Below are positions 1 through 64,000 of a DNA stretch of 64,000 bases, piece by piece; the first letter of the stretch is position 1, and each line of letters opens with the position of its first letter. The position numbers and the translations under genes are program-made. Under the pieces are notes generated by a model. That model made no database searches, was not told the origin of the DNA, and worked only from the letters and a program-made list of their open reading frames with translations. This stretch comes from Acidimicrobiia bacterium (lineage in GTDB: Bacteria; Actinomycetota; Acidimicrobiia; Spongiisociales; ZC4RG35). Where the stretch lies: NCBI GenBank assembly GCA_041744375.1, contig JBGTLA010000130.1, positions 11,443 to 75,442 of the forward strand. The letters run 5' to 3'.

Positions 1-61
1 CCGCATGAAGCGACCCCATCGCACCCACGCCTACCACGGCACACCGAACCGGCTCCAGCAC
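1..61 (-). CDS. 5' end of a Gfo/Idh/MocA-like NAD(P)-dependent oxidoreductase running off the window edge
   Basis: Not in the ORF track. Manual translation of the minus strand from GTG at 61 gives VLEPVRCAVVGVGAMGSLHA, a GxGxxG Rossmann start typical of this family. Divergent from the U32-like gene. Confidence 0.6.
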   Translation of the reverse strand, partial: MLEPVRCAVVGVGAMGSLHA

Positions 62-91
62 ATCTCCTTGCTCGCGCCGCCATGGTAGGGA

Positions 92-108
92 GTTGCGCTG
101 TCCGCATC
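92..108. promoter_or_regulatory. Putative IclR operator, site 1 (GTTGCGCTGTCCGCATC)
   Basis: Matches GTTGCG-N5-CGCAAC with 1 mismatch; lies in a divergent intergenic region, upstream of a TTGACG at 123-128. Confidence 0.6.
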
Positions 109-197
109 AATGATGCGAAAAATTGACGACGGGGGTTGGGGCATGTTGAATGCGGTCTGCGCTGACCGGCGACCCGCAGCAGAGGAGATCAGGCAGG

Positions 198-1097
198 GTG
201 GAACAAAGCGAAGTGGCTGCCCGGCTGGGGATATCGCCGAAACCTGCCTCCATATTGCGCTTCGCCGACGGCGCCTCGTTTCGGATCGAGATTCCGAGCG
301 TAGAAGGGCCCCAAGTGATGGCGGCCGTTCTCGAAGAGGCAGACCACCTCGGAGTGGTCGTTAATCGGGTATCCCAAGGCAGCGGAGCGATGCTCCTCTC
401 CGGGGCCGAACTCGACGAGATGGCAGCGATGGGCCGGGACTCCAGTATCGAGGTGTGCTTGTTTGTTGGCCCTCGTGCTGGATTCGACACGGGTGTGTTG
501 CCACACACCGATTCTGCTCACTACGCAGCAATCCGAGGGCTGCGCCAGCTCGGACACGCCGTCACCGACGTGGTGCGGGCGGCTGAACACGGCATCCGCA
601 GCTTCCTCGTCGCCGACATCGGACTGCTGTCGCTGCTCAGCAACCTCCAAGCAGACGGAGACCTGCCCGAAGATTGCCAATGGAAGGTTTCTGCCTACTT
701 CGGGGTGTTCAATCCAGCGACCGTCGCCATCCTCTCAGAACTCGGTGCCTCTACCGTCAACGTTCCCGCAGATCTCTCCTCGGGGGACCTCGCGGACCTT
801 AGGGCCACCGTCGATCTGCCCCTCGACATCTACATCGAGGCTCCAGACGGAATGGGAGGGACCATCCGTATCGCTGAGCTTGCCGATTTGGTTCAAGTCG
901 CCGCACCGATGCATGTGAAGTTCGGTCTTAGGAACGGTCCCTCGGTGTATCCCTCTGGTCACCATCTCGCCAACATCGCCATGCTGGCGGCACGGGAGAA
1001 GGTGCATCGGGCAGCGATCGCGCTCGAATGGATGGAACGGAGCGGAACCTCGGCCACGCAGTCTCTGCCTCACCCAAGGCCCGGGGTACCGAGGTGA
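198..1097 (+). CDS. Peptidase U32-like TIM-barrel protein of unknown function
   Basis: RFADGASFRIEIPSVEGP...RVSQGSG...LFVGPRA...PLDIYIE...KFG resembles a conserved family usually labelled 'U32 family peptidase'. GTG 198 follows AGGAGA; the ORF track start is 150. Confidence 0.6.
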   Translation: MEQSEVAARLGISPKPASILRFADGASFRIEIPSVEGPQVMAAVLEEADHLGVVVNRVSQGSGAMLLSGAELDEMAAMGRDSSIEVCLFVGPRAGFDTGVLPHTDSAHYAAIRGLRQLGHAVTDVVRAAEHGIRSFLVADIGLLSLLSNLQADGDLPEDCQWKVSAYFGVFNPATVAILSELGASTVNVPADLSSGDLADLRATVDLPLDIYIEAPDGMGGTIRIAELADLVQVAAPMHVKFGLRNGPSVYPSGHHLANIAMLAAREKVHRAAIALEWMERSGTSATQSLPHPRPGVPR

Positions 1098-1885
1098 CCA
1101 GTCGCAGCCATCGATTCGCTGAGCTGACCCGGTCCGAGCTGTCCGACCGAGCCCAAGCAGCTTTACTGGTGATCCCCGTCGGAGCGGTCGAACAGCACGG
1201 TCCCCACCTCCCGACTGGGACCGACTCTTTTCACGCAACTCATGTGGCAGAGCAATCCGCCATGCAGGCCGCAGCCTCCATCGACGTGATCGTGGCTCCC
1301 ACCGTTTCGTATGGCTCCTCGCATCACCATCTTCCGTTTGGTGCCACGCTCTCGTTGCGAACCGAGACCCTGTATTCGGTACTGATGGAACTCGGGGAAT
1401 CAGCCAGGCTGAGCGGATTCCGCAAACTCTTCTTCCTCAATGGGCACGGCGGCAACCACGAAATAGCCCAACTCGCTGCCCGGGACCTGGCCTTGGAAGG
1501 ACCCCTGCACGCCGGTTCGGGATCGTGGTGGGCGATGGCGTACCAAGAACTGGTCGGAGACGGTGCGGCCGACGGCGGTCGATTGCCCGGGCATGCCGGG
1601 CGCTTCGAAACGGCCATCAGCGCCGCCCTCGACCCCGACGCCGGCACTTCTCCTCCCCCGGCCCACAGCTCTTACCAAGAGAGTGATCGCCACGCCTACT
1701 CCCCCGTCTATCGGGCTGAGTTTCATGACAGCTGGAGGAGGCTCGATGGCTACACGGACTCGCCTGGCTCCGCCTCACGTGAGGACGGACAGCGCTGGCT
1801 CGGGATTGCTGTTGAGGCTGTGAAAAGGCTCCTGATCGAATTCTCCGATGCTGCCGACGTCATCGATCAGCGCCCGAGCCGATGA
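1094..1885 (+). CDS. Creatininase / mycofactocin MftE-like amidohydrolase
   Basis: PVGAVEQHGPHLPTGTD, NGHGGN and GHAGRFET motifs; GTGA overlap with the upstream stop. Confidence 0.9.
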   Translation: MTSRSHRFAELTRSELSDRAQAALLVIPVGAVEQHGPHLPTGTDSFHATHVAEQSAMQAAASIDVIVAPTVSYGSSHHHLPFGATLSLRTETLYSVLMELGESARLSGFRKLFFLNGHGGNHEIAQLAARDLALEGPLHAGSGSWWAMAYQELVGDGAADGGRLPGHAGRFETAISAALDPDAGTSPPPAHSSYQESDRHAYSPVYRAEFHDSWRRLDGYTDSPGSASREDGQRWLGIAVEAVKRLLIEFSDAADVIDQRPSR

Positions 1886-1898
1886 TCATGTGGAAGGA

Positions 1899-3062
1899 AT
1901 GAAGATGGACCCGATTGTGCAAGCCGCATCCCGTATCGACACCGACCGAGTCGTCGAGTTGGCTTCGGCCTTCTGCGCCACGCCCTCACCGCGAGGTGAG
2001 GAACGTTGGCTGGCTGAGGTGATCGCCGAGGTACTCGATCGGCCCGGAATCGATTTCCACATCGAAGACGTCGTGGCGGGTCGACCCAACGTGATCGCCC
2101 GGGTTGCCGGGAACGGCGAGCGGGCTCCACTGGTCCTCAACGGGCACATGGATGCCAGTGTGCATCCCGGTCCGTGGCAGAACGATCCGGCCGACCCGTG
2201 GGTGTCGGAAGGCCGTCTCTTCGGAGGTGGGGTCACTGACATGAAGGGCGCGTTGGCGGCGATGGTGGCCGCGGTGGAGGCGGCGAGCGAATGGCCATCG
2301 CTACCGGGCGATCTGGTGCTCCACGCCGTCATGCACCATGACACCATCGGCTTGGGCGCCAAGTACGCGTTGGCGAGCGAGGGCCCGCATCGCGGCTTTG
2401 GTATCTGTGGTGAACCGTCTGGTCTCAGTATCCACACCGGCAATGGCGGCGCTCTCAAGTTCGAGGTCAAACTCATGGGTCGCTCCGCTCACGTGTCCCG
2501 ACTGGAGGAGGGAGTCGACGCTCTCGAGGCCGCAGTCGATGTGTACCAGGCCATCAAGGCACTTGCTTGGGAACATGAAGCGTGCGAACGGCTGCCCGAC
2601 CTTCCGCGTCTCCAGGTCGGAGAACTCCAGGCCGGAACCGCACCGGCGGCAGTGGCCGACACGGCCATCGTGAGAGGCGACCTCCGGACCGTTCCCGGCA
2701 TGGACCGGGTGAGCGTGAAGCGAGCAATCGAGGAAGCAGTATCTGAGGCGTGTCCCGGTGGGGTGACCTCGCGCGTGCGAATCATTGCCGTCCAGCAGCC
2801 TTTCCTCGGGGCCACCGATGGACCATTCGTGGAGGCCCTGTCCGCCGCACACACCCAGATAAGAGGGACCGCTCCCAAGGTCACCAACGAATTGCCGGGA
2901 CAGGCGTTCGTCACCGACGCAGCCGACATGGCTGCCGCCGGACTCGAGACCGTTGTCTATGGGGTGGGCGACTGGCACTACGCACCGAACGAATGGGTCG
3001 ACATCGGGGAACTCGCCGACTCAGCGCGGGTATATCTGGCAGTAGCGGCCGCGTTTGCCTGA
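1899..3062 (+). CDS. M20/ArgE-DapE family metallohydrolase with a non-canonical active site
   Basis: GRPNVIA, NGHMD, GVTDMKG, GEP and GRSAH motifs; HHD where DEE is expected. Confidence 0.85.
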   Translation: MKMDPIVQAASRIDTDRVVELASAFCATPSPRGEERWLAEVIAEVLDRPGIDFHIEDVVAGRPNVIARVAGNGERAPLVLNGHMDASVHPGPWQNDPADPWVSEGRLFGGGVTDMKGALAAMVAAVEAASEWPSLPGDLVLHAVMHHDTIGLGAKYALASEGPHRGFGICGEPSGLSIHTGNGGALKFEVKLMGRSAHVSRLEEGVDALEAAVDVYQAIKALAWEHEACERLPDLPRLQVGELQAGTAPAAVADTAIVRGDLRTVPGMDRVSVKRAIEEAVSEACPGGVTSRVRIIAVQQPFLGATDGPFVEALSAAHTQIRGTAPKVTNELPGQAFVTDAADMAAAGLETVVYGVGDWHYAPNEWVDIGELADSARVYLAVAAAFA

Positions 3063-3071
3063 TCGCGCAGC

Positions 3072-3920
3072 ATGATCGTCGACGTTCACACCCACGTAGG
3101 CGAGAGCGAACACTACAGCGGCGAGTTCGTAGCCGACCTCGAGGCGTCGTGGGATGAAGTCAAGTGGTCGGCGACCAGCCTCGAAGACCACTGGCAGGCC
3201 GCTGCCTCGGTCGATAGGGCGATAGTGCTCGCCGTCGATGCTCCCGCTGCGGGGTTCGTGGTGCCCAACGAGTATGTGAGCGCCTACGTGGCCGACCATC
3301 CCGACAAGTTGATCGGGTTCGCTTCAGTGGATCCGAATCGCCCCGACGCTGTTGAGCTCTTGGACCGCGCCGTCGGCGAACTCGGATTGCGCGGGCTCAA
3401 ACTCGGACCCATCTACCAACGATTTGACCCACTGGGTGACGAGGCGGCTGCCGTCTGGGGGCATGCCCAACAGCTCGGCCTTCCCGTGATCTGTCACCAG
3501 GGCACGACATTCCTGCGACAGGGCCCTTTGGAGCTCGCTCAACCTGTCACCCTCGACGCGGTTGCTCGTCGCTTCCCGGATCTCATCCTGGTCATTGCCC
3601 ATCTGGGCCACCCGTGGTGCGAAGAGACAATGGCCGTCATCCGCAAGCACCCCCATCTCTATGCGGACATATCCGCCCTCCACACCCGGCCCTACCAGCT
3701 CTACCGCGCTCTCGTCGCCGCCGAGGAGTACCGGGTGTTCGGCAAGCTTCTGTTCGGAAGCGACTTTCCCTTCGGGACCCTCGAGACGACTTTGGCGGGC
3801 CTCGAGCACGCACGGAGAATCCCTGAGGGAACATCGCTCCCCAAGATTTCAGCCGCCGCCATCGACGAGATCGTTCACCGTCCGTCCCTCGAGTTGCTCG
3901 GGCTCGAAGGAGACCGATGA
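3072..3920 (+). CDS. Amidohydrolase_2 family metal-dependent hydrolase
   Basis: DVHTH, GLRGLKL, HQGTTF, AHLGHPW, YADISA and FGSDFP motifs. Confidence 0.9.
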   Translation: MIVDVHTHVGESEHYSGEFVADLEASWDEVKWSATSLEDHWQAAASVDRAIVLAVDAPAAGFVVPNEYVSAYVADHPDKLIGFASVDPNRPDAVELLDRAVGELGLRGLKLGPIYQRFDPLGDEAAAVWGHAQQLGLPVICHQGTTFLRQGPLELAQPVTLDAVARRFPDLILVIAHLGHPWCEETMAVIRKHPHLYADISALHTRPYQLYRALVAAEEYRVFGKLLFGSDFPFGTLETTLAGLEHARRIPEGTSLPKISAAAIDEIVHRPSLELLGLEGDR

Positions 3921-5029
3921 GGATCACATCGGTTGACGTGACGGCGGTGTCGATTCCGATCGACCCAAAGAGGATGATCACCAGCGCGCGGGGATCGCAC
4001 GCCTTTTCGCCTTTCGCCATCGTGGAGATCGGCACTGACGAAGGTCATGTCGGCCTGGGTGAGGTGTCGGCAACACCCTTTTGGAGCGGCGAAGACTCGG
4101 GCACAGCCACCCACGTGATCCGGCACTACATCGCGCCCGTCATCCTGGGCGAGTTGGTATCCCCTCTCCACCTCGCCGAGACGGTCGGAGCTGCGGTGGC
4201 CGGGCATCACTTCACGAAGGCGGCCGTCGAAATGGCGATATGGGATCTTCATGGCAAGCGGCTCGGTAGCCCTCTTTACGAGCTGTGGGGAGGTCCATCC
4301 AGAGAGCAGATCCGCACCAAGTATTCAATCGGAGGCACCGACCCCGACTCTGCGGCCGAGACCGCGCGATGGGCAATGTCGCAGGGTTTCCGAGCACTCA
4401 AGGTGAAGGTCGCCACCGGAGATGACATTTCTCGCTTCGCTGCTGTTCGTGACGCAGCCGGACCTGATGTTCCCGTAGGGGTGGATGCCAACGGCGGTTG
4501 GACGCGCGCCCAGGCCGAGCGCATCGGTTGTGCTCTGGTAGAGGCCGGAGCTGCCTTCGTCGAACAGCCGCTGGTGTCTCATGACCTCGACGGCCTCGCC
4601 CGGCTCCGGGGTCGCATGGGGGTACCCATCGTGGCCGACGAGTCGGTTGGGACACCGACCGAGGCTGTCGCCGTGATCAGAGCTGGAGCTGCCGACCTCC
4701 TCTCCATCTACGTTGGCATGGCCGGCGGGCTCGCTGCCGCGCGGCAGATCGCTGGCCTCGCCTACGCAGCTGGCATCGGCTGGACCATCGGGAGCAACCT
4801 CGAATTGGGAGTCGGAATGGCCGCCCACCTCCAACTGGCATTCTCGGCTCCCGGCCTCGCCGACGACACAGTCCCATGCGACATCCTCTCGCCCTTCTAT
4901 TACGAGGGTGACATCTCGACAGGGATACCCGTTGCCGCCGGTCACGCCACTCCCCCAGATGGGGCGGGTCTCGGTGTGACTCTCGACGCCGACGCGATGG
5001 AACGATTCCGAGTTACAAACGAGCCATGA
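3917..5029 (+). CDS. Mandelate racemase/muconate lactonizing enzyme (enolase superfamily) protein
   Basis: GLGE, AVEMAIWDLHGK, KVK, DAN, EQP, DES, GSNLE and GAGLGV motifs. Confidence 0.9.
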   Translation: MRITSVDVTAVSIPIDPKRMITSARGSHAFSPFAIVEIGTDEGHVGLGEVSATPFWSGEDSGTATHVIRHYIAPVILGELVSPLHLAETVGAAVAGHHFTKAAVEMAIWDLHGKRLGSPLYELWGGPSREQIRTKYSIGGTDPDSAAETARWAMSQGFRALKVKVATGDDISRFAAVRDAAGPDVPVGVDANGGWTRAQAERIGCALVEAGAAFVEQPLVSHDLDGLARLRGRMGVPIVADESVGTPTEAVAVIRAGAADLLSIYVGMAGGLAAARQIAGLAYAAGIGWTIGSNLELGVGMAAHLQLAFSAPGLADDTVPCDILSPFYYEGDISTGIPVAAGHATPPDGAGLGVTLDADAMERFRVTNEP

Positions 5030-6141
5030 GGATCAAGGCAATAGCGGCGACTGCCGTAAGAGTCCCTCGTCTCACCCGCCTGTTGCCAAAGACGGCCCAC
5101 GGCGAGGTTCGCGCCAGCGAGTACGTAGTCATCGAGGTACGCACCGACAACGGGCTCATCGGACTCGGCGAGGTCACCTGCGCAGCCGGCTGGAGCGGCG
5201 AAACTGCGGCCGACTCGATCCGGTTGCTGTCGGAGCGCCTCGAGCCGGCCCTCTCAGGAACCGACCCCTGTGACCGCTTCACCCTCGCCGAAACTCTCAC
5301 CCGTTACGTCACTGGGCGTCCATTCCTGGCCGCGGCCATCGAGATGGCCTGCCTCGATCTAGAAGGCCAAGACACCGGTCGACCCGTCGGGGATCTGCTC
5401 GGTGGTGTCGTTCGTTCGACGTTCACCACCAAAATGGTCCTGCCGGCGCGGCGACCCGATGAGGTGGCGACAATGGCCGCCGACGCACTGTCCATGGGGG
5501 TCGCTGCCCTCAAAGTCAAAGTGGGCCTCGACCCAGCCGAGGATGTGCACAGGGTGCAGGCGGTTCGCGAGGTAGCGGGCTTCGAAATACCTCTAACCGT
5601 CGACGCCAACGAGGGATGGACACTCTCTGACGCCCGAAAGGCGCTCGAGGCGCTGAACGACACCGACCTCCTGGCAGTAGAACAGCCGTTGCCACGTCAC
5701 GAATGGGAGGCGATGGCCGAGCTCAGAACAGAAATGTCGCCCCACTTCATCGGCGACGAGTCGATCTGGACGCAAGACGACCTCGCCGCAGCTGCTCACC
5801 ACGGCAGCTTCGACGGCGTAAGCATCTATCCGGGTAAGGTCGGAAGCCTCGCCGGCACTGTCGAGCTCGCCCACCGTGCCGCCCAGCTCGGACTCGAGGT
5901 GTCGTTCGGATCCAACCTGGAGTTGGGTATCGGAGCGTCCGCCTTGGCTCACACGATGGCGGCAATCCATCCCACTCCTCGAGAAATCCCGAGTGACTTG
6001 ATCGGTCCCCTATACTTCGAGTCGCCGCTCATCACGGACGCGAGCTTCGTCGGATGGTCAAGCTCATGCCTTCCCGCCGGGTCCGGGCTGGGTGTAGAAC
6101 TGGACCGCCGCGCCCTCAACCAGTACGCGTTCCAGCCGTAA
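5026..6141 (+). CDS. Second MR/MLE enolase-superfamily protein (tandem paralogue)
   Basis: GLGE, KVK, DAN, EQP, DES, SIYPGK, GSNLE and GSGLGV motifs; ATGA overlap with the upstream gene. Confidence 0.9.
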   Translation: MRIKAIAATAVRVPRLTRLLPKTAHGEVRASEYVVIEVRTDNGLIGLGEVTCAAGWSGETAADSIRLLSERLEPALSGTDPCDRFTLAETLTRYVTGRPFLAAAIEMACLDLEGQDTGRPVGDLLGGVVRSTFTTKMVLPARRPDEVATMAADALSMGVAALKVKVGLDPAEDVHRVQAVREVAGFEIPLTVDANEGWTLSDARKALEALNDTDLLAVEQPLPRHEWEAMAELRTEMSPHFIGDESIWTQDDLAAAAHHGSFDGVSIYPGKVGSLAGTVELAHRAAQLGLEVSFGSNLELGIGASALAHTMAAIHPTPREIPSDLIGPLYFESPLITDASFVGWSSSCLPAGSGLGVELDRRALNQYAFQP

Positions 6142-6194
6142 TGAGACCAGATGCTCCGAGGCGGCGCCGAGCTGGGGAAGGTTGGCGGTGAGCT

Positions 6195-6932
6195 CTACAA
6201 CGCCTGATAGGGCTCGACTAGCTCGAGAAGTCTGGGGACGATCCGCTCCACGTCGTCGTACGTGAATCTGTGCGATGGTCCCGTGGATGACAAGGCAAGG
6301 ATTGGCGCCATAGGCGCGAAACGCATGGCCACCGCCACCGCAACCGTCCCAGGACGACCCTCCTCGTTGTTGATGGCGTAACGCCGCTTCTTGGTCAGCT
6401 CTACCTCTTCGACGAGCGCCTCGGCCGTCGTGACAGTGGTCGGAGTATTCGGGAGGAGATCGAGCCTCTCTACGACCTCTGCGAGCTGTCCGTTTGGGAG
6501 AGTGGCGAGGTAAACCTTCCCCACTGCTGTGGAGTGCAACGGATCTTCGGTTCCGACCTCGCAGGTGACCTTGAGCGGCTGATAGCTATCCACCCGCCCC
6601 ACCACCAGCATTCGATCGCCATGAGGAACAGACACGTGGACAGTTTCGCCGGTGAGATCTCGGAAATCTTCCGCCAACGCCAGTGCCTTGTGGAGCTCGA
6701 GGCCCTCGATGGCGGCCTGACCGATGGAGATGAGTCGCGGACCAATGGAGTATTGAGTTCTGGAGTGATCGAGTTCGACCCAATCCAGGCTCCGCAGAGT
6801 GCTCAAGAGTCGCAGGGCATTCGACTTGTGGACGCCGATCGCTTGGGCAACGTCGTCGAGCCGGGCGGTCTCATGCTCGGCCAGATATTCGATGGCCTGA
6901 ACCACTCGCTCTGCACTCTGTAACGTCGCCAC
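6195..6932 (-). CDS. IclR family transcriptional regulator
   Basis: N-terminal HTH (QSAERVVQAIEYL...GVHKSNALRLL) plus GETVH, LHSTAVGK and EEGRPG IclR motifs. GTG 6932 follows GAGGAG; alternative ATG at 6971. Confidence 0.92.
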   Translation of the reverse strand: MATLQSAERVVQAIEYLAEHETARLDDVAQAIGVHKSNALRLLSTLRSLDWVELDHSRTQYSIGPRLISIGQAAIEGLELHKALALAEDFRDLTGETVHVSVPHGDRMLVVGRVDSYQPLKVTCEVGTEDPLHSTAVGKVYLATLPNGQLAEVVERLDLLPNTPTTVTTAEALVEEVELTKKRRYAINNEEGRPGTVAVAVAMRFAPMAPILALSSTGPSHRFTYDDVERIVPRLLELVEPYQAL

Positions 6933-7032
6933 GGCCCGGATCTCCTCAACGCTGAAGTTCGAAGATTTCATGCTAACCCAGAGAGGTCTGGTTCACCATC
7001 ACCCCCAGGCGGGAGCACGCTCATCGATGCTG

Positions 7033-7061
7033 TTGACAAACGGACACCACGACTCCACAAT
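7033..7061 (+). promoter_or_regulatory. Sigma70-type promoter of the ABC transporter operon
   Basis: TTGACA (7033-7038), 17-nt spacer, CACAAT (7056-7061). Confidence 0.65.
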
Positions 7062-7079
7062 TGCGTTCTAGTCGCTATG

Positions 7080-7096
7080 GTTGCGGCTATCGCAAC
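7080..7096. promoter_or_regulatory. Putative IclR operator, site 2 (GTTGCGGCTATCGCAAC)
   Basis: Perfect 6-5-6 inverted repeat between the promoter and the RBS, a repressor-type position. Confidence 0.7.
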
Positions 7097-7121
7097 GGGA
7101 CTTCCTCAGGGAGGAACAAGG

Positions 7122-8285
7122 ATGAATCGACGAACACTTGCAATATTGACGGGCCTAACCCTCATTCTCGCTGCCTGCGGCGGGGATGCGGCGACAACCA
7201 CCACCGCAGGAGATACGGCCACCACGGCCGCAGCAGCCGACCCCACCACGACGACCGCAGGGGACACCACCGGAGCTACCGCATGTGACGGGGTGACACT
7301 CACCTTCATTGGTCTTGCCGGAGAGGAAGGCGAAGCTGAGCTCGCCGACTGGCGCGCCGAGAACAACGTCGCCCTGGAAGGCAGCTGGCCGGGAGACTGG
7401 ACCCAACTCATATCTGCCATCCTCGTGGGACAGGAGTTCGATCTAGCCACCATTCCATACCACCAGGGCCAGCGCATGATCGCTTCTGGAATCCTTCAGC
7501 CCCTCGACACGAGCAGGCTCAGCCACTGGGACGACATGGTCCCCGGGCTGCGTGAGCACCCGTCCCTGCGTGATCCCGACGGGAACGTGTACGGAGCGCC
7601 CATCGCATGGGGTGACGGACCCTACGTGTACCACCCGGAGAGGGCACCCAACCCCCCGGCTTCGATAATGGACCTGGCAGAACCCGAGTGGGCCAATCGG
7701 TTCGTGATGTTCGATTCGCCCGATCAGCTCGTTTACCTGGTGGCACTCAACAAGGGGTTCTCCGAGGTTCCGCTGCTCACCCCCGAACAGCTGGAAGAGG
7801 TAGGCGAAGACGTGGCACGGATCGTTGCCAATGCCGCCGCCTTCAATACTGGGTACCAGGACGCCACCGACCGCCTCGTCGCCGGTGACATCGACCTGGC
7901 GTTGGGAGGCTGGCAGGCGATGCTCACCTGGGCCGCCGAAGATGGGGTCACCCTCGACTTCGGGTACTTCGACGAGTCGCCCGGCGGCTGGTGGGACGGC
8001 CTGGCCATCCCGTCTACCGCCGCCAACGTCGACTGCGCCTACGAGTACATCGACCTGATGCTGTCGCCCGAGGTCAACGCCGAAGTAGGCACCAACCTCA
8101 TATCGGCCGTGGTCAACACCAACTCGATCGACAAGGTCGGCCCCGAGGCTGACATCTACGAGTACGATATCGTCATGGGCGTCGGCGAGAGGATGTTCGA
8201 GAGCACCACGCCACCCGAGGAGGTTCCCGACGGATATGCGTCGTATCAAGACTGGATCGACCTCTGGGCCGCCATCAAGTCCTGA
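7122..8285 (+). CDS. PotD/PotF-like ABC transporter substrate-binding lipoprotein
   Basis: Lipobox LAAC, Thr-rich linker, LQPLD, YGAPIAWG, WWDGLAIP and AYEYID motifs; GGAGGA RBS before ATG 7122. Confidence 0.88.
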   Translation: MNRRTLAILTGLTLILAACGGDAATTTTAGDTATTAAAADPTTTTAGDTTGATACDGVTLTFIGLAGEEGEAELADWRAENNVALEGSWPGDWTQLISAILVGQEFDLATIPYHQGQRMIASGILQPLDTSRLSHWDDMVPGLREHPSLRDPDGNVYGAPIAWGDGPYVYHPERAPNPPASIMDLAEPEWANRFVMFDSPDQLVYLVALNKGFSEVPLLTPEQLEEVGEDVARIVANAAAFNTGYQDATDRLVAGDIDLALGGWQAMLTWAAEDGVTLDFGYFDESPGGWWDGLAIPSTAANVDCAYEYIDLMLSPEVNAEVGTNLISAVVNTNSIDKVGPEADIYEYDIVMGVGERMFESTTPPEEVPDGYASYQDWIDLWAAIKS

Positions 8286-8312
8286 CGACTGACGCTTCCA
8301 AAACCTGACGAG

Positions 8313-9212
8313 ATGACATCGACCACTACGACTGCGCCCGCCTCCACGGCGGGCGCAGTCGCACGTCGCCGGCGCGCCAGGTGGACCACCGTTTCCCAGT
8401 TCGCTCCCGCAACCGGCTACTTCCTTGCCTTGTTCGCGGCCCCAGTGCTGCTCTTGGTCGTGTACAGCTTTTTCTCGGTTCGCAACTTCCGTCCGGTTCC
8501 CGAACTGACACTGTCCAACTACGTTGAAGCCCTGACCAGTCCAGTCTTCCGCTCGTATTTCCTGCGGACCTTCCGGATTGCGGCAATCGTGTCGGGAATC
8601 GTCGTATTGGTCAGCTTCCCCTTCACCTATGCCATCACCTTCGTGTTCGGACGTCGGCGTCAGCTGCTCTACTTCCTGGTGCTAGTCAGCCTCTTTGGTG
8701 GCTACCTCGTCCGCATATACGCCTGGAGAAACATCCTCGGCCGAGAAGGTGTCCTCAACCAGAGCCTGCTGTGGGGAGGGTTGATCGAATCTCCCATCGG
8801 CTTCTTCTTGAACAGCCAGTTTGCGATTGTCCTGGCCCTGGTGAACTTCTTGATCCCGATGGGCGTCCTACCGCTCTACTCTTCGATGCAGAACATCTCG
8901 GGTAGCCTCATCGAGGCGGCAAGAGACCTCGGATCGAGCCGATTCACCGCGGCCGTCAAGATCGTCCTTCCGCTCAGCATGCGCGGTGTTCGAGCCGCAC
9001 TCGGCTTCACCTTCATCGCCGCTGCCGCGGAGTGGGTCACCCCCTCCTTGCTGGGCGGGACCGGTGATCAGATGATCGGCAACCAAATAGCTTTCCAGTT
9101 CGGGGGGGGTCTCAACTGGCCATTGGGAGCGGCGCTTGCCATCACGCTGGTGGCGGCGATGATCGTCATCCTGTCAGTGATCATGGCCCTCCTCAGGAGG
9201 CTGGCACGATGA
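8313..9212 (+). CDS. ABC transporter permease (PotB-like)
   Basis: Hydrophobic protein with LVRIYAW, EAARDLG (EAA motif) and NWPLGAA. Confidence 0.9.
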   Translation: MTSTTTTAPASTAGAVARRRRARWTTVSQFAPATGYFLALFAAPVLLLVVYSFFSVRNFRPVPELTLSNYVEALTSPVFRSYFLRTFRIAAIVSGIVVLVSFPFTYAITFVFGRRRQLLYFLVLVSLFGGYLVRIYAWRNILGREGVLNQSLLWGGLIESPIGFFLNSQFAIVLALVNFLIPMGVLPLYSSMQNISGSLIEAARDLGSSRFTAAVKIVLPLSMRGVRAALGFTFIAAAAEWVTPSLLGGTGDQMIGNQIAFQFGGGLNWPLGAALAITLVAAMIVILSVIMALLRRLAR

Positions 9213-9997
9213 GACGCCGCGCCAAGCCGAGAGCCTTCTGGTCGGGTTTGTACGTGGCCACCATGCTGGCGTTTCTCTTTCTCCCCCTGGCCATCATGGT
9301 GGCGTTCTCGCTCCATTCCTCTCCGCGCATGAGCCTGCCATTCGAGGGTTTGTCGACCCGATGGTACGAGGAGATCGCCGGGGATGTCCTTGTGGTGCGG
9401 GCATTCGTGCGTTCGGCTATAGCCGCCGCCGTCACCGGTATCGCAACCGGTGTGTTGGGCCTAGCAGCAGCCTTGGGACTCGTGCGGCTGCGGCCACGAG
9501 CTCGAGCCGCCGTCCTTGTCGTTGCCCTCATACCCCTGGCCTTCCCTCACCTCCTCTACGCCATCGGTCTCGCTTCGTTCTACAACGAGGCAGACGTCGG
9601 GTTTTCCTTGCGGGCCACGATCGCCGGCCATGTCGTGGTGGCCCTTCCTTTCGTCTTCTTGGTTCTCGGTGCTGCCCTCGACCGATTCCGCTTCTCCCTT
9701 CTCGAGGCTGCTGCCGACCTGGGAGCCAGTCAGGTGAAGGCATTTTGGACGATCACACTTCCCATCATTCTTCCGGCCGTGTTGGGGGCGATGCTCTTGT
9801 CCATGGCCATTTCGATAGACGAGTTCGCAATCGCCTTCTTCACAGCCGGCCAAGAAAAGACGCTTCCGCTGTTGATGTACGGACGAATCAACCAGGGAAT
9901 CGATCCCACTCTCAATGCGATCGGGACGGTGCTGCTCTTGACGACGACCAGCTTGGCGTTCCTGTCGGCCCGCAAGACCACATTGGAGGCGGCGTGA
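9209..9997 (+). CDS. ABC transporter permease (PotC-like)
   Basis: STRWY, EAAADLGAS, SIDEF and TLP motifs. Confidence 0.9.
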   Translation: MRRRAKPRAFWSGLYVATMLAFLFLPLAIMVAFSLHSSPRMSLPFEGLSTRWYEEIAGDVLVVRAFVRSAIAAAVTGIATGVLGLAAALGLVRLRPRARAAVLVVALIPLAFPHLLYAIGLASFYNEADVGFSLRATIAGHVVVALPFVFLVLGAALDRFRFSLLEAAADLGASQVKAFWTITLPIILPAVLGAMLLSMAISIDEFAIAFFTAGQEKTLPLLMYGRINQGIDPTLNAIGTVLLLTTTSLAFLSARKTTLEAA

Positions 9998-11142
9998 CCC
10001 AACCACAACAGACACCGGCCATCACTCTCGGCGGCTTGTCGAAGAACTACGGCCGAGTCCGAGCTGTCATCGACGTCGACCTGCAGATAGCGGAGGGCGA
10101 GTTCTTCTCCTTGCTCGGTCCCAGTGGATGTGGCAAGACGACGACACTACGCATGATGGCCGGGTTCGAGTTCCCCGACACCGGCAGCATCCATCTCCGC
10201 GGTGAAGATGTCACGTGGATTCCACCCAACCGGCGAGCAGTGAACATGGTCTTTCAGCGCTACGAGCTCTTCCCCCACATGACCGTGTTCGAGAACGTTG
10301 CCTACGGACTGAAACTCAAGAAGGTACCCAAGGCCGAGACCCGGCAACGTGCCATGGAAATGCTCGAGATCGTTGGGGTCGGATCCTTGGGCGAACGGGG
10401 AGCTGACCAGTTGTCGGGGGGTCAGCAGCAACGAGTGGCGCTCGCCCGGGCTCTGGTCAACCGGCCGACCGTTCTCCTTCTCGACGAACCACTCAGCGCC
10501 TTGGACGTGAAGCTCCGAAAGAGGATGCAGCTCGAGCTGAAATCGATCCAAGAGGAGCTGGGCACCACCTTCGTCTACGTCACCCACGACCAGGAGGAGG
10601 CGTTGTTGATGTCGGATCGAATTGGCATCATGAGCGAAGGGCGACTGCTGCAGGTCGGGACCCCACGCGAGATCTACGAGAGACCCGTCGATACGTTCGT
10701 GGCGGATTTCGTCGGGACTCTCAACGACTTCGAGTTTCGCGTTGAGCGGATCGAGGGCCCGTGGGCTGTCATGGACCCAGCACCGGGACACACGGTACGG
10801 ATCATGACCGATACCCAGCATCGACCCGGGGAGACGTTCCGGGCGGCGGTCCGGCCCGAGAAGGTCAGCATCGCGTCCGGCTCCGCCGGAGAGGGGAGCT
10901 CGCTGCCGGGAAAGGTGACAGACACCATCTATCTCGGTCCCACCACTCAGTACCTCATCGCGACACCTCTCGGCGAGATGGTGGCTCAGGCAGTGAGCGA
11001 CACCATTCAAGCCAGTGTGTCTCCGGGCGAGGAAGTGGTCGTGAGTTGGGCACCCGAAGCGGCGTTCGTACTAGGAACCAATGAATCCACCCCGGTCTCA
11101 GAAGACATCGATCCGGCTTCGTCTCGGGAATCGGGCTCATGA
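9994..11142 (+). CDS. ABC transporter ATP-binding protein (PotA-like)
   Basis: GPSGCGKTT, LSGGQQQR, LLLDEP and VTHDQEEA motifs with a TOBE tail. True start is GTG 9994 (GTGA overlap), not 9361. Confidence 0.93.
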   Translation: MTQPQQTPAITLGGLSKNYGRVRAVIDVDLQIAEGEFFSLLGPSGCGKTTTLRMMAGFEFPDTGSIHLRGEDVTWIPPNRRAVNMVFQRYELFPHMTVFENVAYGLKLKKVPKAETRQRAMEMLEIVGVGSLGERGADQLSGGQQQRVALARALVNRPTVLLLDEPLSALDVKLRKRMQLELKSIQEELGTTFVYVTHDQEEALLMSDRIGIMSEGRLLQVGTPREIYERPVDTFVADFVGTLNDFEFRVERIEGPWAVMDPAPGHTVRIMTDTQHRPGETFRAAVRPEKVSIASGSAGEGSSLPGKVTDTIYLGPTTQYLIATPLGEMVAQAVSDTIQASVSPGEEVVVSWAPEAAFVLGTNESTPVSEDIDPASSRESGS

Positions 11143-11233
11143 CTCCATATGAGACGAGCCGACAACAGGACCCCCCCTGGGCCACCTGCCCAACGGGGAT
11201 TCCCTCGAGCCGTACCAGACAATCGGGCCTCTC

Positions 11234-12175
11234 ATGACAGCAGACGTGACAATCGTCAACCGAGATCGCGTGGCGTACGCCTTCGATTCCGCCCTCGAAC
11301 CCGTTGCAGCCGTCGAACCTCCGGCCCGCCTCGAAGTGGCAACACATGATGCCCGAGCGGGGGCGCTCCTCGACCGCCAATACGCCAGCCCCTACGACCT
11401 TCCACTTCCCACCGCCGACAAGAGCAACCCGATCACGGGACCCATAGATGTGATAGGTGCCGAGGTGGGAGACGCTTTGATCGTCGACATCGCCGCCATC
11501 AACCTCGACGCGGTCGGGTGGTGCGGAGGGCATGCCTACGTGGGACCAACCCGACCCGGCTTCATCAAGCGACCGATAGGGAGGACATGTCGGGTCATCG
11601 ACGATCACATCGAATTCGGAAGCGATCTGATGATCCCCATCTCCCCCATGATCGGCTGCCTCGGCACGGCTCCCGCAGGAACGGGCGTATCCACCGCCCT
11701 GGCGGGTCGACACGGGGGCAACATGGACCAGCGAGTCGTGACTGTCGGTGCTCGGGTATACCTTCCGGTGTCTGTTCCGGGCGGACGACTGTTCGTCGGC
11801 GACGTGCACGCCGCCCAAGGTGATGGCGAGCTGTCAGGGGTGGCATTGGAGATCGGCGCTCAGGTTGAACTGGTCGTAGGGGTCGCCTCGGGGCTCTCGC
11901 TCGATTGGCCGTGGGTAGCTCTCGGCGATCGGATCATGATCCTCACATCAGGTCCCACATTCGAAGAGGCTCGAGCCGAGGCCGTCGAAACGATGATCCG
12001 CGCCTTCGAACAGGTCCTCGGCATCGAACCGGCCGATGCTCTGGGTTTGCTGTCGCTCGTTGGCGACCTCCGCGTTGGCCAGGCATACGGTGCCGCCGAT
12101 GTGACGTTGAGACTCGAGATACCGGCTTCACTCGGCGTGTCCCCAGTCGGATTCGACGGAAAGGCGAGACCTTGA
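11234..12175 (+). CDS. Acetamidase/formamidase family protein
   Basis: NPITGPI, PMIGCLGTAP, HGGNMD and GDVHAAQGDGELSG motifs. Confidence 0.92.
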   Translation: MTADVTIVNRDRVAYAFDSALEPVAAVEPPARLEVATHDARAGALLDRQYASPYDLPLPTADKSNPITGPIDVIGAEVGDALIVDIAAINLDAVGWCGGHAYVGPTRPGFIKRPIGRTCRVIDDHIEFGSDLMIPISPMIGCLGTAPAGTGVSTALAGRHGGNMDQRVVTVGARVYLPVSVPGGRLFVGDVHAAQGDGELSGVALEIGAQVELVVGVASGLSLDWPWVALGDRIMILTSGPTFEEARAEAVETMIRAFEQVLGIEPADALGLLSLVGDLRVGQAYGAADVTLRLEIPASLGVSPVGFDGKARP

Positions 12176-13062
12176 TCGTCGATGTCCACACGCACCTCGG
12201 GTGGTACCCCGAACACATCTCCGAAGAATTCGCCGCTGAGGCCCTCGCCTCCAAGAAGGTGAAGCTCGCCATGTCGGGAGGGAAAGCCAACGCCGCCTCC
12301 CTCGACCTGCACTCATACGACTCCACCCCGGATCAGCACTGGGACGCCACGCAGACAGCAGACAAGACGGTGGTGTTCGGGCTGCAGGCCAAGGCGGTCG
12401 GCTACTGGGTCCCCAACGACATCGTGGCTTCCTATGTGGCCGAACATCCCGACCGTCTCCTCGGATGGGCTTCCGTGGATCCATCCGACCCGTCATGCAT
12501 CGATGAGCTCGAACGGTGCTACCACGACCTCGGCCTCCGCGGGCTGAAACTAGGCCCCGCCTATCAGCACTTCGACCCAACAGGCTCCACACCCCGCCCG
12601 CTCCTCGCCGCCTGCCAAGCTCTCGGTATCCCTGTCATCTGGCATCAAGGGACCACCTTCCCCAGTCGCGCAAGGCTCGCCTGGGCCAATCCCCTTCAAC
12701 TCGAGGACGTGGCGATGGCGTTTCCCGACCTGCCGATGATCGTCGCCCACCTGGGTCACCCTTGGGAGACGGACCTCATCGTCCTCATGCGCAAAGCTCC
12801 CAACCTCTACGCCGACATCTCAGCTGTGCACTACCGCCCGTGGCGCTACTGGCAGGCGATGGTCACCGCCATGGAGTACGGAGTAACCGACAAGTTGCTG
12901 CTGGCTTCAGATTTTCCTTCGGGAACGATCGACCATGTGATCGACGGTCTTCGTGGGGTCAACGATCCGGTGGAGAACACCCGCCTGCCTAAGGTGCCGG
13001 CCGAGGTCCAAGACCGGATCATTCATGAGAACTGGAAGCCGCTCTTCCCGGACTGGGCGTAG
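12172..13062 (+). CDS. Amidohydrolase_2 family protein (paralogue of 3072-3920)
   Basis: DVHTH, GLRGLKLGP, HQGTTF, AHLGHPW, YADISA and SDFP motifs; TTGA overlap start. Confidence 0.9.
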   Translation: MIVDVHTHLGWYPEHISEEFAAEALASKKVKLAMSGGKANAASLDLHSYDSTPDQHWDATQTADKTVVFGLQAKAVGYWVPNDIVASYVAEHPDRLLGWASVDPSDPSCIDELERCYHDLGLRGLKLGPAYQHFDPTGSTPRPLLAACQALGIPVIWHQGTTFPSRARLAWANPLQLEDVAMAFPDLPMIVAHLGHPWETDLIVLMRKAPNLYADISAVHYRPWRYWQAMVTAMEYGVTDKLLLASDFPSGTIDHVIDGLRGVNDPVENTRLPKVPAEVQDRIIHENWKPLFPDWA

Positions 13063-13077
13063 CCGGGACGGCACCTT

Positions 13078-14664
13078 TCACGGGGCAAGGAAACGGCTCA
13101 ACACGTTCGCCGTCACACGGGATACGTCAGAATCGACAGCTATCGAGCAGGTGTACGAGATGGAGCCCACCGTGAACACCTCCCCACCGGAAGGAAACTC
13201 GATGTGCAGCATCTCGGCTCCTCCGTCGTCCGGGTTGGTTCCTTTGGCGAGCAGTTTGGCCTGGGGCGGTGTGGACGGGGTTCTCTTGTCGGTCTCGTGA
13301 CCGGAAGCTCCGCCTATGGCGCGACGATCCAAAGAAACCGACCCGAACAGGTCCCCTGCGCCGAGGCTGGTTCCCGCGAACGCCCAATGTTGTGGCTCCA
13401 ACACGCGATAGGGGGCGCCAGTCTCGTATCCGCTCATGGTGGTCGTGGTCCCAAGCAGTGACGCCTCCGACTCGCCTCGCATCCCAAAACGGCTCTCGTA
13501 GTCCGGGCCTCGATCGTGATAGTTCTCGTTCATCACCCTCATCCGATCATCGGGTAGGAGTTCGACCTCGCAATTGATTCCGTTTCCGCCCAGGTACATC
13601 AGCTTCCCGCCGTCATCGACGACCCAGCTCTTCAGCCGGTCATACATCGAGCGGGTCCAATACTCGGGGTGGGTACTGATGATGAGGACTCTGTATCGGT
13701 GAAGGTCCATGACTCCGGCATCGAACTGGGTCTCGGCGTACAGGTCATGCCCGAACCCCTCCCTTTCGAGCCACCCGAGCAGCCTCCACTCCGCCGGCGC
13801 CACGTGCTCAACCCCGCGAGTGATCATCGGGTCGGTGATCAGTTCATCTTCCAGCGTCGAGTTGAGAGGCTCGGGCCGATCGAACGACAACGGCTCGTAA
13901 GAAGCCGCGTCCCATGGCTGTTGAGCTGGATCGCTGAACCACACGTCTTCTTGGCGGGCATTGACGGTGGGCGTGGCAGGCAGTTTCTTGGCAGCAACGT
14001 AGTTGCTTCTCCCTCCGAAATCGTTGTAGGCGTTCCAGGTGATGTTGGAAGCAAGCACCGCTGTCGGAGCCGTCGGCCGTTCGGGGGCCACCACCCAGGG
14101 AAACGAGAAGAACCTCCCCTCGTCGTCACCCACGTGGACGTAGTACAGACCTGATTCCGGAGCGACGAGTCGAGTTCGGGGATCGAACGACGGAAACAGG
14201 TAGCCGTGCTCGTTCCACGCCACACCGTCCCGAGCGACGTCGCTGTCAGGAAGTATCTGGCGGATCGACCCGCCAGGATGATCGTCGAACCAACCCAGGT
14301 CAGCTACGAGCTGGCGCTCCCATCCATATCGCCACAGCGAGGCGTGGTAACGAGCGCCGGCATGGATACGAACCTCTGCCGTATCACCCGTTTGTACGGC
14401 CTTGGGCCACATGTACCCGTAGGGACCATCTGACAGGAGCCGCAGGCGGTGCACCGAGCCGTCACCTACCTCCAAGCGGACACGCTTGCGACCGTATCCC
14501 AACTTGGCCACCACGACGTCGTACGCCCCGGGCTCCATGTCGCCATGGATGGCTCCCGATGGACAAGACCTCAGTACCAGGGATCGGCCATCCGCACCGG
14601 TGAACTCCACGGCCGCATCATGCACGGCCATATCCCATTCATCGCTCACGTATCCAACCAGCAT
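13078..14664 (-). CDS. N,N-dimethylformamidase large(beta)-subunit-like protein with an N-terminal carboxypeptidase-regulatory-like domain
   Basis: TWNAYNDFGG, SFDRP, LLGWLEREG, HPEYWT, YLGGN, GHETD and VFTVGSI motifs; ATG 14664 follows GAGGT. Confidence 0.8.
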   Translation of the reverse strand: MLVGYVSDEWDMAVHDAAVEFTGADGRSLVLRSCPSGAIHGDMEPGAYDVVVAKLGYGRKRVRLEVGDGSVHRLRLLSDGPYGYMWPKAVQTGDTAEVRIHAGARYHASLWRYGWERQLVADLGWFDDHPGGSIRQILPDSDVARDGVAWNEHGYLFPSFDPRTRLVAPESGLYYVHVGDDEGRFFSFPWVVAPERPTAPTAVLASNITWNAYNDFGGRSNYVAAKKLPATPTVNARQEDVWFSDPAQQPWDAASYEPLSFDRPEPLNSTLEDELITDPMITRGVEHVAPAEWRLLGWLEREGFGHDLYAETQFDAGVMDLHRYRVLIISTHPEYWTRSMYDRLKSWVVDDGGKLMYLGGNGINCEVELLPDDRMRVMNENYHDRGPDYESRFGMRGESEASLLGTTTTMSGYETGAPYRVLEPQHWAFAGTSLGAGDLFGSVSLDRRAIGGASGHETDKRTPSTPPQAKLLAKGTNPDDGGAEMLHIEFPSGGEVFTVGSISYTCSIAVDSDVSRVTANVLSRFLAP

Positions 14665-14724
14665 CGGATCTACCTCTGACTCTCGGCTCGCTCGACTCGA
14701 CCTTAGCGCTAGCAACGACGGATG

Positions 14725-14741
14725 GTTGCGCTCACCGCAAC
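14725..14741. promoter_or_regulatory. Putative IclR operator, site 3 (GTTGCGCTCACCGCAAC)
   Basis: Perfect inverted repeat (extends to 7-5-7) in the divergent DMFase-like/EamA intergenic region. Confidence 0.7.
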
Positions 14742-14780
14742 CTGTCACTCGCAGGGCGCACCAGGTAGTAGATTCGTTCA

Positions 14781-15692
14781 ATGCTCCCTGACCGACGCCA
14801 CCCAGCCGGCATCAGCGACGACCGGGCGTGGGGTCTGGTTGTGGGTGCACTGGGCATCGTCATCATCAGTCCCGACGCGCTGATCATTCGTCTCCTCGAA
14901 GTCGACCCGCGCACCATCTTGGGGTGGCGCGGATCGCTGACCGGCCTCGGCCTGTTTGTGCTGCTACGCCTCCGATACGGAGTGGACCTGCGCGATAAGG
15001 TGCGAATCGTCGGAAAGCCCGGGATCACCGTTCTCGCCCTCAGCGTGATCAGCAATCAGCTGTTCGTGTACTCCGTTGCCGTCGGCTCGGCGGCCACTAC
15101 CCTCATCACCATGGCCGCAGCCCCCATCGTTGCGGGGATACTGGCCTGGATCGCCATCGCCGAGCGACCTCCCGCCCGGACGGTGGCTGCCGCTGTGGCC
15201 GTCGGGATCGGGGTTGCCATCCTGATGGGGGCTCCCTCGGGAGGAGAACCTGAGATCGCCAAGCTGGCGGCCGGACTGGGCATGACGGCCATGGCGGCCA
15301 AGCTGACATTGATGCGTAGATCCCGCGCGGTCGATATGGTCCCGGCGATAGCCGCGGGCCAATTGGTCATAGGCCTCATACATTTGCCGGCAGCCAAACT
15401 CGACCTCCCTCTCGGGGACATCTCGCTACTGGTCGTGTCGGGGCTGATCGCCCTCCCGGTGGCGACGATGCTGTTCACGACTGCACCGCGCTACCTGCCC
15501 GCCGCTCAAGTCGGCCTGTTCCTGCCACTGGAAACCGTCCTCGGGACATCGCTGGTCTGGTTGGTGGCCGGCGAAGCACCCGGCCAAGGAGCCGCGATAG
15601 GCGGAACGGTGGTGATCGCCGCCCTCGTCGTCCACTCATGGGCCTCGCTGAGGACCAAGACAGCAACTCTCGTGGCGGCAATCCCAGAGTGA
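14781..15692 (+). CDS. DMT/EamA family transporter
   Basis: About 10 hydrophobic segments; SPDALIIR, APRYLPAAQVGL and LETVLG motifs. TAGATT-N6-ATG suggests a leaderless start. Confidence 0.88.
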   Translation: MLPDRRHPAGISDDRAWGLVVGALGIVIISPDALIIRLLEVDPRTILGWRGSLTGLGLFVLLRLRYGVDLRDKVRIVGKPGITVLALSVISNQLFVYSVAVGSAATTLITMAAAPIVAGILAWIAIAERPPARTVAAAVAVGIGVAILMGAPSGGEPEIAKLAAGLGMTAMAAKLTLMRRSRAVDMVPAIAAGQLVIGLIHLPAAKLDLPLGDISLLVVSGLIALPVATMLFTTAPRYLPAAQVGLFLPLETVLGTSLVWLVAGEAPGQGAAIGGTVVIAALVVHSWASLRTKTATLVAAIPE

Positions 15693-15745
15693 AAGGCGGC
15701 GGTGTCCAACGGCCGCCCCCAGATCGTGGTGATCAGCGCACGACG

Positions 15746-15762
15746 GTTGCGCTGGCCGCACT
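15746..15762. promoter_or_regulatory. Putative IclR operator, site 4 (GTTGCGCTGGCCGCACT)
   Basis: 2 mismatches to GTTGCG-N5-CGCAAC; upstream of the PTE-like gene. Confidence 0.5.
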
Positions 15763-15805
15763 GAGAGCGTTGTAAAGTTGACCCACAGACCGTGGAGGTT
15801 CCCCC

Positions 15806-16855
15806 TTGGAAAATGTCGTCAGAACGGTTCGGGGACCGGTGTCCCCCGAGGCGCTCGGGCCGGTCATGACTCACGAGCACCTGTTCATGGACTCTCGCCA
15901 GTTCTGGGACCCCTCCGGCCTGGCCGACCCCGCGCAAGGGGAACTACCCTTCGAAGCTCGCTTCAACGGCCTCGCCCGCTGGGACGGTCACGGCTTCCGA
16001 GACAACCTCTGCCTCCTTCCCGACGACGACTACCAACTCGTCTCGACCGAGGTATCAGACTTCTTCACGGCCGGAGGACCCGGGGCGTGCCTCGTCGACC
16101 TGACGACGGGAGGCCTGCGGCCGTCGCCCTCTCACCTGCGGAGGCTGGCGGAGGACCTCGACGCTCACATCGTGGCTGGGCACGGAATGTACGTACACGC
16201 TGCCCACCAACCTTGGGTCTGCAATTCGTCCGTACCGGCGCTCACCGAGTTCCTGCTCCAGGAGGCAGGCGAAGGGATCGCAGGCACCGATGTGCTGCCC
16301 GGCGTCATCGGTGAGATCGGTACCTCAGAAGAACTGGAACCGTGTGAAGAGAACGTGTTGCGGGCAGCTGCACGAGTGTCTCAATCGACCGGGCTACCCA
16401 TGAACATTCACATGCATCCACCGCAGCTCCCGGTCGCCATGCGGATACTCGACGTCTTAGAAGAGGAGGGACAGAACCTCGAGAGGGTCAACCTATCTCA
16501 TCTCGACGAGATCTACGACCTCTCATATCACGAGACACTCCTAGCGCGGGGCGTGATCACCGGCTTCGACAGCTTCGGCCAGGACGGCTACTTCAGTCCC
16601 ATTTGGAAGTCTCTCGCCGACAACACAAAGGCGCGCCTGATGGTCGAACTGATTCAGCGCGGCTACGGCAGTCAGCTGACAATGGCACAAGACGTCTGCA
16701 AGAAGCACCACTTGCTGACCTTTGGGGGCCTCGGGTACTCCCATGTCATCGCGCGAGTCGTACCCCGTCTTCGTGAGGTGTTTGGAGTTGACGATGCCAC
16801 CATCGACCAGTTGCTGGTGCGTACCCCGCGACGCTGGCTGTCTGTGCCCGCGTGA
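15806..16855 (+). CDS. Phosphotriesterase-related (PHP-type) metallohydrolase
   Basis: RTVRGP, THEH, GVIGEIG, NIH, SHLD and AQDVC motifs; GGAGG RBS. Confidence 0.9.
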   Translation: MENVVRTVRGPVSPEALGPVMTHEHLFMDSRQFWDPSGLADPAQGELPFEARFNGLARWDGHGFRDNLCLLPDDDYQLVSTEVSDFFTAGGPGACLVDLTTGGLRPSPSHLRRLAEDLDAHIVAGHGMYVHAAHQPWVCNSSVPALTEFLLQEAGEGIAGTDVLPGVIGEIGTSEELEPCEENVLRAAARVSQSTGLPMNIHMHPPQLPVAMRILDVLEEEGQNLERVNLSHLDEIYDLSYHETLLARGVITGFDSFGQDGYFSPIWKSLADNTKARLMVELIQRGYGSQLTMAQDVCKKHHLLTFGGLGYSHVIARVVPRLREVFGVDDATIDQLLVRTPRRWLSVPA

Positions 16856-16876
16856 GCCATTGGTCGGCGGCTGTCC

Positions 16877-18055
16877 TCACTCCGGAGTGAGGAACCCAAG
16901 AGCCGCCTCGGCGTAGACTCGACTCGCCGTCACGAGGTCGCTGATAGCGATGGACTCGTCCGGCTCCCCGTTCCAGTCACCGGGGCCGTAGATGGCGGTG
17001 GGGATACCGGCCCGGACCAGATCTGACGAGTCCGTCACGTACGCCGACATGGGGAGGCCGCGGCTCACCTGCGCCGGGCTGCCGGTCACGGCCTCGTGAG
17101 CCCGGCTGACGAGGCTCACCACCTCCCACGAGTCCTCCGCCCAGAACGGTCGTTGATATGACAAGCCGTCGACCTCTGCCCGAAACTCTGGGTCCTCGCT
17201 ACTGAGGCGAGCAATCAGGCGTGCGAGGTCGGATCGGAGACTGTCCTCCGTCATGCCGGGCACCGTCCGCACATCACCCTTCACCACGCATCGCTCAGCG
17301 GTCCGAGATGGGGAACCGCCCCCGGCGATGTCACCGAGGACAAGACGGGGCAGACCATCGACGTCATCCCACGGGGAATACGTGAGAGCGTCGAGGGAGA
17401 GGTCACCGAGTAGTTTCAGCATCTTCTCGATGGCGTTGACACCTCGGCGACTCGAGTGTTTGGCCAGTCCATAGGTGGTGACCTGGAACTGCCATGCTCC
17501 CCCATGGGCGAGCTGGAGTGCAAGATCGGTGGGCTCCCCGTTGATTGCGGCATCGATGGGCCGATCCCACGTGTCGAGGAAGAACTTGGTGCCGAGCCCG
17601 CACACGTTGTGATGGATCACTGCAGAGAGAACCAGCTCACCACCAAAGCCGTCCCGGCGCTCAGCCACCGCCTCGGCGGCCTTCACCATGCATGCGACGG
17701 CGGCTTTCATGTCGGTCAGCCCCAAGCCGTAGACCCGGCCATCGGCCACCGCTCCGTCATAGGGGTCCCGGGTCCAGGAACCGGTCGGAGCGGGAATGTC
17801 GGTGTGCCCGTTGAGGAGCAGGCGCCGCCCAGGCGCATCACCGGTGACCACACCGACAACGTTGAACCGGCCAGGGACGACCGGCTGGAGGCGAACCTCG
17901 TCAAAGCACGCCGACGCCCGCATGTAATCGGCGAGGAACCGGCCCAATTCCCCTTCATTGGGAATCTGGCTCGGGAACCGAGCGAGTTCGCTCGTGAGAC
18001 CCACCAACCCATCGACGTCAATCACCGGCGCATCACCGCCCACGCTGACCTGCAT
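16877..18055 (-). CDS. Second M20/ArgE-DapE family protein with a non-canonical active site
   Basis: GRFNVV, NGHTD, GLTDMK and GEPT motifs; HHN where DEE is expected and no C-terminal His. Confidence 0.85.
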   Translation of the reverse strand: MQVSVGGDAPVIDVDGLVGLTSELARFPSQIPNEGELGRFLADYMRASACFDEVRLQPVVPGRFNVVGVVTGDAPGRRLLLNGHTDIPAPTGSWTRDPYDGAVADGRVYGLGLTDMKAAVACMVKAAEAVAERRDGFGGELVLSAVIHHNVCGLGTKFFLDTWDRPIDAAINGEPTDLALQLAHGGAWQFQVTTYGLAKHSSRRGVNAIEKMLKLLGDLSLDALTYSPWDDVDGLPRLVLGDIAGGGSPSRTAERCVVKGDVRTVPGMTEDSLRSDLARLIARLSSEDPEFRAEVDGLSYQRPFWAEDSWEVVSLVSRAHEAVTGSPAQVSRGLPMSAYVTDSSDLVRAGIPTAIYGPGDWNGEPDESIAISDLVTASRVYAEAALGFLTPE

Positions 18056-18060
18056 CTCGC

Positions 18061-19047
18061 CTACCTCCCGTCCAAGTCAAGACTCGCTAGCTGTATGTCG
18101 CTTCGAGGGTCCACCACGTTTCGCAGCGGTAGATCAGCCAGCCAGCGCTCGACATTCTCGATCCAGTCGGCGCGCAGCGCCTCACCGATACCGGCAACAC
18201 GAGCTGCTGAGTGAGGTGATACGAGGACGTCGGGCCTCCGCCACAAGGCATGGTCCGACGGCAGAGGCTCCTGGCTGAACACGTCAAGTGCGGCGCCGCT
18301 GAGATGTCCGCTGTCCAAGGCCGTCATGAGGGCCACTTCATCGATCACGCCACCGCGACCGACATTCAGCAACACGGCACCGGGCGCAAGGGTCTCGATC
18401 TCTGCGAGGCCGAACATGCCTACCGTTGCAGGTGTGGCCGGGAGAGCGATGATCGCAGCTTCGGCGCCGTCGAGGGCGTCATGCAGACGCTCGGCGGAGA
18501 CTATCGCCCGGAAGGTACCATCGCCAGGACGGGCCGTTTGCCCCACTCCCATCACATCGGCGTCGAATGCTCTCAGAAGTCGTCCGGTCTGACTCCCGAT
18601 CGTGCCAACACCGAGCACTGCGACCTTCGTGCCCGAGAGCGAACGCCCCCTGCGAGGCAACCACTGGCCGAGGTCATGCAGTCGCACACTCTCCGGAATA
18701 CGCCTGAAGAGAGCGAGGAGAAGGGTCACGGCATACTCGGCGACGGGACCGCCCAATACCTCTCGAGCGTTGGTGACGACGATTCCGCGCTCGCTCAGTC
18801 CGGCAACATCCACGCCATCGAGGCCCGAGCCAGCGACATGGATCCACGTTACCGGGGTGGCGCTATCCCAATACTGAGCCACCCACTCTGCTCGGTACTC
18901 CCATAGAACGACTGCTGTCGCCTGGGGAAGAAACGCGGCCACCAGATCGGGCGAGTCGGCTGTTCTTACTTCGATCCCTGCGGGAGAAGGAAGAGCCGGA
19001 TCCTCTTCGCCCGGCCCCACGACAGAGATGACTACTGGCTTCACCAT
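18061..19047 (-). CDS. D-isomer-specific 2-hydroxyacid dehydrogenase
   Basis: GVGTIG, NVGRG, GAALDVF and SPHSA motifs. Confidence 0.92.
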   Translation of the reverse strand: MVKPVVISVVGPGEEDPALPSPAGIEVRTADSPDLVAAFLPQATAVVLWEYRAEWVAQYWDSATPVTWIHVAGSGLDGVDVAGLSERGIVVTNAREVLGGPVAEYAVTLLLALFRRIPESVRLHDLGQWLPRRGRSLSGTKVAVLGVGTIGSQTGRLLRAFDADVMGVGQTARPGDGTFRAIVSAERLHDALDGAEAAIIALPATPATVGMFGLAEIETLAPGAVLLNVGRGGVIDEVALMTALDSGHLSGAALDVFSQEPLPSDHALWRRPDVLVSPHSAARVAGIGEALRADWIENVERWLADLPLRNVVDPRSDIQLASLDLDGR

Positions 19048-19057
19048 GCGGAGGATA

Positions 19058-19074
19058 GTTGCGAAGAGCGCAAG
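19058..19074. promoter_or_regulatory. Putative IclR operator, site 5 (GTTGCGAAGAGCGCAAG)
   Basis: 1 mismatch to consensus; abuts a minus-strand TATCCT -10-like element (19052-19057) just before the ATG at 19047. Confidence 0.6.
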
Positions 19075-19497
19075 GGCAGCGCGATTAGAGCAACCACTGG
19101 GGTCGTCTTGGATGTCGGCAGCCCATTGAGGTCAACCCAGTTTCGCTGCCCTCCTGCTCAGATTCCCAAGCCGGAGTGTTCAGCCAGATTGCGCCAAGGC
19201 TGGGTTCGTGCAGCCTTCCAGTTGCGCAGGGTCCGACCAGCGCGGCACTAGAACGTGTGATCGGCGTTCGGCTACATATCAAAGGGATTCGGACCTCGGG
19301 TGCACGAGAGTTCAAACATCCATCAAACCCCAGAAGCGCAAACCCGCAGCGACCCTGGCTTTGTACTCGAGTCCGAGACCGTGCCTTAAGATCTCATCAT
19401 GCGATCGCACCCATGCATCGACGTCGGGGGAGACACTCCTGACGGACTAACGATGACGCGGGGCAAACCCAATGAACCCGACAATTTGGACCGCAGG

Positions 19498-20262
19498 CTA
19501 TTGACCGCCCGTGACCTCAATGGTGACCCCACTTACGTAGTCAGCGTCAGTTGAGGCGAGAAATGCGATTACTCGCGCCGGATCTTGGGGTTCCGCCAAG
19601 CGCTTCAGAGGAACACGTGCGATCGCCTCTTCTTGTTCTTCAAGGCTAAGCCGATTCCACAAACTCAAACCGCGCGTCGTTAGCGTCAAGCCCGGCGCGA
19701 CCGCATTCACCGTGATATTGTTCGGACCTAGTTCGCGAGCAAGCTTGCGCGTGAACGCTGACACACCTGCCTTCGCCAGGGCGTAAGCGGAGCTTGTTCC
19801 ATCGTGGTCGCCTCGCGCTGCGATAGACGACACATTTACAATCTTTCCGCTTCCATGCTTCCGCATTGACGGTGCCACTCCGCTACAAAAGTTGAATGTT
19901 GGCGTCAAATTGAACTCCAAGACGGCTCGCCACTCCTCGAGTGTCATCTCATCGATTGTTGCATCTTGCTTAGAGATCGCTGTGCTGCCGCCGACAGCGT
20001 TAACCAGGATATCAAATCGACCGAGTTGTCGTTCCAGAAACTCGATACAATGCAGCACCTCGTCCACCACGGTAGCATCGCATACGAATGGAACCATTTC
20101 GCCGCTCGCACCCGACACTTGAGCCGCCAATTCATCCAACGCACGCTGTGATACATCCACTGCAGCTACCACTCCACCCTCTCCAACCATTATCTCTGCA
20201 GCTGCCCGGCCGATACCGTTGGCACCGCCAACAATGACTGCTACTTTGCTCTCAAACCGCAT
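19498..20262 (-). CDS. Short-chain dehydrogenase/reductase
   Basis: VGGANGIG, LVNAVG, NVSS, YALAK (YxxxK) and VNAVAPG motifs. Confidence 0.93.
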   Translation of the reverse strand: MRFESKVAVIVGGANGIGRAAAEIMVGEGGVVAAVDVSQRALDELAAQVSGASGEMVPFVCDATVVDEVLHCIEFLERQLGRFDILVNAVGGSTAISKQDATIDEMTLEEWRAVLEFNLTPTFNFCSGVAPSMRKHGSGKIVNVSSIAARGDHDGTSSAYALAKAGVSAFTRKLARELGPNNITVNAVAPGLTLTTRGLSLWNRLSLEEQEEAIARVPLKRLAEPQDPARVIAFLASTDADYVSGVTIEVTGGQ

Positions 20263-20385
20263 ACCGTTGATCCTTCGAACTTGTCTTCCTTTTAACCCAA
20301 CCTGAGCTACCAAGAAATGGACTGAGACTTGCTCGCTTCCTTTCTATCGACCATCCAACCACCCCTGGTTCTGCTGGAATCATCC

Positions 20386-21147
20386 TCAGACATCCTCTGA
20401 AAGTCGATTGGTCCCCGCCGCCCCACCGAGGTACAGGTCCACTACCCTATCGTCGTTCAGCAGCTCTGAACCGGTGCCTTCATATCGATTTCTACCCATA
20501 TCGAGAACGACTCCGTAGTCGGACAATTCCAGTGCGCGCCGAGCGTTCTGCTCCACCATCAACATTGGTAAACCCCGGTCCTTCAACTCCATCAGCTTCA
20601 AGAACATCTCGTCAGCAACCGACGATGAGAGCGCCGCGCTGGGTTCGTCGAGCAGCAAGCAGCGAGGCTGCGATGCGAGTGTTCGCGCTAGGGCGAGCAT
20701 CTTTCGTTGTCCGCCGGAAAGCGTACCCGCTCTTTGGGTTCGACGACCGTAAAGGAATGGAAACTCCTCAAACAGCTGCGACAATACATTTCCAAGGTCT
20801 TTGCGCCTCAGGTAGGCGCCAACCTTGAGATTGTCAAGCACAGTCAAATTTGCGAAGACATTCTCTACTTGAGGTAAGAAGCCAATTCCCAGCCCAGTTC
20901 GTTGGCTCGGGCTCATCTCGACTAGTTCAAATGTTTCGTCTTCATGGTGCAGCACTATAGACCCTTGGCTGGCAATTAGGCCCGCTATTGCCTTGAGCAT
21001 GGTAGACTTTCCAGCGCCATTAGGGCCGACAACAACCAGCAGTTCGCTACGATGTACCACGACGTTGACACTATGGACGATCTTGAGATCTCCGTACCCC
21101 GCCTCAAGATCGGAAATACTGAGCACGGGACGCTCGCGTACCATCAC
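20386..21147 (-). CDS. Branched-chain amino acid-type ABC transporter ATP-binding protein (LivF-like)
   Basis: GPNGAGKST, LSGGQ, LLLDEP and VEQN motifs. Confidence 0.92.
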   Translation of the reverse strand: MMVRERPVLSISDLEAGYGDLKIVHSVNVVVHRSELLVVVGPNGAGKSTMLKAIAGLIASQGSIVLHHEDETFELVEMSPSQRTGLGIGFLPQVENVFANLTVLDNLKVGAYLRRKDLGNVLSQLFEEFPFLYGRRTQRAGTLSGGQRKMLALARTLASQPRCLLLDEPSAALSSSVADEMFLKLMELKDRGLPMLMVEQNARRALELSDYGVVLDMGRNRYEGTGSELLNDDRVVDLYLGGAAGTNRLSEDV

Positions 21148-21917
21148 CGCCGCTCTCCAAAATACGCGTCAACTACGTCCTTCTTAGACCAGACCTCGTT
21201 CGGTGTCCCATCGGCGATAATGCGACCATCCGCCATGACAATAATGCGATCACTGATCTCGCTCACGAAGTCGAGGTCATGCTCAATCAGAAAAAACGTT
21301 GTCTCGCCGGTAAGATTGAACGATCGAATATGATCGAGAAGCTCTCGCTTCAGTGTAGGGCTTACACCTGAGATCGGCTCATCAAGAAGAACCAATCGTG
21401 GCTTGCCCATCAAGACTCGAGCAAGCTCGAGCAGCTTACGCTGGCCACCTGACAACGTACCAGCCAGATGCCGTGCATGAGAGTCAAGTCCCATCAGGTG
21501 AAGCATTTCATGGGCGGCATCAGTCAATTCTGCCTCTCGAAACCGGACTCGTCGTCTACGAACAAAGGCTCCCACTAGGCTTTCGCCCTCGTGCTGACTT
21601 GTGCCCAGCATCACATTCTCAAGCACACTCAACCCAGAAAAGGGTCTAGGAATCTGGAACGTCCTTCGCAGTCCATACCGAGCAATCGTGTCCGCTGCCA
21701 AGCCTCCGATTGAACGCCCATCGAATTTGACCGTCCCCCGATCAGGTTTGAGGTCTCCCGAGACAAGATTGAAAAACGAGGTCTTGCCCGCTCCGTTAGG
21801 GCCTATCAGGGCTGTAAGTTGTCCCTCGGCAATCCTGACATCGACTCCAGCGACCGCAAGCAGACCGTCAAAGCTCCGCTCGAGGGCGTGAGTCTCCAAT
21901 AGAGGGGCGCTACCCAT
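21144..21917 (-). CDS. Branched-chain amino acid-type ABC transporter ATP-binding protein (LivG-like)
   Basis: GPNGAGKTS, RTFQ, LLDEP, IEHD and DAYFG motifs. Confidence 0.92.
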   Translation of the reverse strand: MGSAPLLETHALERSFDGLLAVAGVDVRIAEGQLTALIGPNGAGKTSFFNLVSGDLKPDRGTVKFDGRSIGGLAADTIARYGLRRTFQIPRPFSGLSVLENVMLGTSQHEGESLVGAFVRRRRVRFREAELTDAAHEMLHLMGLDSHARHLAGTLSGGQRKLLELARVLMGKPRLVLLDEPISGVSPTLKRELLDHIRSFNLTGETTFFLIEHDLDFVSEISDRIIVMADGRIIADGTPNEVWSKKDVVDAYFGERR

Positions 21918-22893
21918 GGAGCACACTGTCCTCACGGCGCCCGAGCAAACCTTGGGGGCGAAACGCCATGAGCGCTATGATGAGCAAGCCTACGACTATG
22001 AGCCGGACATAAGCCCTCTCGGCTGCACCCAAGAGGTCGATCGGTGGTATCTCCAAGAATCGCGTGCCCGCATATATCGTGCCGAATACGAGAGATCCCA
22101 CAGGGACCGTCCACCATCGACCCATGCCGCCGAGAATGACAGCTGTCCAAACATACAGAAGTGTTAAAGGAGCGAAGTCGTCCGGAACGAAGAACCCGAA
22201 ATGAAACGCAAACAATATCCCAGCGATGGCACCAATCGCACCGCCCAGCACTCCCACCTGCAGCTTAATTCTCTTAATTCTCTTACCGAGCGCCCCAGCA
22301 GCCAGCTCATCTTCGCGAATCGCCTTCGCGACTCTTCCCCAAGGTGATCGTACAGCCAACGCAAACGGAGCCGATATCAACAGAAACACCGTCCATACGA
22401 TCACAAGCATCGTGACATTGTGCGACACTGGATTCCCGGTGAACGAGCCAATTATTGCCGCGACTTCTGACTCCACCAGTCGCCAACCCGAATCAAACTG
22501 AGAGCCTCCTTCGCCGCCTGGAATCGCGATACTCCCTTGGGCGCCTCCGGTCAGATTGTCTGCATTTCGAGCGACATGCCTAACTATTTCGGCTGACGCC
22601 AAAGTGAAAATGGCAAGATAATCTCCTCGCAAGCGCACCGCTGGCATGGTTGTGACGAAAGAAAACAACATCGCAGCGGCAATTGCTATCAGCACAGCAC
22701 CGGGCAGGCCCACCCCTACCCTTACAGTTAGGATAGCCATCGTGTAAGCTCCTACAGCCATGTACGCTGTCTGAGCGAAGATCATTAGGCCCGTAGTCCC
22801 GAACTGAAGTTGAATCGACAATCCAAGAAGGCTATAGATTCCAGCAATTGTTCCGACTAGTGCCCAGAACTCACCGCTCACCAGGGCGCTCAT
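21910..22893 (-). CDS. Branched-chain amino acid-type ABC permease (LivM-like)
   Basis: RLRGDYLAI, TGG, SPWGR, AIREDE, ILGG and RPQGL motifs. Confidence 0.9.
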   Translation of the reverse strand: MSALVSGEFWALVGTIAGIYSLLGLSIQLQFGTTGLMIFAQTAYMAVGAYTMAILTVRVGVGLPGAVLIAIAAAMLFSFVTTMPAVRLRGDYLAIFTLASAEIVRHVARNADNLTGGAQGSIAIPGGEGGSQFDSGWRLVESEVAAIIGSFTGNPVSHNVTMLVIVWTVFLLISAPFALAVRSPWGRVAKAIREDELAAGALGKRIKRIKLQVGVLGGAIGAIAGILFAFHFGFFVPDDFAPLTLLYVWTAVILGGMGRWWTVPVGSLVFGTIYAGTRFLEIPPIDLLGAAERAYVRLIVVGLLIIALMAFRPQGLLGRREDSVLHG

Positions 22894-23783
22894 CGAAGGC
22901 GCTCTCGTCCGAGAATACCGTAAGGTCTGAAGACCAACACGACCGCCAGAATCGAAAACAAGACGATCGGTTTATAGCGCGGGTCAATTCCTCCTGCGAG
23001 CACGGTCCAAGTGCTGAGCTCGGTCAGAGTCCCGACAACGAGCCCGGCAACCAAAGCCCCGTAGGCATCACCTATCCCACCCAGTATGACAGCGACATAC
23101 ATCGCGAGAATGAACGTTCCACCCATATTTGCATCGAAGCTAGTTAGAACCAATGCCTGTATAACGCCGGCCACTCCGGCTAGACTTCCCGCTATGACCC
23201 ACGCGTGCAGAGTGATGCGGTTAGGGTCAATTCCTGAAACTGCCGCGAGGGATGGATTATCGCCCAGTGCACGTACGGTTCTTCCCACGGTCGAATAGGC
23301 GAGCAAGGCACCTACTGAGAGCATAGCGATTACGGTGATCACGATTCCGATCAATGCGCTCTGAGAGAGACGAACTCCAAAGAGCTCAACAACGCTGAAA
23401 CGATCGACAGCGAAAGATCTGGACGATGGGCCGGCAACAAGGAAGAGTGAGTATCGTATAACTAGCGCCAAACCTAAGGAGCTGAGAAACAGGCTAATGA
23501 AGTTTCGTGCTCCTCGGCGTCGCAGCGGACGCCAGAAGATGACCTCCAATGCGACGGCGAATATCGCAATAGTTGCGACTGCAGCTAACGTAGCAATTAT
23601 AATATGCGCTCCGAGCAGTACGTTGAACCCGAAGGCAGCGAAGGCCGCCAAGGTCAGGTAGTCGCCGTGGGCAAAATTCGCGATGTTCAGCAACCCGTAG
23701 ATCAGTGTTATGCCGACGGCAGAGATCGCCAGCACTGCTCCTGCCGTGAGTCCATTGACAAAGAGCTGGAAGAATTCTGTCAA
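22890..23783 (-). CDS. Branched-chain amino acid-type ABC permease (LivH-like)
   Basis: NFAHG, ILGGIG and FRPYGI motifs. Confidence 0.9.
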   Translation of the reverse strand: MTEFFQLFVNGLTAGAVLAISAVGITLIYGLLNIANFAHGDYLTLAAFAAFGFNVLLGAHIIIATLAAVATIAIFAVALEVIFWRPLRRRGARNFISLFLSSLGLALVIRYSLFLVAGPSSRSFAVDRFSVVELFGVRLSQSALIGIVITVIAMLSVGALLAYSTVGRTVRALGDNPSLAAVSGIDPNRITLHAWVIAGSLAGVAGVIQALVLTSFDANMGGTFILAMYVAVILGGIGDAYGALVAGLVVGTLTELSTWTVLAGGIDPRYKPIVLFSILAVVLVFRPYGILGRERLR

Positions 23784-24361
23784 TCTGCAGTATCCGAAGC
23801 AACGTCGGACTTGAGCTCGTTCGCTGGATGCGGACGGATACGTCGGACCATGCGACCGGGCAGGCTGCTCGAAGATTGCCGGCCAAGTTGCTCGTGCTCA
23901 AATGCACCGAGTGCCTCTTCAAGCGCTTGCACTAGTTTGATATCGGCCCGCATGTCGGTATAGGCGGCCAGCAGGAGATCGTTGGCTCTCTCCGTGACGT
24001 AGAAATAGACGACTCGACGATCGTCTCTTGAACGCTCTCGACGAACAAGGCCAGCAGTTTCGGCGCGCCGGAGGCGCTCTGTAATGCCACTTGCGGAGAG
24101 CTGAAGCCGGCCGGAGAGTTCTTTGACAGTGGTTCGTTCTAGACCGCTGGGTGAGCCCCTTACCATGAGCAACAGGGTGTACTGGTCCGGAGTGAGTCCA
24201 TGCCGTTGACAGATTTCATCTGTCCGACGCGAGAACCGGGCAAGGGCAGCCCGAAACGCCGCAGCCTGTTCATAACCGTGCCAACCATCACCCTGTGACG
24301 CACTTGGAGTGTCAATCGCTTCGGCCTTCATTTGACCAACTAGATCCCGCTTAGCCGTCAT
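23780..24361 (-). CDS. MarR family transcriptional regulator
   Basis: GLTPDQYTLL, winged HTH and GLVRRERSRDDRR motif. Confidence 0.88.
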   Translation of the reverse strand: MTAKRDLVGQMKAEAIDTPSASQGDGWHGYEQAAAFRAALARFSRRTDEICQRHGLTPDQYTLLLMVRGSPSGLERTTVKELSGRLQLSASGITERLRRAETAGLVRRERSRDDRRVVYFYVTERANDLLLAAYTDMRADIKLVQALEEALGAFEHEQLGRQSSSSLPGRMVRRIRPHPANELKSDVASDTAD

Positions 24362-24567
24362 TCAACTAGCAAGGACCAGATCTGCGACATACCGTTCTTG
24401 TCCATTTACCTTTCGACTCCGTCCCCGTGCAGTCGGTCGACTACCAATCCCGCGTTCATTAATTCTCCATTCAAAGTTACGATCGTGAACTAGGCTTCAT
24501 CTCAGGCTAGCGCTCTCGGGGAGCTCGCCTCATAGGGCGCTTCCATCCTGACTGTTCGGGTCGTCTA

Positions 24568-25848
24568 TCAGCCATCCAGCGTGACAACTACTACGTCCCC
24601 GGGTGGAATAGGTTCGCCGCCGCCCGGGTACTGCCAGAACTCAAAGAGACTCGAAGCTGGGTCGCCCTTCTCATCCCAATCGATGCTTCCCCATCCGCCG
24701 TCGTAGTCAATGTTCTCGCCCGAGAGCAGCAATTCAATCGCGAGTTGGACTTCGTCAGGCCCGACCTTTATCCCTGGGGGTCCGGAGACCGAAGCCATGC
24801 TGTCGCGGAATGTCAGAGGATCATCTGAGCCAGAATGAAGCGCTGCTAGGAATGCCAAGATCACCGGATCAAAGCCGAGAGCGTCAAAGCCCGTCAGCTC
24901 TGTGGTGGCTCGCTGCTCGAAAATGGCCTCAAATGCCTCCTTGCCAGGTGATCCCTCGTTAGTTGGCGAAACACCCCGAAGTCCCGCCGTCGACGGATCT
25001 CCCAACTCTTCAAGGAGCGAGGAGTCACGGAACACCTCGATGACGATTGTATTCGCAGGAGACCAGGTTCCCGTCCGTACAAGGGCTGGGCCGAGCTTAT
25101 TCCAGTCTTCAGGTGTCGTATAGATCACCCAGCCGTCGGGATCACCAGAGACCAGTCGTTGAGCCTCGGTATCGTACGTGGGTTGCTCGAGATTCCAAGC
25201 GACCGACTCTCCGATCGCCCCGCCCGCCGCCTGCCAAGCCTCGTCAAACGCTACTCGGGCCGCACCATTCCCCGCATCATTTATGGAGCCTGTGCTAATT
25301 GTGGCCGTCGGTCCTAAGGCATCCTGGGCTGCCTTCACGAACGCTGCTGCTAAGAGAGTATTTGGGTAAATCATCTGCCACACCAGACCTTCGTCGTCAA
25401 GATCCGAGAGTTCCGGAGCGGAGGAGCACATCGATATCTGAAGGATCTTGTTCCGAACGGTTACCGACTGTGCAATGGCAATTGTCTCACGCGTAGCGCA
25501 CGACCCGACAAGAACGTCAATCCCCGTGGTTGCAAGCTTCGTCGCAGCTTCAACCGCCGGCACAGTGTCGCCTTGGCTGTCTTCTACGCCTACAAGATCC
25601 ACCGAAATGCTCTCGTCCAAACCAAGATTAGCAAGGGCCTCCTCAATTACCTCGACTGCCACGCGGCTGGCTTCAGCCTGACCGGGACCAATTGAAGAGA
25701 GGTTGCCAGTTAATGGGGCGACCACCCCGATGCGCAGATCAATCTCAGGCGGAACCACCGTCGTGTCGGGAGCCACCGTCGTGTCGGCCCCGCATGCAAC
25801 CGTCAAGAGGACGATCAGGGTGAGAATGGCGATTCGCCTATGAGTCAT
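24568..25848 (-). CDS. LivK-like ABC substrate-binding lipoprotein
   Basis: Lipobox TVAC, DTTV repeats, IGVVAPLTG and YDGGWGSIDWDEKGD motifs. Confidence 0.88.
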   Translation of the reverse strand: MTHRRIAILTLIVLLTVACGADTTVAPDTTVVPPEIDLRIGVVAPLTGNLSSIGPGQAEASRVAVEVIEEALANLGLDESISVDLVGVEDSQGDTVPAVEAATKLATTGIDVLVGSCATRETIAIAQSVTVRNKILQISMCSSAPELSDLDDEGLVWQMIYPNTLLAAAFVKAAQDALGPTATISTGSINDAGNGAARVAFDEAWQAAGGAIGESVAWNLEQPTYDTEAQRLVSGDPDGWVIYTTPEDWNKLGPALVRTGTWSPANTIVIEVFRDSSLLEELGDPSTAGLRGVSPTNEGSPGKEAFEAIFEQRATTELTGFDALGFDPVILAFLAALHSGSDDPLTFRDSMASVSGPPGIKVGPDEVQLAIELLLSGENIDYDGGWGSIDWDEKGDPASSLFEFWQYPGGGEPIPPGDVVVVTLDG

Positions 25849-25914
25849 TTCTGATCTCCAGAAATCTAGGTGACACGCCCAAATGTTGTGTGTAGTAGAT
25901 CTTCACCCAACTTC

Positions 25915-25929
25915 GTTCGTGACACGAAC
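25915..25929. promoter_or_regulatory. Perfect 15-bp palindrome GTTCGTGACACGAAC, candidate MarR operator
   Basis: 7-1-7 inverted repeat in the divergent region between the LivK-like and IacB-like genes. Confidence 0.5.
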
Positions 25930-26046
25930 TATATTTGCAGAGCGAGGTTGCCACGGTTCGCCAGCGCTGTCAAGTGATTCGGCGGAGTCTCGAATCCGTA
26001 TGCTGTTCCGTTGGACAACACGCCCGTCCAAGGGAAGGAAGACCGA

Positions 26047-26484
26047 ATGCCCGTAGAGGATAAGGGAGACCGAGTGGAAGTCCGAGAGTGGGAATGGCGA
26101 ATGATTGTTAGCGGAACATTCCTCACTCCATGGATGGAAGCCGATCCGGAACAACAACGCCTGGTATTCGCCGCATGGATCGAGGTTCATCGGTCCTGGC
26201 AAGGGGATGGCTGTCGCCTTATTGCCACTATGGACAATCTAACTGCCGTTGGGCCAGCTGCATTGAACCCGAACTTCTCCACCATTTGGGAGATTCCTAG
26301 TCCGAACATCCTTCACGTTCTCTGGGCTCATTTCTGGAACCATCAAGCCAAATACGATCTCAAGCTCGCTAGCTACTTCTCGTTGACCTTCACCATTGGA
26401 AAGCCGATTGTAAGTATGGAGCGTGCCCTCGGCGGTCCACTCGCGGCAACGACTCCTTCAGGTCCCGGATCGTTCGAGCTCTGA
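26047..26484 (+). CDS. Hypothetical protein, IacB-like
   Basis: RBS-preceded ATG. Segments EADPEQQRLVFAAW, GCRLIATMDN-LTAVGP and LASYFSLTFTIGK recall the IacB pattern; recognised from memory, not searched. Confidence 0.45.
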   Translation: MPVEDKGDRVEVREWEWRMIVSGTFLTPWMEADPEQQRLVFAAWIEVHRSWQGDGCRLIATMDNLTAVGPAALNPNFSTIWEIPSPNILHVLWAHFWNHQAKYDLKLASYFSLTFTIGKPIVSMERALGGPLAATTPSGPGSFEL

Positions 26485-26589
26485 TCTCGACACCTCCATC
26501 TCGAAAACCTGAAGCCACCCCGGTATTGGCTGCGGCGAATGCCTCTCGTCGGATGGGGTCCGTGGCGTTGGATGATCCATTCGTTGTGT

Positions 26590-28331
26590 TGGTCGACCAG
26601 GGCCATCGTCGCCTGTAGCCGAGACGACGTACGCGAGATCCAATCCCTCGACCACACCCTCCATCGGTGGCACCCAGAGATCCTCAACCATCACACCATC
26701 GACGCTTCGAACGGACCCACAGAGGGACTGAATCTGGCTTCGCAATGAACCGTGGTTGGCAGCGCCGTATCCTGCGGACGGGTTGAGTAGGCCATTTGAT
26801 GCCGTGGCGTCCGAATATTCGCCGGCATAGTTGTCGAGGTTGGTGAATCCGTGGGCTTGGCGGCGGGTCTTTCGATGAGCATGTGGACGTTCTCGACTCC
26901 GCCGTAGAAAGCTCGGCCGGTGCGGTGGTAGTTGAAGATCAGCTCCGACCAGCGCCTGATGGTTGGGGCGAGGCGTGTGAGTTCGGGGATGTCGGCGTCG
27001 GCGCAGAACGCATAGAAGGCGATCATTCGGCGGCGGACGTGAGCCTCATCGGCGGCGGAGAACACGTCACGAAGGAGCTCTTTGGCGCCGAAGACGGCGC
27101 CGAGTTCCCCGTCGGGGTCACGACAGCCCACAGCGAGCACATCCACTCGAAGCCCTCGTCGGTGAGCCGTTCGTAGCCGGTGAGGAGAGCCCGGCGGACC
27201 TGATACAGCGGGTCGCCTTTTCGTCCTCGGTGCCTCAGGGTGGATTGTTGGACTCGCCGCCCGACTTGGTCGATGGCCCGGTTGGCGGGACGGACACACC
27301 ACCAGTGGTCCACCACCATGATGGCTTGGCGAAGGTGGTCTCCGAGGGCTTGACGGTACCCCGCCGACCGGATCCAACGTCGCTAGCCGGATGTTCTCAC
27401 ACCAGAGGGGCGACACCGCGGTCCGCCAGCCAGTCGCCCACCACATCGCGGCTTCTTCCGTCCAACACGTCGAGGACGTCGAGGACCCGGTGACGGTTCA
27501 AGTCGACGATCTGGGTGGTGTAGACGGTCCGGAACGAAGCGGTGCCGTTGAGGAACCGCTTCTAGTCCACCCCGATCGCCTCCCCACCTCGAAGCGGGAA
27601 GGATCCTCGATGTGGGGCAACGATGGACTCGGCCACCGCCTGGTTGGCGCAATGCCAGCCTACTCCGAACTCAGCAGCCGCAGCCGCGATCGAGTCGCCG
27701 ACGGCATTGACCATCGCGGCGATCCCCAGACGGGCCAGTTCCGTCGGCACAGCCCGGGGCCGGATGTCATCCAGCTGCTTGGTCCAGTCTTGGTGTCACA
27801 GTCCTGCTCCGCACAGCGCGACCGGCGCTTCGATACACACAACACCGTCGGACGTCCCGACACCGCCAGATCCCTCACCAGGCTTCTGGCGTCCGTGACC
27901 CACGGCCCAAGTCCCCACCCCGAGGGCCTCACGAAATCGGCGGTGGTCTCCACGAACAGCCAACTCACCATCCACCACACACCGGGCGCGACCACCAACC
28001 CCGGGCATACCCACCAGCGCGGTGGTGCCACAACTACCCTGAAGAACGGACAAGATCTCCCTTTCTACAGAAGTTCAATCCGCAGAACGGCGGGGCCCCC
28101 TTCCCGCGTCGTGGGATTACCGAATCAGCACTGGAGCTCACAACACCTCACACCCCATCGCGTTTATCCCTGAATCTCGCCATCAAGAGAGTGAACGAGC
28201 CGGCCACGGATTCCGAAACTTCGACCACTACCGGCTCCGATGCCGCCCCGCGCCGGCCGCGTCACCTGACCCAACCGGCCACCACCTTCCCGCATCTGAA
28301 CCCGCCAATCCCCACTCGGACCCAAGAAACC
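26590..28331 (+). mobile_element. Remnant ISL3 (3' part) interrupted by a second ISL3
   Basis: ...DDVREIQSLDHTLHRWHPEILNHHTIDASNGPTEGLNL breaks at 26735 and resumes at 28170 with LNLAIKRV, then after a frameshift RAGHGFRNFDHYRLR. Ends CCCCACTCGGACCCAAGAAACC at about 28331. Left boundary approximate. Confidence 0.75.
26736..28169 (-). mobile_element. Degenerate ISL3-family insertion sequence (frameshifted transposase pseudogene)
   Basis: ISL3 segments spread over several frames (VETTAD...VRDLAVSGRPTVL...KRR, AEFGVGWH, AIGVD, RGRKGDPLY, PELTRLAPTIRRW). Termini GGCTTCGCAATG... and ...CATCGCGTTTATCC; flanked by the 8-bp direct repeat CTGAATCT (26728-26735, 28170-28177). Confidence 0.88.
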
Positions 28332-28751
28332 TCCATCAGACGCTCGAGTCGGAAGAACAGACACGTCAGAGCAGCCGAATGTGGAAAGTCAGGCCCGCTA
28401 TCGACTGCGGCCAGTCCTGAGTGGCCTTACCCTCCTGCCCAAGTCGGTTCAGCTTCCGCGCCGTGGGCGTTACCGTCGGTCCCTCGAGAGACGAGGTTGA
28501 GTGAGTCGGCGTCATGCCGCAGCAAGCAAGATCGTGGTGACCTGGCCAGGCACGAGCCGTGATTGGGGCTGGGGAATGAAGGGCCTTGAGTCGGAACGAT
28601 GTTCTTCGAACGCGCCCGAAGGATGGTACTTCCCTTGGCTTGGCAGCCGGTCACTCGGTTCGCGTCCACGTCTGCCCGGCGTGCCGTCTCCCCTAGTGTC
28701 GGGTGTCCAAGTAGAAGAACGAGCACTCGACGAGCTAACAGGAGACCTGCA

Positions 28752-29945
28752 GTGAAATGGCCCGCGGCGCGAATGGCTACGCAAAAAAACAAAGGCTTCG
28801 GGATGTACGAGCAAGCTGCCCGTCTCGAACGGGACGGTGTGGACGTCATCCATCTGGAGTTCGGCCGGCCCTCCTTCGACACGCCCGCGCATATCAAGGC
28901 GGAGTCCAAGCGAGCCTTGGACGCGGGGATCGTCCACTACGGGGATCTCCAGGGCGATCCGGAACTCCGGCAGGCTTTGAGCGGGAAGCTGAAGAGGTTC
29001 AATGGGATCGGAGCCGGTCCCGACGACATTCTGATCACGAATGGACTCACGCAGGCGTCCTTTGCCACCTTCATGGCGGCGCTCGATCCGGGCGACGAAG
29101 TGGTCGTGTTGGAGCCGTACTATCCGCAGCACGTTCCCAAGATCGAGCTGGTCGGCGGCGCAGTGGCATTGGCCGCTCTGCGCTTCGACAGGGGCTATCG
29201 CCTCGATCCCGATGCCGTCGAGGGTGCCATGACCCCGAAGACGAAGGTCCTCCTCCTCGTCAATCCCGCCAACCCCGTGGGCACCGTGTTCACTCCGGAG
29301 GAGATCGGGGCGCTGGCGGACATAGCTCGCCGTAATGATCTGTTGGTGGTGACCGATGAGGTGTACGAGCACATCACCTACGACGGGAGGGCCCACACCA
29401 GTATCGCCTCTCTTCCGGGTATGTGGGAGCGGACCATCAGCCTCTTCGCCTTCACAAAAGCCTATGCCATGGACGGGTGGCGTCTGGGCTACGCCGTGGC
29501 ACCACACCCACTGTTGAAGGAGGTCATGCGTGTCACGATGAACGAGACGACTCACCCCAACGTGTTCGCTCAGCGCGGGGCTATCGCGGCCGTGGAAGGC
29601 CCGCCGCAGGTACTTGAGGGTATGGTGGCCGAGGACCGCCGCCGCCGCGACATGGCGCATCGACGTCTCAACGACATGGATGGAGTCACATGTCATCTTC
29701 CCGAAGGCACCATCTACGCCTTTCCCGACTTCTCGGCTCTGGGCCTGTCCTCCGAGGAGTTGGCGACCCTCCTTCTCCAACGGGCACATGTGGCAACCGA
29801 GGCAGGGAGCTTCTACGGCCCAAGCGGAGAAGGTCACCTGCGCATCTGTTTCGGCTCCGAGTCGTACGAGCGACTACAAGAAGCGATGGATCGTATCGAG
29901 GCGGCCGTCGGCGATCTCATGGCGCAGAATCCCGGCGCGAGGTGA
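28752..29945 (+). CDS. PLP-dependent aminotransferase class I/II (aspartate aminotransferase-like)
   Basis: NPANPVG, DEVY, FTKAYAMDGWRLGY and HLRICF motifs; GTG 28752 follows AGGAG. Confidence 0.92.
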   Translation: MKWPAARMATQKNKGFGMYEQAARLERDGVDVIHLEFGRPSFDTPAHIKAESKRALDAGIVHYGDLQGDPELRQALSGKLKRFNGIGAGPDDILITNGLTQASFATFMAALDPGDEVVVLEPYYPQHVPKIELVGGAVALAALRFDRGYRLDPDAVEGAMTPKTKVLLLVNPANPVGTVFTPEEIGALADIARRNDLLVVTDEVYEHITYDGRAHTSIASLPGMWERTISLFAFTKAYAMDGWRLGYAVAPHPLLKEVMRVTMNETTHPNVFAQRGAIAAVEGPPQVLEGMVAEDRRRRDMAHRRLNDMDGVTCHLPEGTIYAFPDFSALGLSSEELATLLLQRAHVATEAGSFYGPSGEGHLRICFGSESYERLQEAMDRIEAAVGDLMAQNPGAR

Positions 29946-30061
29946 GCGGTCCGTTGACCCCGTTCAGCTCGGCTCGATCGGACTCCGAGTCTCATCGACA
30001 ATTATTGTGGAACTCGTTCCCAAGCAGCGACAGCTTGGCGGCCAACCGCTCCCGCATTCGC

Positions 30062-30200
30062 TGGGCACGGATAATGGTGAGGAGCATCGGTTCGAAACCT
30101 CGAAATCTAGAAGCGAACAACTTCGCCTACGTTCGCGCGGCGAAAGCCGTCGGCGAAGACAGCCCGCACGTTCCTTGGGGAATCTCCCCGTACCTCCGAG
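30062..30200 (+). pseudogene. Possible scrap of an oligopeptide ABC permease (DppC/OppC-like)
   Basis: WARIMVRS...FAYVRAAKAVGE resembles the EAA loop; no intact gene around it. Confidence 0.3.
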
Positions 30201-30321
30201 TTGCCCGTACCTCCGACTCGTTTCCCCACCATTGCGCACCGCCTGATCGAACCCGATAAAGCGAGCACACCCCTGGCTCGTCTAAACAGAACCCCAACGC
30301 CACTTGCCTCGGAACCTTCCT

Positions 30322-30335
30322 TCCAGTAAATTGAA
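30322..30335. promoter_or_regulatory. Putative XRE-cupin operator A (TCCAGTAAATTGAA)
   Basis: 3 mismatches to the palindrome TTCAATATATTGAA; followed by a CATACT -10-like hexamer at 30347-30352. Confidence 0.55.
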
Positions 30336-30431
30336 CTGTCATGCAGCATACTGACCGCATCGTCTCCTGAGGGGGCCCATGTGGTGTTCGTCCTGCAAAC
30401 GGCAAACCATCCCGGTACCTAGGAGGCAGGC

Positions 30432-32168
30432 ATGTTGGGTAGCAAGGTGAGGTCCGGCGGATTTCGGATGGTCCCGGGAGACAACCCGGAAAGGGGCGAC
30501 TCCCACGGCCGTGTCGCGGTAACTCTCCTTCTCCTCCTGGCCCTTGTTCTGGCGGCATGTGACGGCACTGCCGAGACGCCCACGACCGATCCGGAACCGG
30601 GGGAGACCACGGTTGCGCAGCCGGGAGAGACCACGGTGCCGGAGGAGGTTCCCGGCGACCCGACTCAGCTCGTCATCGACACCTCATGGGATCATCTGAC
30701 TGCCGACCCCGCCCGCGATGCCTCCAACAGTGGCCGATACATCCTCAACTCGGTATACGACACGTTGACCAAGTTCAAGCCCGAGCTCGTCGACGGCGAG
30801 TGGGAGTTCGACATGACCAACCCCGACCCGTGGATCGCCGAGTCTTGGTCGGTTGACGATTCGGGCCGGGTGTGGACCTTCAACATTCGCCAGGACGTCG
30901 TTTTCAGCGACGGTTCTCCTCTGACCGCCGAGGACGCTGCCTGGTCGTTGCGACGGGTGAAGAACGTAAAGTCGGCACCCGCATCCAACCTGGAGACCTT
31001 CGACGAGATCGTCGCGGTCGACGACTACACCGTGCAGATAACCACGCTGGAACCCAACCCGGCGGTGCCACACATACTGACCCACAACGCCACTGGCGTG
31101 GTCAACCGTACGGTGGCCATGGAGAACGGCGCCACCGATGCCGAGGACGCCGACCTGGCTGACGAGGCTGAGGCCTTCTTCGACGCCAATTCGCTTGGGA
31201 GTGGCCCCTACGTCTTCCGAACCTTCAGCACCACCGCTGAGACGGTGTTGGCCAAGAACGCGAATTTCTGGGGGGAGGAGCCGTTCTACGATCAGCTCGT
31301 CTTCCGCAACGTCACACCCGAGGTCGCTCGCATAAACGTGGAGAGCGGGGCGTCGGATGTCGCCATGGGCCTTACCGCCGATCAGGCCAGCGAGCTGTCC
31401 GATTCGGTGATCGTCCACAGTGCCGCCAGCGCAACCATCTTCTATGTGCAGGCGAACTTCAAGGAGGAAGTCTCCGAACTCGCCGCCAGCCGCGATCTCT
31501 GGGAGGCCGTTCGCTATGGCATGGACTACGAAAAGCTGCTGAATATCGCAGGCGAGGGAGCTGTTCAGGCCTGCGGATTGGTGCCGACGCAGTTCAACGG
31601 CGCCCTCGACCCGAGCGAGTGCGTCAGCCGGGACATCGACCGTGCCCGAGAGGCGCTAGACCGATCCGGCGTCGAGAACCCGACTCTCACCTTGGAGTAC
31701 CCCACCGACTTCGTGCTCGAAGGAGTCAACTTCCAGACGATCTCCGAGTCCATCGCAGCAGACCTCGAGGAAATCGGGTTGAGTGTCGTTCTGGAGGGTG
31801 CCCCTCTCGCCACATGGCTGCCTAGGTGGATCGACGCCCTGCCCGAGATGACGCAGGGAGCACAGAACCCGACCTTCCCACACGAGAACAGCACCGCGGT
31901 CTACCTGCCCACGGGGTACCGGGGGCAATACGCCGGGTTCTCCGAAACCGATGCTCCCGACATCACCGAGCTGGGCGAGAGAGCGCATCAGACCATCGAC
32001 GACGACGACCGAGCTGCCCTCCTACAGGACCTACAGCGCCTGCTCAACACCGAGTCGCCGATCTTCCCCCAGTTCCAGTCGGTGGCGTTCATCGCCGCGC
32101 ACCCGCGGATACAGAATGTGCTCGTGCTGCCCATCTTCTTCATCGACCCGACCATTCTCACCGAGTAG
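30432..32168 (+). CDS. Family-5 (dipeptide/oligopeptide) ABC substrate-binding lipoprotein
   Basis: Lipobox LAAC, AESWSV...WTFNIR...FSDGSPLTAED and GSGPY motifs; AGGAGG RBS. Confidence 0.92.
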   Translation: MLGSKVRSGGFRMVPGDNPERGDSHGRVAVTLLLLLALVLAACDGTAETPTTDPEPGETTVAQPGETTVPEEVPGDPTQLVIDTSWDHLTADPARDASNSGRYILNSVYDTLTKFKPELVDGEWEFDMTNPDPWIAESWSVDDSGRVWTFNIRQDVVFSDGSPLTAEDAAWSLRRVKNVKSAPASNLETFDEIVAVDDYTVQITTLEPNPAVPHILTHNATGVVNRTVAMENGATDAEDADLADEAEAFFDANSLGSGPYVFRTFSTTAETVLAKNANFWGEEPFYDQLVFRNVTPEVARINVESGASDVAMGLTADQASELSDSVIVHSAASATIFYVQANFKEEVSELAASRDLWEAVRYGMDYEKLLNIAGEGAVQACGLVPTQFNGALDPSECVSRDIDRAREALDRSGVENPTLTLEYPTDFVLEGVNFQTISESIAADLEEIGLSVVLEGAPLATWLPRWIDALPEMTQGAQNPTFPHENSTAVYLPTGYRGQYAGFSETDAPDITELGERAHQTIDDDDRAALLQDLQRLLNTESPIFPQFQSVAFIAAHPRIQNVLVLPIFFIDPTILTE

Positions 32169-32188
32169 GTGCCAAGAAATGAGTAGCG

Positions 32189-33166
32189 ATGGGAGGTGGA
32201 GGCGATGAGGGCTGGCAGAACTCTGGGATCCCGGTGGTGAACAAGCAGCCTGCCAGTCCGGAGACCACTGCGGTCGGGTGGATCGGGACCGGGGTTATGG
32301 GCCTGTCGATGTGCGGGCATCTCCTTGACGCCGGCTACCCAGTTACGGTGCACAGTCGAACCCGGGACAAGGCTGCTCCTCTCGAGGCCAAGGGCGCCTC
32401 GTGGGCCGACAGCCCGGCCGAGACCGCCTCTGCCTCCGACGTGGTGTTCTCTATGGTGGGTTATCCACAGGACGTTCGCGACGTGCTCCTAGGCTCCGAT
32501 GGCGCCCTGGCCGCGGCCCCGCCGGGAAGCGTCCTCGTCGACATGACCACCAGCGAGCCATCCCTCGCCGTCGAGGTCCATGAAGCCGCCTCCACCCGGG
32601 ACGTGGGAGTGCTCGACGCCCCTGTATCCGGAGGCGACATCGGGGCCCGCGAGGCCACCCTGTCCATCATGGTTGGCGGAGACCGGGCTCATTTTGAAAG
32701 GATCACCCCCCTCTTCGAGGTGATGGGCAGGACCGTCATCCATCTCGGTGGGCCGGGTGCCGGCCAGCACACCAAAATGGTCAACCAGATTCTCATCGCC
32801 GGAGGGATGGTGGCGGTGTGCGAGGCGTTGCTCTACGCCCAGCAGTCCGGGCTAGACATGGAGAAGACGCTCCAAGCGGTAGGTGGGGGCGCGGCCGGCT
32901 CATGGTCGTTGTCGAACTACGGCCCGCGCATGTTGTCAGGGGATTTCGCCCCGGGTTTCTTCGTCGACCACTTCGTCAAGGACATGACCATTGCGCTGCG
33001 CGAGGCCGAGGCGATGGGACTGTCCGTGCCGGGCCTGGCTCTCGTCCATCAGCTCTACGTCGCCCTTCAGGCCCAAGGGGGCGGGCGCAACGGGACCCAC
33101 GCTCTATTGCTGTCCGTCGCCCGCCAGTCACGGGTCGGGTGGACGCCCGGGGGCAGTCTGGGCTAA
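32189..33166 (+). CDS. 3-hydroxyisobutyrate/beta-hydroxyacid dehydrogenase family oxidoreductase
   Basis: [21 protein letters not shown] and FVKD motifs; start may be GTG at about 32237. Confidence 0.92.
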
Positions 33167-33192
33167 CCCTCCTACCGGGCCCAGACCGCGTC

Positions 33193-34341
33193 TCAGAACA
33201 CCTGTGGATCAGGAAGCAGGCGTTCCTCGCCGAATCTGGCCAATGAGAGGATGTCCAGCTCCTTGTGGAGTACCCCGTCGAGGACCGCGGTTGCCAGACG
33301 GTCCCCCACCACCGGGGCCATCATGAAACCGTGTCCGCTGAATCCGGCGGCGATCCACAGCCCGTCGTAGCCGTCGACGAGGCCGATCACGGCCTGACCG
33401 TCGGGGGTCATGTCGTAAAAGCCCTCGACCAGGATAGGCAGCGTTACGAATTCGAGCCGCGGTAGGAGCTGGTTGGAATTCGCCTTGATCCGTTTCTTCC
33501 AGATCTCACTTTCATCCTCGGGCTGTCCGGTGGCGGCGAGGTCGCTGGCCAGCATCCGCCCGTCCCCAAGCTGCTTGGTTGCGAACTGTCGCTCGGCTGA
33601 TATGACGAGGGGCTCGAGCAGACGCTCGCTGATCGGTGAGCTGTAGAAGAGGTAGCGGGGCTCTTTGGTGATCGGCAGCTTGATCCCCAGCGATTGGAAA
33701 AGGTTGGGCGAGTCATAACCGGCGGCGACCACCACGTGGTCCGCCCAGGATTTGGAACCGTCGGCCTTCTCTATCTGCCACGAGCTTCCTTGGCGGCGAA
33801 GCCCCACCACGTCGGCGTATTCGATGGAGACTCCGTGGCGAGTCGCCGCGTCGGCAAAGGCCTCGACAACACTCTGGGGCCGGTCGAAGTACCCGTCCTC
33901 CTGGCAGAAGCCGGCGCCCAGGATCGAATCACCGTTGAAGTCGGGGATGACATCGGCGATCTGTTCCGAAGTGAGTATCTCCGACGGCACACCTAGCGAG
34001 TTCTGCAGCTCCACATTGGCCCGCAGGGTGTCGAGCATCGCGGCGGATTCGGCGAGGAAGACGTAGCCACAGGATCGGAACCCCGGGTCGATCCGGGCGT
34101 CTAGGTGTGCTTGAACGTCCCGATAGAACAGCAGCGCCTCCCGACCCATCTTGCAGTTGATCTCGGTTCCCCACTGCTGGCGCACTCCCCCTGGCTGGAC
34201 TCCGGAGGCTTCGGCGGCGATCCGGAGCCGCTCGTAGACGGATACGCTCTCCGCTCCCCTGCTGGCGATGTTGTATGCCACCGAGAGGCCGATCACCCCA
34301 GCACCGATGACCGCTACGTGGCTTCCCGATGACTTGCCCAC
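33193..34341 (-). CDS. FAD-dependent oxidoreductase (DAO / sarcosine oxidase beta-like)
   Basis: VIGAGVIG, GGVRQQW, YDMTPDG and GFSGHGFMMAP motifs. Confidence 0.9.
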   Translation of the reverse strand: MGKSSGSHVAVIGAGVIGLSVAYNIASRGAESVSVYERLRIAAEASGVQPGGVRQQWGTEINCKMGREALLFYRDVQAHLDARIDPGFRSCGYVFLAESAAMLDTLRANVELQNSLGVPSEILTSEQIADVIPDFNGDSILGAGFCQEDGYFDRPQSVVEAFADAATRHGVSIEYADVVGLRRQGSSWQIEKADGSKSWADHVVVAAGYDSPNLFQSLGIKLPITKEPRYLFYSSPISERLLEPLVISAERQFATKQLGDGRMLASDLAATGQPEDESEIWKKRIKANSNQLLPRLEFVTLPILVEGFYDMTPDGQAVIGLVDGYDGLWIAAGFSGHGFMMAPVVGDRLATAVLDGVLHKELDILSLARFGEERLLPDPQVF

Positions 34342-34352
34342 TCGAAACGTCC

Positions 34353-34910
34353 CTACAACACCGGTGGGGAGTCGACGCACATGATCCGTAGCGGGCGTTT
34401 GGGATCGGGGTTGCGAAACAGGTGTTGCCGGTCCCCGTAGTAATAGGCCGAGTCCCCTGCCTTGAGGATTGTGGGCTCTAGCCCGGAGAGCTCCAGCTCC
34501 AAGGTGCCTTCCATCACGTAGACGAACTCCTCGCCGCCGTGCTTGCCGTGCTCGGCGAGCTCAGCTCCGGGCTCGAACTCGAGGACCATGGGCATCATGG
34601 TCCGCTTCATGTCTGGGACGAGCAGGAACACGTCGATGCCCTCTGCCGGTGAGTGCAGGAGGGGATGCTCGTCGCGTCGCATCACCCCGGAGTCTTCGCT
34701 AGCTCCCATAGGTAGGAGATCGGTGATAGATATGCGGTAGAACTCGACGAGGCGCTGCAGGCGCCCCACGGTTATGTCGCTCTTTCCGTTCTCGACGAGG
34801 GAGAGGAATGACGCGGAGATCTCGGTCGCCTCGGCGACGTCGCTCAGCGAAAGAGCCCTCTCGTCCCGGGCAGCTCTGAGAGCGCGTCCCAGGTCTCTTG
34901 GAGGACTCAC
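34353..34910 (-). CDS. XRE-family HTH regulator with C-terminal cupin domain
   Basis: LRAARDERALSL...ISASFLSLVENGKSD HTH; HGGEEFVYVMEG...GDS...H cupin. Start uncertain (ORF extends to 35012). Confidence 0.92.
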   Translation of the reverse strand: MSPPRDLGRALRAARDERALSLSDVAEATEISASFLSLVENGKSDITVGRLQRLVEFYRISITDLLPMGASEDSGVMRRDEHPLLHSPAEGIDVFLLVPDMKRTMMPMVLEFEPGAELAEHGKHGGEEFVYVMEGTLELELSGLEPTILKAGDSAYYYGDRQHLFRNPDPKRPLRIMCVDSPPVL

Positions 34911-35007
34911 GCCTGCGAGTCTGATTCGCGGGTGTTCGTCAACGGAGAAAATCTTAGAAGTTGCATCATGTTCATTACAAGCGGCCTCAGGGGCTCCCCG
35001 GATCCCA

Positions 35008-35021
35008 GTCAATATACTGAA
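35008..35021. promoter_or_regulatory. Putative XRE-cupin operator B (GTCAATATACTGAA)
   Basis: 2 mismatches to TTCAATATATTGAA; upstream of the regulator, an autoregulatory position. Confidence 0.6.
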
Positions 35022-35036
35022 CTCAAAACGAACATA

Positions 35037-36560
35037 CTAACCAGGCGGTGGCGGGTGGAACACTGCCTGTTCGAATGCGTGGGCGGCGCGGAGCAGAGTG
35101 GCGTCGCCGCCCCGGCGCCCCACGAGCATCATGCCCACCGGAAGCCCTTCGTGGAGGGCGCAGGGAAGGCTCATGGCGGGATGACCCGAGACGTTGAACG
35201 CCGACGTGTTGGCCCCCATCTGGTGGGCGGTGTGGGTCGACTCGGTGGCGGAGATCCCCGGGCCGGGGAGGTGCGTGGCACGCATCGGCGTGGTGGGGAG
35301 TACCAGCAGGTCAACCTTCTCCAGGGCCTCGTCGTAGGCGGCAGCCAATTCACGGGAGAGGTTCTGGGCGCGGGCGTAGTAGGTCCCTCGGTAGGTGTCG
35401 TGTAGCCACTGGCCGGTCAGGGCCTGCAGCCGGACCATGTGCGGCAGCAGGTCGGCGCGGGAGCGCAGCCCGTCGGCCATAGCCTGGAGCATGTCCACCC
35501 GGTAGAGCCCCCTCCAGCCGGTCCCCATCCCCGATCCATGGATGAGCTGAGAGGTGAAACCCTCAGCAGCGATCGCCAGAGCCAACTTGCCGCCCATTCG
35601 GTGCCAGGGCACCGACACTTCAGAGACCGCGGCCCCCAGCTTCCCCAAGGCCCGGACGGAGGCCAGCACTGCCCTGTCTACCTCGGGTTCGGACCCCTCC
35701 CATCCCAACCCTTCGAGGAGGATGCCGACCCGCAGCCCCTCCACTCCCATCTCCAAGTCGTCGCAATAGCTTCCAATTCTGTCGGGCGCCTGGCCCTGGC
35801 GGGGGTCCAGCCCGTCCGGCCCGGCGATCACGTCGAGGAGGAGGGCCACGTCCGCGGTGGTACGGGCCATCGGGCCCAGGTGGTCCAGGGTCATCTCGAG
35901 GGGATAGGCGCCGGTGTAGGGGACCAGACCGTAGCTCGGCTTCAGCCCGTACACTCCCGACCACGAACTGGGGCCGCGGATGGACCCACCCTGGTCGCCA
36001 CCCAGAGCCATGTCGACCTCCCCCGCGGCGAGGAGCGCGGCACACCCGCTGGACGACCCGCCGCTGGATCTGGTGGGGTCGTAGGGGTTGCGGACCGGGC
36101 CGGTGTCGCTCGTGTGGCTAGCTCCCGAGAAACAGAAGCTCTCGCACACCGCCTTCCCGGCGATCGTGGCCCCTGCTTCCAGCACGCGCTGCACCACGCT
36201 GGCGTCCCTCTCCGGCACGAATCCCTCCAGCACGGAGGTGCCATTCATCATGGGGACCCCGGCTACGCATATGTTGTCCTTCACTGCCAGCGACTTCCCG
36301 GCGAGCGACCCGGAGCCCCCGTTGGTGATATTGGTACGCCAATACCATGCGCCCAGCGGGTTCTCCTCTGGGCTGGGGGCCCGCCCCGTGCGGTCGCGCT
36401 CGATGGCTGGGGGCGGGGCCACCTCGTCGATCCAGTCGTGCACCTCCAGCGCCTCCGAGACGAGCGCCTGAAACTCCCCCCTCTCCTGGTCTGTGAGGAC
36501 GAAGCCAAGACGCCGTGCGATCCCGGCGAGGCGGTCCCCGGTCGGCCTCTCGACCGTCAT
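35037..36560 (-). CDS. Amidase-signature family amidase (CX3C subgroup)
   Basis: NPLGAWY, VKDN, KAVCESFCFSG, GGSSSG and GDQGGSIR motifs. Confidence 0.92.
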   Translation of the reverse strand: MTVERPTGDRLAGIARRLGFVLTDQERGEFQALVSEALEVHDWIDEVAPPPAIERDRTGRAPSPEENPLGAWYWRTNITNGGSGSLAGKSLAVKDNICVAGVPMMNGTSVLEGFVPERDASVVQRVLEAGATIAGKAVCESFCFSGASHTSDTGPVRNPYDPTRSSGGSSSGCAALLAAGEVDMALGGDQGGSIRGPSSWSGVYGLKPSYGLVPYTGAYPLEMTLDHLGPMARTTADVALLLDVIAGPDGLDPRQGQAPDRIGSYCDDLEMGVEGLRVGILLEGLGWEGSEPEVDRAVLASVRALGKLGAAVSEVSVPWHRMGGKLALAIAAEGFTSQLIHGSGMGTGWRGLYRVDMLQAMADGLRSRADLLPHMVRLQALTGQWLHDTYRGTYYARAQNLSRELAAAYDEALEKVDLLVLPTTPMRATHLPGPGISATESTHTAHQMGANTSAFNVSGHPAMSLPCALHEGLPVGMMLVGRRGGDATLLRAAHAFEQAVFHPPPPG

Positions 36561-37969
36561 CGTGTATCCCGGTCCGGTGTCATCACGGCTCCCTTGACCA
36601 GTTCATCGATGTGGGGATGTTCGTCGACCCAACCGTTTCCGCGCTGACATGTGTGCCCTATCCGGAGCACCGTTGAATCGTCGCCTGGATGGCCAATCAC
36701 CTGGAGACCGATGGGTAGACCCTCCGAAGAGAGCCCGCAGGGGACGGAGAGTGCCGGCCGACCGGTGAGGCTGGCCAACGGGGTGTAGCGCGTTACGGCC
36801 TGGGCCACTTCCTCCTCGTGGCCTTCGATCACAGCGATCCGGGAGCCCAGCGGGTAGGCAGTTATCGGGGAGACCGGCATGATGAGGGCGTCCATGCCTT
36901 CCAGGAGCTCGGCGAGCCGATCGGTGACCCAGCGCCTCACGCGCTGAGCACGCACGTAGGCCGCCGCCGGTATGTCCCACCCCCTCTCCAGGCGGGCCCG
37001 CACTATCGGGTGATAGTCCTCGGGCCGGTCCCTCAGCCAGTCGGTGTGGTAGTCAGCCGCCTCGGCGGCGGCGATTGCCCATAGGGTGGCGCGCACCACC
37101 AGAAGGTCGGGAAGCTCCACAGGAGTCAGCTTCGCCCCCTGCGCCTCGAGCGCTCCCACGGCGCGATGCACCGCCTCGGCCACCTCCTCGTCGATGCGCT
37201 CTTTGGGCTGGAAGGCCGACACCGCCAGCCGAAGCCCCTCTACCCCGTCGCCCAACCCGCGAACCCGGAACCCGGGCCGCAGCGCTTCGAGAAGTGAAGC
37301 GGTGTCCTCCACAGTTCGGCCCACGGGCCCCACGTGGCTCAGGCTCCAGGCGGTGGGGATGACACCCGTTCGGTCCACCAGGTCGAAGGTGGGCTTGTGC
37401 CCTACCACCCCGCAGAGAGCGGCGGGCACCCTGATCGACCCTCCGGCGTCGGTGGCCACCGATCCGAAACAGAGGCCGGCGGCCACCGCAGCCACCGCGC
37501 CGGAGGACGACCCTCCGGTGGACCTATCGGTGTCCCAGGGATTGGCTACGTGCCCGAAGTCGGGGTGGGCCTCACCGAAAGCGAACTGGAAGAGCTGTGT
37601 CTTGCCGACAATAAGTGCCCCAGCGCGGCGCAGGGCAGCGACGCAGGCGGCGTCCCGGGCCGGAATCCACCCGCGAAGGATTGGCGAACCGGCTGTGGTG
37701 GGGAGGCCGGCGGTGGCGATGTTGTCCTTTACCGACACCGGAATTCCCTCTAGCGGACCGAAGACCTTCCCATCGACCAGGCGCTGCTCGGCCGCCCGGG
37801 CGCCCTCTCTCAGCTCATCGGCAGCCACGGTTACGTAGGCGTTGAGCACTGGCTGCAGCACCTCGATGCGGTCGAGCAGCATGTCGGCCAGCTCCACCGG
37901 CGAGAGACGACGGTCCCGAAACAGCCTCCTAATCTCGGAGATTGGCGACAGGAGGAGCTCGTCGTTCAT
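36557..37969 (-). CDS. Amidase-signature family amidase (GatA-like fold)
   Basis: GIPVSVKD, GGSSSG, TDAGGSIRVPA and GLPIGLQ motifs. Confidence 0.92.
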   Translation of the reverse strand: MNDELLLSPISEIRRLFRDRRLSPVELADMLLDRIEVLQPVLNAYVTVAADELREGARAAEQRLVDGKVFGPLEGIPVSVKDNIATAGLPTTAGSPILRGWIPARDAACVAALRRAGALIVGKTQLFQFAFGEAHPDFGHVANPWDTDRSTGGSSSGAVAAVAAGLCFGSVATDAGGSIRVPAALCGVVGHKPTFDLVDRTGVIPTAWSLSHVGPVGRTVEDTASLLEALRPGFRVRGLGDGVEGLRLAVSAFQPKERIDEEVAEAVHRAVGALEAQGAKLTPVELPDLLVVRATLWAIAAAEAADYHTDWLRDRPEDYHPIVRARLERGWDIPAAAYVRAQRVRRWVTDRLAELLEGMDALIMPVSPITAYPLGSRIAVIEGHEEEVAQAVTRYTPLASLTGRPALSVPCGLSSEGLPIGLQVIGHPGDDSTVLRIGHTCQRGNGWVDEHPHIDELVKGAVMTPDRDTR

Positions 37970-38183
37970 TTCTCATGTCCGGTACTAAAGATGACCGCCA
38001 TGCCGGTCTCACCCAGGTCGATCTCCCAGAGACACATCAACTGGTCGGGGAGCTCCCTGGCCGCAGCGGGGAGGCCCACACGCGGGCCGGGATCGCCACC
38101 CAACTTAGATTGGCGGCCTGGTCCCTCGCGCTCCAAACTCTTGCCCTCCTGCAGCAGCATGCCTTGCACAAATGAGGTGGTCC

Positions 38184-38197
38184 TTCAGTATATTGAT
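38184..38197. promoter_or_regulatory. Putative XRE-cupin operator C (TTCAGTATATTGAT)
   Basis: 2 mismatches to the palindrome; in the divergent amidase/hydrolase intergenic region. Confidence 0.6.
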
Positions 38198-38234
38198 GCT
38201 AGCATCGCACAACCCCTGGAGGAAGGTCCAGTCA

Positions 38235-39122
38235 GTGCAGAGCGGAACGGGACGATACGAGGGCTCGGACGGAGAGCGACACTACCGGTGGTGGTCACCC
38301 GGTGACCCTCGATTCGTTGTGATCTTCGGTCACGGTTTCGGTGACCACTCCGGCCGCTACCAACGCTTCGCCGACACCGTGGCAGGCTTCGGTGGCGCGG
38401 TATTCACCCCCGATTACAAGGGGCATGGTCTCTCCGATGGCGATCGAGCTGTCGTGGAGGACTTCGACCAGGTCGCCTCGGACTACCTGGCGGTTACCAA
38501 AGTTCCCTCCTTCCCGTCGGGGATCCCCCTGTTCCTCGCCGGTCAGTCGATGGGAGGTCTGGTGGTCTCCCGGGCGGCCCTGCTCGGACAGGTGGAGATT
38601 TCCGGCCTGGTGATCTCAGGGGCCCGCATCGGGGGATGGCCCGCCGGGGAGGACCTGGTGGGGAAGATCGACCGGGGCGAGGTGGACCCCGAAAGCGGCG
38701 GAGGAGGCCATCCCATTCTCGACCCCAACGTCAAGCTGCCCCCCGACGCCCTGTGCCGGGATGAGTCCATCTTCGAGGAGTTTGTGAATGACCCACTCAC
38801 GCACCTCGGTGCCTACCCCGTGCCCACGCTCCGTGCCTACGTCAGGGCCACCTCACAGCTCAGGGGGCTGTCTCAGGTCTACCCCTTCCCGGTGCTCTAC
38901 ATGCACGGAGGCGCCGATTCGATCACTCCCTACCCGCTCAGCGTGGAACGGATCGCTCAACTGGCGGCGGAGGACCTCGAGGTGCGGATCTTCCCGGGAG
39001 CGCGGCACTCTATCTACAACGAGCTCAACCGCGACGAGGTGTTCGAGGTGCTGCGGCGCTTCGTCGAACGGGCCATAGGGCAGGCTGAGGTTCCCATCGA
39101 GCAGGGGACTCGCCATGGATGA
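38235..39122 (+). CDS. Alpha/beta hydrolase (lysophospholipase/monoacylglycerol lipase-like)
   Basis: HGFGDHSGRY, GHGLS, GQSMG nucleophile elbow, HGGAD and GARH motifs. Confidence 0.9.
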   Translation: MQSGTGRYEGSDGERHYRWWSPGDPRFVVIFGHGFGDHSGRYQRFADTVAGFGGAVFTPDYKGHGLSDGDRAVVEDFDQVASDYLAVTKVPSFPSGIPLFLAGQSMGGLVVSRAALLGQVEISGLVISGARIGGWPAGEDLVGKIDRGEVDPESGGGGHPILDPNVKLPPDALCRDESIFEEFVNDPLTHLGAYPVPTLRAYVRATSQLRGLSQVYPFPVLYMHGGADSITPYPLSVERIAQLAAEDLEVRIFPGARHSIYNELNRDEVFEVLRRFVERAIGQAEVPIEQGTRHG

Positions 39123-40344
39123 GGTGCTGGTCATCAGAGACTGCCGGGCGGTAGATGAGCGGGGAGATCGCGACGGACTTGTGGACATCGTCCTCGAAGG
39201 CGGTCGCATCGCTGAGATCCGGTCGGCGGGAAAGGCCAGGATACCGAAAGGCGCCCGTGAGTACCCGGGAGACGGAGCCACCGTGGTACCCGGACTGGTG
39301 AACATGCACGAGCACCTGGGCAACGCCCATCCCGGCACCTTGGAGGAGGAGGCCATCGCCGGCGAGGACGACACGGCCCGGGTGGTACGCATGGCTGGCA
39401 ACGCCCAGAAGGCGCTCCGGGTTGGGGTCACCACCATGCGCCTGGTCGGAGAGAAAGGGGGTCTCGAGGTACGGGTGCGCGACGGCATTGAGATGGGGAT
39501 CATCGAGGGGCCTCGGATTCGCACCGCCGGCGCCCCCCTCGACTTCAGAGGCGGCCATGGCGGAACCGTGGGCGCTCTGGAGGGCGAGTCGGCCGAGGAG
39601 TACGGACGTCTCGCCAGGGAGGTGATCGACTCGGGCGCTGACCTGCTCAAGCTGATGATCTGCGGAGGTGGGGCAGGCCAGGACCTCGACAACGTGCGTA
39701 TGCCCCTCGAGGACTTCCAGGCTATCCGGGCCGCCGCCCGCGAAGCCGGAGTGAGGATGGCGCTCCACACTGCCGCCATCGACCACCCCATCATGGACGT
39801 CCTGCTCGATGACGGAGTGGACTCTCTGGAGCACTGCTACCGCCTCCCCGACCACATCTTGGAGCGCTGCCTGGCCCAAGACATCCTTCTGGTGATGACC
39901 CCCCTGGTCGGACGTTCTCCCGAGTACTTTCAGACCATCCGGCTCGCACCCGACATGGTGGAGAACCTCAACGAGGCCGGAAAGAGCCACTGGCCGGCGA
40001 TCCGCAAGGCGGTGGAAAAGGGCGCCCGCCTCGCCCTGGGCACCGACTTCCATTCTCACCTGGAGTTCGGGAGCACCTCGGCACCGGTGCGGGAGTTGGA
40101 GGTGTACGAGGAAGCGGGGGTGCAACCCACCGCCCTGCTCGCCCTGGCCAGCAGGAACGGAGCCTCATGGCTCGGCCTGGGAGACCAACTAGGTCTGGTG
40201 GAAGAGGGTTTCCTCGCCGACCTACTGGTCCTCGAGGAGAGCCCCCTCGAAAAGGGGGCGTCTGCCTTCCGCAACATGCGCCAAGTCATTGCTAGGGGAC
40301 GGCTCTACGAAACCAGGCCGCCCGAACCCCCGCCCGGGGCCTGA
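39115..40344 (+). CDS. Amidohydrolase (Xaa-Pro dipeptidase/prolidase-like)
   Basis: PGLVNMHEH, GVTTMR, KLM, EHC, LGTD and ADLLV motifs. Confidence 0.88.
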   Translation: MDEVLVIRDCRAVDERGDRDGLVDIVLEGGRIAEIRSAGKARIPKGAREYPGDGATVVPGLVNMHEHLGNAHPGTLEEEAIAGEDDTARVVRMAGNAQKALRVGVTTMRLVGEKGGLEVRVRDGIEMGIIEGPRIRTAGAPLDFRGGHGGTVGALEGESAEEYGRLAREVIDSGADLLKLMICGGGAGQDLDNVRMPLEDFQAIRAAAREAGVRMALHTAAIDHPIMDVLLDDGVDSLEHCYRLPDHILERCLAQDILLVMTPLVGRSPEYFQTIRLAPDMVENLNEAGKSHWPAIRKAVEKGARLALGTDFHSHLEFGSTSAPVRELEVYEEAGVQPTALLALASRNGASWLGLGDQLGLVEEGFLADLLVLEESPLEKGASAFRNMRQVIARGRLYETRPPEPPPGA

Positions 40345-41342
40345 GGGCTTTCGCCTCCGGCCCAGGATTTCTCTGCCTGCAGCCAGCAGGCACATCTCCG
40401 TCGTTCGCCAACGTCGAGCAGCGCCGGCTCCTCCACCGGGCATCTCTCGAAGGCATGCTTGCATCGGGGGTGGAAGCGGCAGCCCGTGGGAGGAATGGCT
40501 GGATCAGGGATGTCCCCGGCGAGCGCTTCGGGGAGTGTGCCCAGGCCGTCGTGAGCTGGCGCCGCGGCGATCAGTGCCTGGCTATACGGGTGGAGAGGCT
40601 GGGCCCAAAGCTGGTCTGTCGAGGCCGACTCGACCACCTTCCCCAGGTACATCACGGTGACCACATCGGCCACCTGACGAACGATGGCCAAGTCGTGGGA
40701 GATGAAGAGGATGCCGATCCCCAGGTCTCGGGCCAGCTCGGCCAGCAGATTGGATATTTGCGCCTGTGCCGACGCGTCAAGGGCGGAAATTGGCTCGTCA
40801 GCGATGATCACCGTGGGGTCGGCCACCAGGGAGCGGGCCACACAGATCCGCTGCCGCTGCCCTCCGCTGAAGTCGCTGGGGTAACGCTTGGTTGCCGCCT
40901 CCGGCAACCCGACCCGCTCCAATGCCACCAGGATCCGGCGGTCGCGATCAGGAGAAGGCGTGTCCTGAGAGCGGCGTAGGGCGTCGGCGAGCTGGTCGCC
41001 CACGGTGCGGCGCGGGTTGAGGGAGGCATGGGCATCCTGGAAGATCATCTGCAGTCGGCGGAAATGCCGGGGCCGTGGCCTCAGACCCAGGGGCTTCACC
41101 GGCTTCCCCTCGAAATCGATGCTTCCCGAGGTGATCCCCACCAGGCCGGTCGCCGCCCGTCCCAGAGTCGACTTGCCGCACCCCGACTCGCCCACCAGTC
41201 CGTGAACCTGACCACGGAGCACATCGAGGCTCATCCCGGCCAGGGCTCGTACGCTCGGCATGTGTTTCCGCTTGTACTCCACGACCACGTCGCGCGCTCG
41301 CAGTGCCACCTCCTTGCTATCGAGCTCGAACTGGCCGCTCAA
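40305..41342 (-). CDS. Oligopeptide ABC transporter ATP-binding protein (DppF/OppF-like)
   Basis: GESGCGKST, FSGGQRQR, HPYSQAL and GCRFHPRC motifs. Confidence 0.92.
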   Translation of the reverse strand: MSGQFELDSKEVALRARDVVVEYKRKHMPSVRALAGMSLDVLRGQVHGLVGESGCGKSTLGRAATGLVGITSGSIDFEGKPVKPLGLRPRPRHFRRLQMIFQDAHASLNPRRTVGDQLADALRRSQDTPSPDRDRRILVALERVGLPEAATKRYPSDFSGGQRQRICVARSLVADPTVIIADEPISALDASAQAQISNLLAELARDLGIGILFISHDLAIVRQVADVVTVMYLGKVVESASTDQLWAQPLHPYSQALIAAAPAHDGLGTLPEALAGDIPDPAIPPTGCRFHPRCKHAFERCPVEEPALLDVGERRRCACWLQAEKSWAGGESPQAPGGGSGGLVS

Positions 41343-42331
41343 CCTTCGACTCCAAGGAGCGCCCTGCCGGCGAATGGGGCAACCGGACAGGCGGAGAGCC
41401 GGGCGCCGGATAGCGGCATAAGGCTCGGGACCTCGATCGAACAGGACTCCTCGGCGTACTGACAACGAGGGTGGAAGGAACAGCCGGGCGGCCGGGCATC
41501 GGGCGTGGCTGCGGTGCCGGGGATAGGCTGGAGTTGCCGACCTTGCTGTTGGGGATCGGGCAGCGCCATCAGAAGGTTCTTGGTGTAGGGATGCTGCGGG
41601 TCCTGTAGGAGAGGTTTCGTAGGACCCATCTCCGCCACCCGCCCTGCGTAAAAGACCGCCAGGCGGTCGGCCAGGCTCGACATCACCCCCAAGTCGTGAG
41701 TTACCAAGATCACGGCCATCCCTCGGTCACGGCGTATCTGGTCGAGGAGACGGAGAATCCCGGCCTGCACGGTGACGTCGAGGGCGGTGGTGGGCTCATC
41801 TGCGACAAGCAGCTTGGGCTCACAAGCCAGAGCCATGGCGATAACGATGCGCTGTCGCATGCCGCCCGAGAACTGGTGCGGGTGCGCTTCGATAGCGCGG
41901 CGGGCATTGGGGATGCGGACCTCCTCGAGCAACGAGACAGCCCTGACCCGTGCAGCCCTCCGCCCCAGACCGAGATGGCGGCGCATGTGCTCCGTGAGCT
42001 GGCGCTCGATGGACACCATGGGATGCAGAGTGGTCATCGGGTCCTGGAAGACCACGCCCACCTCTCTACCACGGACCTGCTGCAGCTGACGTCGGCCCAG
42101 CGTCAAGAGATCCCGCCCGCCGAATGTCGCCGAACCGGTAACGACAGCGTTGGGGGGGATCAGTCCCAGCAGAGCGAGCACTGTCATCGTCTTGCCGCTT
42201 CCGCTCTCCCCGGCGATCCCCAGCACCTCGCCCGACCGAACGTCGAAATCGACCCCATCTACGATGGTCATCGGCCCGTGCGCACCCGGAATCCGGATCC
42301 GCAAGCCCCTGACGGAGAGCAGCTGATCCAT
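41339..42331 (-). CDS. Oligopeptide ABC transporter ATP-binding protein (DppD/OppD-like)
   Basis: GESGSGKT, FQDPM, FSGGMRQR and ADEPTTALD motifs. Confidence 0.92.
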   Translation of the reverse strand: MDQLLSVRGLRIRIPGAHGPMTIVDGVDFDVRSGEVLGIAGESGSGKTMTVLALLGLIPPNAVVTGSATFGGRDLLTLGRRQLQQVRGREVGVVFQDPMTTLHPMVSIERQLTEHMRRHLGLGRRAARVRAVSLLEEVRIPNARRAIEAHPHQFSGGMRQRIVIAMALACEPKLLVADEPTTALDVTVQAGILRLLDQIRRDRGMAVILVTHDLGVMSSLADRLAVFYAGRVAEMGPTKPLLQDPQHPYTKNLLMALPDPQQQGRQLQPIPGTAATPDARPPGCSFHPRCQYAEESCSIEVPSLMPLSGARLSACPVAPFAGRALLGVEG

Positions 42332-43224
42332 CAGCGAATTGCCCGGGTGATCTTGGGGTCGAGCGTGTCTCGGAAGCTGTCCCCGATGAAGTTGAAGGCG
42401 AGCACGGCGCTGAGGATGGCCAGCCCGGGAAATAGTCCCACCCACCAGCGGTTGAAGGCCAGAGCCCCCGACGCAACCATCGCCCCCCACTCCGGGTAGG
42501 GCGGCTGGGCACCCAGCCCTAGAAACGACAGTCCGGCCAGCCAGAGCGTGGCGTTTCCCAGCTCCAGCATGGCGAGCACCGTGATCGGGCCCGCCACGTT
42601 GGGGAGAATCTCAGAGAAGAGGGCCTCCCGTGACGACGCTCCGGTGAGCCGGCTGGCCAGGACGTACTCCATCTCCCGGGCGGACAGGACCAGGCTCCTC
42701 ATCACCCGAGCGTAAATGGGCCAGGCCACCACCACCACAGCGAGGACGGCGTTTCTCAAACTCGGTCCCAGGGCCGCTGCCACCGCCATGGCGAGGATGA
42801 TCGCCGGGAAGGCGAACACCAGGTCGGCGAATCGCATGATGGCCTCGTCGACCAGTCCAGAGAGATAACCGGCGATGCCGCCCAGGAGGGAGCCGACCAC
42901 AGATGCCAGGGCAACCAGCATCACGGCCAGCGGAAGGGTGATGCGCGACCCGTGGATCACCCGCGAAAAGACGTCTCTCCCCAGCTGGTCAGTTCCGAAC
43001 CAGTGCTCGGCGGAGGGAGGTGCATAGATGTCGGCGGTCTGCTGCAGCGGCCCATAGGGGGCGATCCAGGGGGCGAAGAGGGCGGCCAGCACCCAACCGG
43101 CCACTATGAAAAGCCCGACCACTGCCAGGGGCCGACGCCATACCGATCGGAAGGCCACCCTCTGACGCTTCGCCAGGAGCCGATCGGCGCGGTCATCGGC
43201 GCTTTCCATCTCGCCCCCGGTCAT
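42331..43224 (-). CDS. Oligopeptide ABC permease (DppC/OppC-like)
   Basis: HWFGTDQLGRDVFSR, LSFLGLG, PEWG and FNFIGD motifs. Confidence 0.92.
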   Translation of the reverse strand: MTGGEMESADDRADRLLAKRQRVAFRSVWRRPLAVVGLFIVAGWVLAALFAPWIAPYGPLQQTADIYAPPSAEHWFGTDQLGRDVFSRVIHGSRITLPLAVMLVALASVVGSLLGGIAGYLSGLVDEAIMRFADLVFAFPAIILAMAVAAALGPSLRNAVLAVVVVAWPIYARVMRSLVLSAREMEYVLASRLTGASSREALFSEILPNVAGPITVLAMLELGNATLWLAGLSFLGLGAQPPYPEWGAMVASGALAFNRWWVGLFPGLAILSAVLAFNFIGDSFRDTLDPKITRAIR

Positions 43225-43246
43225 GAAATTCAACTCAGTCCTCCCA

Positions 43247-44275
43247 TCAACTCAGCCTTATCCGCGGATCGATCACGGCATAGAGGAGGTCCACCACGAA
43301 GTTGATGACGATGTACAGCATCGCCACAAACACCGTAATCCCCATGATTGCCGGCAGATCCAAGGAGATTGCGCTCAGGTAGGCGTACTGGCCCAGCCCG
43401 GGGAAGGCGAAGATCGACTCGACAAACACCGTTCCAGAGAGGAGGACCCCGAACACAACCCCGGACACCGTCGTGATAGGGACCAGGGCGGCCCTCAGCA
43501 CGTGGCGGAAGGCGACTGATATCCCGGAAAGGCCCTTGGCCCGGGCCGTCCTCACGAAGTCCTCGCCCAGGGCCTCGAGCACCGCCGATCGCGAAAACCG
43601 AGTGATCAGACTGACGGCGTAGATGCTGAGGACAAGTGCCGGCAGCAGCAGATAGGCTGTGGCCGTTCGGAGGAGCCTCCAGTCACCCGCCAGGGCGGCG
43701 TCGACGCTGAAGGCCCCGGTGACGGTGGGCGGGGGGAGCATCCCTGGAGGGAGCCTTCCGGTGCCCGTCATCAGGCCAAACTGCACACGCGCCAGGTAGA
43801 AAACGACCAGGGCGACCCAGAAAATCGGCATCGACACCCCGACCAGGGAAATCACACGGATCACCTGGTCAGGCAGCCGGTTGTGGAAGATGCCGGCCAC
43901 CGTCCCGGCTGCCACCCCCACCGTCAACGCCAGGATCGTGGCTAGCAATGCCAACTCCATGGAGGCGGGTGCGTGTTTGGCCAGCTCATCGAGCACCGGC
44001 AGCCGGGTGCGTCGGGAGGTACCGAGGTCCCCCTGCACCAGATTCGTCATGTAGGTGAAGTACTGGACAGGCACGGGATCATCTAGCCGGTAATGCTCGC
44101 GGTACCGGGCCACCGCCACAGGGTCGGACATCCCTGCCTCACCGAGGAGCGACAGAAGGGGGTTACTCGGCACCAAGCTGGTGAGGGTGAAGGTGACCAT
44201 CGTCACGCCCACCAAGAGGATCACGGCCGCCACCAACCGGCGAATGACAAACCGGCGAAGATTGGCGGCTGCCAT
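43247..44275 (-). CDS. Oligopeptide ABC permease (DppB/OppB-like)
   Basis: QGDLG, FVRTARAKGL, ESIFAFPGLG and DPRIR motifs. Confidence 0.92.
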   Translation of the reverse strand: MAAANLRRFVIRRLVAAVILLVGVTMVTFTLTSLVPSNPLLSLLGEAGMSDPVAVARYREHYRLDDPVPVQYFTYMTNLVQGDLGTSRRTRLPVLDELAKHAPASMELALLATILALTVGVAAGTVAGIFHNRLPDQVIRVISLVGVSMPIFWVALVVFYLARVQFGLMTGTGRLPPGMLPPPTVTGAFSVDAALAGDWRLLRTATAYLLLPALVLSIYAVSLITRFSRSAVLEALGEDFVRTARAKGLSGISVAFRHVLRAALVPITTVSGVVFGVLLSGTVFVESIFAFPGLGQYAYLSAISLDLPAIMGITVFVAMLYIVINFVVDLLYAVIDPRIRLS

Positions 44276-44439
44276 GGCTACCAGCCTCAGGTCCCGTTCA
44301 TACGGCTTTGGCCGTACCGTGTGGCCAGCTGAATGTCACCTGCGGGACAGTAGTGTCCCGCCATTCCGAAGAATCCTGGCGGGAACTAAGGAGCGCCCCT
44401 TGGTCGGGACGCTGGCCTGGGCCAATATGCTGCACATCG

Positions 44440-44453
44440 ATTAATTTACTGGA
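44440..44453. promoter_or_regulatory. Putative XRE-cupin operator D (minus strand TCCAGTAAATTAAT)
   Basis: Shares TTCCAGTAAATT with site A and has the same downstream TGCAGCATA(C/T)TG block; in the divergent dppB/Rid region. Confidence 0.55.
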
Positions 44454-44525
44454 ACGGTTCTCCCCCAGCAACGTCCCATCCGGGATTGGGCCAAAAGCGA
44501 GAACTCAAGCGATAGAGGAGAGAAA

Positions 44526-44918
44526 ATGACCACCCAACGCTTCTGGTCCGGCTCCCCTTGGGAGTCCAAGGCCGGCTACTGCCGGGCGATACGGGTAGAC
44601 GACCGGATATGGGTGTCGGGAACCGGGCCGTTCCGCGACGGGGAGCTGGTCCACCCCGGCGATCCGGCCCGGCAGGCGGAGCGGTGCTTCGAAATCGTCC
44701 TTGAAGCGCTCGCCGAATTGGGCTCCGCTCCCGAACACGTCGTGGCGGTACGCATGTATGTAACCGACATCGGCGCCGCCGCCGAGTTCTCCGAAGCTCA
44801 TCGGCGGGCGTTTGGCGCGTACCCGCCGACGTCCACTCTCATACAGGTATCGGCGCTGGTCCACCCCGAGATGCTCATTGAGGTCGAGGCTGAGGCGATA
44901 GTCCGCGAGGCAGTCTGA
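44526..44918 (+). CDS. Rid (YjgF/YER057c/UK114) family protein
   Basis: SGSPWE..GYCRA, VSGT and LIEVEAEA motifs; PTST where RidA has PAR. Confidence 0.88.
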   Translation: MTTQRFWSGSPWESKAGYCRAIRVDDRIWVSGTGPFRDGELVHPGDPARQAERCFEIVLEALAELGSAPEHVVAVRMYVTDIGAAAEFSEAHRRAFGAYPPTSTLIQVSALVHPEMLIEVEAEAIVREAV

Positions 44919-44923
44919 AAGCA

Positions 44924-45715
44924 CTACCAGCGGGGCAAGGCGTCCAGGAAGCCGTCAATGGCGTCGGCGGTCATCTGAAAGGCGTCCCAGAGGACCACGT
45001 GGCCTCCCGGCACCGTCACCTCCTCGAGCCTGCGTTCCAGCCTGGTCCGCAGCAGATCTCGCTGCGGGTCCGTGACTAAGCCAGAGTCGCGCCCCGTGAT
45101 CAGCAGGGTGGGAACCACCGTAAGCGGTGGCAGCTCGGTGGCGCACTCCCCCCAGGCGGTGACCGCCGCCGCCTGCTCGTACCTAAGTCGAAAGCGCCCA
45201 TCGTGAGAGGACACCAAGTGGATCTCGGCCTCCTCCTCCAGGTAGGGCCGGGAGCTCTCACGAACAAATCCCGACTCGATGCGCTCGGCGATGGCATCTT
45301 CCCTGTTTCGGTAGACCCTCTCCGGCCTCTCCGAGTCGGCCCCCTCTCGGGCCCGCGCCGGGGAGAGCTGGATGGCGGGGTCGAGGAGCACCGTCCCGGC
45401 AACACGTTCGGGGTCGGTGGCACAGGCCTCTAGGGCGAGGCGGCCTCCGAAGGAGTGACCAATCCACACCGCCGCTCCAATCCCCAGGGTGTCCATTGTC
45501 TCGCGAACGTCGCCCAAGTGGATGCCGATGCCCCATGGGGGGTCGAAGGTGGAGCGGCCATGGCCCCGCAGGTCGAGGGCTACCACATGAAAGCGGTCGG
45601 CGAGCCGCTCCTCGGCCAGCTTCCTGAAGCGGAGGCCGTAGGCCCGTATGCCGTGGAGGCAAATCACCGGAGGGTGGGCCGGATCCCCCCAGGTGTAGCT
45701 GGCGAGTACCGTCAT
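44924..45715 (-). CDS. Alpha/beta fold hydrolase
   Basis: CLHG, DLRGHGRS, GHSFGG and GGHV motifs; TATATT-N6-ATG suggests a leaderless start at 45715. Confidence 0.9.
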   Translation of the reverse strand: MTVLASYTWGDPAHPPVICLHGIRAYGLRFRKLAEERLADRFHVVALDLRGHGRSTFDPPWGIGIHLGDVRETMDTLGIGAAVWIGHSFGGRLALEACATDPERVAGTVLLDPAIQLSPARAREGADSERPERVYRNREDAIAERIESGFVRESSRPYLEEEAEIHLVSSHDGRFRLRYEQAAAVTAWGECATELPPLTVVPTLLITGRDSGLVTDPQRDLLRTRLERRLEEVTVPGGHVVLWDAFQMTADAIDGFLDALPRW

Positions 45716-45718
45716 GAC

Positions 45719-45732
45719 TTCAATATATTCAC
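45719..45732. promoter_or_regulatory. Putative XRE-cupin operator E (TTCAATATATTCAC)
   Basis: 2 mismatches to the palindrome; overlaps the -10-like element of the hydrolase gene. Confidence 0.55.
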
Positions 45733-46134
45733 CGTCGGCGCAACTTGCTGATCGGTTTCCGGGAGTTGTTCCATGGCGCGTGTTCCGACAGGTCAAGCTC
45801 GGTCGCAAAGGAAGACGACGCCGAAGGCAGAATCTCGTCTGCCGCCTCAGCTGCATCATCGCCGTAACCAAAGAGGACGAAACCCGCCGGCGCCTAGGAG
45901 ATTGTCCCTCCCAAGGTGTGAGGAACTCGAGTTCAGGAGCTTATTGACCCTTCAGACCGTTAGACGGCGCCGCCTCCAGCCAGTTGGGAACGTCAAATCG
46001 CGCCGACTCAAGCCCCCGGTAGTCTGTTGACGCCCCACCAAGATATTTGTTGGCGAAGACGACTTCCCCATCGCTGAAGATCGGAGCATCATGGAAGCGG
46101 CACGCCCCGGACTCGTGTCGCCTGGCTTAGCCTC

Positions 46135-47304
46135 GTGAACTCGCTGAAGACCGCTCTACCGCGGCGCGCGGTCGCGGTGGGTGCCCTTGTGTTGGTCGTA
46201 TCTTCGCTACCCGTGTTCTTCACTGGCGCAATGGCGGTGGAGCTCACAACAGACCTGAGGTTTGGGCCAGTCGGGCTTGGGTCGGCATTCGCATCATTCT
46301 TCGCGGCGTTGGCGGTCAGCTCGATCCACCTGGGCCGGCTTAGCGATCGGTTCGGCGCGATACTGTCCCTGCGGCTCGCCACTCTGGGAACGAGCGTGGC
46401 CACGGCAGGCATCGCCGTTTTCGCGGTCAACTGGCCGACCTTGGTGGCGTGGCTGTTGCTTGCCGGTGTGTCGGCCGCGCTGGCCCAGCCAGCCGCAAAC
46501 AGCCTGGTGTTTAACCGAGTGCGTTCGGAGCGATTGGGTTTGGCATTCGGGGTGATGCAGTCCGCGCCGCCGTTGGCATCAATGCTGGCGGGCTTAGCCG
46601 TTCCCGTTGTAGCGCTCACACTTAGCTGGCGCTGGGCGTACGGCATCGCGGCCGGGTGGGCACTGCTGATGGTGCCTGCGGTTGGGAAAGGTTCGGGGTT
46701 GCGGCTTCGCGACCGACGCGACAGTGGCAGCCGTCAGCCTTTGCGGGACCGCTCTCTGTTGGTGATGATGGGCGGCGGCCTTGGGCTGGCGTTTGCGACC
46801 AGCTCGGCAGCGCTGGGGTTCTTCGTCGACGCAGCTGTGGTCTCAGGCATGCCGCAGCGTGTGGCGGCTCTGGTGCTCGCCACTGCCAGTCTGGCGGCGA
46901 TCGCTGTCCGCTTGATCGCCGGCATCGCGGTTGATCGAAGCGAAGTGCAGCCGTTGCGGGTATGTGCGGTGCTGTTGATCGTCGGCGCGGTTGGTCTCGC
47001 CCTGCTGTCGGTCGGGTCGCCTCCTATCATGGCAACCGGCGCGGTCTTCGGATTGGCCGGAACGTGGGGATTCCCGGGTGTGTTGATGTATGCGCTTGTA
47101 CGCGCCTACCCGCTAACACCGGGCCGGGTCACCGGGGCGATGGCGGTGGCAGCCTTTGGTGCGGTGGCTGGTCCCATTGGCTTCGGTATCCTGGTCGCCG
47201 GCTTCTCATACGAGGCCGCATGGGGGGCGGCCGCGCTTCTGGCGTTGGTGGCTGCTGGGGCGATGGCCCAGGGAGCGCAGCGCCTAGTCGAGGCGGCCTC
47301 GTAG
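46135..47304 (+). CDS. MFS transporter
   Basis: About 12 hydrophobic segments and GRLSDRFG motif A. Confidence 0.88.
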   Translation: MNSLKTALPRRAVAVGALVLVVSSLPVFFTGAMAVELTTDLRFGPVGLGSAFASFFAALAVSSIHLGRLSDRFGAILSLRLATLGTSVATAGIAVFAVNWPTLVAWLLLAGVSAALAQPAANSLVFNRVRSERLGLAFGVMQSAPPLASMLAGLAVPVVALTLSWRWAYGIAAGWALLMVPAVGKGSGLRLRDRRDSGSRQPLRDRSLLVMMGGGLGLAFATSSAALGFFVDAAVVSGMPQRVAALVLATASLAAIAVRLIAGIAVDRSEVQPLRVCAVLLIVGAVGLALLSVGSPPIMATGAVFGLAGTWGFPGVLMYALVRAYPLTPGRVTGAMAVAAFGAVAGPIGFGILVAGFSYEAAWGAAALLALVAAGAMAQGAQRLVEAAS

Positions 47305-47759
47305 TCCCAAGAACCAGATACAGCCACTTCGAGCACACTTGACCTCCAGCCCCGAGAGCCGGTCATCCGCCCTACCGCTTCACTTCAGTCTCGAACCTTG
47401 TTGCCCGCGCACTATTTTCACTCCAGCATGACAACGTCACCATGACCGAGATCGAAGGGTTGTCAGTGGCTCCCGCTACGGACCCTGATGAGGCGTCAGC
47501 AACGATCGGAAGCCTTTGAAGGGTTTCAGGCCATCAGGGTCCGAAACTCAAACGCCGGTAATTCTTGGGCTGGAAGCCCCGGGAGCGGGTTCTCCTGCCA
47601 CCACTCGCACCAAGAGCGACCGATGGCTGAAAGCCAGCGCTCAGATGGTCGACGAACGCAGCCTGGCCCTGGTCCCGATGAGGTCAACAAAGAGCTGCCG
47701 TGATCAGTCCGGCGACACCCCAAGACCAGGGCCCACGCCTTCCCACCTAATCCCTGCTC

Positions 47760-48071
47760 TCAGGGGAGTTTGGAAGCGAGAATGTCGGCAGGAAGAATCT
47801 CAGGATCTTCAGCTAACAGACCAGCGTTGGCGTTCAGCGCTTTGACGATCTCGCCGTCGGCGTGCGCTTGACGTGCTTCCTGAGTGGAGAAGGCATCGAA
47901 GACCCAGAAGGTGTTCGGGCTTGTCGTCGCTGCGAACCAGACTTCCGTGCCCTCTTCGGCATTGGCCAGCTCGACTGCGCCGGTCATTAGATCGCGCAAT
48001 TCGGACTCTTTGCCTGCCCGCGCCTTGATCCTCGCTACGAAGCCGTATGCAAGACTCTCGTGGTGGGTCAT
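47760..48071 (-). CDS. Antibiotic biosynthesis monooxygenase (ABM)-like protein
   Basis: KARAGKE...EEGTEVWFA...FWVFDAF...RQAH pattern; GAAGGAG RBS. Confidence 0.8.
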   Translation of the reverse strand: MTHHESLAYGFVARIKARAGKESELRDLMTGAVELANAEEGTEVWFAATTSPNTFWVFDAFSTQEARQAHADGEIVKALNANAGLLAEDPEILPADILASKLP

Positions 48072-48659
48072 TTCTCCTTCTCTGCTTCCGGGCATCGGAC
48101 CCTACACCCGAAAGCCGGTCACCGCGCTGTCCAGGCGACGGCGTCGGAGACTGGCTGGTTCTGTCAGAAGGGTGATTCATACCAGGATCCATGGAGCATG
48201 ATGAAGGGCCCGAGGCCGAAACAGGGCAAACGACCTAGCCCGACCTCACTTGGTTCGAGAAAGGAAGGCTGCTCTCTGCGCCATTGGCGAGCGCGCGACC
48301 ATCCACCGGCTTTGGCCACCCGTCGAGCGTAGAAGCCGTCTCCTGTACGACAGCGATCATTGAAGAGAGGCCGAGCCTGCAGCTGCCGGTGTTCTCAGTT
48401 GCCCTGTAGCAGGCGGCCAGCGCCGTCGCCGACATCCTCGACCGGCCGCATCTTTCGGCCCGCTACCAGGCCCGACCTTCCACGGCGGGATCGGTGAGGC
48501 GGTGGGAGCCTACGGATTGGGTGTCACCACGTGATCGATTCCGGCTAGAGGGGCCTGGCTTCACTCGACACCGTCAACTGACTCCGATGTAGCCGGAGCC
48601 GCCGACGCCCCAACTCCATCGGCATGCGCTCCACCTCCCCAAGAGCATGAGGGGAAGGT

Positions 48660-49427
48660 TCAGCCCAGCGCCCGACGCAAGAACGCCGCCATCTGGCCCC
48701 GGGTCACAGGATCGTCGGGACAGAACCGGTCGTTGACCGGAGGATTGCAGCCCCGGGTCACCCCGGCGGTTCCAAGCCGATCGATGTCCTCTTCGAACAC
48801 CGAGTCGTCGTCGTCGACGAACAAGTCACCTCCCCCGGCATCGCTGTAACCCAGGGCGCGGGTCAAAAAGGCCGCCATCTGGCCTCGGGTCACAGGGTCG
48901 TCGGGACAGAACCGGTCGTTGACCGGTGGGTTGCAGCCCCGGGTCACTCCCGAGGCGGCCAGCCACTCGATGTCCTCTTCGAACACCGACCCGTCGTCGT
49001 CCACGAAAGTCCCCGAGTCGCTGGGGGCGGTGGTGGTGGTCGACGTGGATCCCCCCGGGGTCGAAGTCGAGGTGGTGGAGGGGTCCCCACCGGGGTCGAT
49101 CTCACAGGTCGTGGTGGTGGCGGTGCAGGGCTGCCACACCACCCCGGCTCCCGAGTGGATCCCAAAGGTCTGATAGGCCATGCCGAAGTCGGTCAGCGGC
49201 CCGATCTCGCCGGAGCCGTCGGCGTTCATCACGTACAGATCTGTCGAGTCGTGTTCGCTGACAATCACCCCGTCGACACAGCTCTGATAGCCGCCGCTAG
49301 AGAAAGCGACTTTGCTGCCATCGGGCGAGAACACGGGCTGGGACTCGTTGCGGTTGTTGACGCCGCGGGTGTTGGTCAGGTTGGTGACCCCGGAACCGTC
49401 GACGTTCACCACGAGGATGTCGGCCAC
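48660..49427 (-). pseudogene. 5'-truncated surface protein: TolB/PD40-like repeats, Thr/Ser linker and two SLH-like repeats
   Basis: PVFSPDGSKVAFSS and LYVMNADGS segments, then two copies of FVDDDxSVFEEDI...GVTRGCNPPVNDRFCPDDPVTRGQMAAFL. No signal peptide; upstream part of the ORF is an alternate frame of the glucan synthase end. Confidence 0.7.
48685..49010. repeat. Intragenic direct repeat with 186-bp period encoding the two SLH-like units
   Basis: GCCGCCATCTGGCC(C/T)CGGGTCACAGG(A/G)TCGTCGGGACAGAACCGGTCGTTGACCGG at 48685 and 48871. Confidence 0.85.
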
Positions 49428-49507
49428 GGTCTCATTCCAGGGGGAAGCGAGTCTCGGCGAGGTCTCGGTCCGGCGACTGGTAGCCGAGCTACAACTCTTG
49501 GAGTTCC

Positions 49508-52500
49508 CTATCCGAGGACAACCTCGACGTGGTGGGTGGCGCCATCGTCGACGAGGTCGATATCGGATCCGGCGGGTTGGGTCCTGTCGTCCACCGTCAA
49601 CCGGACAACACCCTTGGTGGCGCCGTCGGGATTGTGAACCCGGACCTCGTAGAGCGACGAGTGGTAGCGGAAGGTGATCGAGAATTCTCGCCAGGCGCGG
49701 GGAATGCAGGGATCCACCGCGAGACGCGTGCCACGCAGATGGAAGCCAAGGATCCACTCCACCCCGGCCCGATACATCCACCCCGCCGATCCGGTGTACC
49801 AGGTCCAGCCCCCCCGCCCGACGTGGGGCGGCTCGGAGTAGACGTCGGCCGCAACCACGTATGGCTCGACCCGGTATCGGTGGACTCCTGCCCTCGTGCT
49901 GGCGTGGTTGATCGGGTTGAGGAGCCCGAACAGCTCGCCGGCCCGGTCACCGTCACCCAGAGTGGCGAAGGCGATGACGGACCAGATGGCGGCGTGGGTG
50001 TATTGACCCCCGTTCTCGCGCACGCCCGGCAGATAGCCCTTGATATAGCCCGGATCGACCTCCCACTTGTCGAACGGCGGGGTGAAGAGCAATACCAGGC
50101 CATCCCCCGGGTGGACCAGGTATTCCTGCACCGAGGCCATCGCCCGTTGGGCGCGCTGCTGTCGGGCGCCACCGTGGATGACCGACCAGGACTGGGCGAT
50201 CGAGTCGATCCGGCACTCCTCACTGTCCGACGATCCGAGCGGGGTCCCGTCGTCGAAGAAGGCGCGGCGGTACCAGTCGCCGTCCCATGCCTCCGCTTCG
50301 AGATTGTTCCTCAGCTCCTCCGCGGCGTTGCGCCAGGCCACCGCCAGGTTCGACCGGTCCAGCTTGTCGGCGATGTCGGCGAACCGTCTCAGGTTTGCAT
50401 CGAGGAACCAGCCCAGCCAGACGCTCTCACCTCGCCCTTCTCGCCCCACCCGGTTCATGCCGTCGTTCCAGTCTCCCGTGCCGATCAGCGGGAGGCCGCG
50501 CTCCCCCATCCGAGACACGGCTCGCTCCAGCGCCCGCCGGCAGTGGTCGAACACGGTCCCCTGCACTTCCGATGTCTGCGGGGCGATGTAGGCCTCGTCC
50601 TCGTGGGGTTCGAGCTGGGGTCCTCGGAGATAGGGCACATCCACCGCCAGGAGTTCCTCGTCGCCGGTCACCTCGACATAGTGGGCGACGGCGTACGGGA
50701 GCCACAGGTAGTCATCGGAAATCCTGGTTCGCACCCCCTTGCCAGAGGGTTCATGCCACCAGTGGAGCACGTCGCCCTCCATGAACTGGTGGGCGGCGGC
50801 CCGAAGCAGATGCTCACGGGCCATCTTGCGCATCGGAACCACCAACGCCATCACGTCCTGGAGTTGGTCACGGAAGCCGTAGGCGCCGCCGGCCTGGTAG
50901 AAGGCCGACCGGGCCAGCACCCGACAGGCCAGGGTCTGGTAGAGAAGCCAGTGGTTGATCATGAAGTCGAACGAGCGGTCCGGGGTCTTGACGCGCACGG
51001 TCCCCAGCACATCTCTCCAGTTCGTGGCCACCTCGGACCCGATCGCCTCTGCCTCAGCCCGGCGATAGCGCTCGACGAGCGTCCGTGCCTCGCTGGCGTC
51101 AGCGCCCTGGCCCAACAGGAATCGCATCTCGATCTCCTCGTCGGCCGCCAGGACGATTCGCCGTTGGAGGGCGGCGCACGGATCGACCCCCATCCCGACG
51201 CGACCCGACAGTCCCGACGTCCGGTGCAGGGCAGCCGGATAGTCGACACTGCCGTGCCGACCGAGGAACTCGGTCCGGTCGGTAGTCACCGTGACCTCGC
51301 CGGCTCCCAGGTCGGCGAACGCCACCCTTTCGCCGAAATCCCCGTTCCAGGGGTTGCGGGCGAGGAGGGCACCCGTTGCCTCGTCCCGTCCCGTGATGAT
51401 CTGCCTCGCCGGGGCGGCCCGGGTGACTCCCAGTACCCACTCGACGTAGGCGGTGACCGACAGCCTTCGTCGCCGGCCGCTCACGTTCCGTATGCGGAGG
51501 CGGGAAACCTTGACCGGATCGTCGAGTGGCACCGTCTGATGGAGTCGCAGCGAGATCCCTCGGGTGGTGTGCTCGAACTCAGAGAACCCGGGACCGTGAC
51601 GCGCCACGTAGAAGTCCTGGTCCCGAATCGGGAGGGCGGTGGGTCCCCACAATTCCCCACTGTCTTCGTCCCGAATGTAGAGGACCTCGCCAGGAGGGTC
51701 GGCAACGGCGTCGTTGGACCAGGGAGTGAGCTGGTTCTCCCGGCTGTTCTCCGACCAGCTGAACCCGGACCCCGACTCCGACACACAGAAGCCGAACCGG
51801 GAATTGGCGACCACGTTGATCCACGGGGCCGGAGACCACTGCTCCTCTCCCAACACCACGACGTACTCGGTCCCGTCGGCGGCGAAGCCGCCGAGTCCGT
51901 TGGGAAACTCGAGCTCGAGCCTGGGAGAAGTCGCCGCCGGGTGGGCAGGGGTCGCCGTGGGCTTCTCTCCGCCTGCGGACGGCTCGGCGGTAGGTCGCCG
52001 GGCGATCTGGTCGGCCAGCGTCCCGTGATGGCTCAGCAGGACCGCCCGGGCCGAGAATTGGAGGACGGCACGGTCGTCGTCGGAGAGCACAGGCCCGTCG
52101 AGCACGAACACTCCTCCTTGGGGCGCCGGGCCCGGCTGGCGCCCTTGCTCACGGACCAGGCTGTCGATGGCGTCTCGTAGGTCCTGGGCGTAGGAGCCCG
52201 GCTTCTCGTTGATGACCACCAGGTCGGCGTATAGGCCTTTGCTCTGCCAGTACTCCTGGGCCCTGAGCAGGTCTCGTACGAGTCCCCGCTCTTCGGGCTG
52301 GTCGATCCGGGCGAGGACGATCGGAATGTCACCGGAGATTCCATGTTGCCAGAGCCCGGCCTGGCCCATCGAGGGGGCGGCGTGGCGGGTCGAATTCGCC
52401 TGGACGGGATCGGAGTAGATCAGGCCGGCTGCCAGTTGCTGGAAGATATGGGCGTTTTCGGGTTCGATCCTAAGGTGATGCAGGCGGACCTGGGCCTGGG

Positions 52501-55500
52501 TCCAGGCCAGGGTCAGGGTCCTGTAGAAGGATGCGGTGTCGGAGTACTTGTCTATCAAGTCGAGCGCTTCGGCCCGGGTCTCGGCAACGACCGTGGTGAA
52601 GTCGAGGTGGGCGGTGCCCCCCGGCGGTATCCGCACCTTCCGGCGCAGGCTGAAGATCGGGTCGAGCACCAGTCCCACCGAGTTCGAGAGGGGACGACTC
52701 AGCGCCGCCGCCCGACGCAACGGGTTGCCCCGGCCGAGGAAGCGCGCCCGATCGGTCGCGTACTGTGCTCCACCCACCAGCTCACCGGTTACCGCCAGGA
52801 CATGCCCGGCCCAGACCGCTTGTTCTTCCACCGAACGAGGGCGTCGGGTGGCAAGGAGGGCATCGCGACCCTCCACCTGTTCGGTCTGCACGAACAGATT
52901 CGAGAAGGCGGGGTGAGCCGAATCGACCCCGGGCGGGGCGAGCACCAGTTCGGCATAGGACGTCACCTCGATCTCCCTTGCCGACGAACCCGTGTTGGTG
53001 AGGCTCACCCGGCGGACCTCGGCGTCGTCCTCTTCTGACATGACGACCGTGAGCAAGGTCGAGATGCTTCCGTCTCGGCGCGAGATCTCCACCTTGTCTT
53101 CGCTGAACGACGCCTCATAGGCGCTCGGCTCCACCCCGGTGGGCTGGTAACCCGCCGACCAGGTACGACCGGACGCAGTCCTGATAAAGATGTAGGTGCC
53201 GAAGTTGTCGAGGGTGGTGTCCTCGCGCCACCGGTTGACCGCCAACCCACGCCAGCGGCTGTAACCGGATCCGGCGGCCGTAATGACGGTGCTGAAATCG
53301 CCGTTGGAGAGAAGATGGACGACGGGCATGGGACTGTGCGGCGACCCCACCCTGCGAACCACCCCCTTGGCCTCGGCCACTGGCCGGGCCGCCTCGGTTA
53401 CCTCCTCGGCGCGCGGACGCGCCACCTCGACGTCACGGGGGACCCGCTCGTGCAAAAGGAGCTCCGCCGCCTGCACCGACGGCTCGCTGTGGAAGAGGCG
53501 CCGGGCAAACCCGTCGAAGACGACGTTGGCCACCGCCACGAGGGACATCGCCTGGTGGTGGGCCATGTAGGCCTGCACCAGCACGGTCCCGCCGGTGTTC
53601 GGACTACGGGCCGGGGTGAAGTCGAGCGCCTCGTAGTAGCCGTATGTGCCTGCTGCCCCCAGCTCGGTCAACCGGGTCAGGTTGGCCACCGCCTCGTGCG
53701 TGTCGATCATCGCCGCCAGCACGGTGGCGTAGGGGGCGATCACGAGGTCTTCGCTCAGACCCCGCTCGAATCCGAGCCCCGGCACCCCAAACGCCCGGTA
53801 CTGATAGGTCAAGCTCACGTCGCGCGCGGAGTAGGCGGCCTCCGAAATCCCCCACGGGACCTGCCGCTCCTTCCCGTAGGCGATCTGACGCTCCACCACC
53901 GCCCGATAGGTGGTGTCGAGGACGCTCTCTGGGGGTGACCGCATCACGAGCAGCGGCATCAGGTACTCGAACATCGAGCCCGACCACGAGATCAGCGCCG
54001 CCTCGGTGCCCATCGGAGTCATGGAGCGGCCGAGGCGGAACCAGTGGCTGGGGGGCAGATCACCCTTGGCGATGCCGACGAAGCTGGCCAACCTCGCCTC
54101 TGACGCCAGCAAGTCGTAATGACTCTGGTCGAGGGCGGATTCAGGCTCCCGATATCCGACCGCGAGCAACTTGTTCTCCGGATTCATCAGGAACGAGAAG
54201 TCCATGGCTGCCACCATGGCGGCGGTGCCTTCGACCAGATCCGCCCTGCGCCGGTCCAGTTGCCGGCTCTGTTCCGGGTCGGAGGACACGACCCGGTCGG
54301 CCCGATGGCTCTCGATGGTGGCCATGAGCGCCTCCGCCCAATAGCCCAACTCCTCGTCGTCGGAGCCGATGGCCAGGGTGCGGGCTATGTCGGCCACAGT
54401 CTCGGCTTTCCGGTCGACCGCTCCCAGGCCGTCGGACCAATCGGTTGCGGCCGTTTCGGCCAGCGAAGCGAGCAAGTCGGTGAGGGCGGTGTCCAGGTCG
54501 CGAGGAGACACGAACTCCACCGGGGGGCTCGGCGTCAGCCGGTCTGCAGCCTCGCGAATCAACAGGACAGTGTCCCGGATGGCGGATATCACCTCCGGTC
54601 CCGACGCCTGTGCCGGGAGCCGGGCACATCCTTGGGACACGGCCAGGAGGTGGCCGGCCAGGTTGCCGCTGTCCACCGTCGATACGTAGCGGGGAGCCAG
54701 AGGCTCCAGGGAGACGGTGTCGTACCAGTTGAAGAGGTGACCCTGGAATTGATCCATGCGGCTGAGGGCGGAGAATGTGGCCTCGAGCCGGGATACCGCC
54801 TCTCCCATGCCGATCCACCCGAACTCCCGGGCCGACAGCACCGTCAACAGATAGAGGCCGATGTTGGTGGGCGAGGTGCGGTGGGCGACGACGCCGAGGT
54901 CCTCCTGGTAGTTGTCGGGCGGCAGCCAGTTGTCGTCCTCGGTCACGAAGCGCTCGAAATACCGCCAGGTCCTCCGGGCGGCCATTCGTAGCATCTGGTG
55001 CTCTTCGACGGTCGGCGGGTCAGACACCCGGACTGCTCGTGGGATGCTCGCCCAGTGGGCGACATAGGGGGCCGCCACCCACAACACCGACCACGTCCAG
55101 GCCACAAGGAATGCGCCGGATCTGGTGACGGCTGCGGCGGCGGTGATGGCCAGTCCCACCGCCATCGATGGCGCCATGCGACGGATGAAATCGGCGCGGG
55201 CGAGCCCGAACTTTCTCTCAGCCTCCTCCGCCGTGACCCAGTTGAGCAGGTGTCGCCGCGACACTGCCAGCCGCCAAAGCGTCACGACGATGGCCTCGGT
55301 GGTCCGAACGGCATCGTAGGCCAGGAAGGCTGCCTGCATACCGAAACGACCGAGAGTCCGGGCGGCGTCGATCCACCACCGTCGGAGCCGCACCGCCCCC
55401 GGCGTGTTTGTGCGGCGCGGGATCATCCGCTCGAGCAGGGGAAGCAGCGCGGGGAGGATCATCGAGACGACGATGAAGATGGTCCACGGCCACAGGGGAA

Positions 55501-57934
55501 CCGGAGGCAGGAGAAAGGAGGCGATCAGTGTGAAGAGGGCGGCCGGGCCGCTGAGGCTGCGGCGGAGATTGTCCACCATCTTGAACCGGGCGAGAGGAGG
55601 GAGGGGGCCGTGCAAACCCAGGATCCAGGGAAGCAGCTGCCAGTCGCCCCTGACCCAGCGAAGCGTCCGGGTCAGCGCAACCTCATAATGGCTCGGGAAC
55701 TCCTCGAACACTTCGATGTTGGTCACCAAACCCGCCCGGGCGAACGAACCCTCGAACAGGTCGTGGCTGAGAAGTGTGTTGTCGGGAACCCGACCTTCCA
55801 GGGCGGCCTCGAAGGCGTCGATCTCATAGATCCCCTTGCCGGCATAGGAACCCTCGCCGAAGAGGTCCTGATAGACGTCGCTGACCGCCGCCGCGTAGGG
55901 ATCGATCCCCGCCGGCGGGAAAAACACCCGTTGGAAGAAGCTGGTTCCGCCCGCCCCCAGGAAGGCGGTCACCCGCGGTTGGAGGACCCCGTACCCCGCC
56001 ACCACCCGTCCGAGCGGGTCGTCGACCCGAGCCCGATTGAGGGGATGGGCGATGGTGGCCACCAGGCTGGTGGCCGCCCCCGGGGGGAGTCTCGAGTCCT
56101 GGTCGAGGGCGATCACGTAGCGAACCCGCTCTGGGATCTGGCCATGCCAGGGGATGAAACTGGTGTCGGACGCCCCTCTGAGCAGCCGGTTGAGCTCGTG
56201 GAGCTTGCCACGCTTGCGCTCCCATCCCATGTAGCAGCCCTCGCTGGGGTTGAGCTGGCGCCGACGATGCAGGAGCAGGAAGCGATCGGCCCCTCCCGGT
56301 CCCGGGCCGTGTCTCGCATTGAGCCGATCGATGGCGCGGACGGCGGTCTCAAGCAGCTCGGCGTCGTCGGGCCCTGAGGGCGCCTGGGAGTCACGCCAGT
56401 CGCTCAGCAGCACGAAATGGAACTCCCCCTCGGGGTGGGAGAGGTAGTGGACTTCGAGCCGCTCCACGAGCTCTTCGATTTGCTCCGGTCCCGAGAACAG
56501 GGTCGGGATCGCCACCACGGTCCGATACTCCTCGGTGGGTCCATGCCGGAGGGCTAGGGAAGGGAGGTCGCGGGGACGGGCGAGGCCGGTCACGATCCGG
56601 TTGACCACGGTCATCGCCACATCGGTGGCAGGGACGAGGGCGAGGCACGCCATCAGCCACCGCCATGGCCACGCCTGCTCGATGGTGAGGAGCGGGATGG
56701 TGAGCGCCAACGCCGCCACCACCGTCAGCGACCCGACATATGCAACGGCGGCGTGTCTTCTGATGAAACGAGCCAGGACCAGCCGGGCACTCGGCCGGAA
56801 CCCTACCTCCGCTTCGAGCTGATCCCTGCCTTCGCCGAGGAGGAAGTAGCCGGGGTCGCGCTGGCGTCGATCGGCGAGTTGGGAGGCGGCCAAACTGATG
56901 GTGGCCTGAGCGATTTCGAGCTGGGGGGTGGGCGATCCCTTCGAGAGGTCCTCGATGGCGTGGCGGTAGAGGTCACGGGTGGCAAAGCTCATGTCGCCGT
57001 AGGTGCTGTCCGTGGCCAGGGCGCGGTCGACCAGGCTCACCCCCTCGACGAACTCGGCCCAGTCGAAAGAGGTGATGAGACGGAGGCTGGTCACGATGTT
57101 GCGTACGGTGACGTTGGTCGCCACCTGCCGGTGGTGGGTCTCTGCCACCACCTCGTCGGGGGTGGTTCCTTCGGCGGCGAGACGATCGAATAGCCAGCCG
57201 AGACCGGGGGTGGTGTCCGGATCTCGTTCCCGGAGGCGCTGGACCAGTTGGACGGCGAACGCCTGGGGGAGCTCTCCTGACCGGACGTTGTCGATGATCG
57301 CCTGGGCGTCGGCCGTTGACCCCCCACCGACTCCAAGCAGACTATCTGCCACGTCGTCGGCGGCCCGCCTGTGCCGGCGGGCTCCCACGATCATTTCGGC
57401 CATCCTTCGCAGGTTCTCCACCAGGACTACGCGCAAGGTGATGGGGAGTGCCCATAACTCGCCGATGGTGAGGGGGCTCACCTCCTGGTAGGCCTCCACG
57501 AAGCGGTGCAGAGCCTCGGGGTCGAAGCGACTGTCGAGGTGGGCAACGAAGGCCCAGGCGATTCCGAAGACCCGCGGATAGCCGACCAGGTGACCAGCGT
57601 CCAGCTTGGGCAGCTGGTGGTAGTAGGAGGAGGGCAGGCTCTCGCGGATCTCGTTCAGCTGGCGTTCGACCAGATGGAAGTTGTCCACCAGCCACTCCGC
57701 CGCCGGAGTGAGGAGAGCTTCCTCCCGGATGGCTTGGGCCAACTCCCGGTACGCGGCGAGGAGGACGTCGCCGTTGTCGCCCAGCCGTCGAGAGATGAGG
57801 CGCAGGCGGCCCCGCTGTGCAGTTGTCTTCTGGGCAGCGGCCAGGCTTCTGGCATGCTCCTCGAGGCGCTCGACGCTGAACAACTCCGCCCGGATAGGCT
57901 CCCGACTCTCCGCGGAGGTAGAGGACGACGACAC
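49508..57934 (-). CDS. ndvB: Cyclic beta-1,2-glucan synthase homologue (Cgs/NdvB/ChvB-like; GT84 + cyclising domain + GH94)
   Basis: 2808 aa. EWLVDNF, GWERKRGK, GKGIY, SHDLFEG, RxxRW (RTLRWVRGDWQ), LPPDNYQ, RTSPTNIG, SWSGSMFEYLMP, GFRDQLQD, GDWNDGMN and RENGGQYTH motifs. Confidence 0.92.
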   Translation of the reverse strand: MSSSSTSAESREPIRAELFSVERLEEHARSLAAAQKTTAQRGRLRLISRRLGDNGDVLLAAYRELAQAIREEALLTPAAEWLVDNFHLVERQLNEIRESLPSSYYHQLPKLDAGHLVGYPRVFGIAWAFVAHLDSRFDPEALHRFVEAYQEVSPLTIGELWALPITLRVVLVENLRRMAEMIVGARRHRRAADDVADSLLGVGGGSTADAQAIIDNVRSGELPQAFAVQLVQRLRERDPDTTPGLGWLFDRLAAEGTTPDEVVAETHHRQVATNVTVRNIVTSLRLITSFDWAEFVEGVSLVDRALATDSTYGDMSFATRDLYRHAIEDLSKGSPTPQLEIAQATISLAASQLADRRQRDPGYFLLGEGRDQLEAEVGFRPSARLVLARFIRRHAAVAYVGSLTVVAALALTIPLLTIEQAWPWRWLMACLALVPATDVAMTVVNRIVTGLARPRDLPSLALRHGPTEEYRTVVAIPTLFSGPEQIEELVERLEVHYLSHPEGEFHFVLLSDWRDSQAPSGPDDAELLETAVRAIDRLNARHGPGPGGADRFLLLHRRRQLNPSEGCYMGWERKRGKLHELNRLLRGASDTSFIPWHGQIPERVRYVIALDQDSRLPPGAATSLVATIAHPLNRARVDDPLGRVVAGYGVLQPRVTAFLGAGGTSFFQRVFFPPAGIDPYAAAVSDVYQDLFGEGSYAGKGIYEIDAFEAALEGRVPDNTLLSHDLFEGSFARAGLVTNIEVFEEFPSHYEVALTRTLRWVRGDWQLLPWILGLHGPLPPLARFKMVDNLRRSLSGPAALFTLIASFLLPPVPLWPWTIFIVVSMILPALLPLLERMIPRRTNTPGAVRLRRWWIDAARTLGRFGMQAAFLAYDAVRTTEAIVVTLWRLAVSRRHLLNWVTAEEAERKFGLARADFIRRMAPSMAVGLAITAAAAVTRSGAFLVAWTWSVLWVAAPYVAHWASIPRAVRVSDPPTVEEHQMLRMAARRTWRYFERFVTEDDNWLPPDNYQEDLGVVAHRTSPTNIGLYLLTVLSAREFGWIGMGEAVSRLEATFSALSRMDQFQGHLFNWYDTVSLEPLAPRYVSTVDSGNLAGHLLAVSQGCARLPAQASGPEVISAIRDTVLLIREAADRLTPSPPVEFVSPRDLDTALTDLLASLAETAATDWSDGLGAVDRKAETVADIARTLAIGSDDEELGYWAEALMATIESHRADRVVSSDPEQSRQLDRRRADLVEGTAAMVAAMDFSFLMNPENKLLAVGYREPESALDQSHYDLLASEARLASFVGIAKGDLPPSHWFRLGRSMTPMGTEAALISWSGSMFEYLMPLLVMRSPPESVLDTTYRAVVERQIAYGKERQVPWGISEAAYSARDVSLTYQYRAFGVPGLGFERGLSEDLVIAPYATVLAAMIDTHEAVANLTRLTELGAAGTYGYYEALDFTPARSPNTGGTVLVQAYMAHHQAMSLVAVANVVFDGFARRLFHSEPSVQAAELLLHERVPRDVEVARPRAEEVTEAARPVAEAKGVVRRVGSPHSPMPVVHLLSNGDFSTVITAAGSGYSRWRGLAVNRWREDTTLDNFGTYIFIRTASGRTWSAGYQPTGVEPSAYEASFSEDKVEISRRDGSISTLLTVVMSEEDDAEVRRVSLTNTGSSAREIEVTSYAELVLAPPGVDSAHPAFSNLFVQTEQVEGRDALLATRRPRSVEEQAVWAGHVLAVTGELVGGAQYATDRARFLGRGNPLRRAAALSRPLSNSVGLVLDPIFSLRRKVRIPPGGTAHLDFTTVVAETRAEALDLIDKYSDTASFYRTLTLAWTQAQVRLHHLRIEPENAHIFQQLAAGLIYSDPVQANSTRHAAPSMGQAGLWQHGISGDIPIVLARIDQPEERGLVRDLLRAQEYWQSKGLYADLVVINEKPGSYAQDLRDAIDSLVREQGRQPGPAPQGGVFVLDGPVLSDDDRAVLQFSARAVLLSHHGTLADQIARRPTAEPSAGGEKPTATPAHPAATSPRLELEFPNGLGGFAADGTEYVVVLGEEQWSPAPWINVVANSRFGFCVSESGSGFSWSENSRENQLTPWSNDAVADPPGEVLYIRDEDSGELWGPTALPIRDQDFYVARHGPGFSEFEHTTRGISLRLHQTVPLDDPVKVSRLRIRNVSGRRRRLSVTAYVEWVLGVTRAAPARQIITGRDEATGALLARNPWNGDFGERVAFADLGAGEVTVTTDRTEFLGRHGSVDYPAALHRTSGLSGRVGMGVDPCAALQRRIVLAADEEIEMRFLLGQGADASEARTLVERYRRAEAEAIGSEVATNWRDVLGTVRVKTPDRSFDFMINHWLLYQTLACRVLARSAFYQAGGAYGFRDQLQDVMALVVPMRKMAREHLLRAAAHQFMEGDVLHWWHEPSGKGVRTRISDDYLWLPYAVAHYVEVTGDEELLAVDVPYLRGPQLEPHEDEAYIAPQTSEVQGTVFDHCRRALERAVSRMGERGLPLIGTGDWNDGMNRVGREGRGESVWLGWFLDANLRRFADIADKLDRSNLAVAWRNAAEELRNNLEAEAWDGDWYRRAFFDDGTPLGSSDSEECRIDSIAQSWSVIHGGARQQRAQRAMASVQEYLVHPGDGLVLLFTPPFDKWEVDPGYIKGYLPGVRENGGQYTHAAIWSVIAFATLGDGDRAGELFGLLNPINHASTRAGVHRYRVEPYVVAADVYSEPPHVGRGGWTWYTGSAGWMYRAGVEWILGFHLRGTRLAVDPCIPRAWREFSITFRYHSSLYEVRVHNPDGATKGVVRLTVDDRTQPAGSDIDLVDDGATHHVEVVLG

Positions 57935-58054
57935 CGGCGCAGGATACGTTGGCCCGGCTCTCTGTCCACTTCTAGGACTCCGCTGCTGGCCCCGTCACCC
58001 ACCCGCCTGGCTAGGGTCACCATGTGCCCTTGCCAAACCCCGGAGGTCGATGCC

Positions 58055-58405
58055 GTGTCTGACGAAGTGGAGGTCGGGCCGGTCTCCGGACTACCCCCCG
58101 GAACTGTGACAGGGGCGGGCCGGTATGCGGTGGGCAACGCCGACGGTGAACTGTTTGCGGTCACTCGGCGCTGCCGCCACCTCTACGCCGATCTAGCCGG
58201 TGGCACCATCGACGAGGCTGGATGCCTGGTTTGCCCGTGGCATGGTGCGAAGTACGACGTGGGAACGGGCCGGATGGTGCGAGGGCCCCAGGGGATCTTC
58301 GCCAAGGTCCCGGGCCTCGGGACCGCATTCAAGGCCCTGACATTCGTGCTCCCGCTGGGACGGGGCCGGGTTGTCGAACGCGGCCACACCCTCTACGTCG
58401 ATTAG
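58055..58405 (+). CDS. Rieske [2Fe-2S] ferredoxin-like protein
   Basis: CRH...CPWH motif; GGAGG RBS before GTG 58055. Confidence 0.88.
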   Translation: MSDEVEVGPVSGLPPGTVTGAGRYAVGNADGELFAVTRRCRHLYADLAGGTIDEAGCLVCPWHGAKYDVGTGRMVRGPQGIFAKVPGLGTAFKALTFVLPLGRGRVVERGHTLYVD

Positions 58406-58681
58406 CACCTTGACCGCGATCGGGATCGGTCCCGAGCGTAGGCTCCACCGGCTCGTTTATGGGGCGACTCGCCTCGTCGTCGTCGCCTCGTTTGGAGAAC
58501 GGGGCCAGCATCCGTCTCGCCTCGGCGGCGGGATGCTGACTGTCATCCCGTGACCTCGAACGTCGGACGGGTCTATCCCTTGCAAGTACTAATGCTCGGC
58601 AACGAAACCGGCCTGGATCGTGAGCCTGCTGGCGTACTCAGGCAACCTCGAACCCGAGGGAGACCTGTGTTTAGTATGCGC

Positions 58682-58894
58682 ATGTCTCGCGTGAACGTAT
58701 ACCTACCCGACGATCTGGCGGCCCAGGCTAAAGAGGCCGGACTCAACATCTCGAGTCTGACCCAAGAAGCGATCCGAGCGTCGCTGGCTGCTCTCGATCT
58801 CACAGCCTGGCAGCGGCGGGTGGCCGAACTTCACCCCACGAAAGTGGATCACAGTGCCGTAATAGACGCCGTCAGGGCGCCAAGGAAGAACTAG
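58682..58894 (+). CDS. Type II antitoxin (CcdA/VapB-like)
   Basis: MSRVNVYLPDDLAAQAKEAGLNISSLTQEAI ribbon-helix-helix-like pattern; immediately upstream of a PIN toxin. Confidence 0.82.
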   Translation: MSRVNVYLPDDLAAQAKEAGLNISSLTQEAIRASLAALDLTAWQRRVAELHPTKVDHSAVIDAVRAPRKN

Positions 58895-58897
58895 AAG

Positions 58898-59296
58898 GTG
58901 CCTGAGAGAGTCGTCATAGATGCGTCCGCAATGGTGGACTATCTAGTCGATTCACCACTCGCGGGCCTGGTCGCCGACCGCATCAAGGACTCAGAGGTGA
59001 ACGTACCGGCCCACTTCGATGCCGAGGTACTCTCCGCCCTCGGACGTCTGCAACGTGGCGGAGACCTCACCGAGAACGAGGTGGAACAACGAGTCGACCT
59101 GACCGCGCAAGCGCCCTTCCAGCGCCACCTCCTGGCCCCCCTGCTGACCGGTGCCTGGGCGCTTCACCACAACGTTCGCTTGGCCGACGCCCTCTACATC
59201 GAACTCGCGGACCAGCTAGACGCCACCATCGTCACCACCGATTCCGCGATGGCATCAGGCACGACCGGCGCCGACTACCTCGAATTCCAATCGTGA
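58898..59296 (+). CDS. vapC: VapC-family PIN domain toxin
   Basis: VVIDASA, E in FDAEVLSAL, DALYIELA and IVTTD acidic PIN residues. Confidence 0.9.
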   Translation: MPERVVIDASAMVDYLVDSPLAGLVADRIKDSEVNVPAHFDAEVLSALGRLQRGGDLTENEVEQRVDLTAQAPFQRHLLAPLLTGAWALHHNVRLADALYIELADQLDATIVTTDSAMASGTTGADYLEFQS

Positions 59297-59468
59297 TCGA
59301 AACGTGGGTCGGCCGTGGTGGAGCTCTTGGCCTGCACGTCGCCGCCGTCGGTCTCCTCTAGCCATCAGTACCCGCAAGCGAGACGGCATTACGGAGGGAA
59401 ATTTGAGCGGGCCACCTCGACTCGATAAGAGTATGGTCGGAGATGGAAGCGACGAGGAGGCAACACAA

Positions 59469-59858
59469 GTGGCACACGTCAACCAGGAGCTCATTGAGCG
59501 CGCTTATGGGGCGTTCGGCAAGGGAGACATACAGGCCCTGTTCGATATGTGGACCGACGACATCACATGGCACGAGGCCGGCAGCCATCCCTTGGCCGGT
59601 GATCACGCCGGCAAGGAGGCAGTCGCCGGGTTCCTGGGCGGATTGGCTGCGAGGACGTCCGGTAGTTTCCGGGCCGAGCTCCAGCATGCCCTGGCCGACG
59701 ACACGCAGGGCTACAGCCTCCACAAAACGGCCGCCGAGAAGGATGGAGAGAATCTGGAGGTCTGGACGGTGCTCAGCTATCGCTTCGAAAATGGCCGCTT
59801 TGCCGAGATCTGGACATTCGACTTCGATCAGCGAGTGACCGAGCAAATGTTTAGCTGA
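59469..59858 (+). CDS. SnoaL-like / NTF2 family protein
   Basis: AYGAFGKGDI...DDITWH...PLAGDHAG...FENGR pattern; GAGGAGG RBS. Confidence 0.85.
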   Translation: MAHVNQELIERAYGAFGKGDIQALFDMWTDDITWHEAGSHPLAGDHAGKEAVAGFLGGLAARTSGSFRAELQHALADDTQGYSLHKTAAEKDGENLEVWTVLSYRFENGRFAEIWTFDFDQRVTEQMFS

Positions 59859-60420
59859 CCCTTGCCGCAATACGTACTGGACGGTCGTCGTTGGCAAGCT
59901 GGCCCATCATCGGAGTGATCTGGTGGTGTGCCATTCGGTGTGTTGGGTTTAGATGGTGTGGTGGCGAGGCAGCCGGGGAGGTGCCGACGATGCGGTTGCC
60001 GAGGGGCTCAGCGTGACACCTGCCGAGGCTGCCCACTATTCAGATCCCAAAGCCATCGATACTCTTAACGAGGCATGGCGGCAGGCCAAGACTGGCGAAA
60101 CTCGGACCATTACGCTCAGGTCACAGCAGACGAGTTGATGCTGGGGCGACTGCGTCTCCGCATCATCAGGCCCTAACGCCGGCCCTCGGTGAACTAGAAC
60201 GTGTTGGCGCCGCCCACAGGCCCAAACCGATAGACGAGACCTCGAGCCCGCTCCGTGTTCCCAACGTCCTGGTTTCCATCGTCATGTCAGCTCTCCTGGT
60301 CGGGTCGGACTGGGCCTGGTGGCGGCTGGAAGACACTGCGTGGAGCCCGACGAGTTCCGAGTCGGACAGAAGTCATCTTCTCATGAGAAGGAAAACGACC
60401 GGAGGGTGGTTGGTCGGAAG

Positions 60421-60780
60421 CTACGTGCCCACGACCCAACAGAGACAGAAGGGATGACCGGCCGGGTCGGCGTAAACCCGGAACCCTTCGCTTTCGACCT
60501 CTTTGAGCAGCTTGGCACCCAATGACATGACTTCTTGGTGAGAGGCGTCGATGTCGTCGACCCACAAGTCGAGGTGGATCTGCTGGGGATCTCCGTCTGG
60601 CCAGTCGGGCGATACGTGATCGGGCGCCAACTGGACCCCCACCTGTGGCTTCCCGTCGACGAGCACCATGTGCCAGTCATCCTCGGCGTCGACCGTGCCG
60701 CCGAGCAGACCGGCCCAGAAGGTGCTTTCGGCGTCGAGGTCGGCGGCATCGAATACGACGACCTGGAATTTGAGTTTCAT
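60421..60780 (-). CDS. VOC/glyoxalase family protein
   Basis: VVFDAAD...FWAGLLG, QQIHLDL and VYADPAGHPFCL motifs. Confidence 0.9.
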   Translation of the reverse strand: MKLKFQVVVFDAADLDAESTFWAGLLGGTVDAEDDWHMVLVDGKPQVGVQLAPDHVSPDWPDGDPQQIHLDLWVDDIDASHQEVMSLGAKLLKEVESEGFRVYADPAGHPFCLCWVVGT

Positions 60781-60919
60781 CGGCGAATCCTCCCACGGTG
60801 GTGTCCAGAAAGCTAACGTCGGAGGGCGGTGGCCCCTCACTGGTGCCGTCGCGTCTCGAACTAGCTCGGCGCGTCGTTCCGTAACGACGTCGTGACGCTG
60901 GGGGTGCACAATCACCGCC

Positions 60920-62113
60920 ATGGCGACCAAGGCGCGCCCGGGCCGACTGAGGATCATCCTGCGCTGGGCAGTCCTGGTTCTCGCCCTGGCAATAGTCGCC
61001 GTCGCGACCGCCGCCCGTCCGATCCTCGATGGGCGCCCCTTGAGCGACAGCCTCGACTTCCTGCTGGTCCCGCTTGCCTGGGCAGTAGCCGGCGCCATCG
61101 TGATGGCCAAGAGGCCCTGGCACCCCGTCGGGTGGGCGCTTATCTGGGTGGCAGCTGGCCTGGCCGTCACCGTCATCGAATGGACGACACTCTCGCGAAT
61201 TCCGCCTTCGTGGGGGCCGTGGATGGCGTGGGCCCTCACATGCGGGGGAATCTTCACCTATAGCGCCCTGGTGGTGCTCCTCGTCGTGTTCCCCGACGGC
61301 ACCGCCGATCGCACGGCCCGGGAGCGTCGCTTCGGGGCCGGGCTCGTGTCGGTAATGGTCACGTTGCTCCTCTTGGCGGCCGTGTCGGATCCGGTGGGGA
61401 GCACCGAATCGGTCGAGTACCCCAACCCTCTCGGCCTCGCCTGGGTGCCGCGCGCGGCGATAGACCTCAGCTACCTCGGCGTCTTCGCGGTGATCGCCGT
61501 GTCCGTCGTCTGGATGTGGGTGAGACGTCGACGGGAGAGTGGCGAGGTTCAGCGCCGGTACACCCTCGTTCTTTACTCGTTCGCACTCCTCATCGCCAGC
61601 CTAATCCTGGGGATCAGCCTCGGAGAGGTCGCCGAAGTCGCCTGGTGGCCGGCGCTGATCCTGTGGCATTGGGTTCCGGTGGCGTTTGCCATCGCCGTCG
61701 TCCGTCACGGCCTGTACGGAGTGGACCGTCTCGTGAGCCGAACCGTCACATACGCGGTCGTCGGGGCGGCCCTTTCGGTGTTGTTCGCCGTTCCTGTGGT
61801 GTTGGCTCCCTCGCTCCTGGGCGTTTCCGACGACCTGGCGGTGGCGGGGGCGACGCTGGCCTCTGCGGCCGCCTTCAACCCTCTGCGTCGTCGTGTCAGA
61901 CGCGCGGCCGACCGGAAGTTCTACCGGACACGGTTCGACGCCGAAAGCGAGATGGGAGAGTTCTCAAACTATCTTCGGGCGGTGCGGGGAATCGACGACA
62001 TCGACGCCGAACTCCAGCGCACCGTGGCCCGCACAATCCACCCGGCCTCGATCTCGGTGTGGATCCCGGGCCGGCCGGCGAGGGGCCTTTCTCCGACCGG
62101 TCAGGTGCGATGA
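60920..62113 (+). CDS. Multi-pass membrane protein resembling the sensory module of actinobacterial histidine kinases, without a kinase domain
   Basis: HPVGW, VFPDG, NPLG, AVVRHGLY, FNPLRRRV and RTIHPASISVW motifs; stops before any HisKA/HATPase domain. Confidence 0.7.
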   Translation: MATKARPGRLRIILRWAVLVLALAIVAVATAARPILDGRPLSDSLDFLLVPLAWAVAGAIVMAKRPWHPVGWALIWVAAGLAVTVIEWTTLSRIPPSWGPWMAWALTCGGIFTYSALVVLLVVFPDGTADRTARERRFGAGLVSVMVTLLLLAAVSDPVGSTESVEYPNPLGLAWVPRAAIDLSYLGVFAVIAVSVVWMWVRRRRESGEVQRRYTLVLYSFALLIASLILGISLGEVAEVAWWPALILWHWVPVAFAIAVVRHGLYGVDRLVSRTVTYAVVGAALSVLFAVPVVLAPSLLGVSDDLAVAGATLASAAAFNPLRRRVRRAADRKFYRTRFDAESEMGEFSNYLRAVRGIDDIDAELQRTVARTIHPASISVWIPGRPARGLSPTGQVR

Positions 62114-62163
62114 GCGATGTCTCGCGAACCTCCTAGTTGTTCTCCGCAGGGAGCCTGTAACAG

Positions 62164-62664
62164 CTAGTCGGCGACCGAGCCCTTCGACCGGCCGATCTCC
62201 CTGACGAAGTTGAAGAAGATCCCGGCCGGAGAGGTGAGTAGAACGAGCACGACGATTTGGAGCACACCGAGGCTGGCCACGGCGATGTTGGCGGCCATGG
62301 TCAAGGCGATGGCCGCCGTCATCGTCATGTACACCGTCCAGGACGAACGCGGGTTCCAGATGACCGGGTCGGGGTCGCGAAATCTGATCGCATCCGAGAT
62401 TGCCAAGGCCAGGATGAATCCGGATCCGAGGCGGATGGTGGCGGTGGTGTCGTTGGTCAGCGTGTACAGGGGGTGGAGGAGTAGGCACCAGAAGGCCAAG
62501 GTGAGGGCATGGCGGACGATGGTCCTGACTCGCCACAAGTTCACAGGGTCCCACCCGGTGGGGTCGTCCCGCAGCCAGGCGATGACGGCACCGAATCCGG
62601 CCAGGCTCACGGCCAGACCGGCGACGGTCGTGAAGAACGGCTGGCCTTCCATCGCCGGGATCAT
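62164..62664 (-). CDS. Hypothetical membrane protein
   Basis: About 5 hydrophobic segments; N-terminal AGLAVSLAGF. Confidence 0.6.
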   Translation of the reverse strand: MIPAMEGQPFFTTVAGLAVSLAGFGAVIAWLRDDPTGWDPVNLWRVRTIVRHALTLAFWCLLLHPLYTLTNDTTATIRLGSGFILALAISDAIRFRDPDPVIWNPRSSWTVYMTMTAAIALTMAANIAVASLGVLQIVVLVLLTSPAGIFFNFVREIGRSKGSVAD

Positions 62665-62737
62665 ACGACTGGCCAATCCCGATGCAGGTGCAAATGAGGA
62701 GGGAAAGGAGCGGTCCTGGGCGCCGCTTGTCCGGGGA

Positions 62738-63148
62738 TCAACCGATCGTGTGGGAGCCCTCCGGTAGCTTCCGAAGGGCGCCCCGCTCGACGATGCGGCG
62801 GCCGAACGGCCACATCGCCAGGCTCGCCATGCGGAACGACGCCAGGCCGAGGGGGATGCCGATGATCGTGAGGCATAGGAAGAGCCCGAACACGAAATGG
62901 GCGGCGGCGAGCCACCATCCCACCAGGATCACCCACAGCAGGTTCCCGACGACGGTGAAGACCCCGGAGTCGTCGGGCACCACCGCCCGTCCGAACGGCC
63001 ACAAGGTAAACCCGGCGAGCTTGAAGGCCTGCAAGCCGAATGGGATGCCGACGATCGTAAGCATCATGAGCGCCCCGCCGATGACGTAGCCGATCGCCAG
63101 TTCGATTCCTGCCAGCACCAACCAGATGAGGTTCAGGATGACACGCAT
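62738..63148 (-). CDS. yccF: YccF domain inner membrane protein
   Basis: Duplicated NLIW...TIVGIPFG...LWPFGR repeat. Confidence 0.88.
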   Translation of the reverse strand: MRVILNLIWLVLAGIELAIGYVIGGALMMLTIVGIPFGLQAFKLAGFTLWPFGRAVVPDDSGVFTVVGNLLWVILVGWWLAAAHFVFGLFLCLTIIGIPLGLASFRMASLAMWPFGRRIVERGALRKLPEGSHTIG

Positions 63149-63208
63149 GTGGGGGCGAACACTACCCCGTCGAGTGTGTGAGTCGCCCGGCCCGATCGGA
63201 CATAGCAG

Positions 63209-64000
63209 TCAAGAAGCCGTCGATGCCTGGAGTTCGTTTTCTGACCGACGGCCCCGCACCCGAGCCAACCAGAGAACGGCAAGGGCCGTCCGGATCGCCC
63301 CCCAGCTGAGTCCGATCGCCAGGGCGGCGATCATCAAGCGGTAGTCGGGAAGACTCGCGACCACTCGTAAAGGAGCTTCTGCGACACCGGGGATGATCAC
63401 GAGCAAACCCGCCGAGACAAATAGGTCGAGGGCCGTGGCGGCGATCAGGATGATCCATCCCGACCGACGTATCGGGGCGCGACGGCGGAGACCTCTCAGG
63501 GGACGAATCGAGAGGGCGGCCAGGACCACCTGGAGAACCAGCACTCCCAAGACGAGCTCCTTGCCCCACCGCTGGAGGGTGTCCTGAGACGCCACGATCT
63601 CCCTCGTCGGTTCGCCGTAGACCAGATAGGAAATGTTCTGGGCGATCTGGGGCACGATGTCCTCGTCGCTGGAATCGTTGGCGTTGGCCAAGAGCACCAC
63701 TCCGATGCCCGTGTCTGGCGACATGGTGAGAAAGCTCCGGTAGCTGGCCGAGGCACCGCTGTGCACGAGATGGGTGACGTCGTCGGTGAGCCGGTCGGGC
63801 TCGTCGACGAACCGGCCGCCAGGGAACACCGACAGGCCCCCGGCGTATCCAATCGGGAAGTCGTCTGGCCCGTACTGATAGGGTCGGTGGAGGGCGGCAA
63901 CAGATGCAGGGGAGAGGACTTCGGTGCCGCCGATCGACCCATCGTTGAGGTGGACGATCATCAGGCGAGAGAGGTCCTCGACCGTCGAGAAGGACAGATA
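63209..64000 (-). CDS. Serine hydrolase/beta-lactamase-like protein with C-terminal TM segments (3' part; start is outside the window)
   Basis: STVEDLSRLM, HSG triad-like motif and GIGVVLLAN; frame open to the window end. Confidence 0.8.
   Translation of the reverse strand, partial: YLSFSTVEDLSRLMIVHLNDGSIGGTEVLSPASVAALHRPYQYGPDDFPIGYAGGLSVFPGGRFVDEPDRLTDDVTHLVHSGASASYRSFLTMSPDTGIGVVLLANANDSSDEDIVPQIAQNISYLVYGEPTREIVASQDTLQRWGKELVLGVLVLQVVLAALSIRPLRGLRRRAPIRRSGWIILIAATALDLFVSAGLLVIIPGVAEAPLRVVASLPDYRLMIAALAIGLSWGAIRTALAVLWLARVRGRRSENELQASTAS

Follow-up and report, generated by a model that had tools for sequence, protein, structure and literature searches.

A Putative IclR-Controlled Regulon for the Uptake and Hydrolysis of an Amide, Lactam or Lactone in an Acidimicrobiia Bacterium

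Do the many hydrolase and isomerase genes at the start of a 64,000-nucleotide stretch of an Acidimicrobiia genome (the window, on contig C130) belong to one catabolic system, and if so, what kind of compound could it degrade? A sequence-only reading had described about 19 genes at positions 1–19074 under a single operator. Our analysis points to a larger unit of about 24 genes and 24 kb, which probably takes up an amide, lactam or lactone, most likely one derived from an amino acid, and degrades it by hydrolysis. Unless stated otherwise, ortholog identities below refer to G041, a second Acidimicrobiia genome.

Extent and Gene Content of the Regulon

The regulon occupies C130:6168–30516, and positions 1–19074 of the window hold about three quarters of it. 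Profile searches with Pfam and NCBIfam gave 18 genes in this interval, to which part of another must be added, so that the earlier count is close for the interval but short of the regulon. Nor does the system start at window base 1, because six additional genes and a sixth operator, the latter 2.4 kb upstream of the window, lie at C130:6168–11503. The block ends with MLEc, an enolase-superfamily protein, on one side and with a D-isomer-specific 2-hydroxyacid dehydrogenase on the other (18061–19047, minus strand; PF02826 and PF00389, NCBIfam below cut-off; ortholog 49%). Two dehydrogenases had been placed within the interval, but only this one lies there: an SDR gene (19498–20313) falls outside both the interval and the regulon, and a Gfo/Idh/MocA oxidoreductase gene (C130:10484–11503), a member of the same regulon, extends into the window only with its 5′ end of 20 codons (1–61, minus strand; Pfam GFO_IDH_MocA, 2e-25; ortholog 57%).

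The block encodes one importer and about 17 hydrolases, isomerases and dehydrogenases, several with active sites that are unusual yet conserved. About 11 proteins of the regulon are hydrolases, and the importer adjoins many C–N and C–O hydrolases. Pfam also finds in the block two Gfo/Idh/MocA dehydrogenases, a RidA-like deaminase, an RraA-like aldolase, an MBL-fold protein and MLEc. None of the proteins scanned reached an NCBIfam (equivalog) cut-off, and no matching pathway or gene cluster was found in the literature searched, in line with the earlier impression that no characterised pathway can be recognised. Pfam scans of the cluster ORFs show the block to be devoid of synthetases, ligases, transferases and carrier proteins, and genes for a dioxygenase, a sarcosine oxidase, methylamine utilisation or a succinyltransferase were likewise missing from the ORFs scanned.

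The creatininase, acetamidase (FmdA_AmdA), DMFase-like (DMFA2_C) and phosphotriesterase-homology (PHP-like) families proposed earlier are all present by Pfam. The creatininase-family metal amidohydrolase (1028–1885, plus strand; PF02633, 6.9e-54) has an uncertain start, with an alternative GTG at 1094; the NCBIfam MftE, creatininase and IolN models all remain below cut-off, and the top PDB match is 3no4 (8e-18). The PHP-like metal hydrolase (15806–16855, plus strand; PF02126, 1.4e-53) likewise reaches no NCBIfam cut-off; its closest solved relative is 3k2g (1.8e-50), and the alignment covers an 'igeig' segment, in which Glu presumably takes the place of the carboxylated Lys of phosphotriesterase. 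AH2a (3072–3920, plus strand; PF04909, 3.6e-33), of the Amidohydro_2 family of TIM-barrel metal hydrolases and decarboxylases, has the N-terminal HxH motif (ortholog 67%). The U32-like assignment at 150–1097 (plus strand) is weak, at 22.0 bits against the PF01136 cut-off of 22.4, and the protein atlas supports it as a lead only; no tblastn match was found in G041.

A Shared Operator and Its Putative Regulator

The palindrome GTTGCG-N5-CGCAAC had been reported from all five promoter regions of the interval, which holds only if mismatches are allowed. Operators C (GTTGCGGCTATCGCAAC, 7080–7096, between the IclR gene and the importer operon) and D (GTTGCGCTCACCGCAAC, 14725–14741, between the divergent DMFA2-like and EamA genes) are exact; one mismatch is present in operator B (GTTGCGCTGTCCGCATC, 92–108, between the divergent Gfo/Idh/MocA and U32-like genes) and in operator F (GTTGCGAAGAGCGCAAG, 19058–19074, 11 nt upstream of the 2-hydroxyacid dehydrogenase start), which is the right-hand end of the regulon. 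Operator E (GTTGCGCTGGCCGCACT, 15746–15762, upstream of the PHP-like gene) has two mismatches and keeps the core TGCG-N5-CGCA. Operator C lies 19 nt downstream of a promoter-like TTGACA-17-CACAAT at 7033–7061; promoter-like sites as such are not enriched (2 found, 3.1 expected).

Enrichment of the motif was observed directly. With at most one mismatch the window has four matches against 0.21 expected, a number reached in none of 100 shuffles. With at most two mismatches there is no significant excess (7 sites, 3.48 expected; 9 of 100 shuffles give at least 7), and two of these seven sites (16816 and 35270) are not intergenic cluster sites. Across the genome (3,695,676 bases) only two exact palindromes occur, both in this block, and 5 of the 17 sites with at most one mismatch fall within the 21.5 kb of C130:9002–30500. 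Of the 44 genomic occurrences of the eight-base core, six fall in the 24.4-kb block, where 0.29 would be expected, and all six are intergenic.

In G041 the motif was found at five orthologous intergenic positions, among them L087:3005 (B; two mismatches, core kept), L008:17457 (C; exact), L008:9922 (D; two mismatches, core kept) and L008:4792 (F; one mismatch); no counterpart of operator E was found there. Together with the motif statistics, these positions support the single shared operator proposed earlier. One shared operator implies one regulon, and the block is, judged by sequence, a real IclR regulon. The presumed binder of the palindrome is an IclR-family protein with HTH_IclR and IclR_C domains (6195–6971, minus strand; ortholog 76%), for which the NCBIfam BhcR, KdgR and PcaR models are all below cut-off.

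Importer Operon and Adjoining Amidases

The expected Pot-type importer and EamA transporter were both recovered by Pfam. The importer comprises a PotD/PotF-like substrate-binding lipoprotein (7122–8285, SBP_bac_6; ORF open from 7077, ATG at 7122), two BPD_transp_1 permeases (8313–9212 and 9209–9997; orthologs 79% and 75%) and an ATPase with a C-terminal TOBE_2 domain (9994–11142, GTG start at 9994; ortholog 72%), all on the plus strand. The binding protein matches PDB polyamine-binding proteins down to 2e-18. The EamA-family (DMT) membrane transporter is at 14781–15692 (plus strand; PF00892; ortholog 61%).

Within the importer operon lies a short FmdA/AmdA-family amidase-like protein (11234–12175, plus strand; PF03069, 1.6e-26), which matches 5ubu, 3tkk, 2ii1 and 2f4l ('putative acetamidase/formamidase') at 1e-30 to 1e-33. 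Its stop overlaps the TTG start (TTGA) of AH2b, the second Amidohydro_2 protein (12172–13062, plus strand; 79% identity in G041), and a 67% identical copy of AH2b adjoins a DMFA2-like gene in an Acidobacteriota MAG (L009).

On the opposite strand (13078–14664) is a 528-aa amidohydrolase of the DMFase/beta-Phe-acylase family (PF20254, 1.9e-53). The ORF is open to 14781, and homologs begin at ORF residue 40. Its structural model (pLDDT 93.7) matches DMFase and N-acetyl-(R)-beta-phenylalanine acylase (8huy/8i59/8i5a and 6lvb/d/e) with Z of 30–31, and profile E-values are 7.7e-68 and 7.9e-59; both solved members of the family are amide hydrolases, which supports the earlier interpretation. Residues Y252, Y295, H371, E373 and N400 (ORF numbering) align with DMFase Y399, Y440, H519, E521 and N547, the iron-site and catalytic residues named in PMC7686228. 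Four of the five are kept in 62–64 of 65 family members and the second Tyr in 10 of 12 close orthologs; as aligned with these named positions, the protein is one that keeps the DMFase iron-site residues.

Altered Active Sites

The interval had been described as built from paired enzymes with altered active sites. It does contain two each of M20, Amidohydro_2 and MR_MLE, and the alterations are directly visible. In both M20a (1848–3062, plus strand; ArgE/DapE-like) and M20b (16877–18055, minus strand; assigned by Pfam, 34% identical to M20a; ortholog 73%, with His-His kept), His-His replaces the catalytic and metal-binding Glu-Glu of E. coli ArgE. The second His is present in all 122 sequences of the M20 family alignment; at the first position most have His, 14 have Tyr, and Asp, Asn and Trp occur once each. 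At the position of the strand-6 Lys in solved MLE-subgroup enzymes, MLEa (3917–5029, plus strand; no ortholog in G041) and MLEb (5026–6141, plus strand; ortholog 58%, Tyr likewise present) carry Tyr.

The description was incomplete in two respects. There are three such enolases in the regulon, as MLEc also has the Tyr, and a fourth altered enzyme lies outside the window, an MBL-fold protein that has lost the HxHxDH motif. Strand-6 Tyr and the KxK motif are each present in 123 of 123 family sequences, and across residues 1–196, changed motif included, the MBL-like proteins of the two genomes share 84% identity; only five distant matches to this protein (26–29% identity) were found in the phylum sample. 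The altered active sites are, on these alignments, conserved subfamily traits under selection and not decay.

Conservation in Other Genomes

Co-occurrence across taxa, which the sequence-only reading had proposed as support for one pathway, was found in part. We observed 21 of the 24 regulon genes in synteny in G041, at 49–84% identity, with the same gene at each end of the block (25 queries, 21 matched, the 25th being the SDR outside the regulon). The U32-like gene, MLEa and RidA are absent from G041, and therefore the set is not fixed. The full gene set was found in this one other genome, of the same class; elsewhere only sub-modules of two or three genes recur, in four other phyla or domains, as DMFA2 with AH2b (L009), DMFA2 with MLEc (L010), and MLE with AH2 and DMFA2 (L011).

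We examined seven loci whose DMFA2-like protein has at least 41% identity (the two Acidimicrobiia loci, L009, L010, L011, L098 and L099). An ABC importer is present in six, within the stretch covered, and further amide hydrolases in all seven (M20, M28, M81, S15, signature amidase, hydantoinase A/B, Amidohydro_2); an IclR gene, an MLE enolase and Amidohydro_2 occur in four each. The importer is PotD-like here and of the SBP_bac_5 type in L010, L011 and L098, and this variation argues against one substrate common to all DMFA2-like loci. A search of 40 relatives gave no close ortholog of the DMFA2-like protein, the best remaining match having 33% identity (E 1.4e-23). In the phylum sample, where the best 4–5 candidates per genome were scored for 400 other genomes, there was no close homolog (E ≤ 1e-70) of M20a or MLEc.

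Discussion

Taken together, these results are best explained by a catabolic regulon acting through the following mechanism, to which we assign a probability of roughly 60%. The IclR protein would bind the 17-bp palindrome in six intergenic regions and silence seven transcription units as long as neither the substrate nor an early intermediate occupies its effector domain. The compound would be imported by the PotABCD-like ABC system; our best guess is an amino-acid or peptide-like compound that is N-acylated or cyclised. In the order that we infer, the FmdA-like amidase and Amidohydro_2, co-transcribed with the importer, would act early, as would the divergently transcribed DMFase-type amidohydrolase with its iron-site residues. 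The creatininase-like, PHP-like and MBL-like enzymes may open lactam or lactone rings, the two His-His M20 enzymes may remove acyl or aminoacyl groups, and the three Tyr-type enolases may abstract the proton alpha to a carboxylate. Two Gfo/Idh/MocA enzymes, the D-2-hydroxyacid dehydrogenase, the RidA-like deaminase and the RraA-like aldolase would convert the skeleton to central keto acids, and EamA may export a by-product. Several points speak against this explanation, among them the restriction of the full gene set to one other genome of the same class. The PotD-like binding protein, moreover, suggests a cationic amine, a poor fit with a neutral N-acyl amino acid, and about 11 hydrolases seem to exceed the apparent need of any single small substrate.

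The block could instead be a co-regulated 'toolbox' island in which one IclR protein governs several independent short routes for related amide, lactam or lactone nutrients entering by one importer, which we regard as the main competitor, though clearly the less probable one. Such routes might consist of the FmdA-like, AH2b and DMFA2-like proteins; the creatininase, M20a, AH2a and an MLE; the Gfo/Idh/MocA, MBL-like and RraA-like proteins with an MLE; and M20b with the 2-hydroxyacid dehydrogenase. The recurrence of mere sub-modules outside Acidimicrobiia, the differing gene content of the two genomes and the separate operator of each of the seven transcription units favour it, as does the age of the paralogs (M20a/M20b 34%, AH2a/AH2b 46%, MLEs 30–38% identity), which fits parallel specificities. 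The single importer and single regulator, and the retention of the same 21 genes and ends in two genomes despite protein divergence to about 70% identity, do not. Between a branched pathway and parallel routes, the available evidence fits either. That the genes and palindromes were brought together by chance, forming no functional unit, is scarcely credible: the weak two-mismatch count would allow it, but the stricter motif statistics, the intergenic location of all six sites, the motif conservation in G041 and the 21-gene synteny effectively refute it.

MLE-type enzymes and M20 peptidases are also found in murein-peptide recycling, and this, with the presence of an EamA exporter, would suit an anabolic or salvage role, in which a cell-envelope peptide or secondary metabolite is tailored or recycled instead of being used as a nutrient. 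We consider this very unlikely, since the block has none of the biosynthetic classes sought, a high-affinity-type ABC importer with an IclR regulator is typical of catabolic loci, and the RraA-like aldolase and RidA-like deaminase point to breakdown to keto acids. A divergent copy of a characterised pathway is similarly improbable and is disfavoured by scores, residues and partner genes alike. Family names (creatininase, DMFA2_C, PotD-like, the muconate-cycloisomerase and PcaR/PcaU subfamilies, ArgE/DapE) do recall creatinine breakdown, DMF breakdown, polyamine uptake with catabolism, the beta-ketoadipate (muconate) branch under a PcaR-type IclR, and an N-succinyl-amino-acid racemase with an M20 desuccinylase; however, the NCBIfam scores are far below cut-off (creatininase 78 against 235, PotD 64 against 582, muconate cycloisomerase 194 and 155 against 335, PcaR 115 against 285), and the literature searched and the ORF scans gave neither a matching cluster nor the partner enzymes listed above.

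Differences from characterised enzymes also count against such a copy. At 528 aa the DMFA2-like protein is shorter than the DMFase large subunit (775 aa), and its gene leaves no space alongside for a small-subunit gene. The M20 enzymes lack the catalytic Glu of ArgE. The MLE enolases keep the Lys-x-Lys side only, without the second Lys required for two-base racemisation, so that one-base elimination or cycloisomerisation would be likelier for them than racemisation.

Gene Content and Extent of the Block

The window covers positions 11443–75442 of contig C130 in a source genome of 190 contigs and 3.70 Mb (completeness 98%); the named relatives retrieved with the proteins of this genome are Acidimicrobiia. 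When the long ORFs were scanned with Pfam and NCBIfam, 18 genes were obtained in window positions 1–19074, the interval that the sequence-only reading had described as a 19-kb catabolic unit of about 19 genes. By Pfam, these encode a creatininase-family protein, two M20 peptidases (M20a and M20b), two Amidohydro_2 proteins (AH2a and AH2b), two MR_MLE enolases (MLEa and MLEb), an IclR regulator (6195–6971, minus strand), the components of an ABC importer (a PotD-like binding protein, two permeases and an ATPase with a TOBE domain), a short FmdA/AmdA-family protein, a DMFA2_C protein (DMFA2-like), an EamA transporter, a phosphotriesterase-homology protein and one D-2-hydroxyacid dehydrogenase, together with a U32-like protein whose match is weak (22.0 bits; cut-off, 22.4). 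None of the proteins of this interval reached an NCBIfam cut-off, and for this reason the names stay at the family level.

The gene families of the sequence-only reading are present, but its interval is too short, as six further genes lie upstream on the contig (C130) and bring the block to 24.4 kb. These are a third MLE enolase, MLEc (C130:6168-7259, minus strand), a first Gfo/Idh/MocA oxidoreductase, an RraA-like aldolase with a putative operator 14 bp before the gene (C130:9002), a RidA-like protein, a 261-aa MBL-like protein without a Pfam match (C130:9702-10487, minus strand) and another Gfo/Idh/MocA oxidoreductase, the second, of which just the initial 61 bases fall inside the window. 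The "two dehydrogenases" placed within 1–19074 reduce to the D-2-hydroxyacid enzyme alone, the SDR being outside at 19498–20313. The statement that no characterized pathway with this gene set is recognized stands: none of the known pathways to which the family names point fits, NCBIfam cut-offs were unreached, and literature searches gave no comparable gene cluster. The β-ketoadipate/muconate pathway was rejected, since neither a ring-cleavage dioxygenase nor enol-lactone/thiolase genes accompany the cycloisomerases among the 24 cluster ORFs scanned. Neither the window nor the 11.6 kb upstream of it gave an Rfam match at the gathering score, and riboswitches therefore offer no hint of the ligand.

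On the right, the block is adjoined by a stretch of about 55% GC (19498–27446; genome mean, 65%) with the SDR, two ABC ATPases, two Liv-type permeases, a MarR protein and a Peripla_BP_6 binding protein, which ends in an ISL3 transposase fragment (26691–27446). This stretch has no operator and no counterpart in G041, a second Acidimicrobiia genome, and looks like a separately acquired insertion. On the left, MMPL-family pieces occupy two overlapping frames (C130:1909-3086 and 3086-6168), a possible frameshift, followed by about 3 kb with neither a convincing ORF nor an Rfam match. An FHA-domain adenylate/guanylate cyclase near the contig start (C130:645-1604) is unrelated to the regulon.

Putative Operators and the IclR Regulator

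The IclR protein has both an N-terminal HTH_IclR domain (PF09339, 4.1e-11) and a C-terminal effector domain (PF01614, 5.5e-31). It stays below the cut-offs of the named IclR subfamilies (BhcR, 131 against 350; PcaR, 115 against 285).

The palindrome GTTGCG-N5-CGCAAC had been assigned to five promoter regions, and this holds if mismatches are allowed: it is exact in only two of them (7080 and 14725), whereas the sites at 92 and 19058 each deviate at one base and the site at 15746 at two. With at most one mismatch, four sites occur in the window against 0.21 expected, a count reached in none of 100 shuffles. With at most two, the seven sites against 3.48 expected are not significant on their own (9 of 100 shuffles reach seven), and the two-mismatch sites at 16816, inside the phosphotriesterase-like gene, and 35270 are probably chance occurrences. 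Genome-wide, the copies at 7080 and 14725 are the only exact ones, and 5 of the 17 sites with at most one mismatch lie within C130:9002-30500. The core TGCG-N5-CGCA has 44 copies in the genome, six of them in the 24.4-kb block (0.29 expected), all intergenic; the sixth is the site at C130:9002, upstream of the window. In G041, the motif recurs with its core intact at five orthologous intergenic positions.

Among sequencing runs, two contain the stretch, both marked as its possible source, and none of the listed holders is an RNA data set. Promoter and terminator scans gave results not above chance, and promoter-like sites were not enriched overall. One strong promoter-like site, TTGACA-17-CACAAT (7033–7061), ends 19 nt before the putative operator at 7080, an arrangement that fits a roadblock on the importer operon. 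In this operon, the stop codon of the FmdA-like gene overlaps the TTG start of AH2b (TTGA, 12172–12175) with GGAAAGG just upstream, which suggests translational coupling.

Conservation and Distribution

We scanned the DMFA2-like protein against one genome per species and also searched plasmids. The species-representative scan gave 77 loci, four at 52–72% identity and the others at no more than 34%. The best locus (L008) lies in the Acidimicrobiia MAG G041; when it was extended, 21 of the 25 query proteins were matched in synteny at 49–84% identity, the exceptions being the U32-like protein, MLEa, RidA and the SDR. The block ends are identical in the two genomes, with MLEc on one side and the 2-hydroxyacid dehydrogenase on the other.

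No ortholog of the DMFA2-like protein was found in 40 closer relatives (best other match, 33% identity), and a sample of 400 other genomes from across the phylum, with the top four to five candidates per genome scored, yielded no homolog at E ≤ 1e-70 for M20a or for MLEc; the MBL-like protein had only five distant matches in 400 such genomes. Because orthologs and close homologs were not found in these relatives and in the phylum sample, we regard the block as patchily distributed. On plasmids, M20a had no match at E ≤ 1e-40, and the MLEc matches were ordinary dipeptide epimerases with 30–35% identity.

Outside the class, DMFA2-like genes occur in varied company. An Acidobacteriota MAG (L009, 56% identity) has an AH2b ortholog (67%), an IclR regulator, a DAO-family oxidase, an Asp/Glu/hydantoin racemase, hydantoinases A and B, an S15 X-Pro dipeptidyl-peptidase, a DHDPS-family protein and MFS and TonB-type transporters. 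In a Chloroflexota MAG (L010, 52%), the gene is preceded by an SBP_bac_5-type ABC system and followed by an MLEc ortholog (63%). A further MAG locus (L011, 56% for the best of three tandem copies) adds a Tyr-type MLE, an Amidohydro_2 protein, a GntR regulator, an SBP_bac_5 ABC system, an M28 peptidase and a GNAT protein. Two plasmids complete the series: pMVF16-1 of Microvirga sp. VF16 (50.7%; L098; 778313–779914), where an M20 enzyme, an SBP_bac_5 ABC system and a signature amidase precede the gene, and pHGLR3 of Haloferax gibbonsii LR2-5 (41.6%; L099; around HfgLR_RS19720), where the neighbors are an IclR regulator, an ABC importer, an M81 peptidase, a CtBP-type 2-hydroxyacid dehydrogenase and a class IV aminotransferase. 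The recurrent theme of seven DMFA2-like loci is an importer, variable in type, with several amide or peptide hydrolases.

In metagenomes, the homologs of M20a and of MLEc returned the same longest-contig sizes four times (22514, 18887, 36644 and 11811), which suggests that the two subfamilies share contigs. Strains of Nocardioides also carry homologs of M20a or MLEc.

Altered Active Sites in the M20, MLE and MBL-like Proteins

The sequence-only reading had called the active sites of the paired enzymes altered, and the alignments bear this out for the M20 and enolase families. M20a and M20b have both the catalytic and the dimerization domain; where E. coli ArgE (acetylornithine deacetylase, 7rsf) reads Glu-Glu, both read His-His. 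We aligned 120 database homologs (at least 54% identity) with the two window copies: the second His is found in 122 of 122 sequences, and the first position is mostly His, with Tyr in 14 and Asp, Asn and Trp in one each. The other ligand motifs of the family (His, Asp, Glu and His) are intact, and the G041 orthologs of both copies retain His-His.

All three enolases have the MR_MLE N- and C-terminal domains and match solved MLE-subgroup members at E values of 1e-42 to 1e-52. The Lys-x-Lys motif (123 of 123 sequences) and the Asp/Glu/Asp metal-ligand motifs are kept; the strand-6 position is Tyr in all 123, namely MLEa, MLEb, MLEc and 120 of 120 database homologs of MLEc, and also in both G041 copies and the L011 copy. 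The five best solved relatives (2qde, 1jpm, 2p88, 3jva and 3ct2) all have Lys there. Loss of the strand-6 Lys disfavors two-base racemization. We know of no characterized Tyr-type member, and a search of the literature returned none. As judged from these alignments, the His-His and Tyr changes are conserved subfamily signatures and not decay.

No protein of the cluster is more conserved than the MBL-like one, which is 84% identical to its G041 ortholog over residues 1–196. Its predicted model (pLDDT 77, pTM 0.84) has the alpha-beta/beta-alpha fold of the metallo-β-lactamase type and superposes in Foldseek on AHL lactonases and 4-pyridoxolactonase (TM 0.76–0.81, E of about 1e-17). The HxHxDH motif is absent: the protein reads TPLELYT where four distant homologs read SHLHHDH. 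In G041, the ortholog (L087, 3730–5118) ceases to match beyond residue 196 of 261 with its frame still open, perhaps because of a frameshift or a misassembly of the MAG.

The DMFA2-like Protein

The ORF of the DMFA2-like protein is open to 14781, but its homologs start at ORF residue 40, and we therefore place the gene at 13078–14664 on the minus strand. The model of the 528-aa product (pLDDT 93.7) superposes on 8huy, 8i59 and 8i5a, which we take from their PDB titles to be N-acetyl-(R)-beta-phenylalanine acylase, and on the large subunit of Paracoccus N,N-dimethylformamidase (DMFase; 6lvb, 6lvd and 6lve), with Z of 30–31 and an rmsd of 2.5–2.7 Å over about 384 residues at 27–28% identity; for DMFase itself, the values are Z of 30.3–30.7 and 2.6–2.7 Å over 384–389 residues. 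The next unrelated fold has a Z of 14. The family profile matches both of these enzymes, at E values of 7.7e-68 and 7.9e-59. Both solved relatives are amide hydrolases.

In the sequence alignment, Y252, Y295, H371, E373 and N400 (ORF numbering) fall on DMFase Y399, Y440, H519, E521 and N547; a passage of PMC7686228 names Y399, Y440 and E521 as the iron ligands and H519 and N547 as essential. Four of the five residues are kept in 62–64 of 65 family members. The second Tyr is found in 10 of 12 close orthologs in a careful alignment and in 7 of 65 members of the wider family in a quick one, in a loop that aligns poorly family-wide. On this alignment, the active site appears unaltered, with the full signature of two Tyr, one Glu, His and Asn.

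L011 contains three tandem paralogs on one contig (6256–12751). In the second copy (10203–11765), the second Tyr is absent and GGCG takes the place of the GGNG of the other two; by sequence, it may be catalytically different.

Discussion

We regard the block as probably (about 0.6) a catabolic regulon under a single regulator, which would serve an imported compound of the amide, lactam or lactone type. In such a regulon, the IclR protein would repress seven units via the six palindromes until it is released by a substrate-derived effector. The PotD-like ABC system would import the compound, and the FmdA-like protein, AH2b and the DMFA2-like protein, whose gene adjoins the importer operon on the opposite strand, are candidate enzymes of the first steps; breakdown would be completed by the remaining hydrolases, the Tyr-type enolases, the dehydrogenases, RidA and the RraA-like aldolase. 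The order of the steps and the substrate class we only infer. Rhizoferrin-type polyamine siderophores, aminocyclitols (by analogy with IolN), AHL signals, opines and hydroxyproline derivatives were weighed as substrates and set aside.

The main alternative, to which we give a clearly smaller but still serious weight, is a co-regulated toolbox of parallel short routes. The expectation that the genes co-occur across taxa bears on this choice, and in species-representative genomes and plasmids it was borne out in part: G041 retains 21 of the 25 queries in synteny, but elsewhere only sub-modules recur. A bolder reading, which we hold to be improbable, goes beyond the single-regulator regulon: the block would be the first genomic context to reveal the natural role of the DMFase/beta-Phe-acylase family, acting on hindered or tertiary amides in natural N-acylated, N-alkylated or cyclized amino-acid derivatives, and the Tyr-type MLE, His-His M20 and HxHxDH-less MBL proteins would be new specificities evolved for the pathway. 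Example substrates would be N-acyl-prolines, N-acyl-beta-amino acids and proline-containing diketopiperazines. To our knowledge, few enzymes that break down the last of these have been described. DMF, the best-known substrate of the DMFase family, is man-made. The abstract of the DMFase preprint (bioRxiv 10.1101/2019.12.17.879908) describes it as not known in nature, which raises the question of the natural substrates of the family.

The regulon of the preferred, single-regulator reading is clean and conserved, and its predicted operator can be read straight from the sequence. The replacements of canonical catalytic residues (Lys by Tyr in MLE, Glu-Glu by His-His in M20, HxHxDH lost in MBL) are themselves conserved, and two of the three altered subfamilies comprise more than 100 database clusters, with no function assigned. 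The locus, together with its counterparts in the cultured Microvirga sp. VF16 (pMVF16-1) and Haloferax gibbonsii (pHGLR3), makes the natural-substrate question testable, and the identity of the substrate, if found, would annotate hundreds of metagenomic homologs.

The enzymes of the block differ from their known relatives in several respects. In M20 deacylases of the ArgE/DapE type, Glu-Glu provides the general base and a metal ligand, whereas here the pair is His-His and both enzymes score below every NCBIfam cut-off. Unlike muconate cycloisomerase, L-Ala-D/L-Glu epimerase (1jpm), N-succinylamino acid racemase (2p88) and dipeptide epimerase (3jva), the enolases have no second catalytic Lys, and the NCBIfam equivalog cut-offs are unreached. 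Unlike MBL-fold lactonases, the MBL-like protein has lost the HxHxDH metal motif and has no Pfam match. The creatininase-family protein belongs to its family by Pfam but scores below the equivalog levels of creatininase (EC 3.5.2.10; TIGR04448, 78 against 235), MftE (111 against 172) and IolN (64 against 245).

The DMFA2-like protein is about 250 residues shorter than DMFase and beta-Phe acylase (772–776 aa). The large subunit of DMFase has three domains in about 760–775 aa, whereas only about 384 residues align here, so that the three-domain organization is not reproduced; the aligned core leaves out the first 78 or so residues of the model, and roughly half of each solved chain is unmatched. 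Paracoccus DMFase needs a small subunit (about 15 kDa) for activity; the gaps of 15 bp to AH2b and 116 bp to EamA leave no room for such a gene beside the DMFA2-like gene. Its context is an importer and hydrolase regulon and not methylamine-utilization genes.

The importer, with its binding protein, two permeases and TOBE-domain ATPase, has the four-component layout of PotABCD/PotFGHI. Its binding protein matches solved PotD and PotF at 1e-13 to 2e-18 but stays below their equivalog levels (64 bits against 582 and 44 bits against 636), and, unlike those loci, the importer sits among amide hydrolases and not polyamine-catabolism genes.

Overall, the block is laid out as an ordinary catabolic island under IclR control, and such islands are common. 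As in IclR clusters of the PcaR/PcaU, KdgR and BhcR types, the regulator has the HTH_IclR and IclR_C domains, its gene is divergent from the transporter operon, and a palindrome lies in each target promoter region; the difference is one of scale, with six predicted operators here for seven units and about 17 enzymes. What is unusual is the content, namely three conserved non-canonical enzyme subfamilies in one block and what is predicted to be a full-signature DMFase-family enzyme in a natural uptake context.
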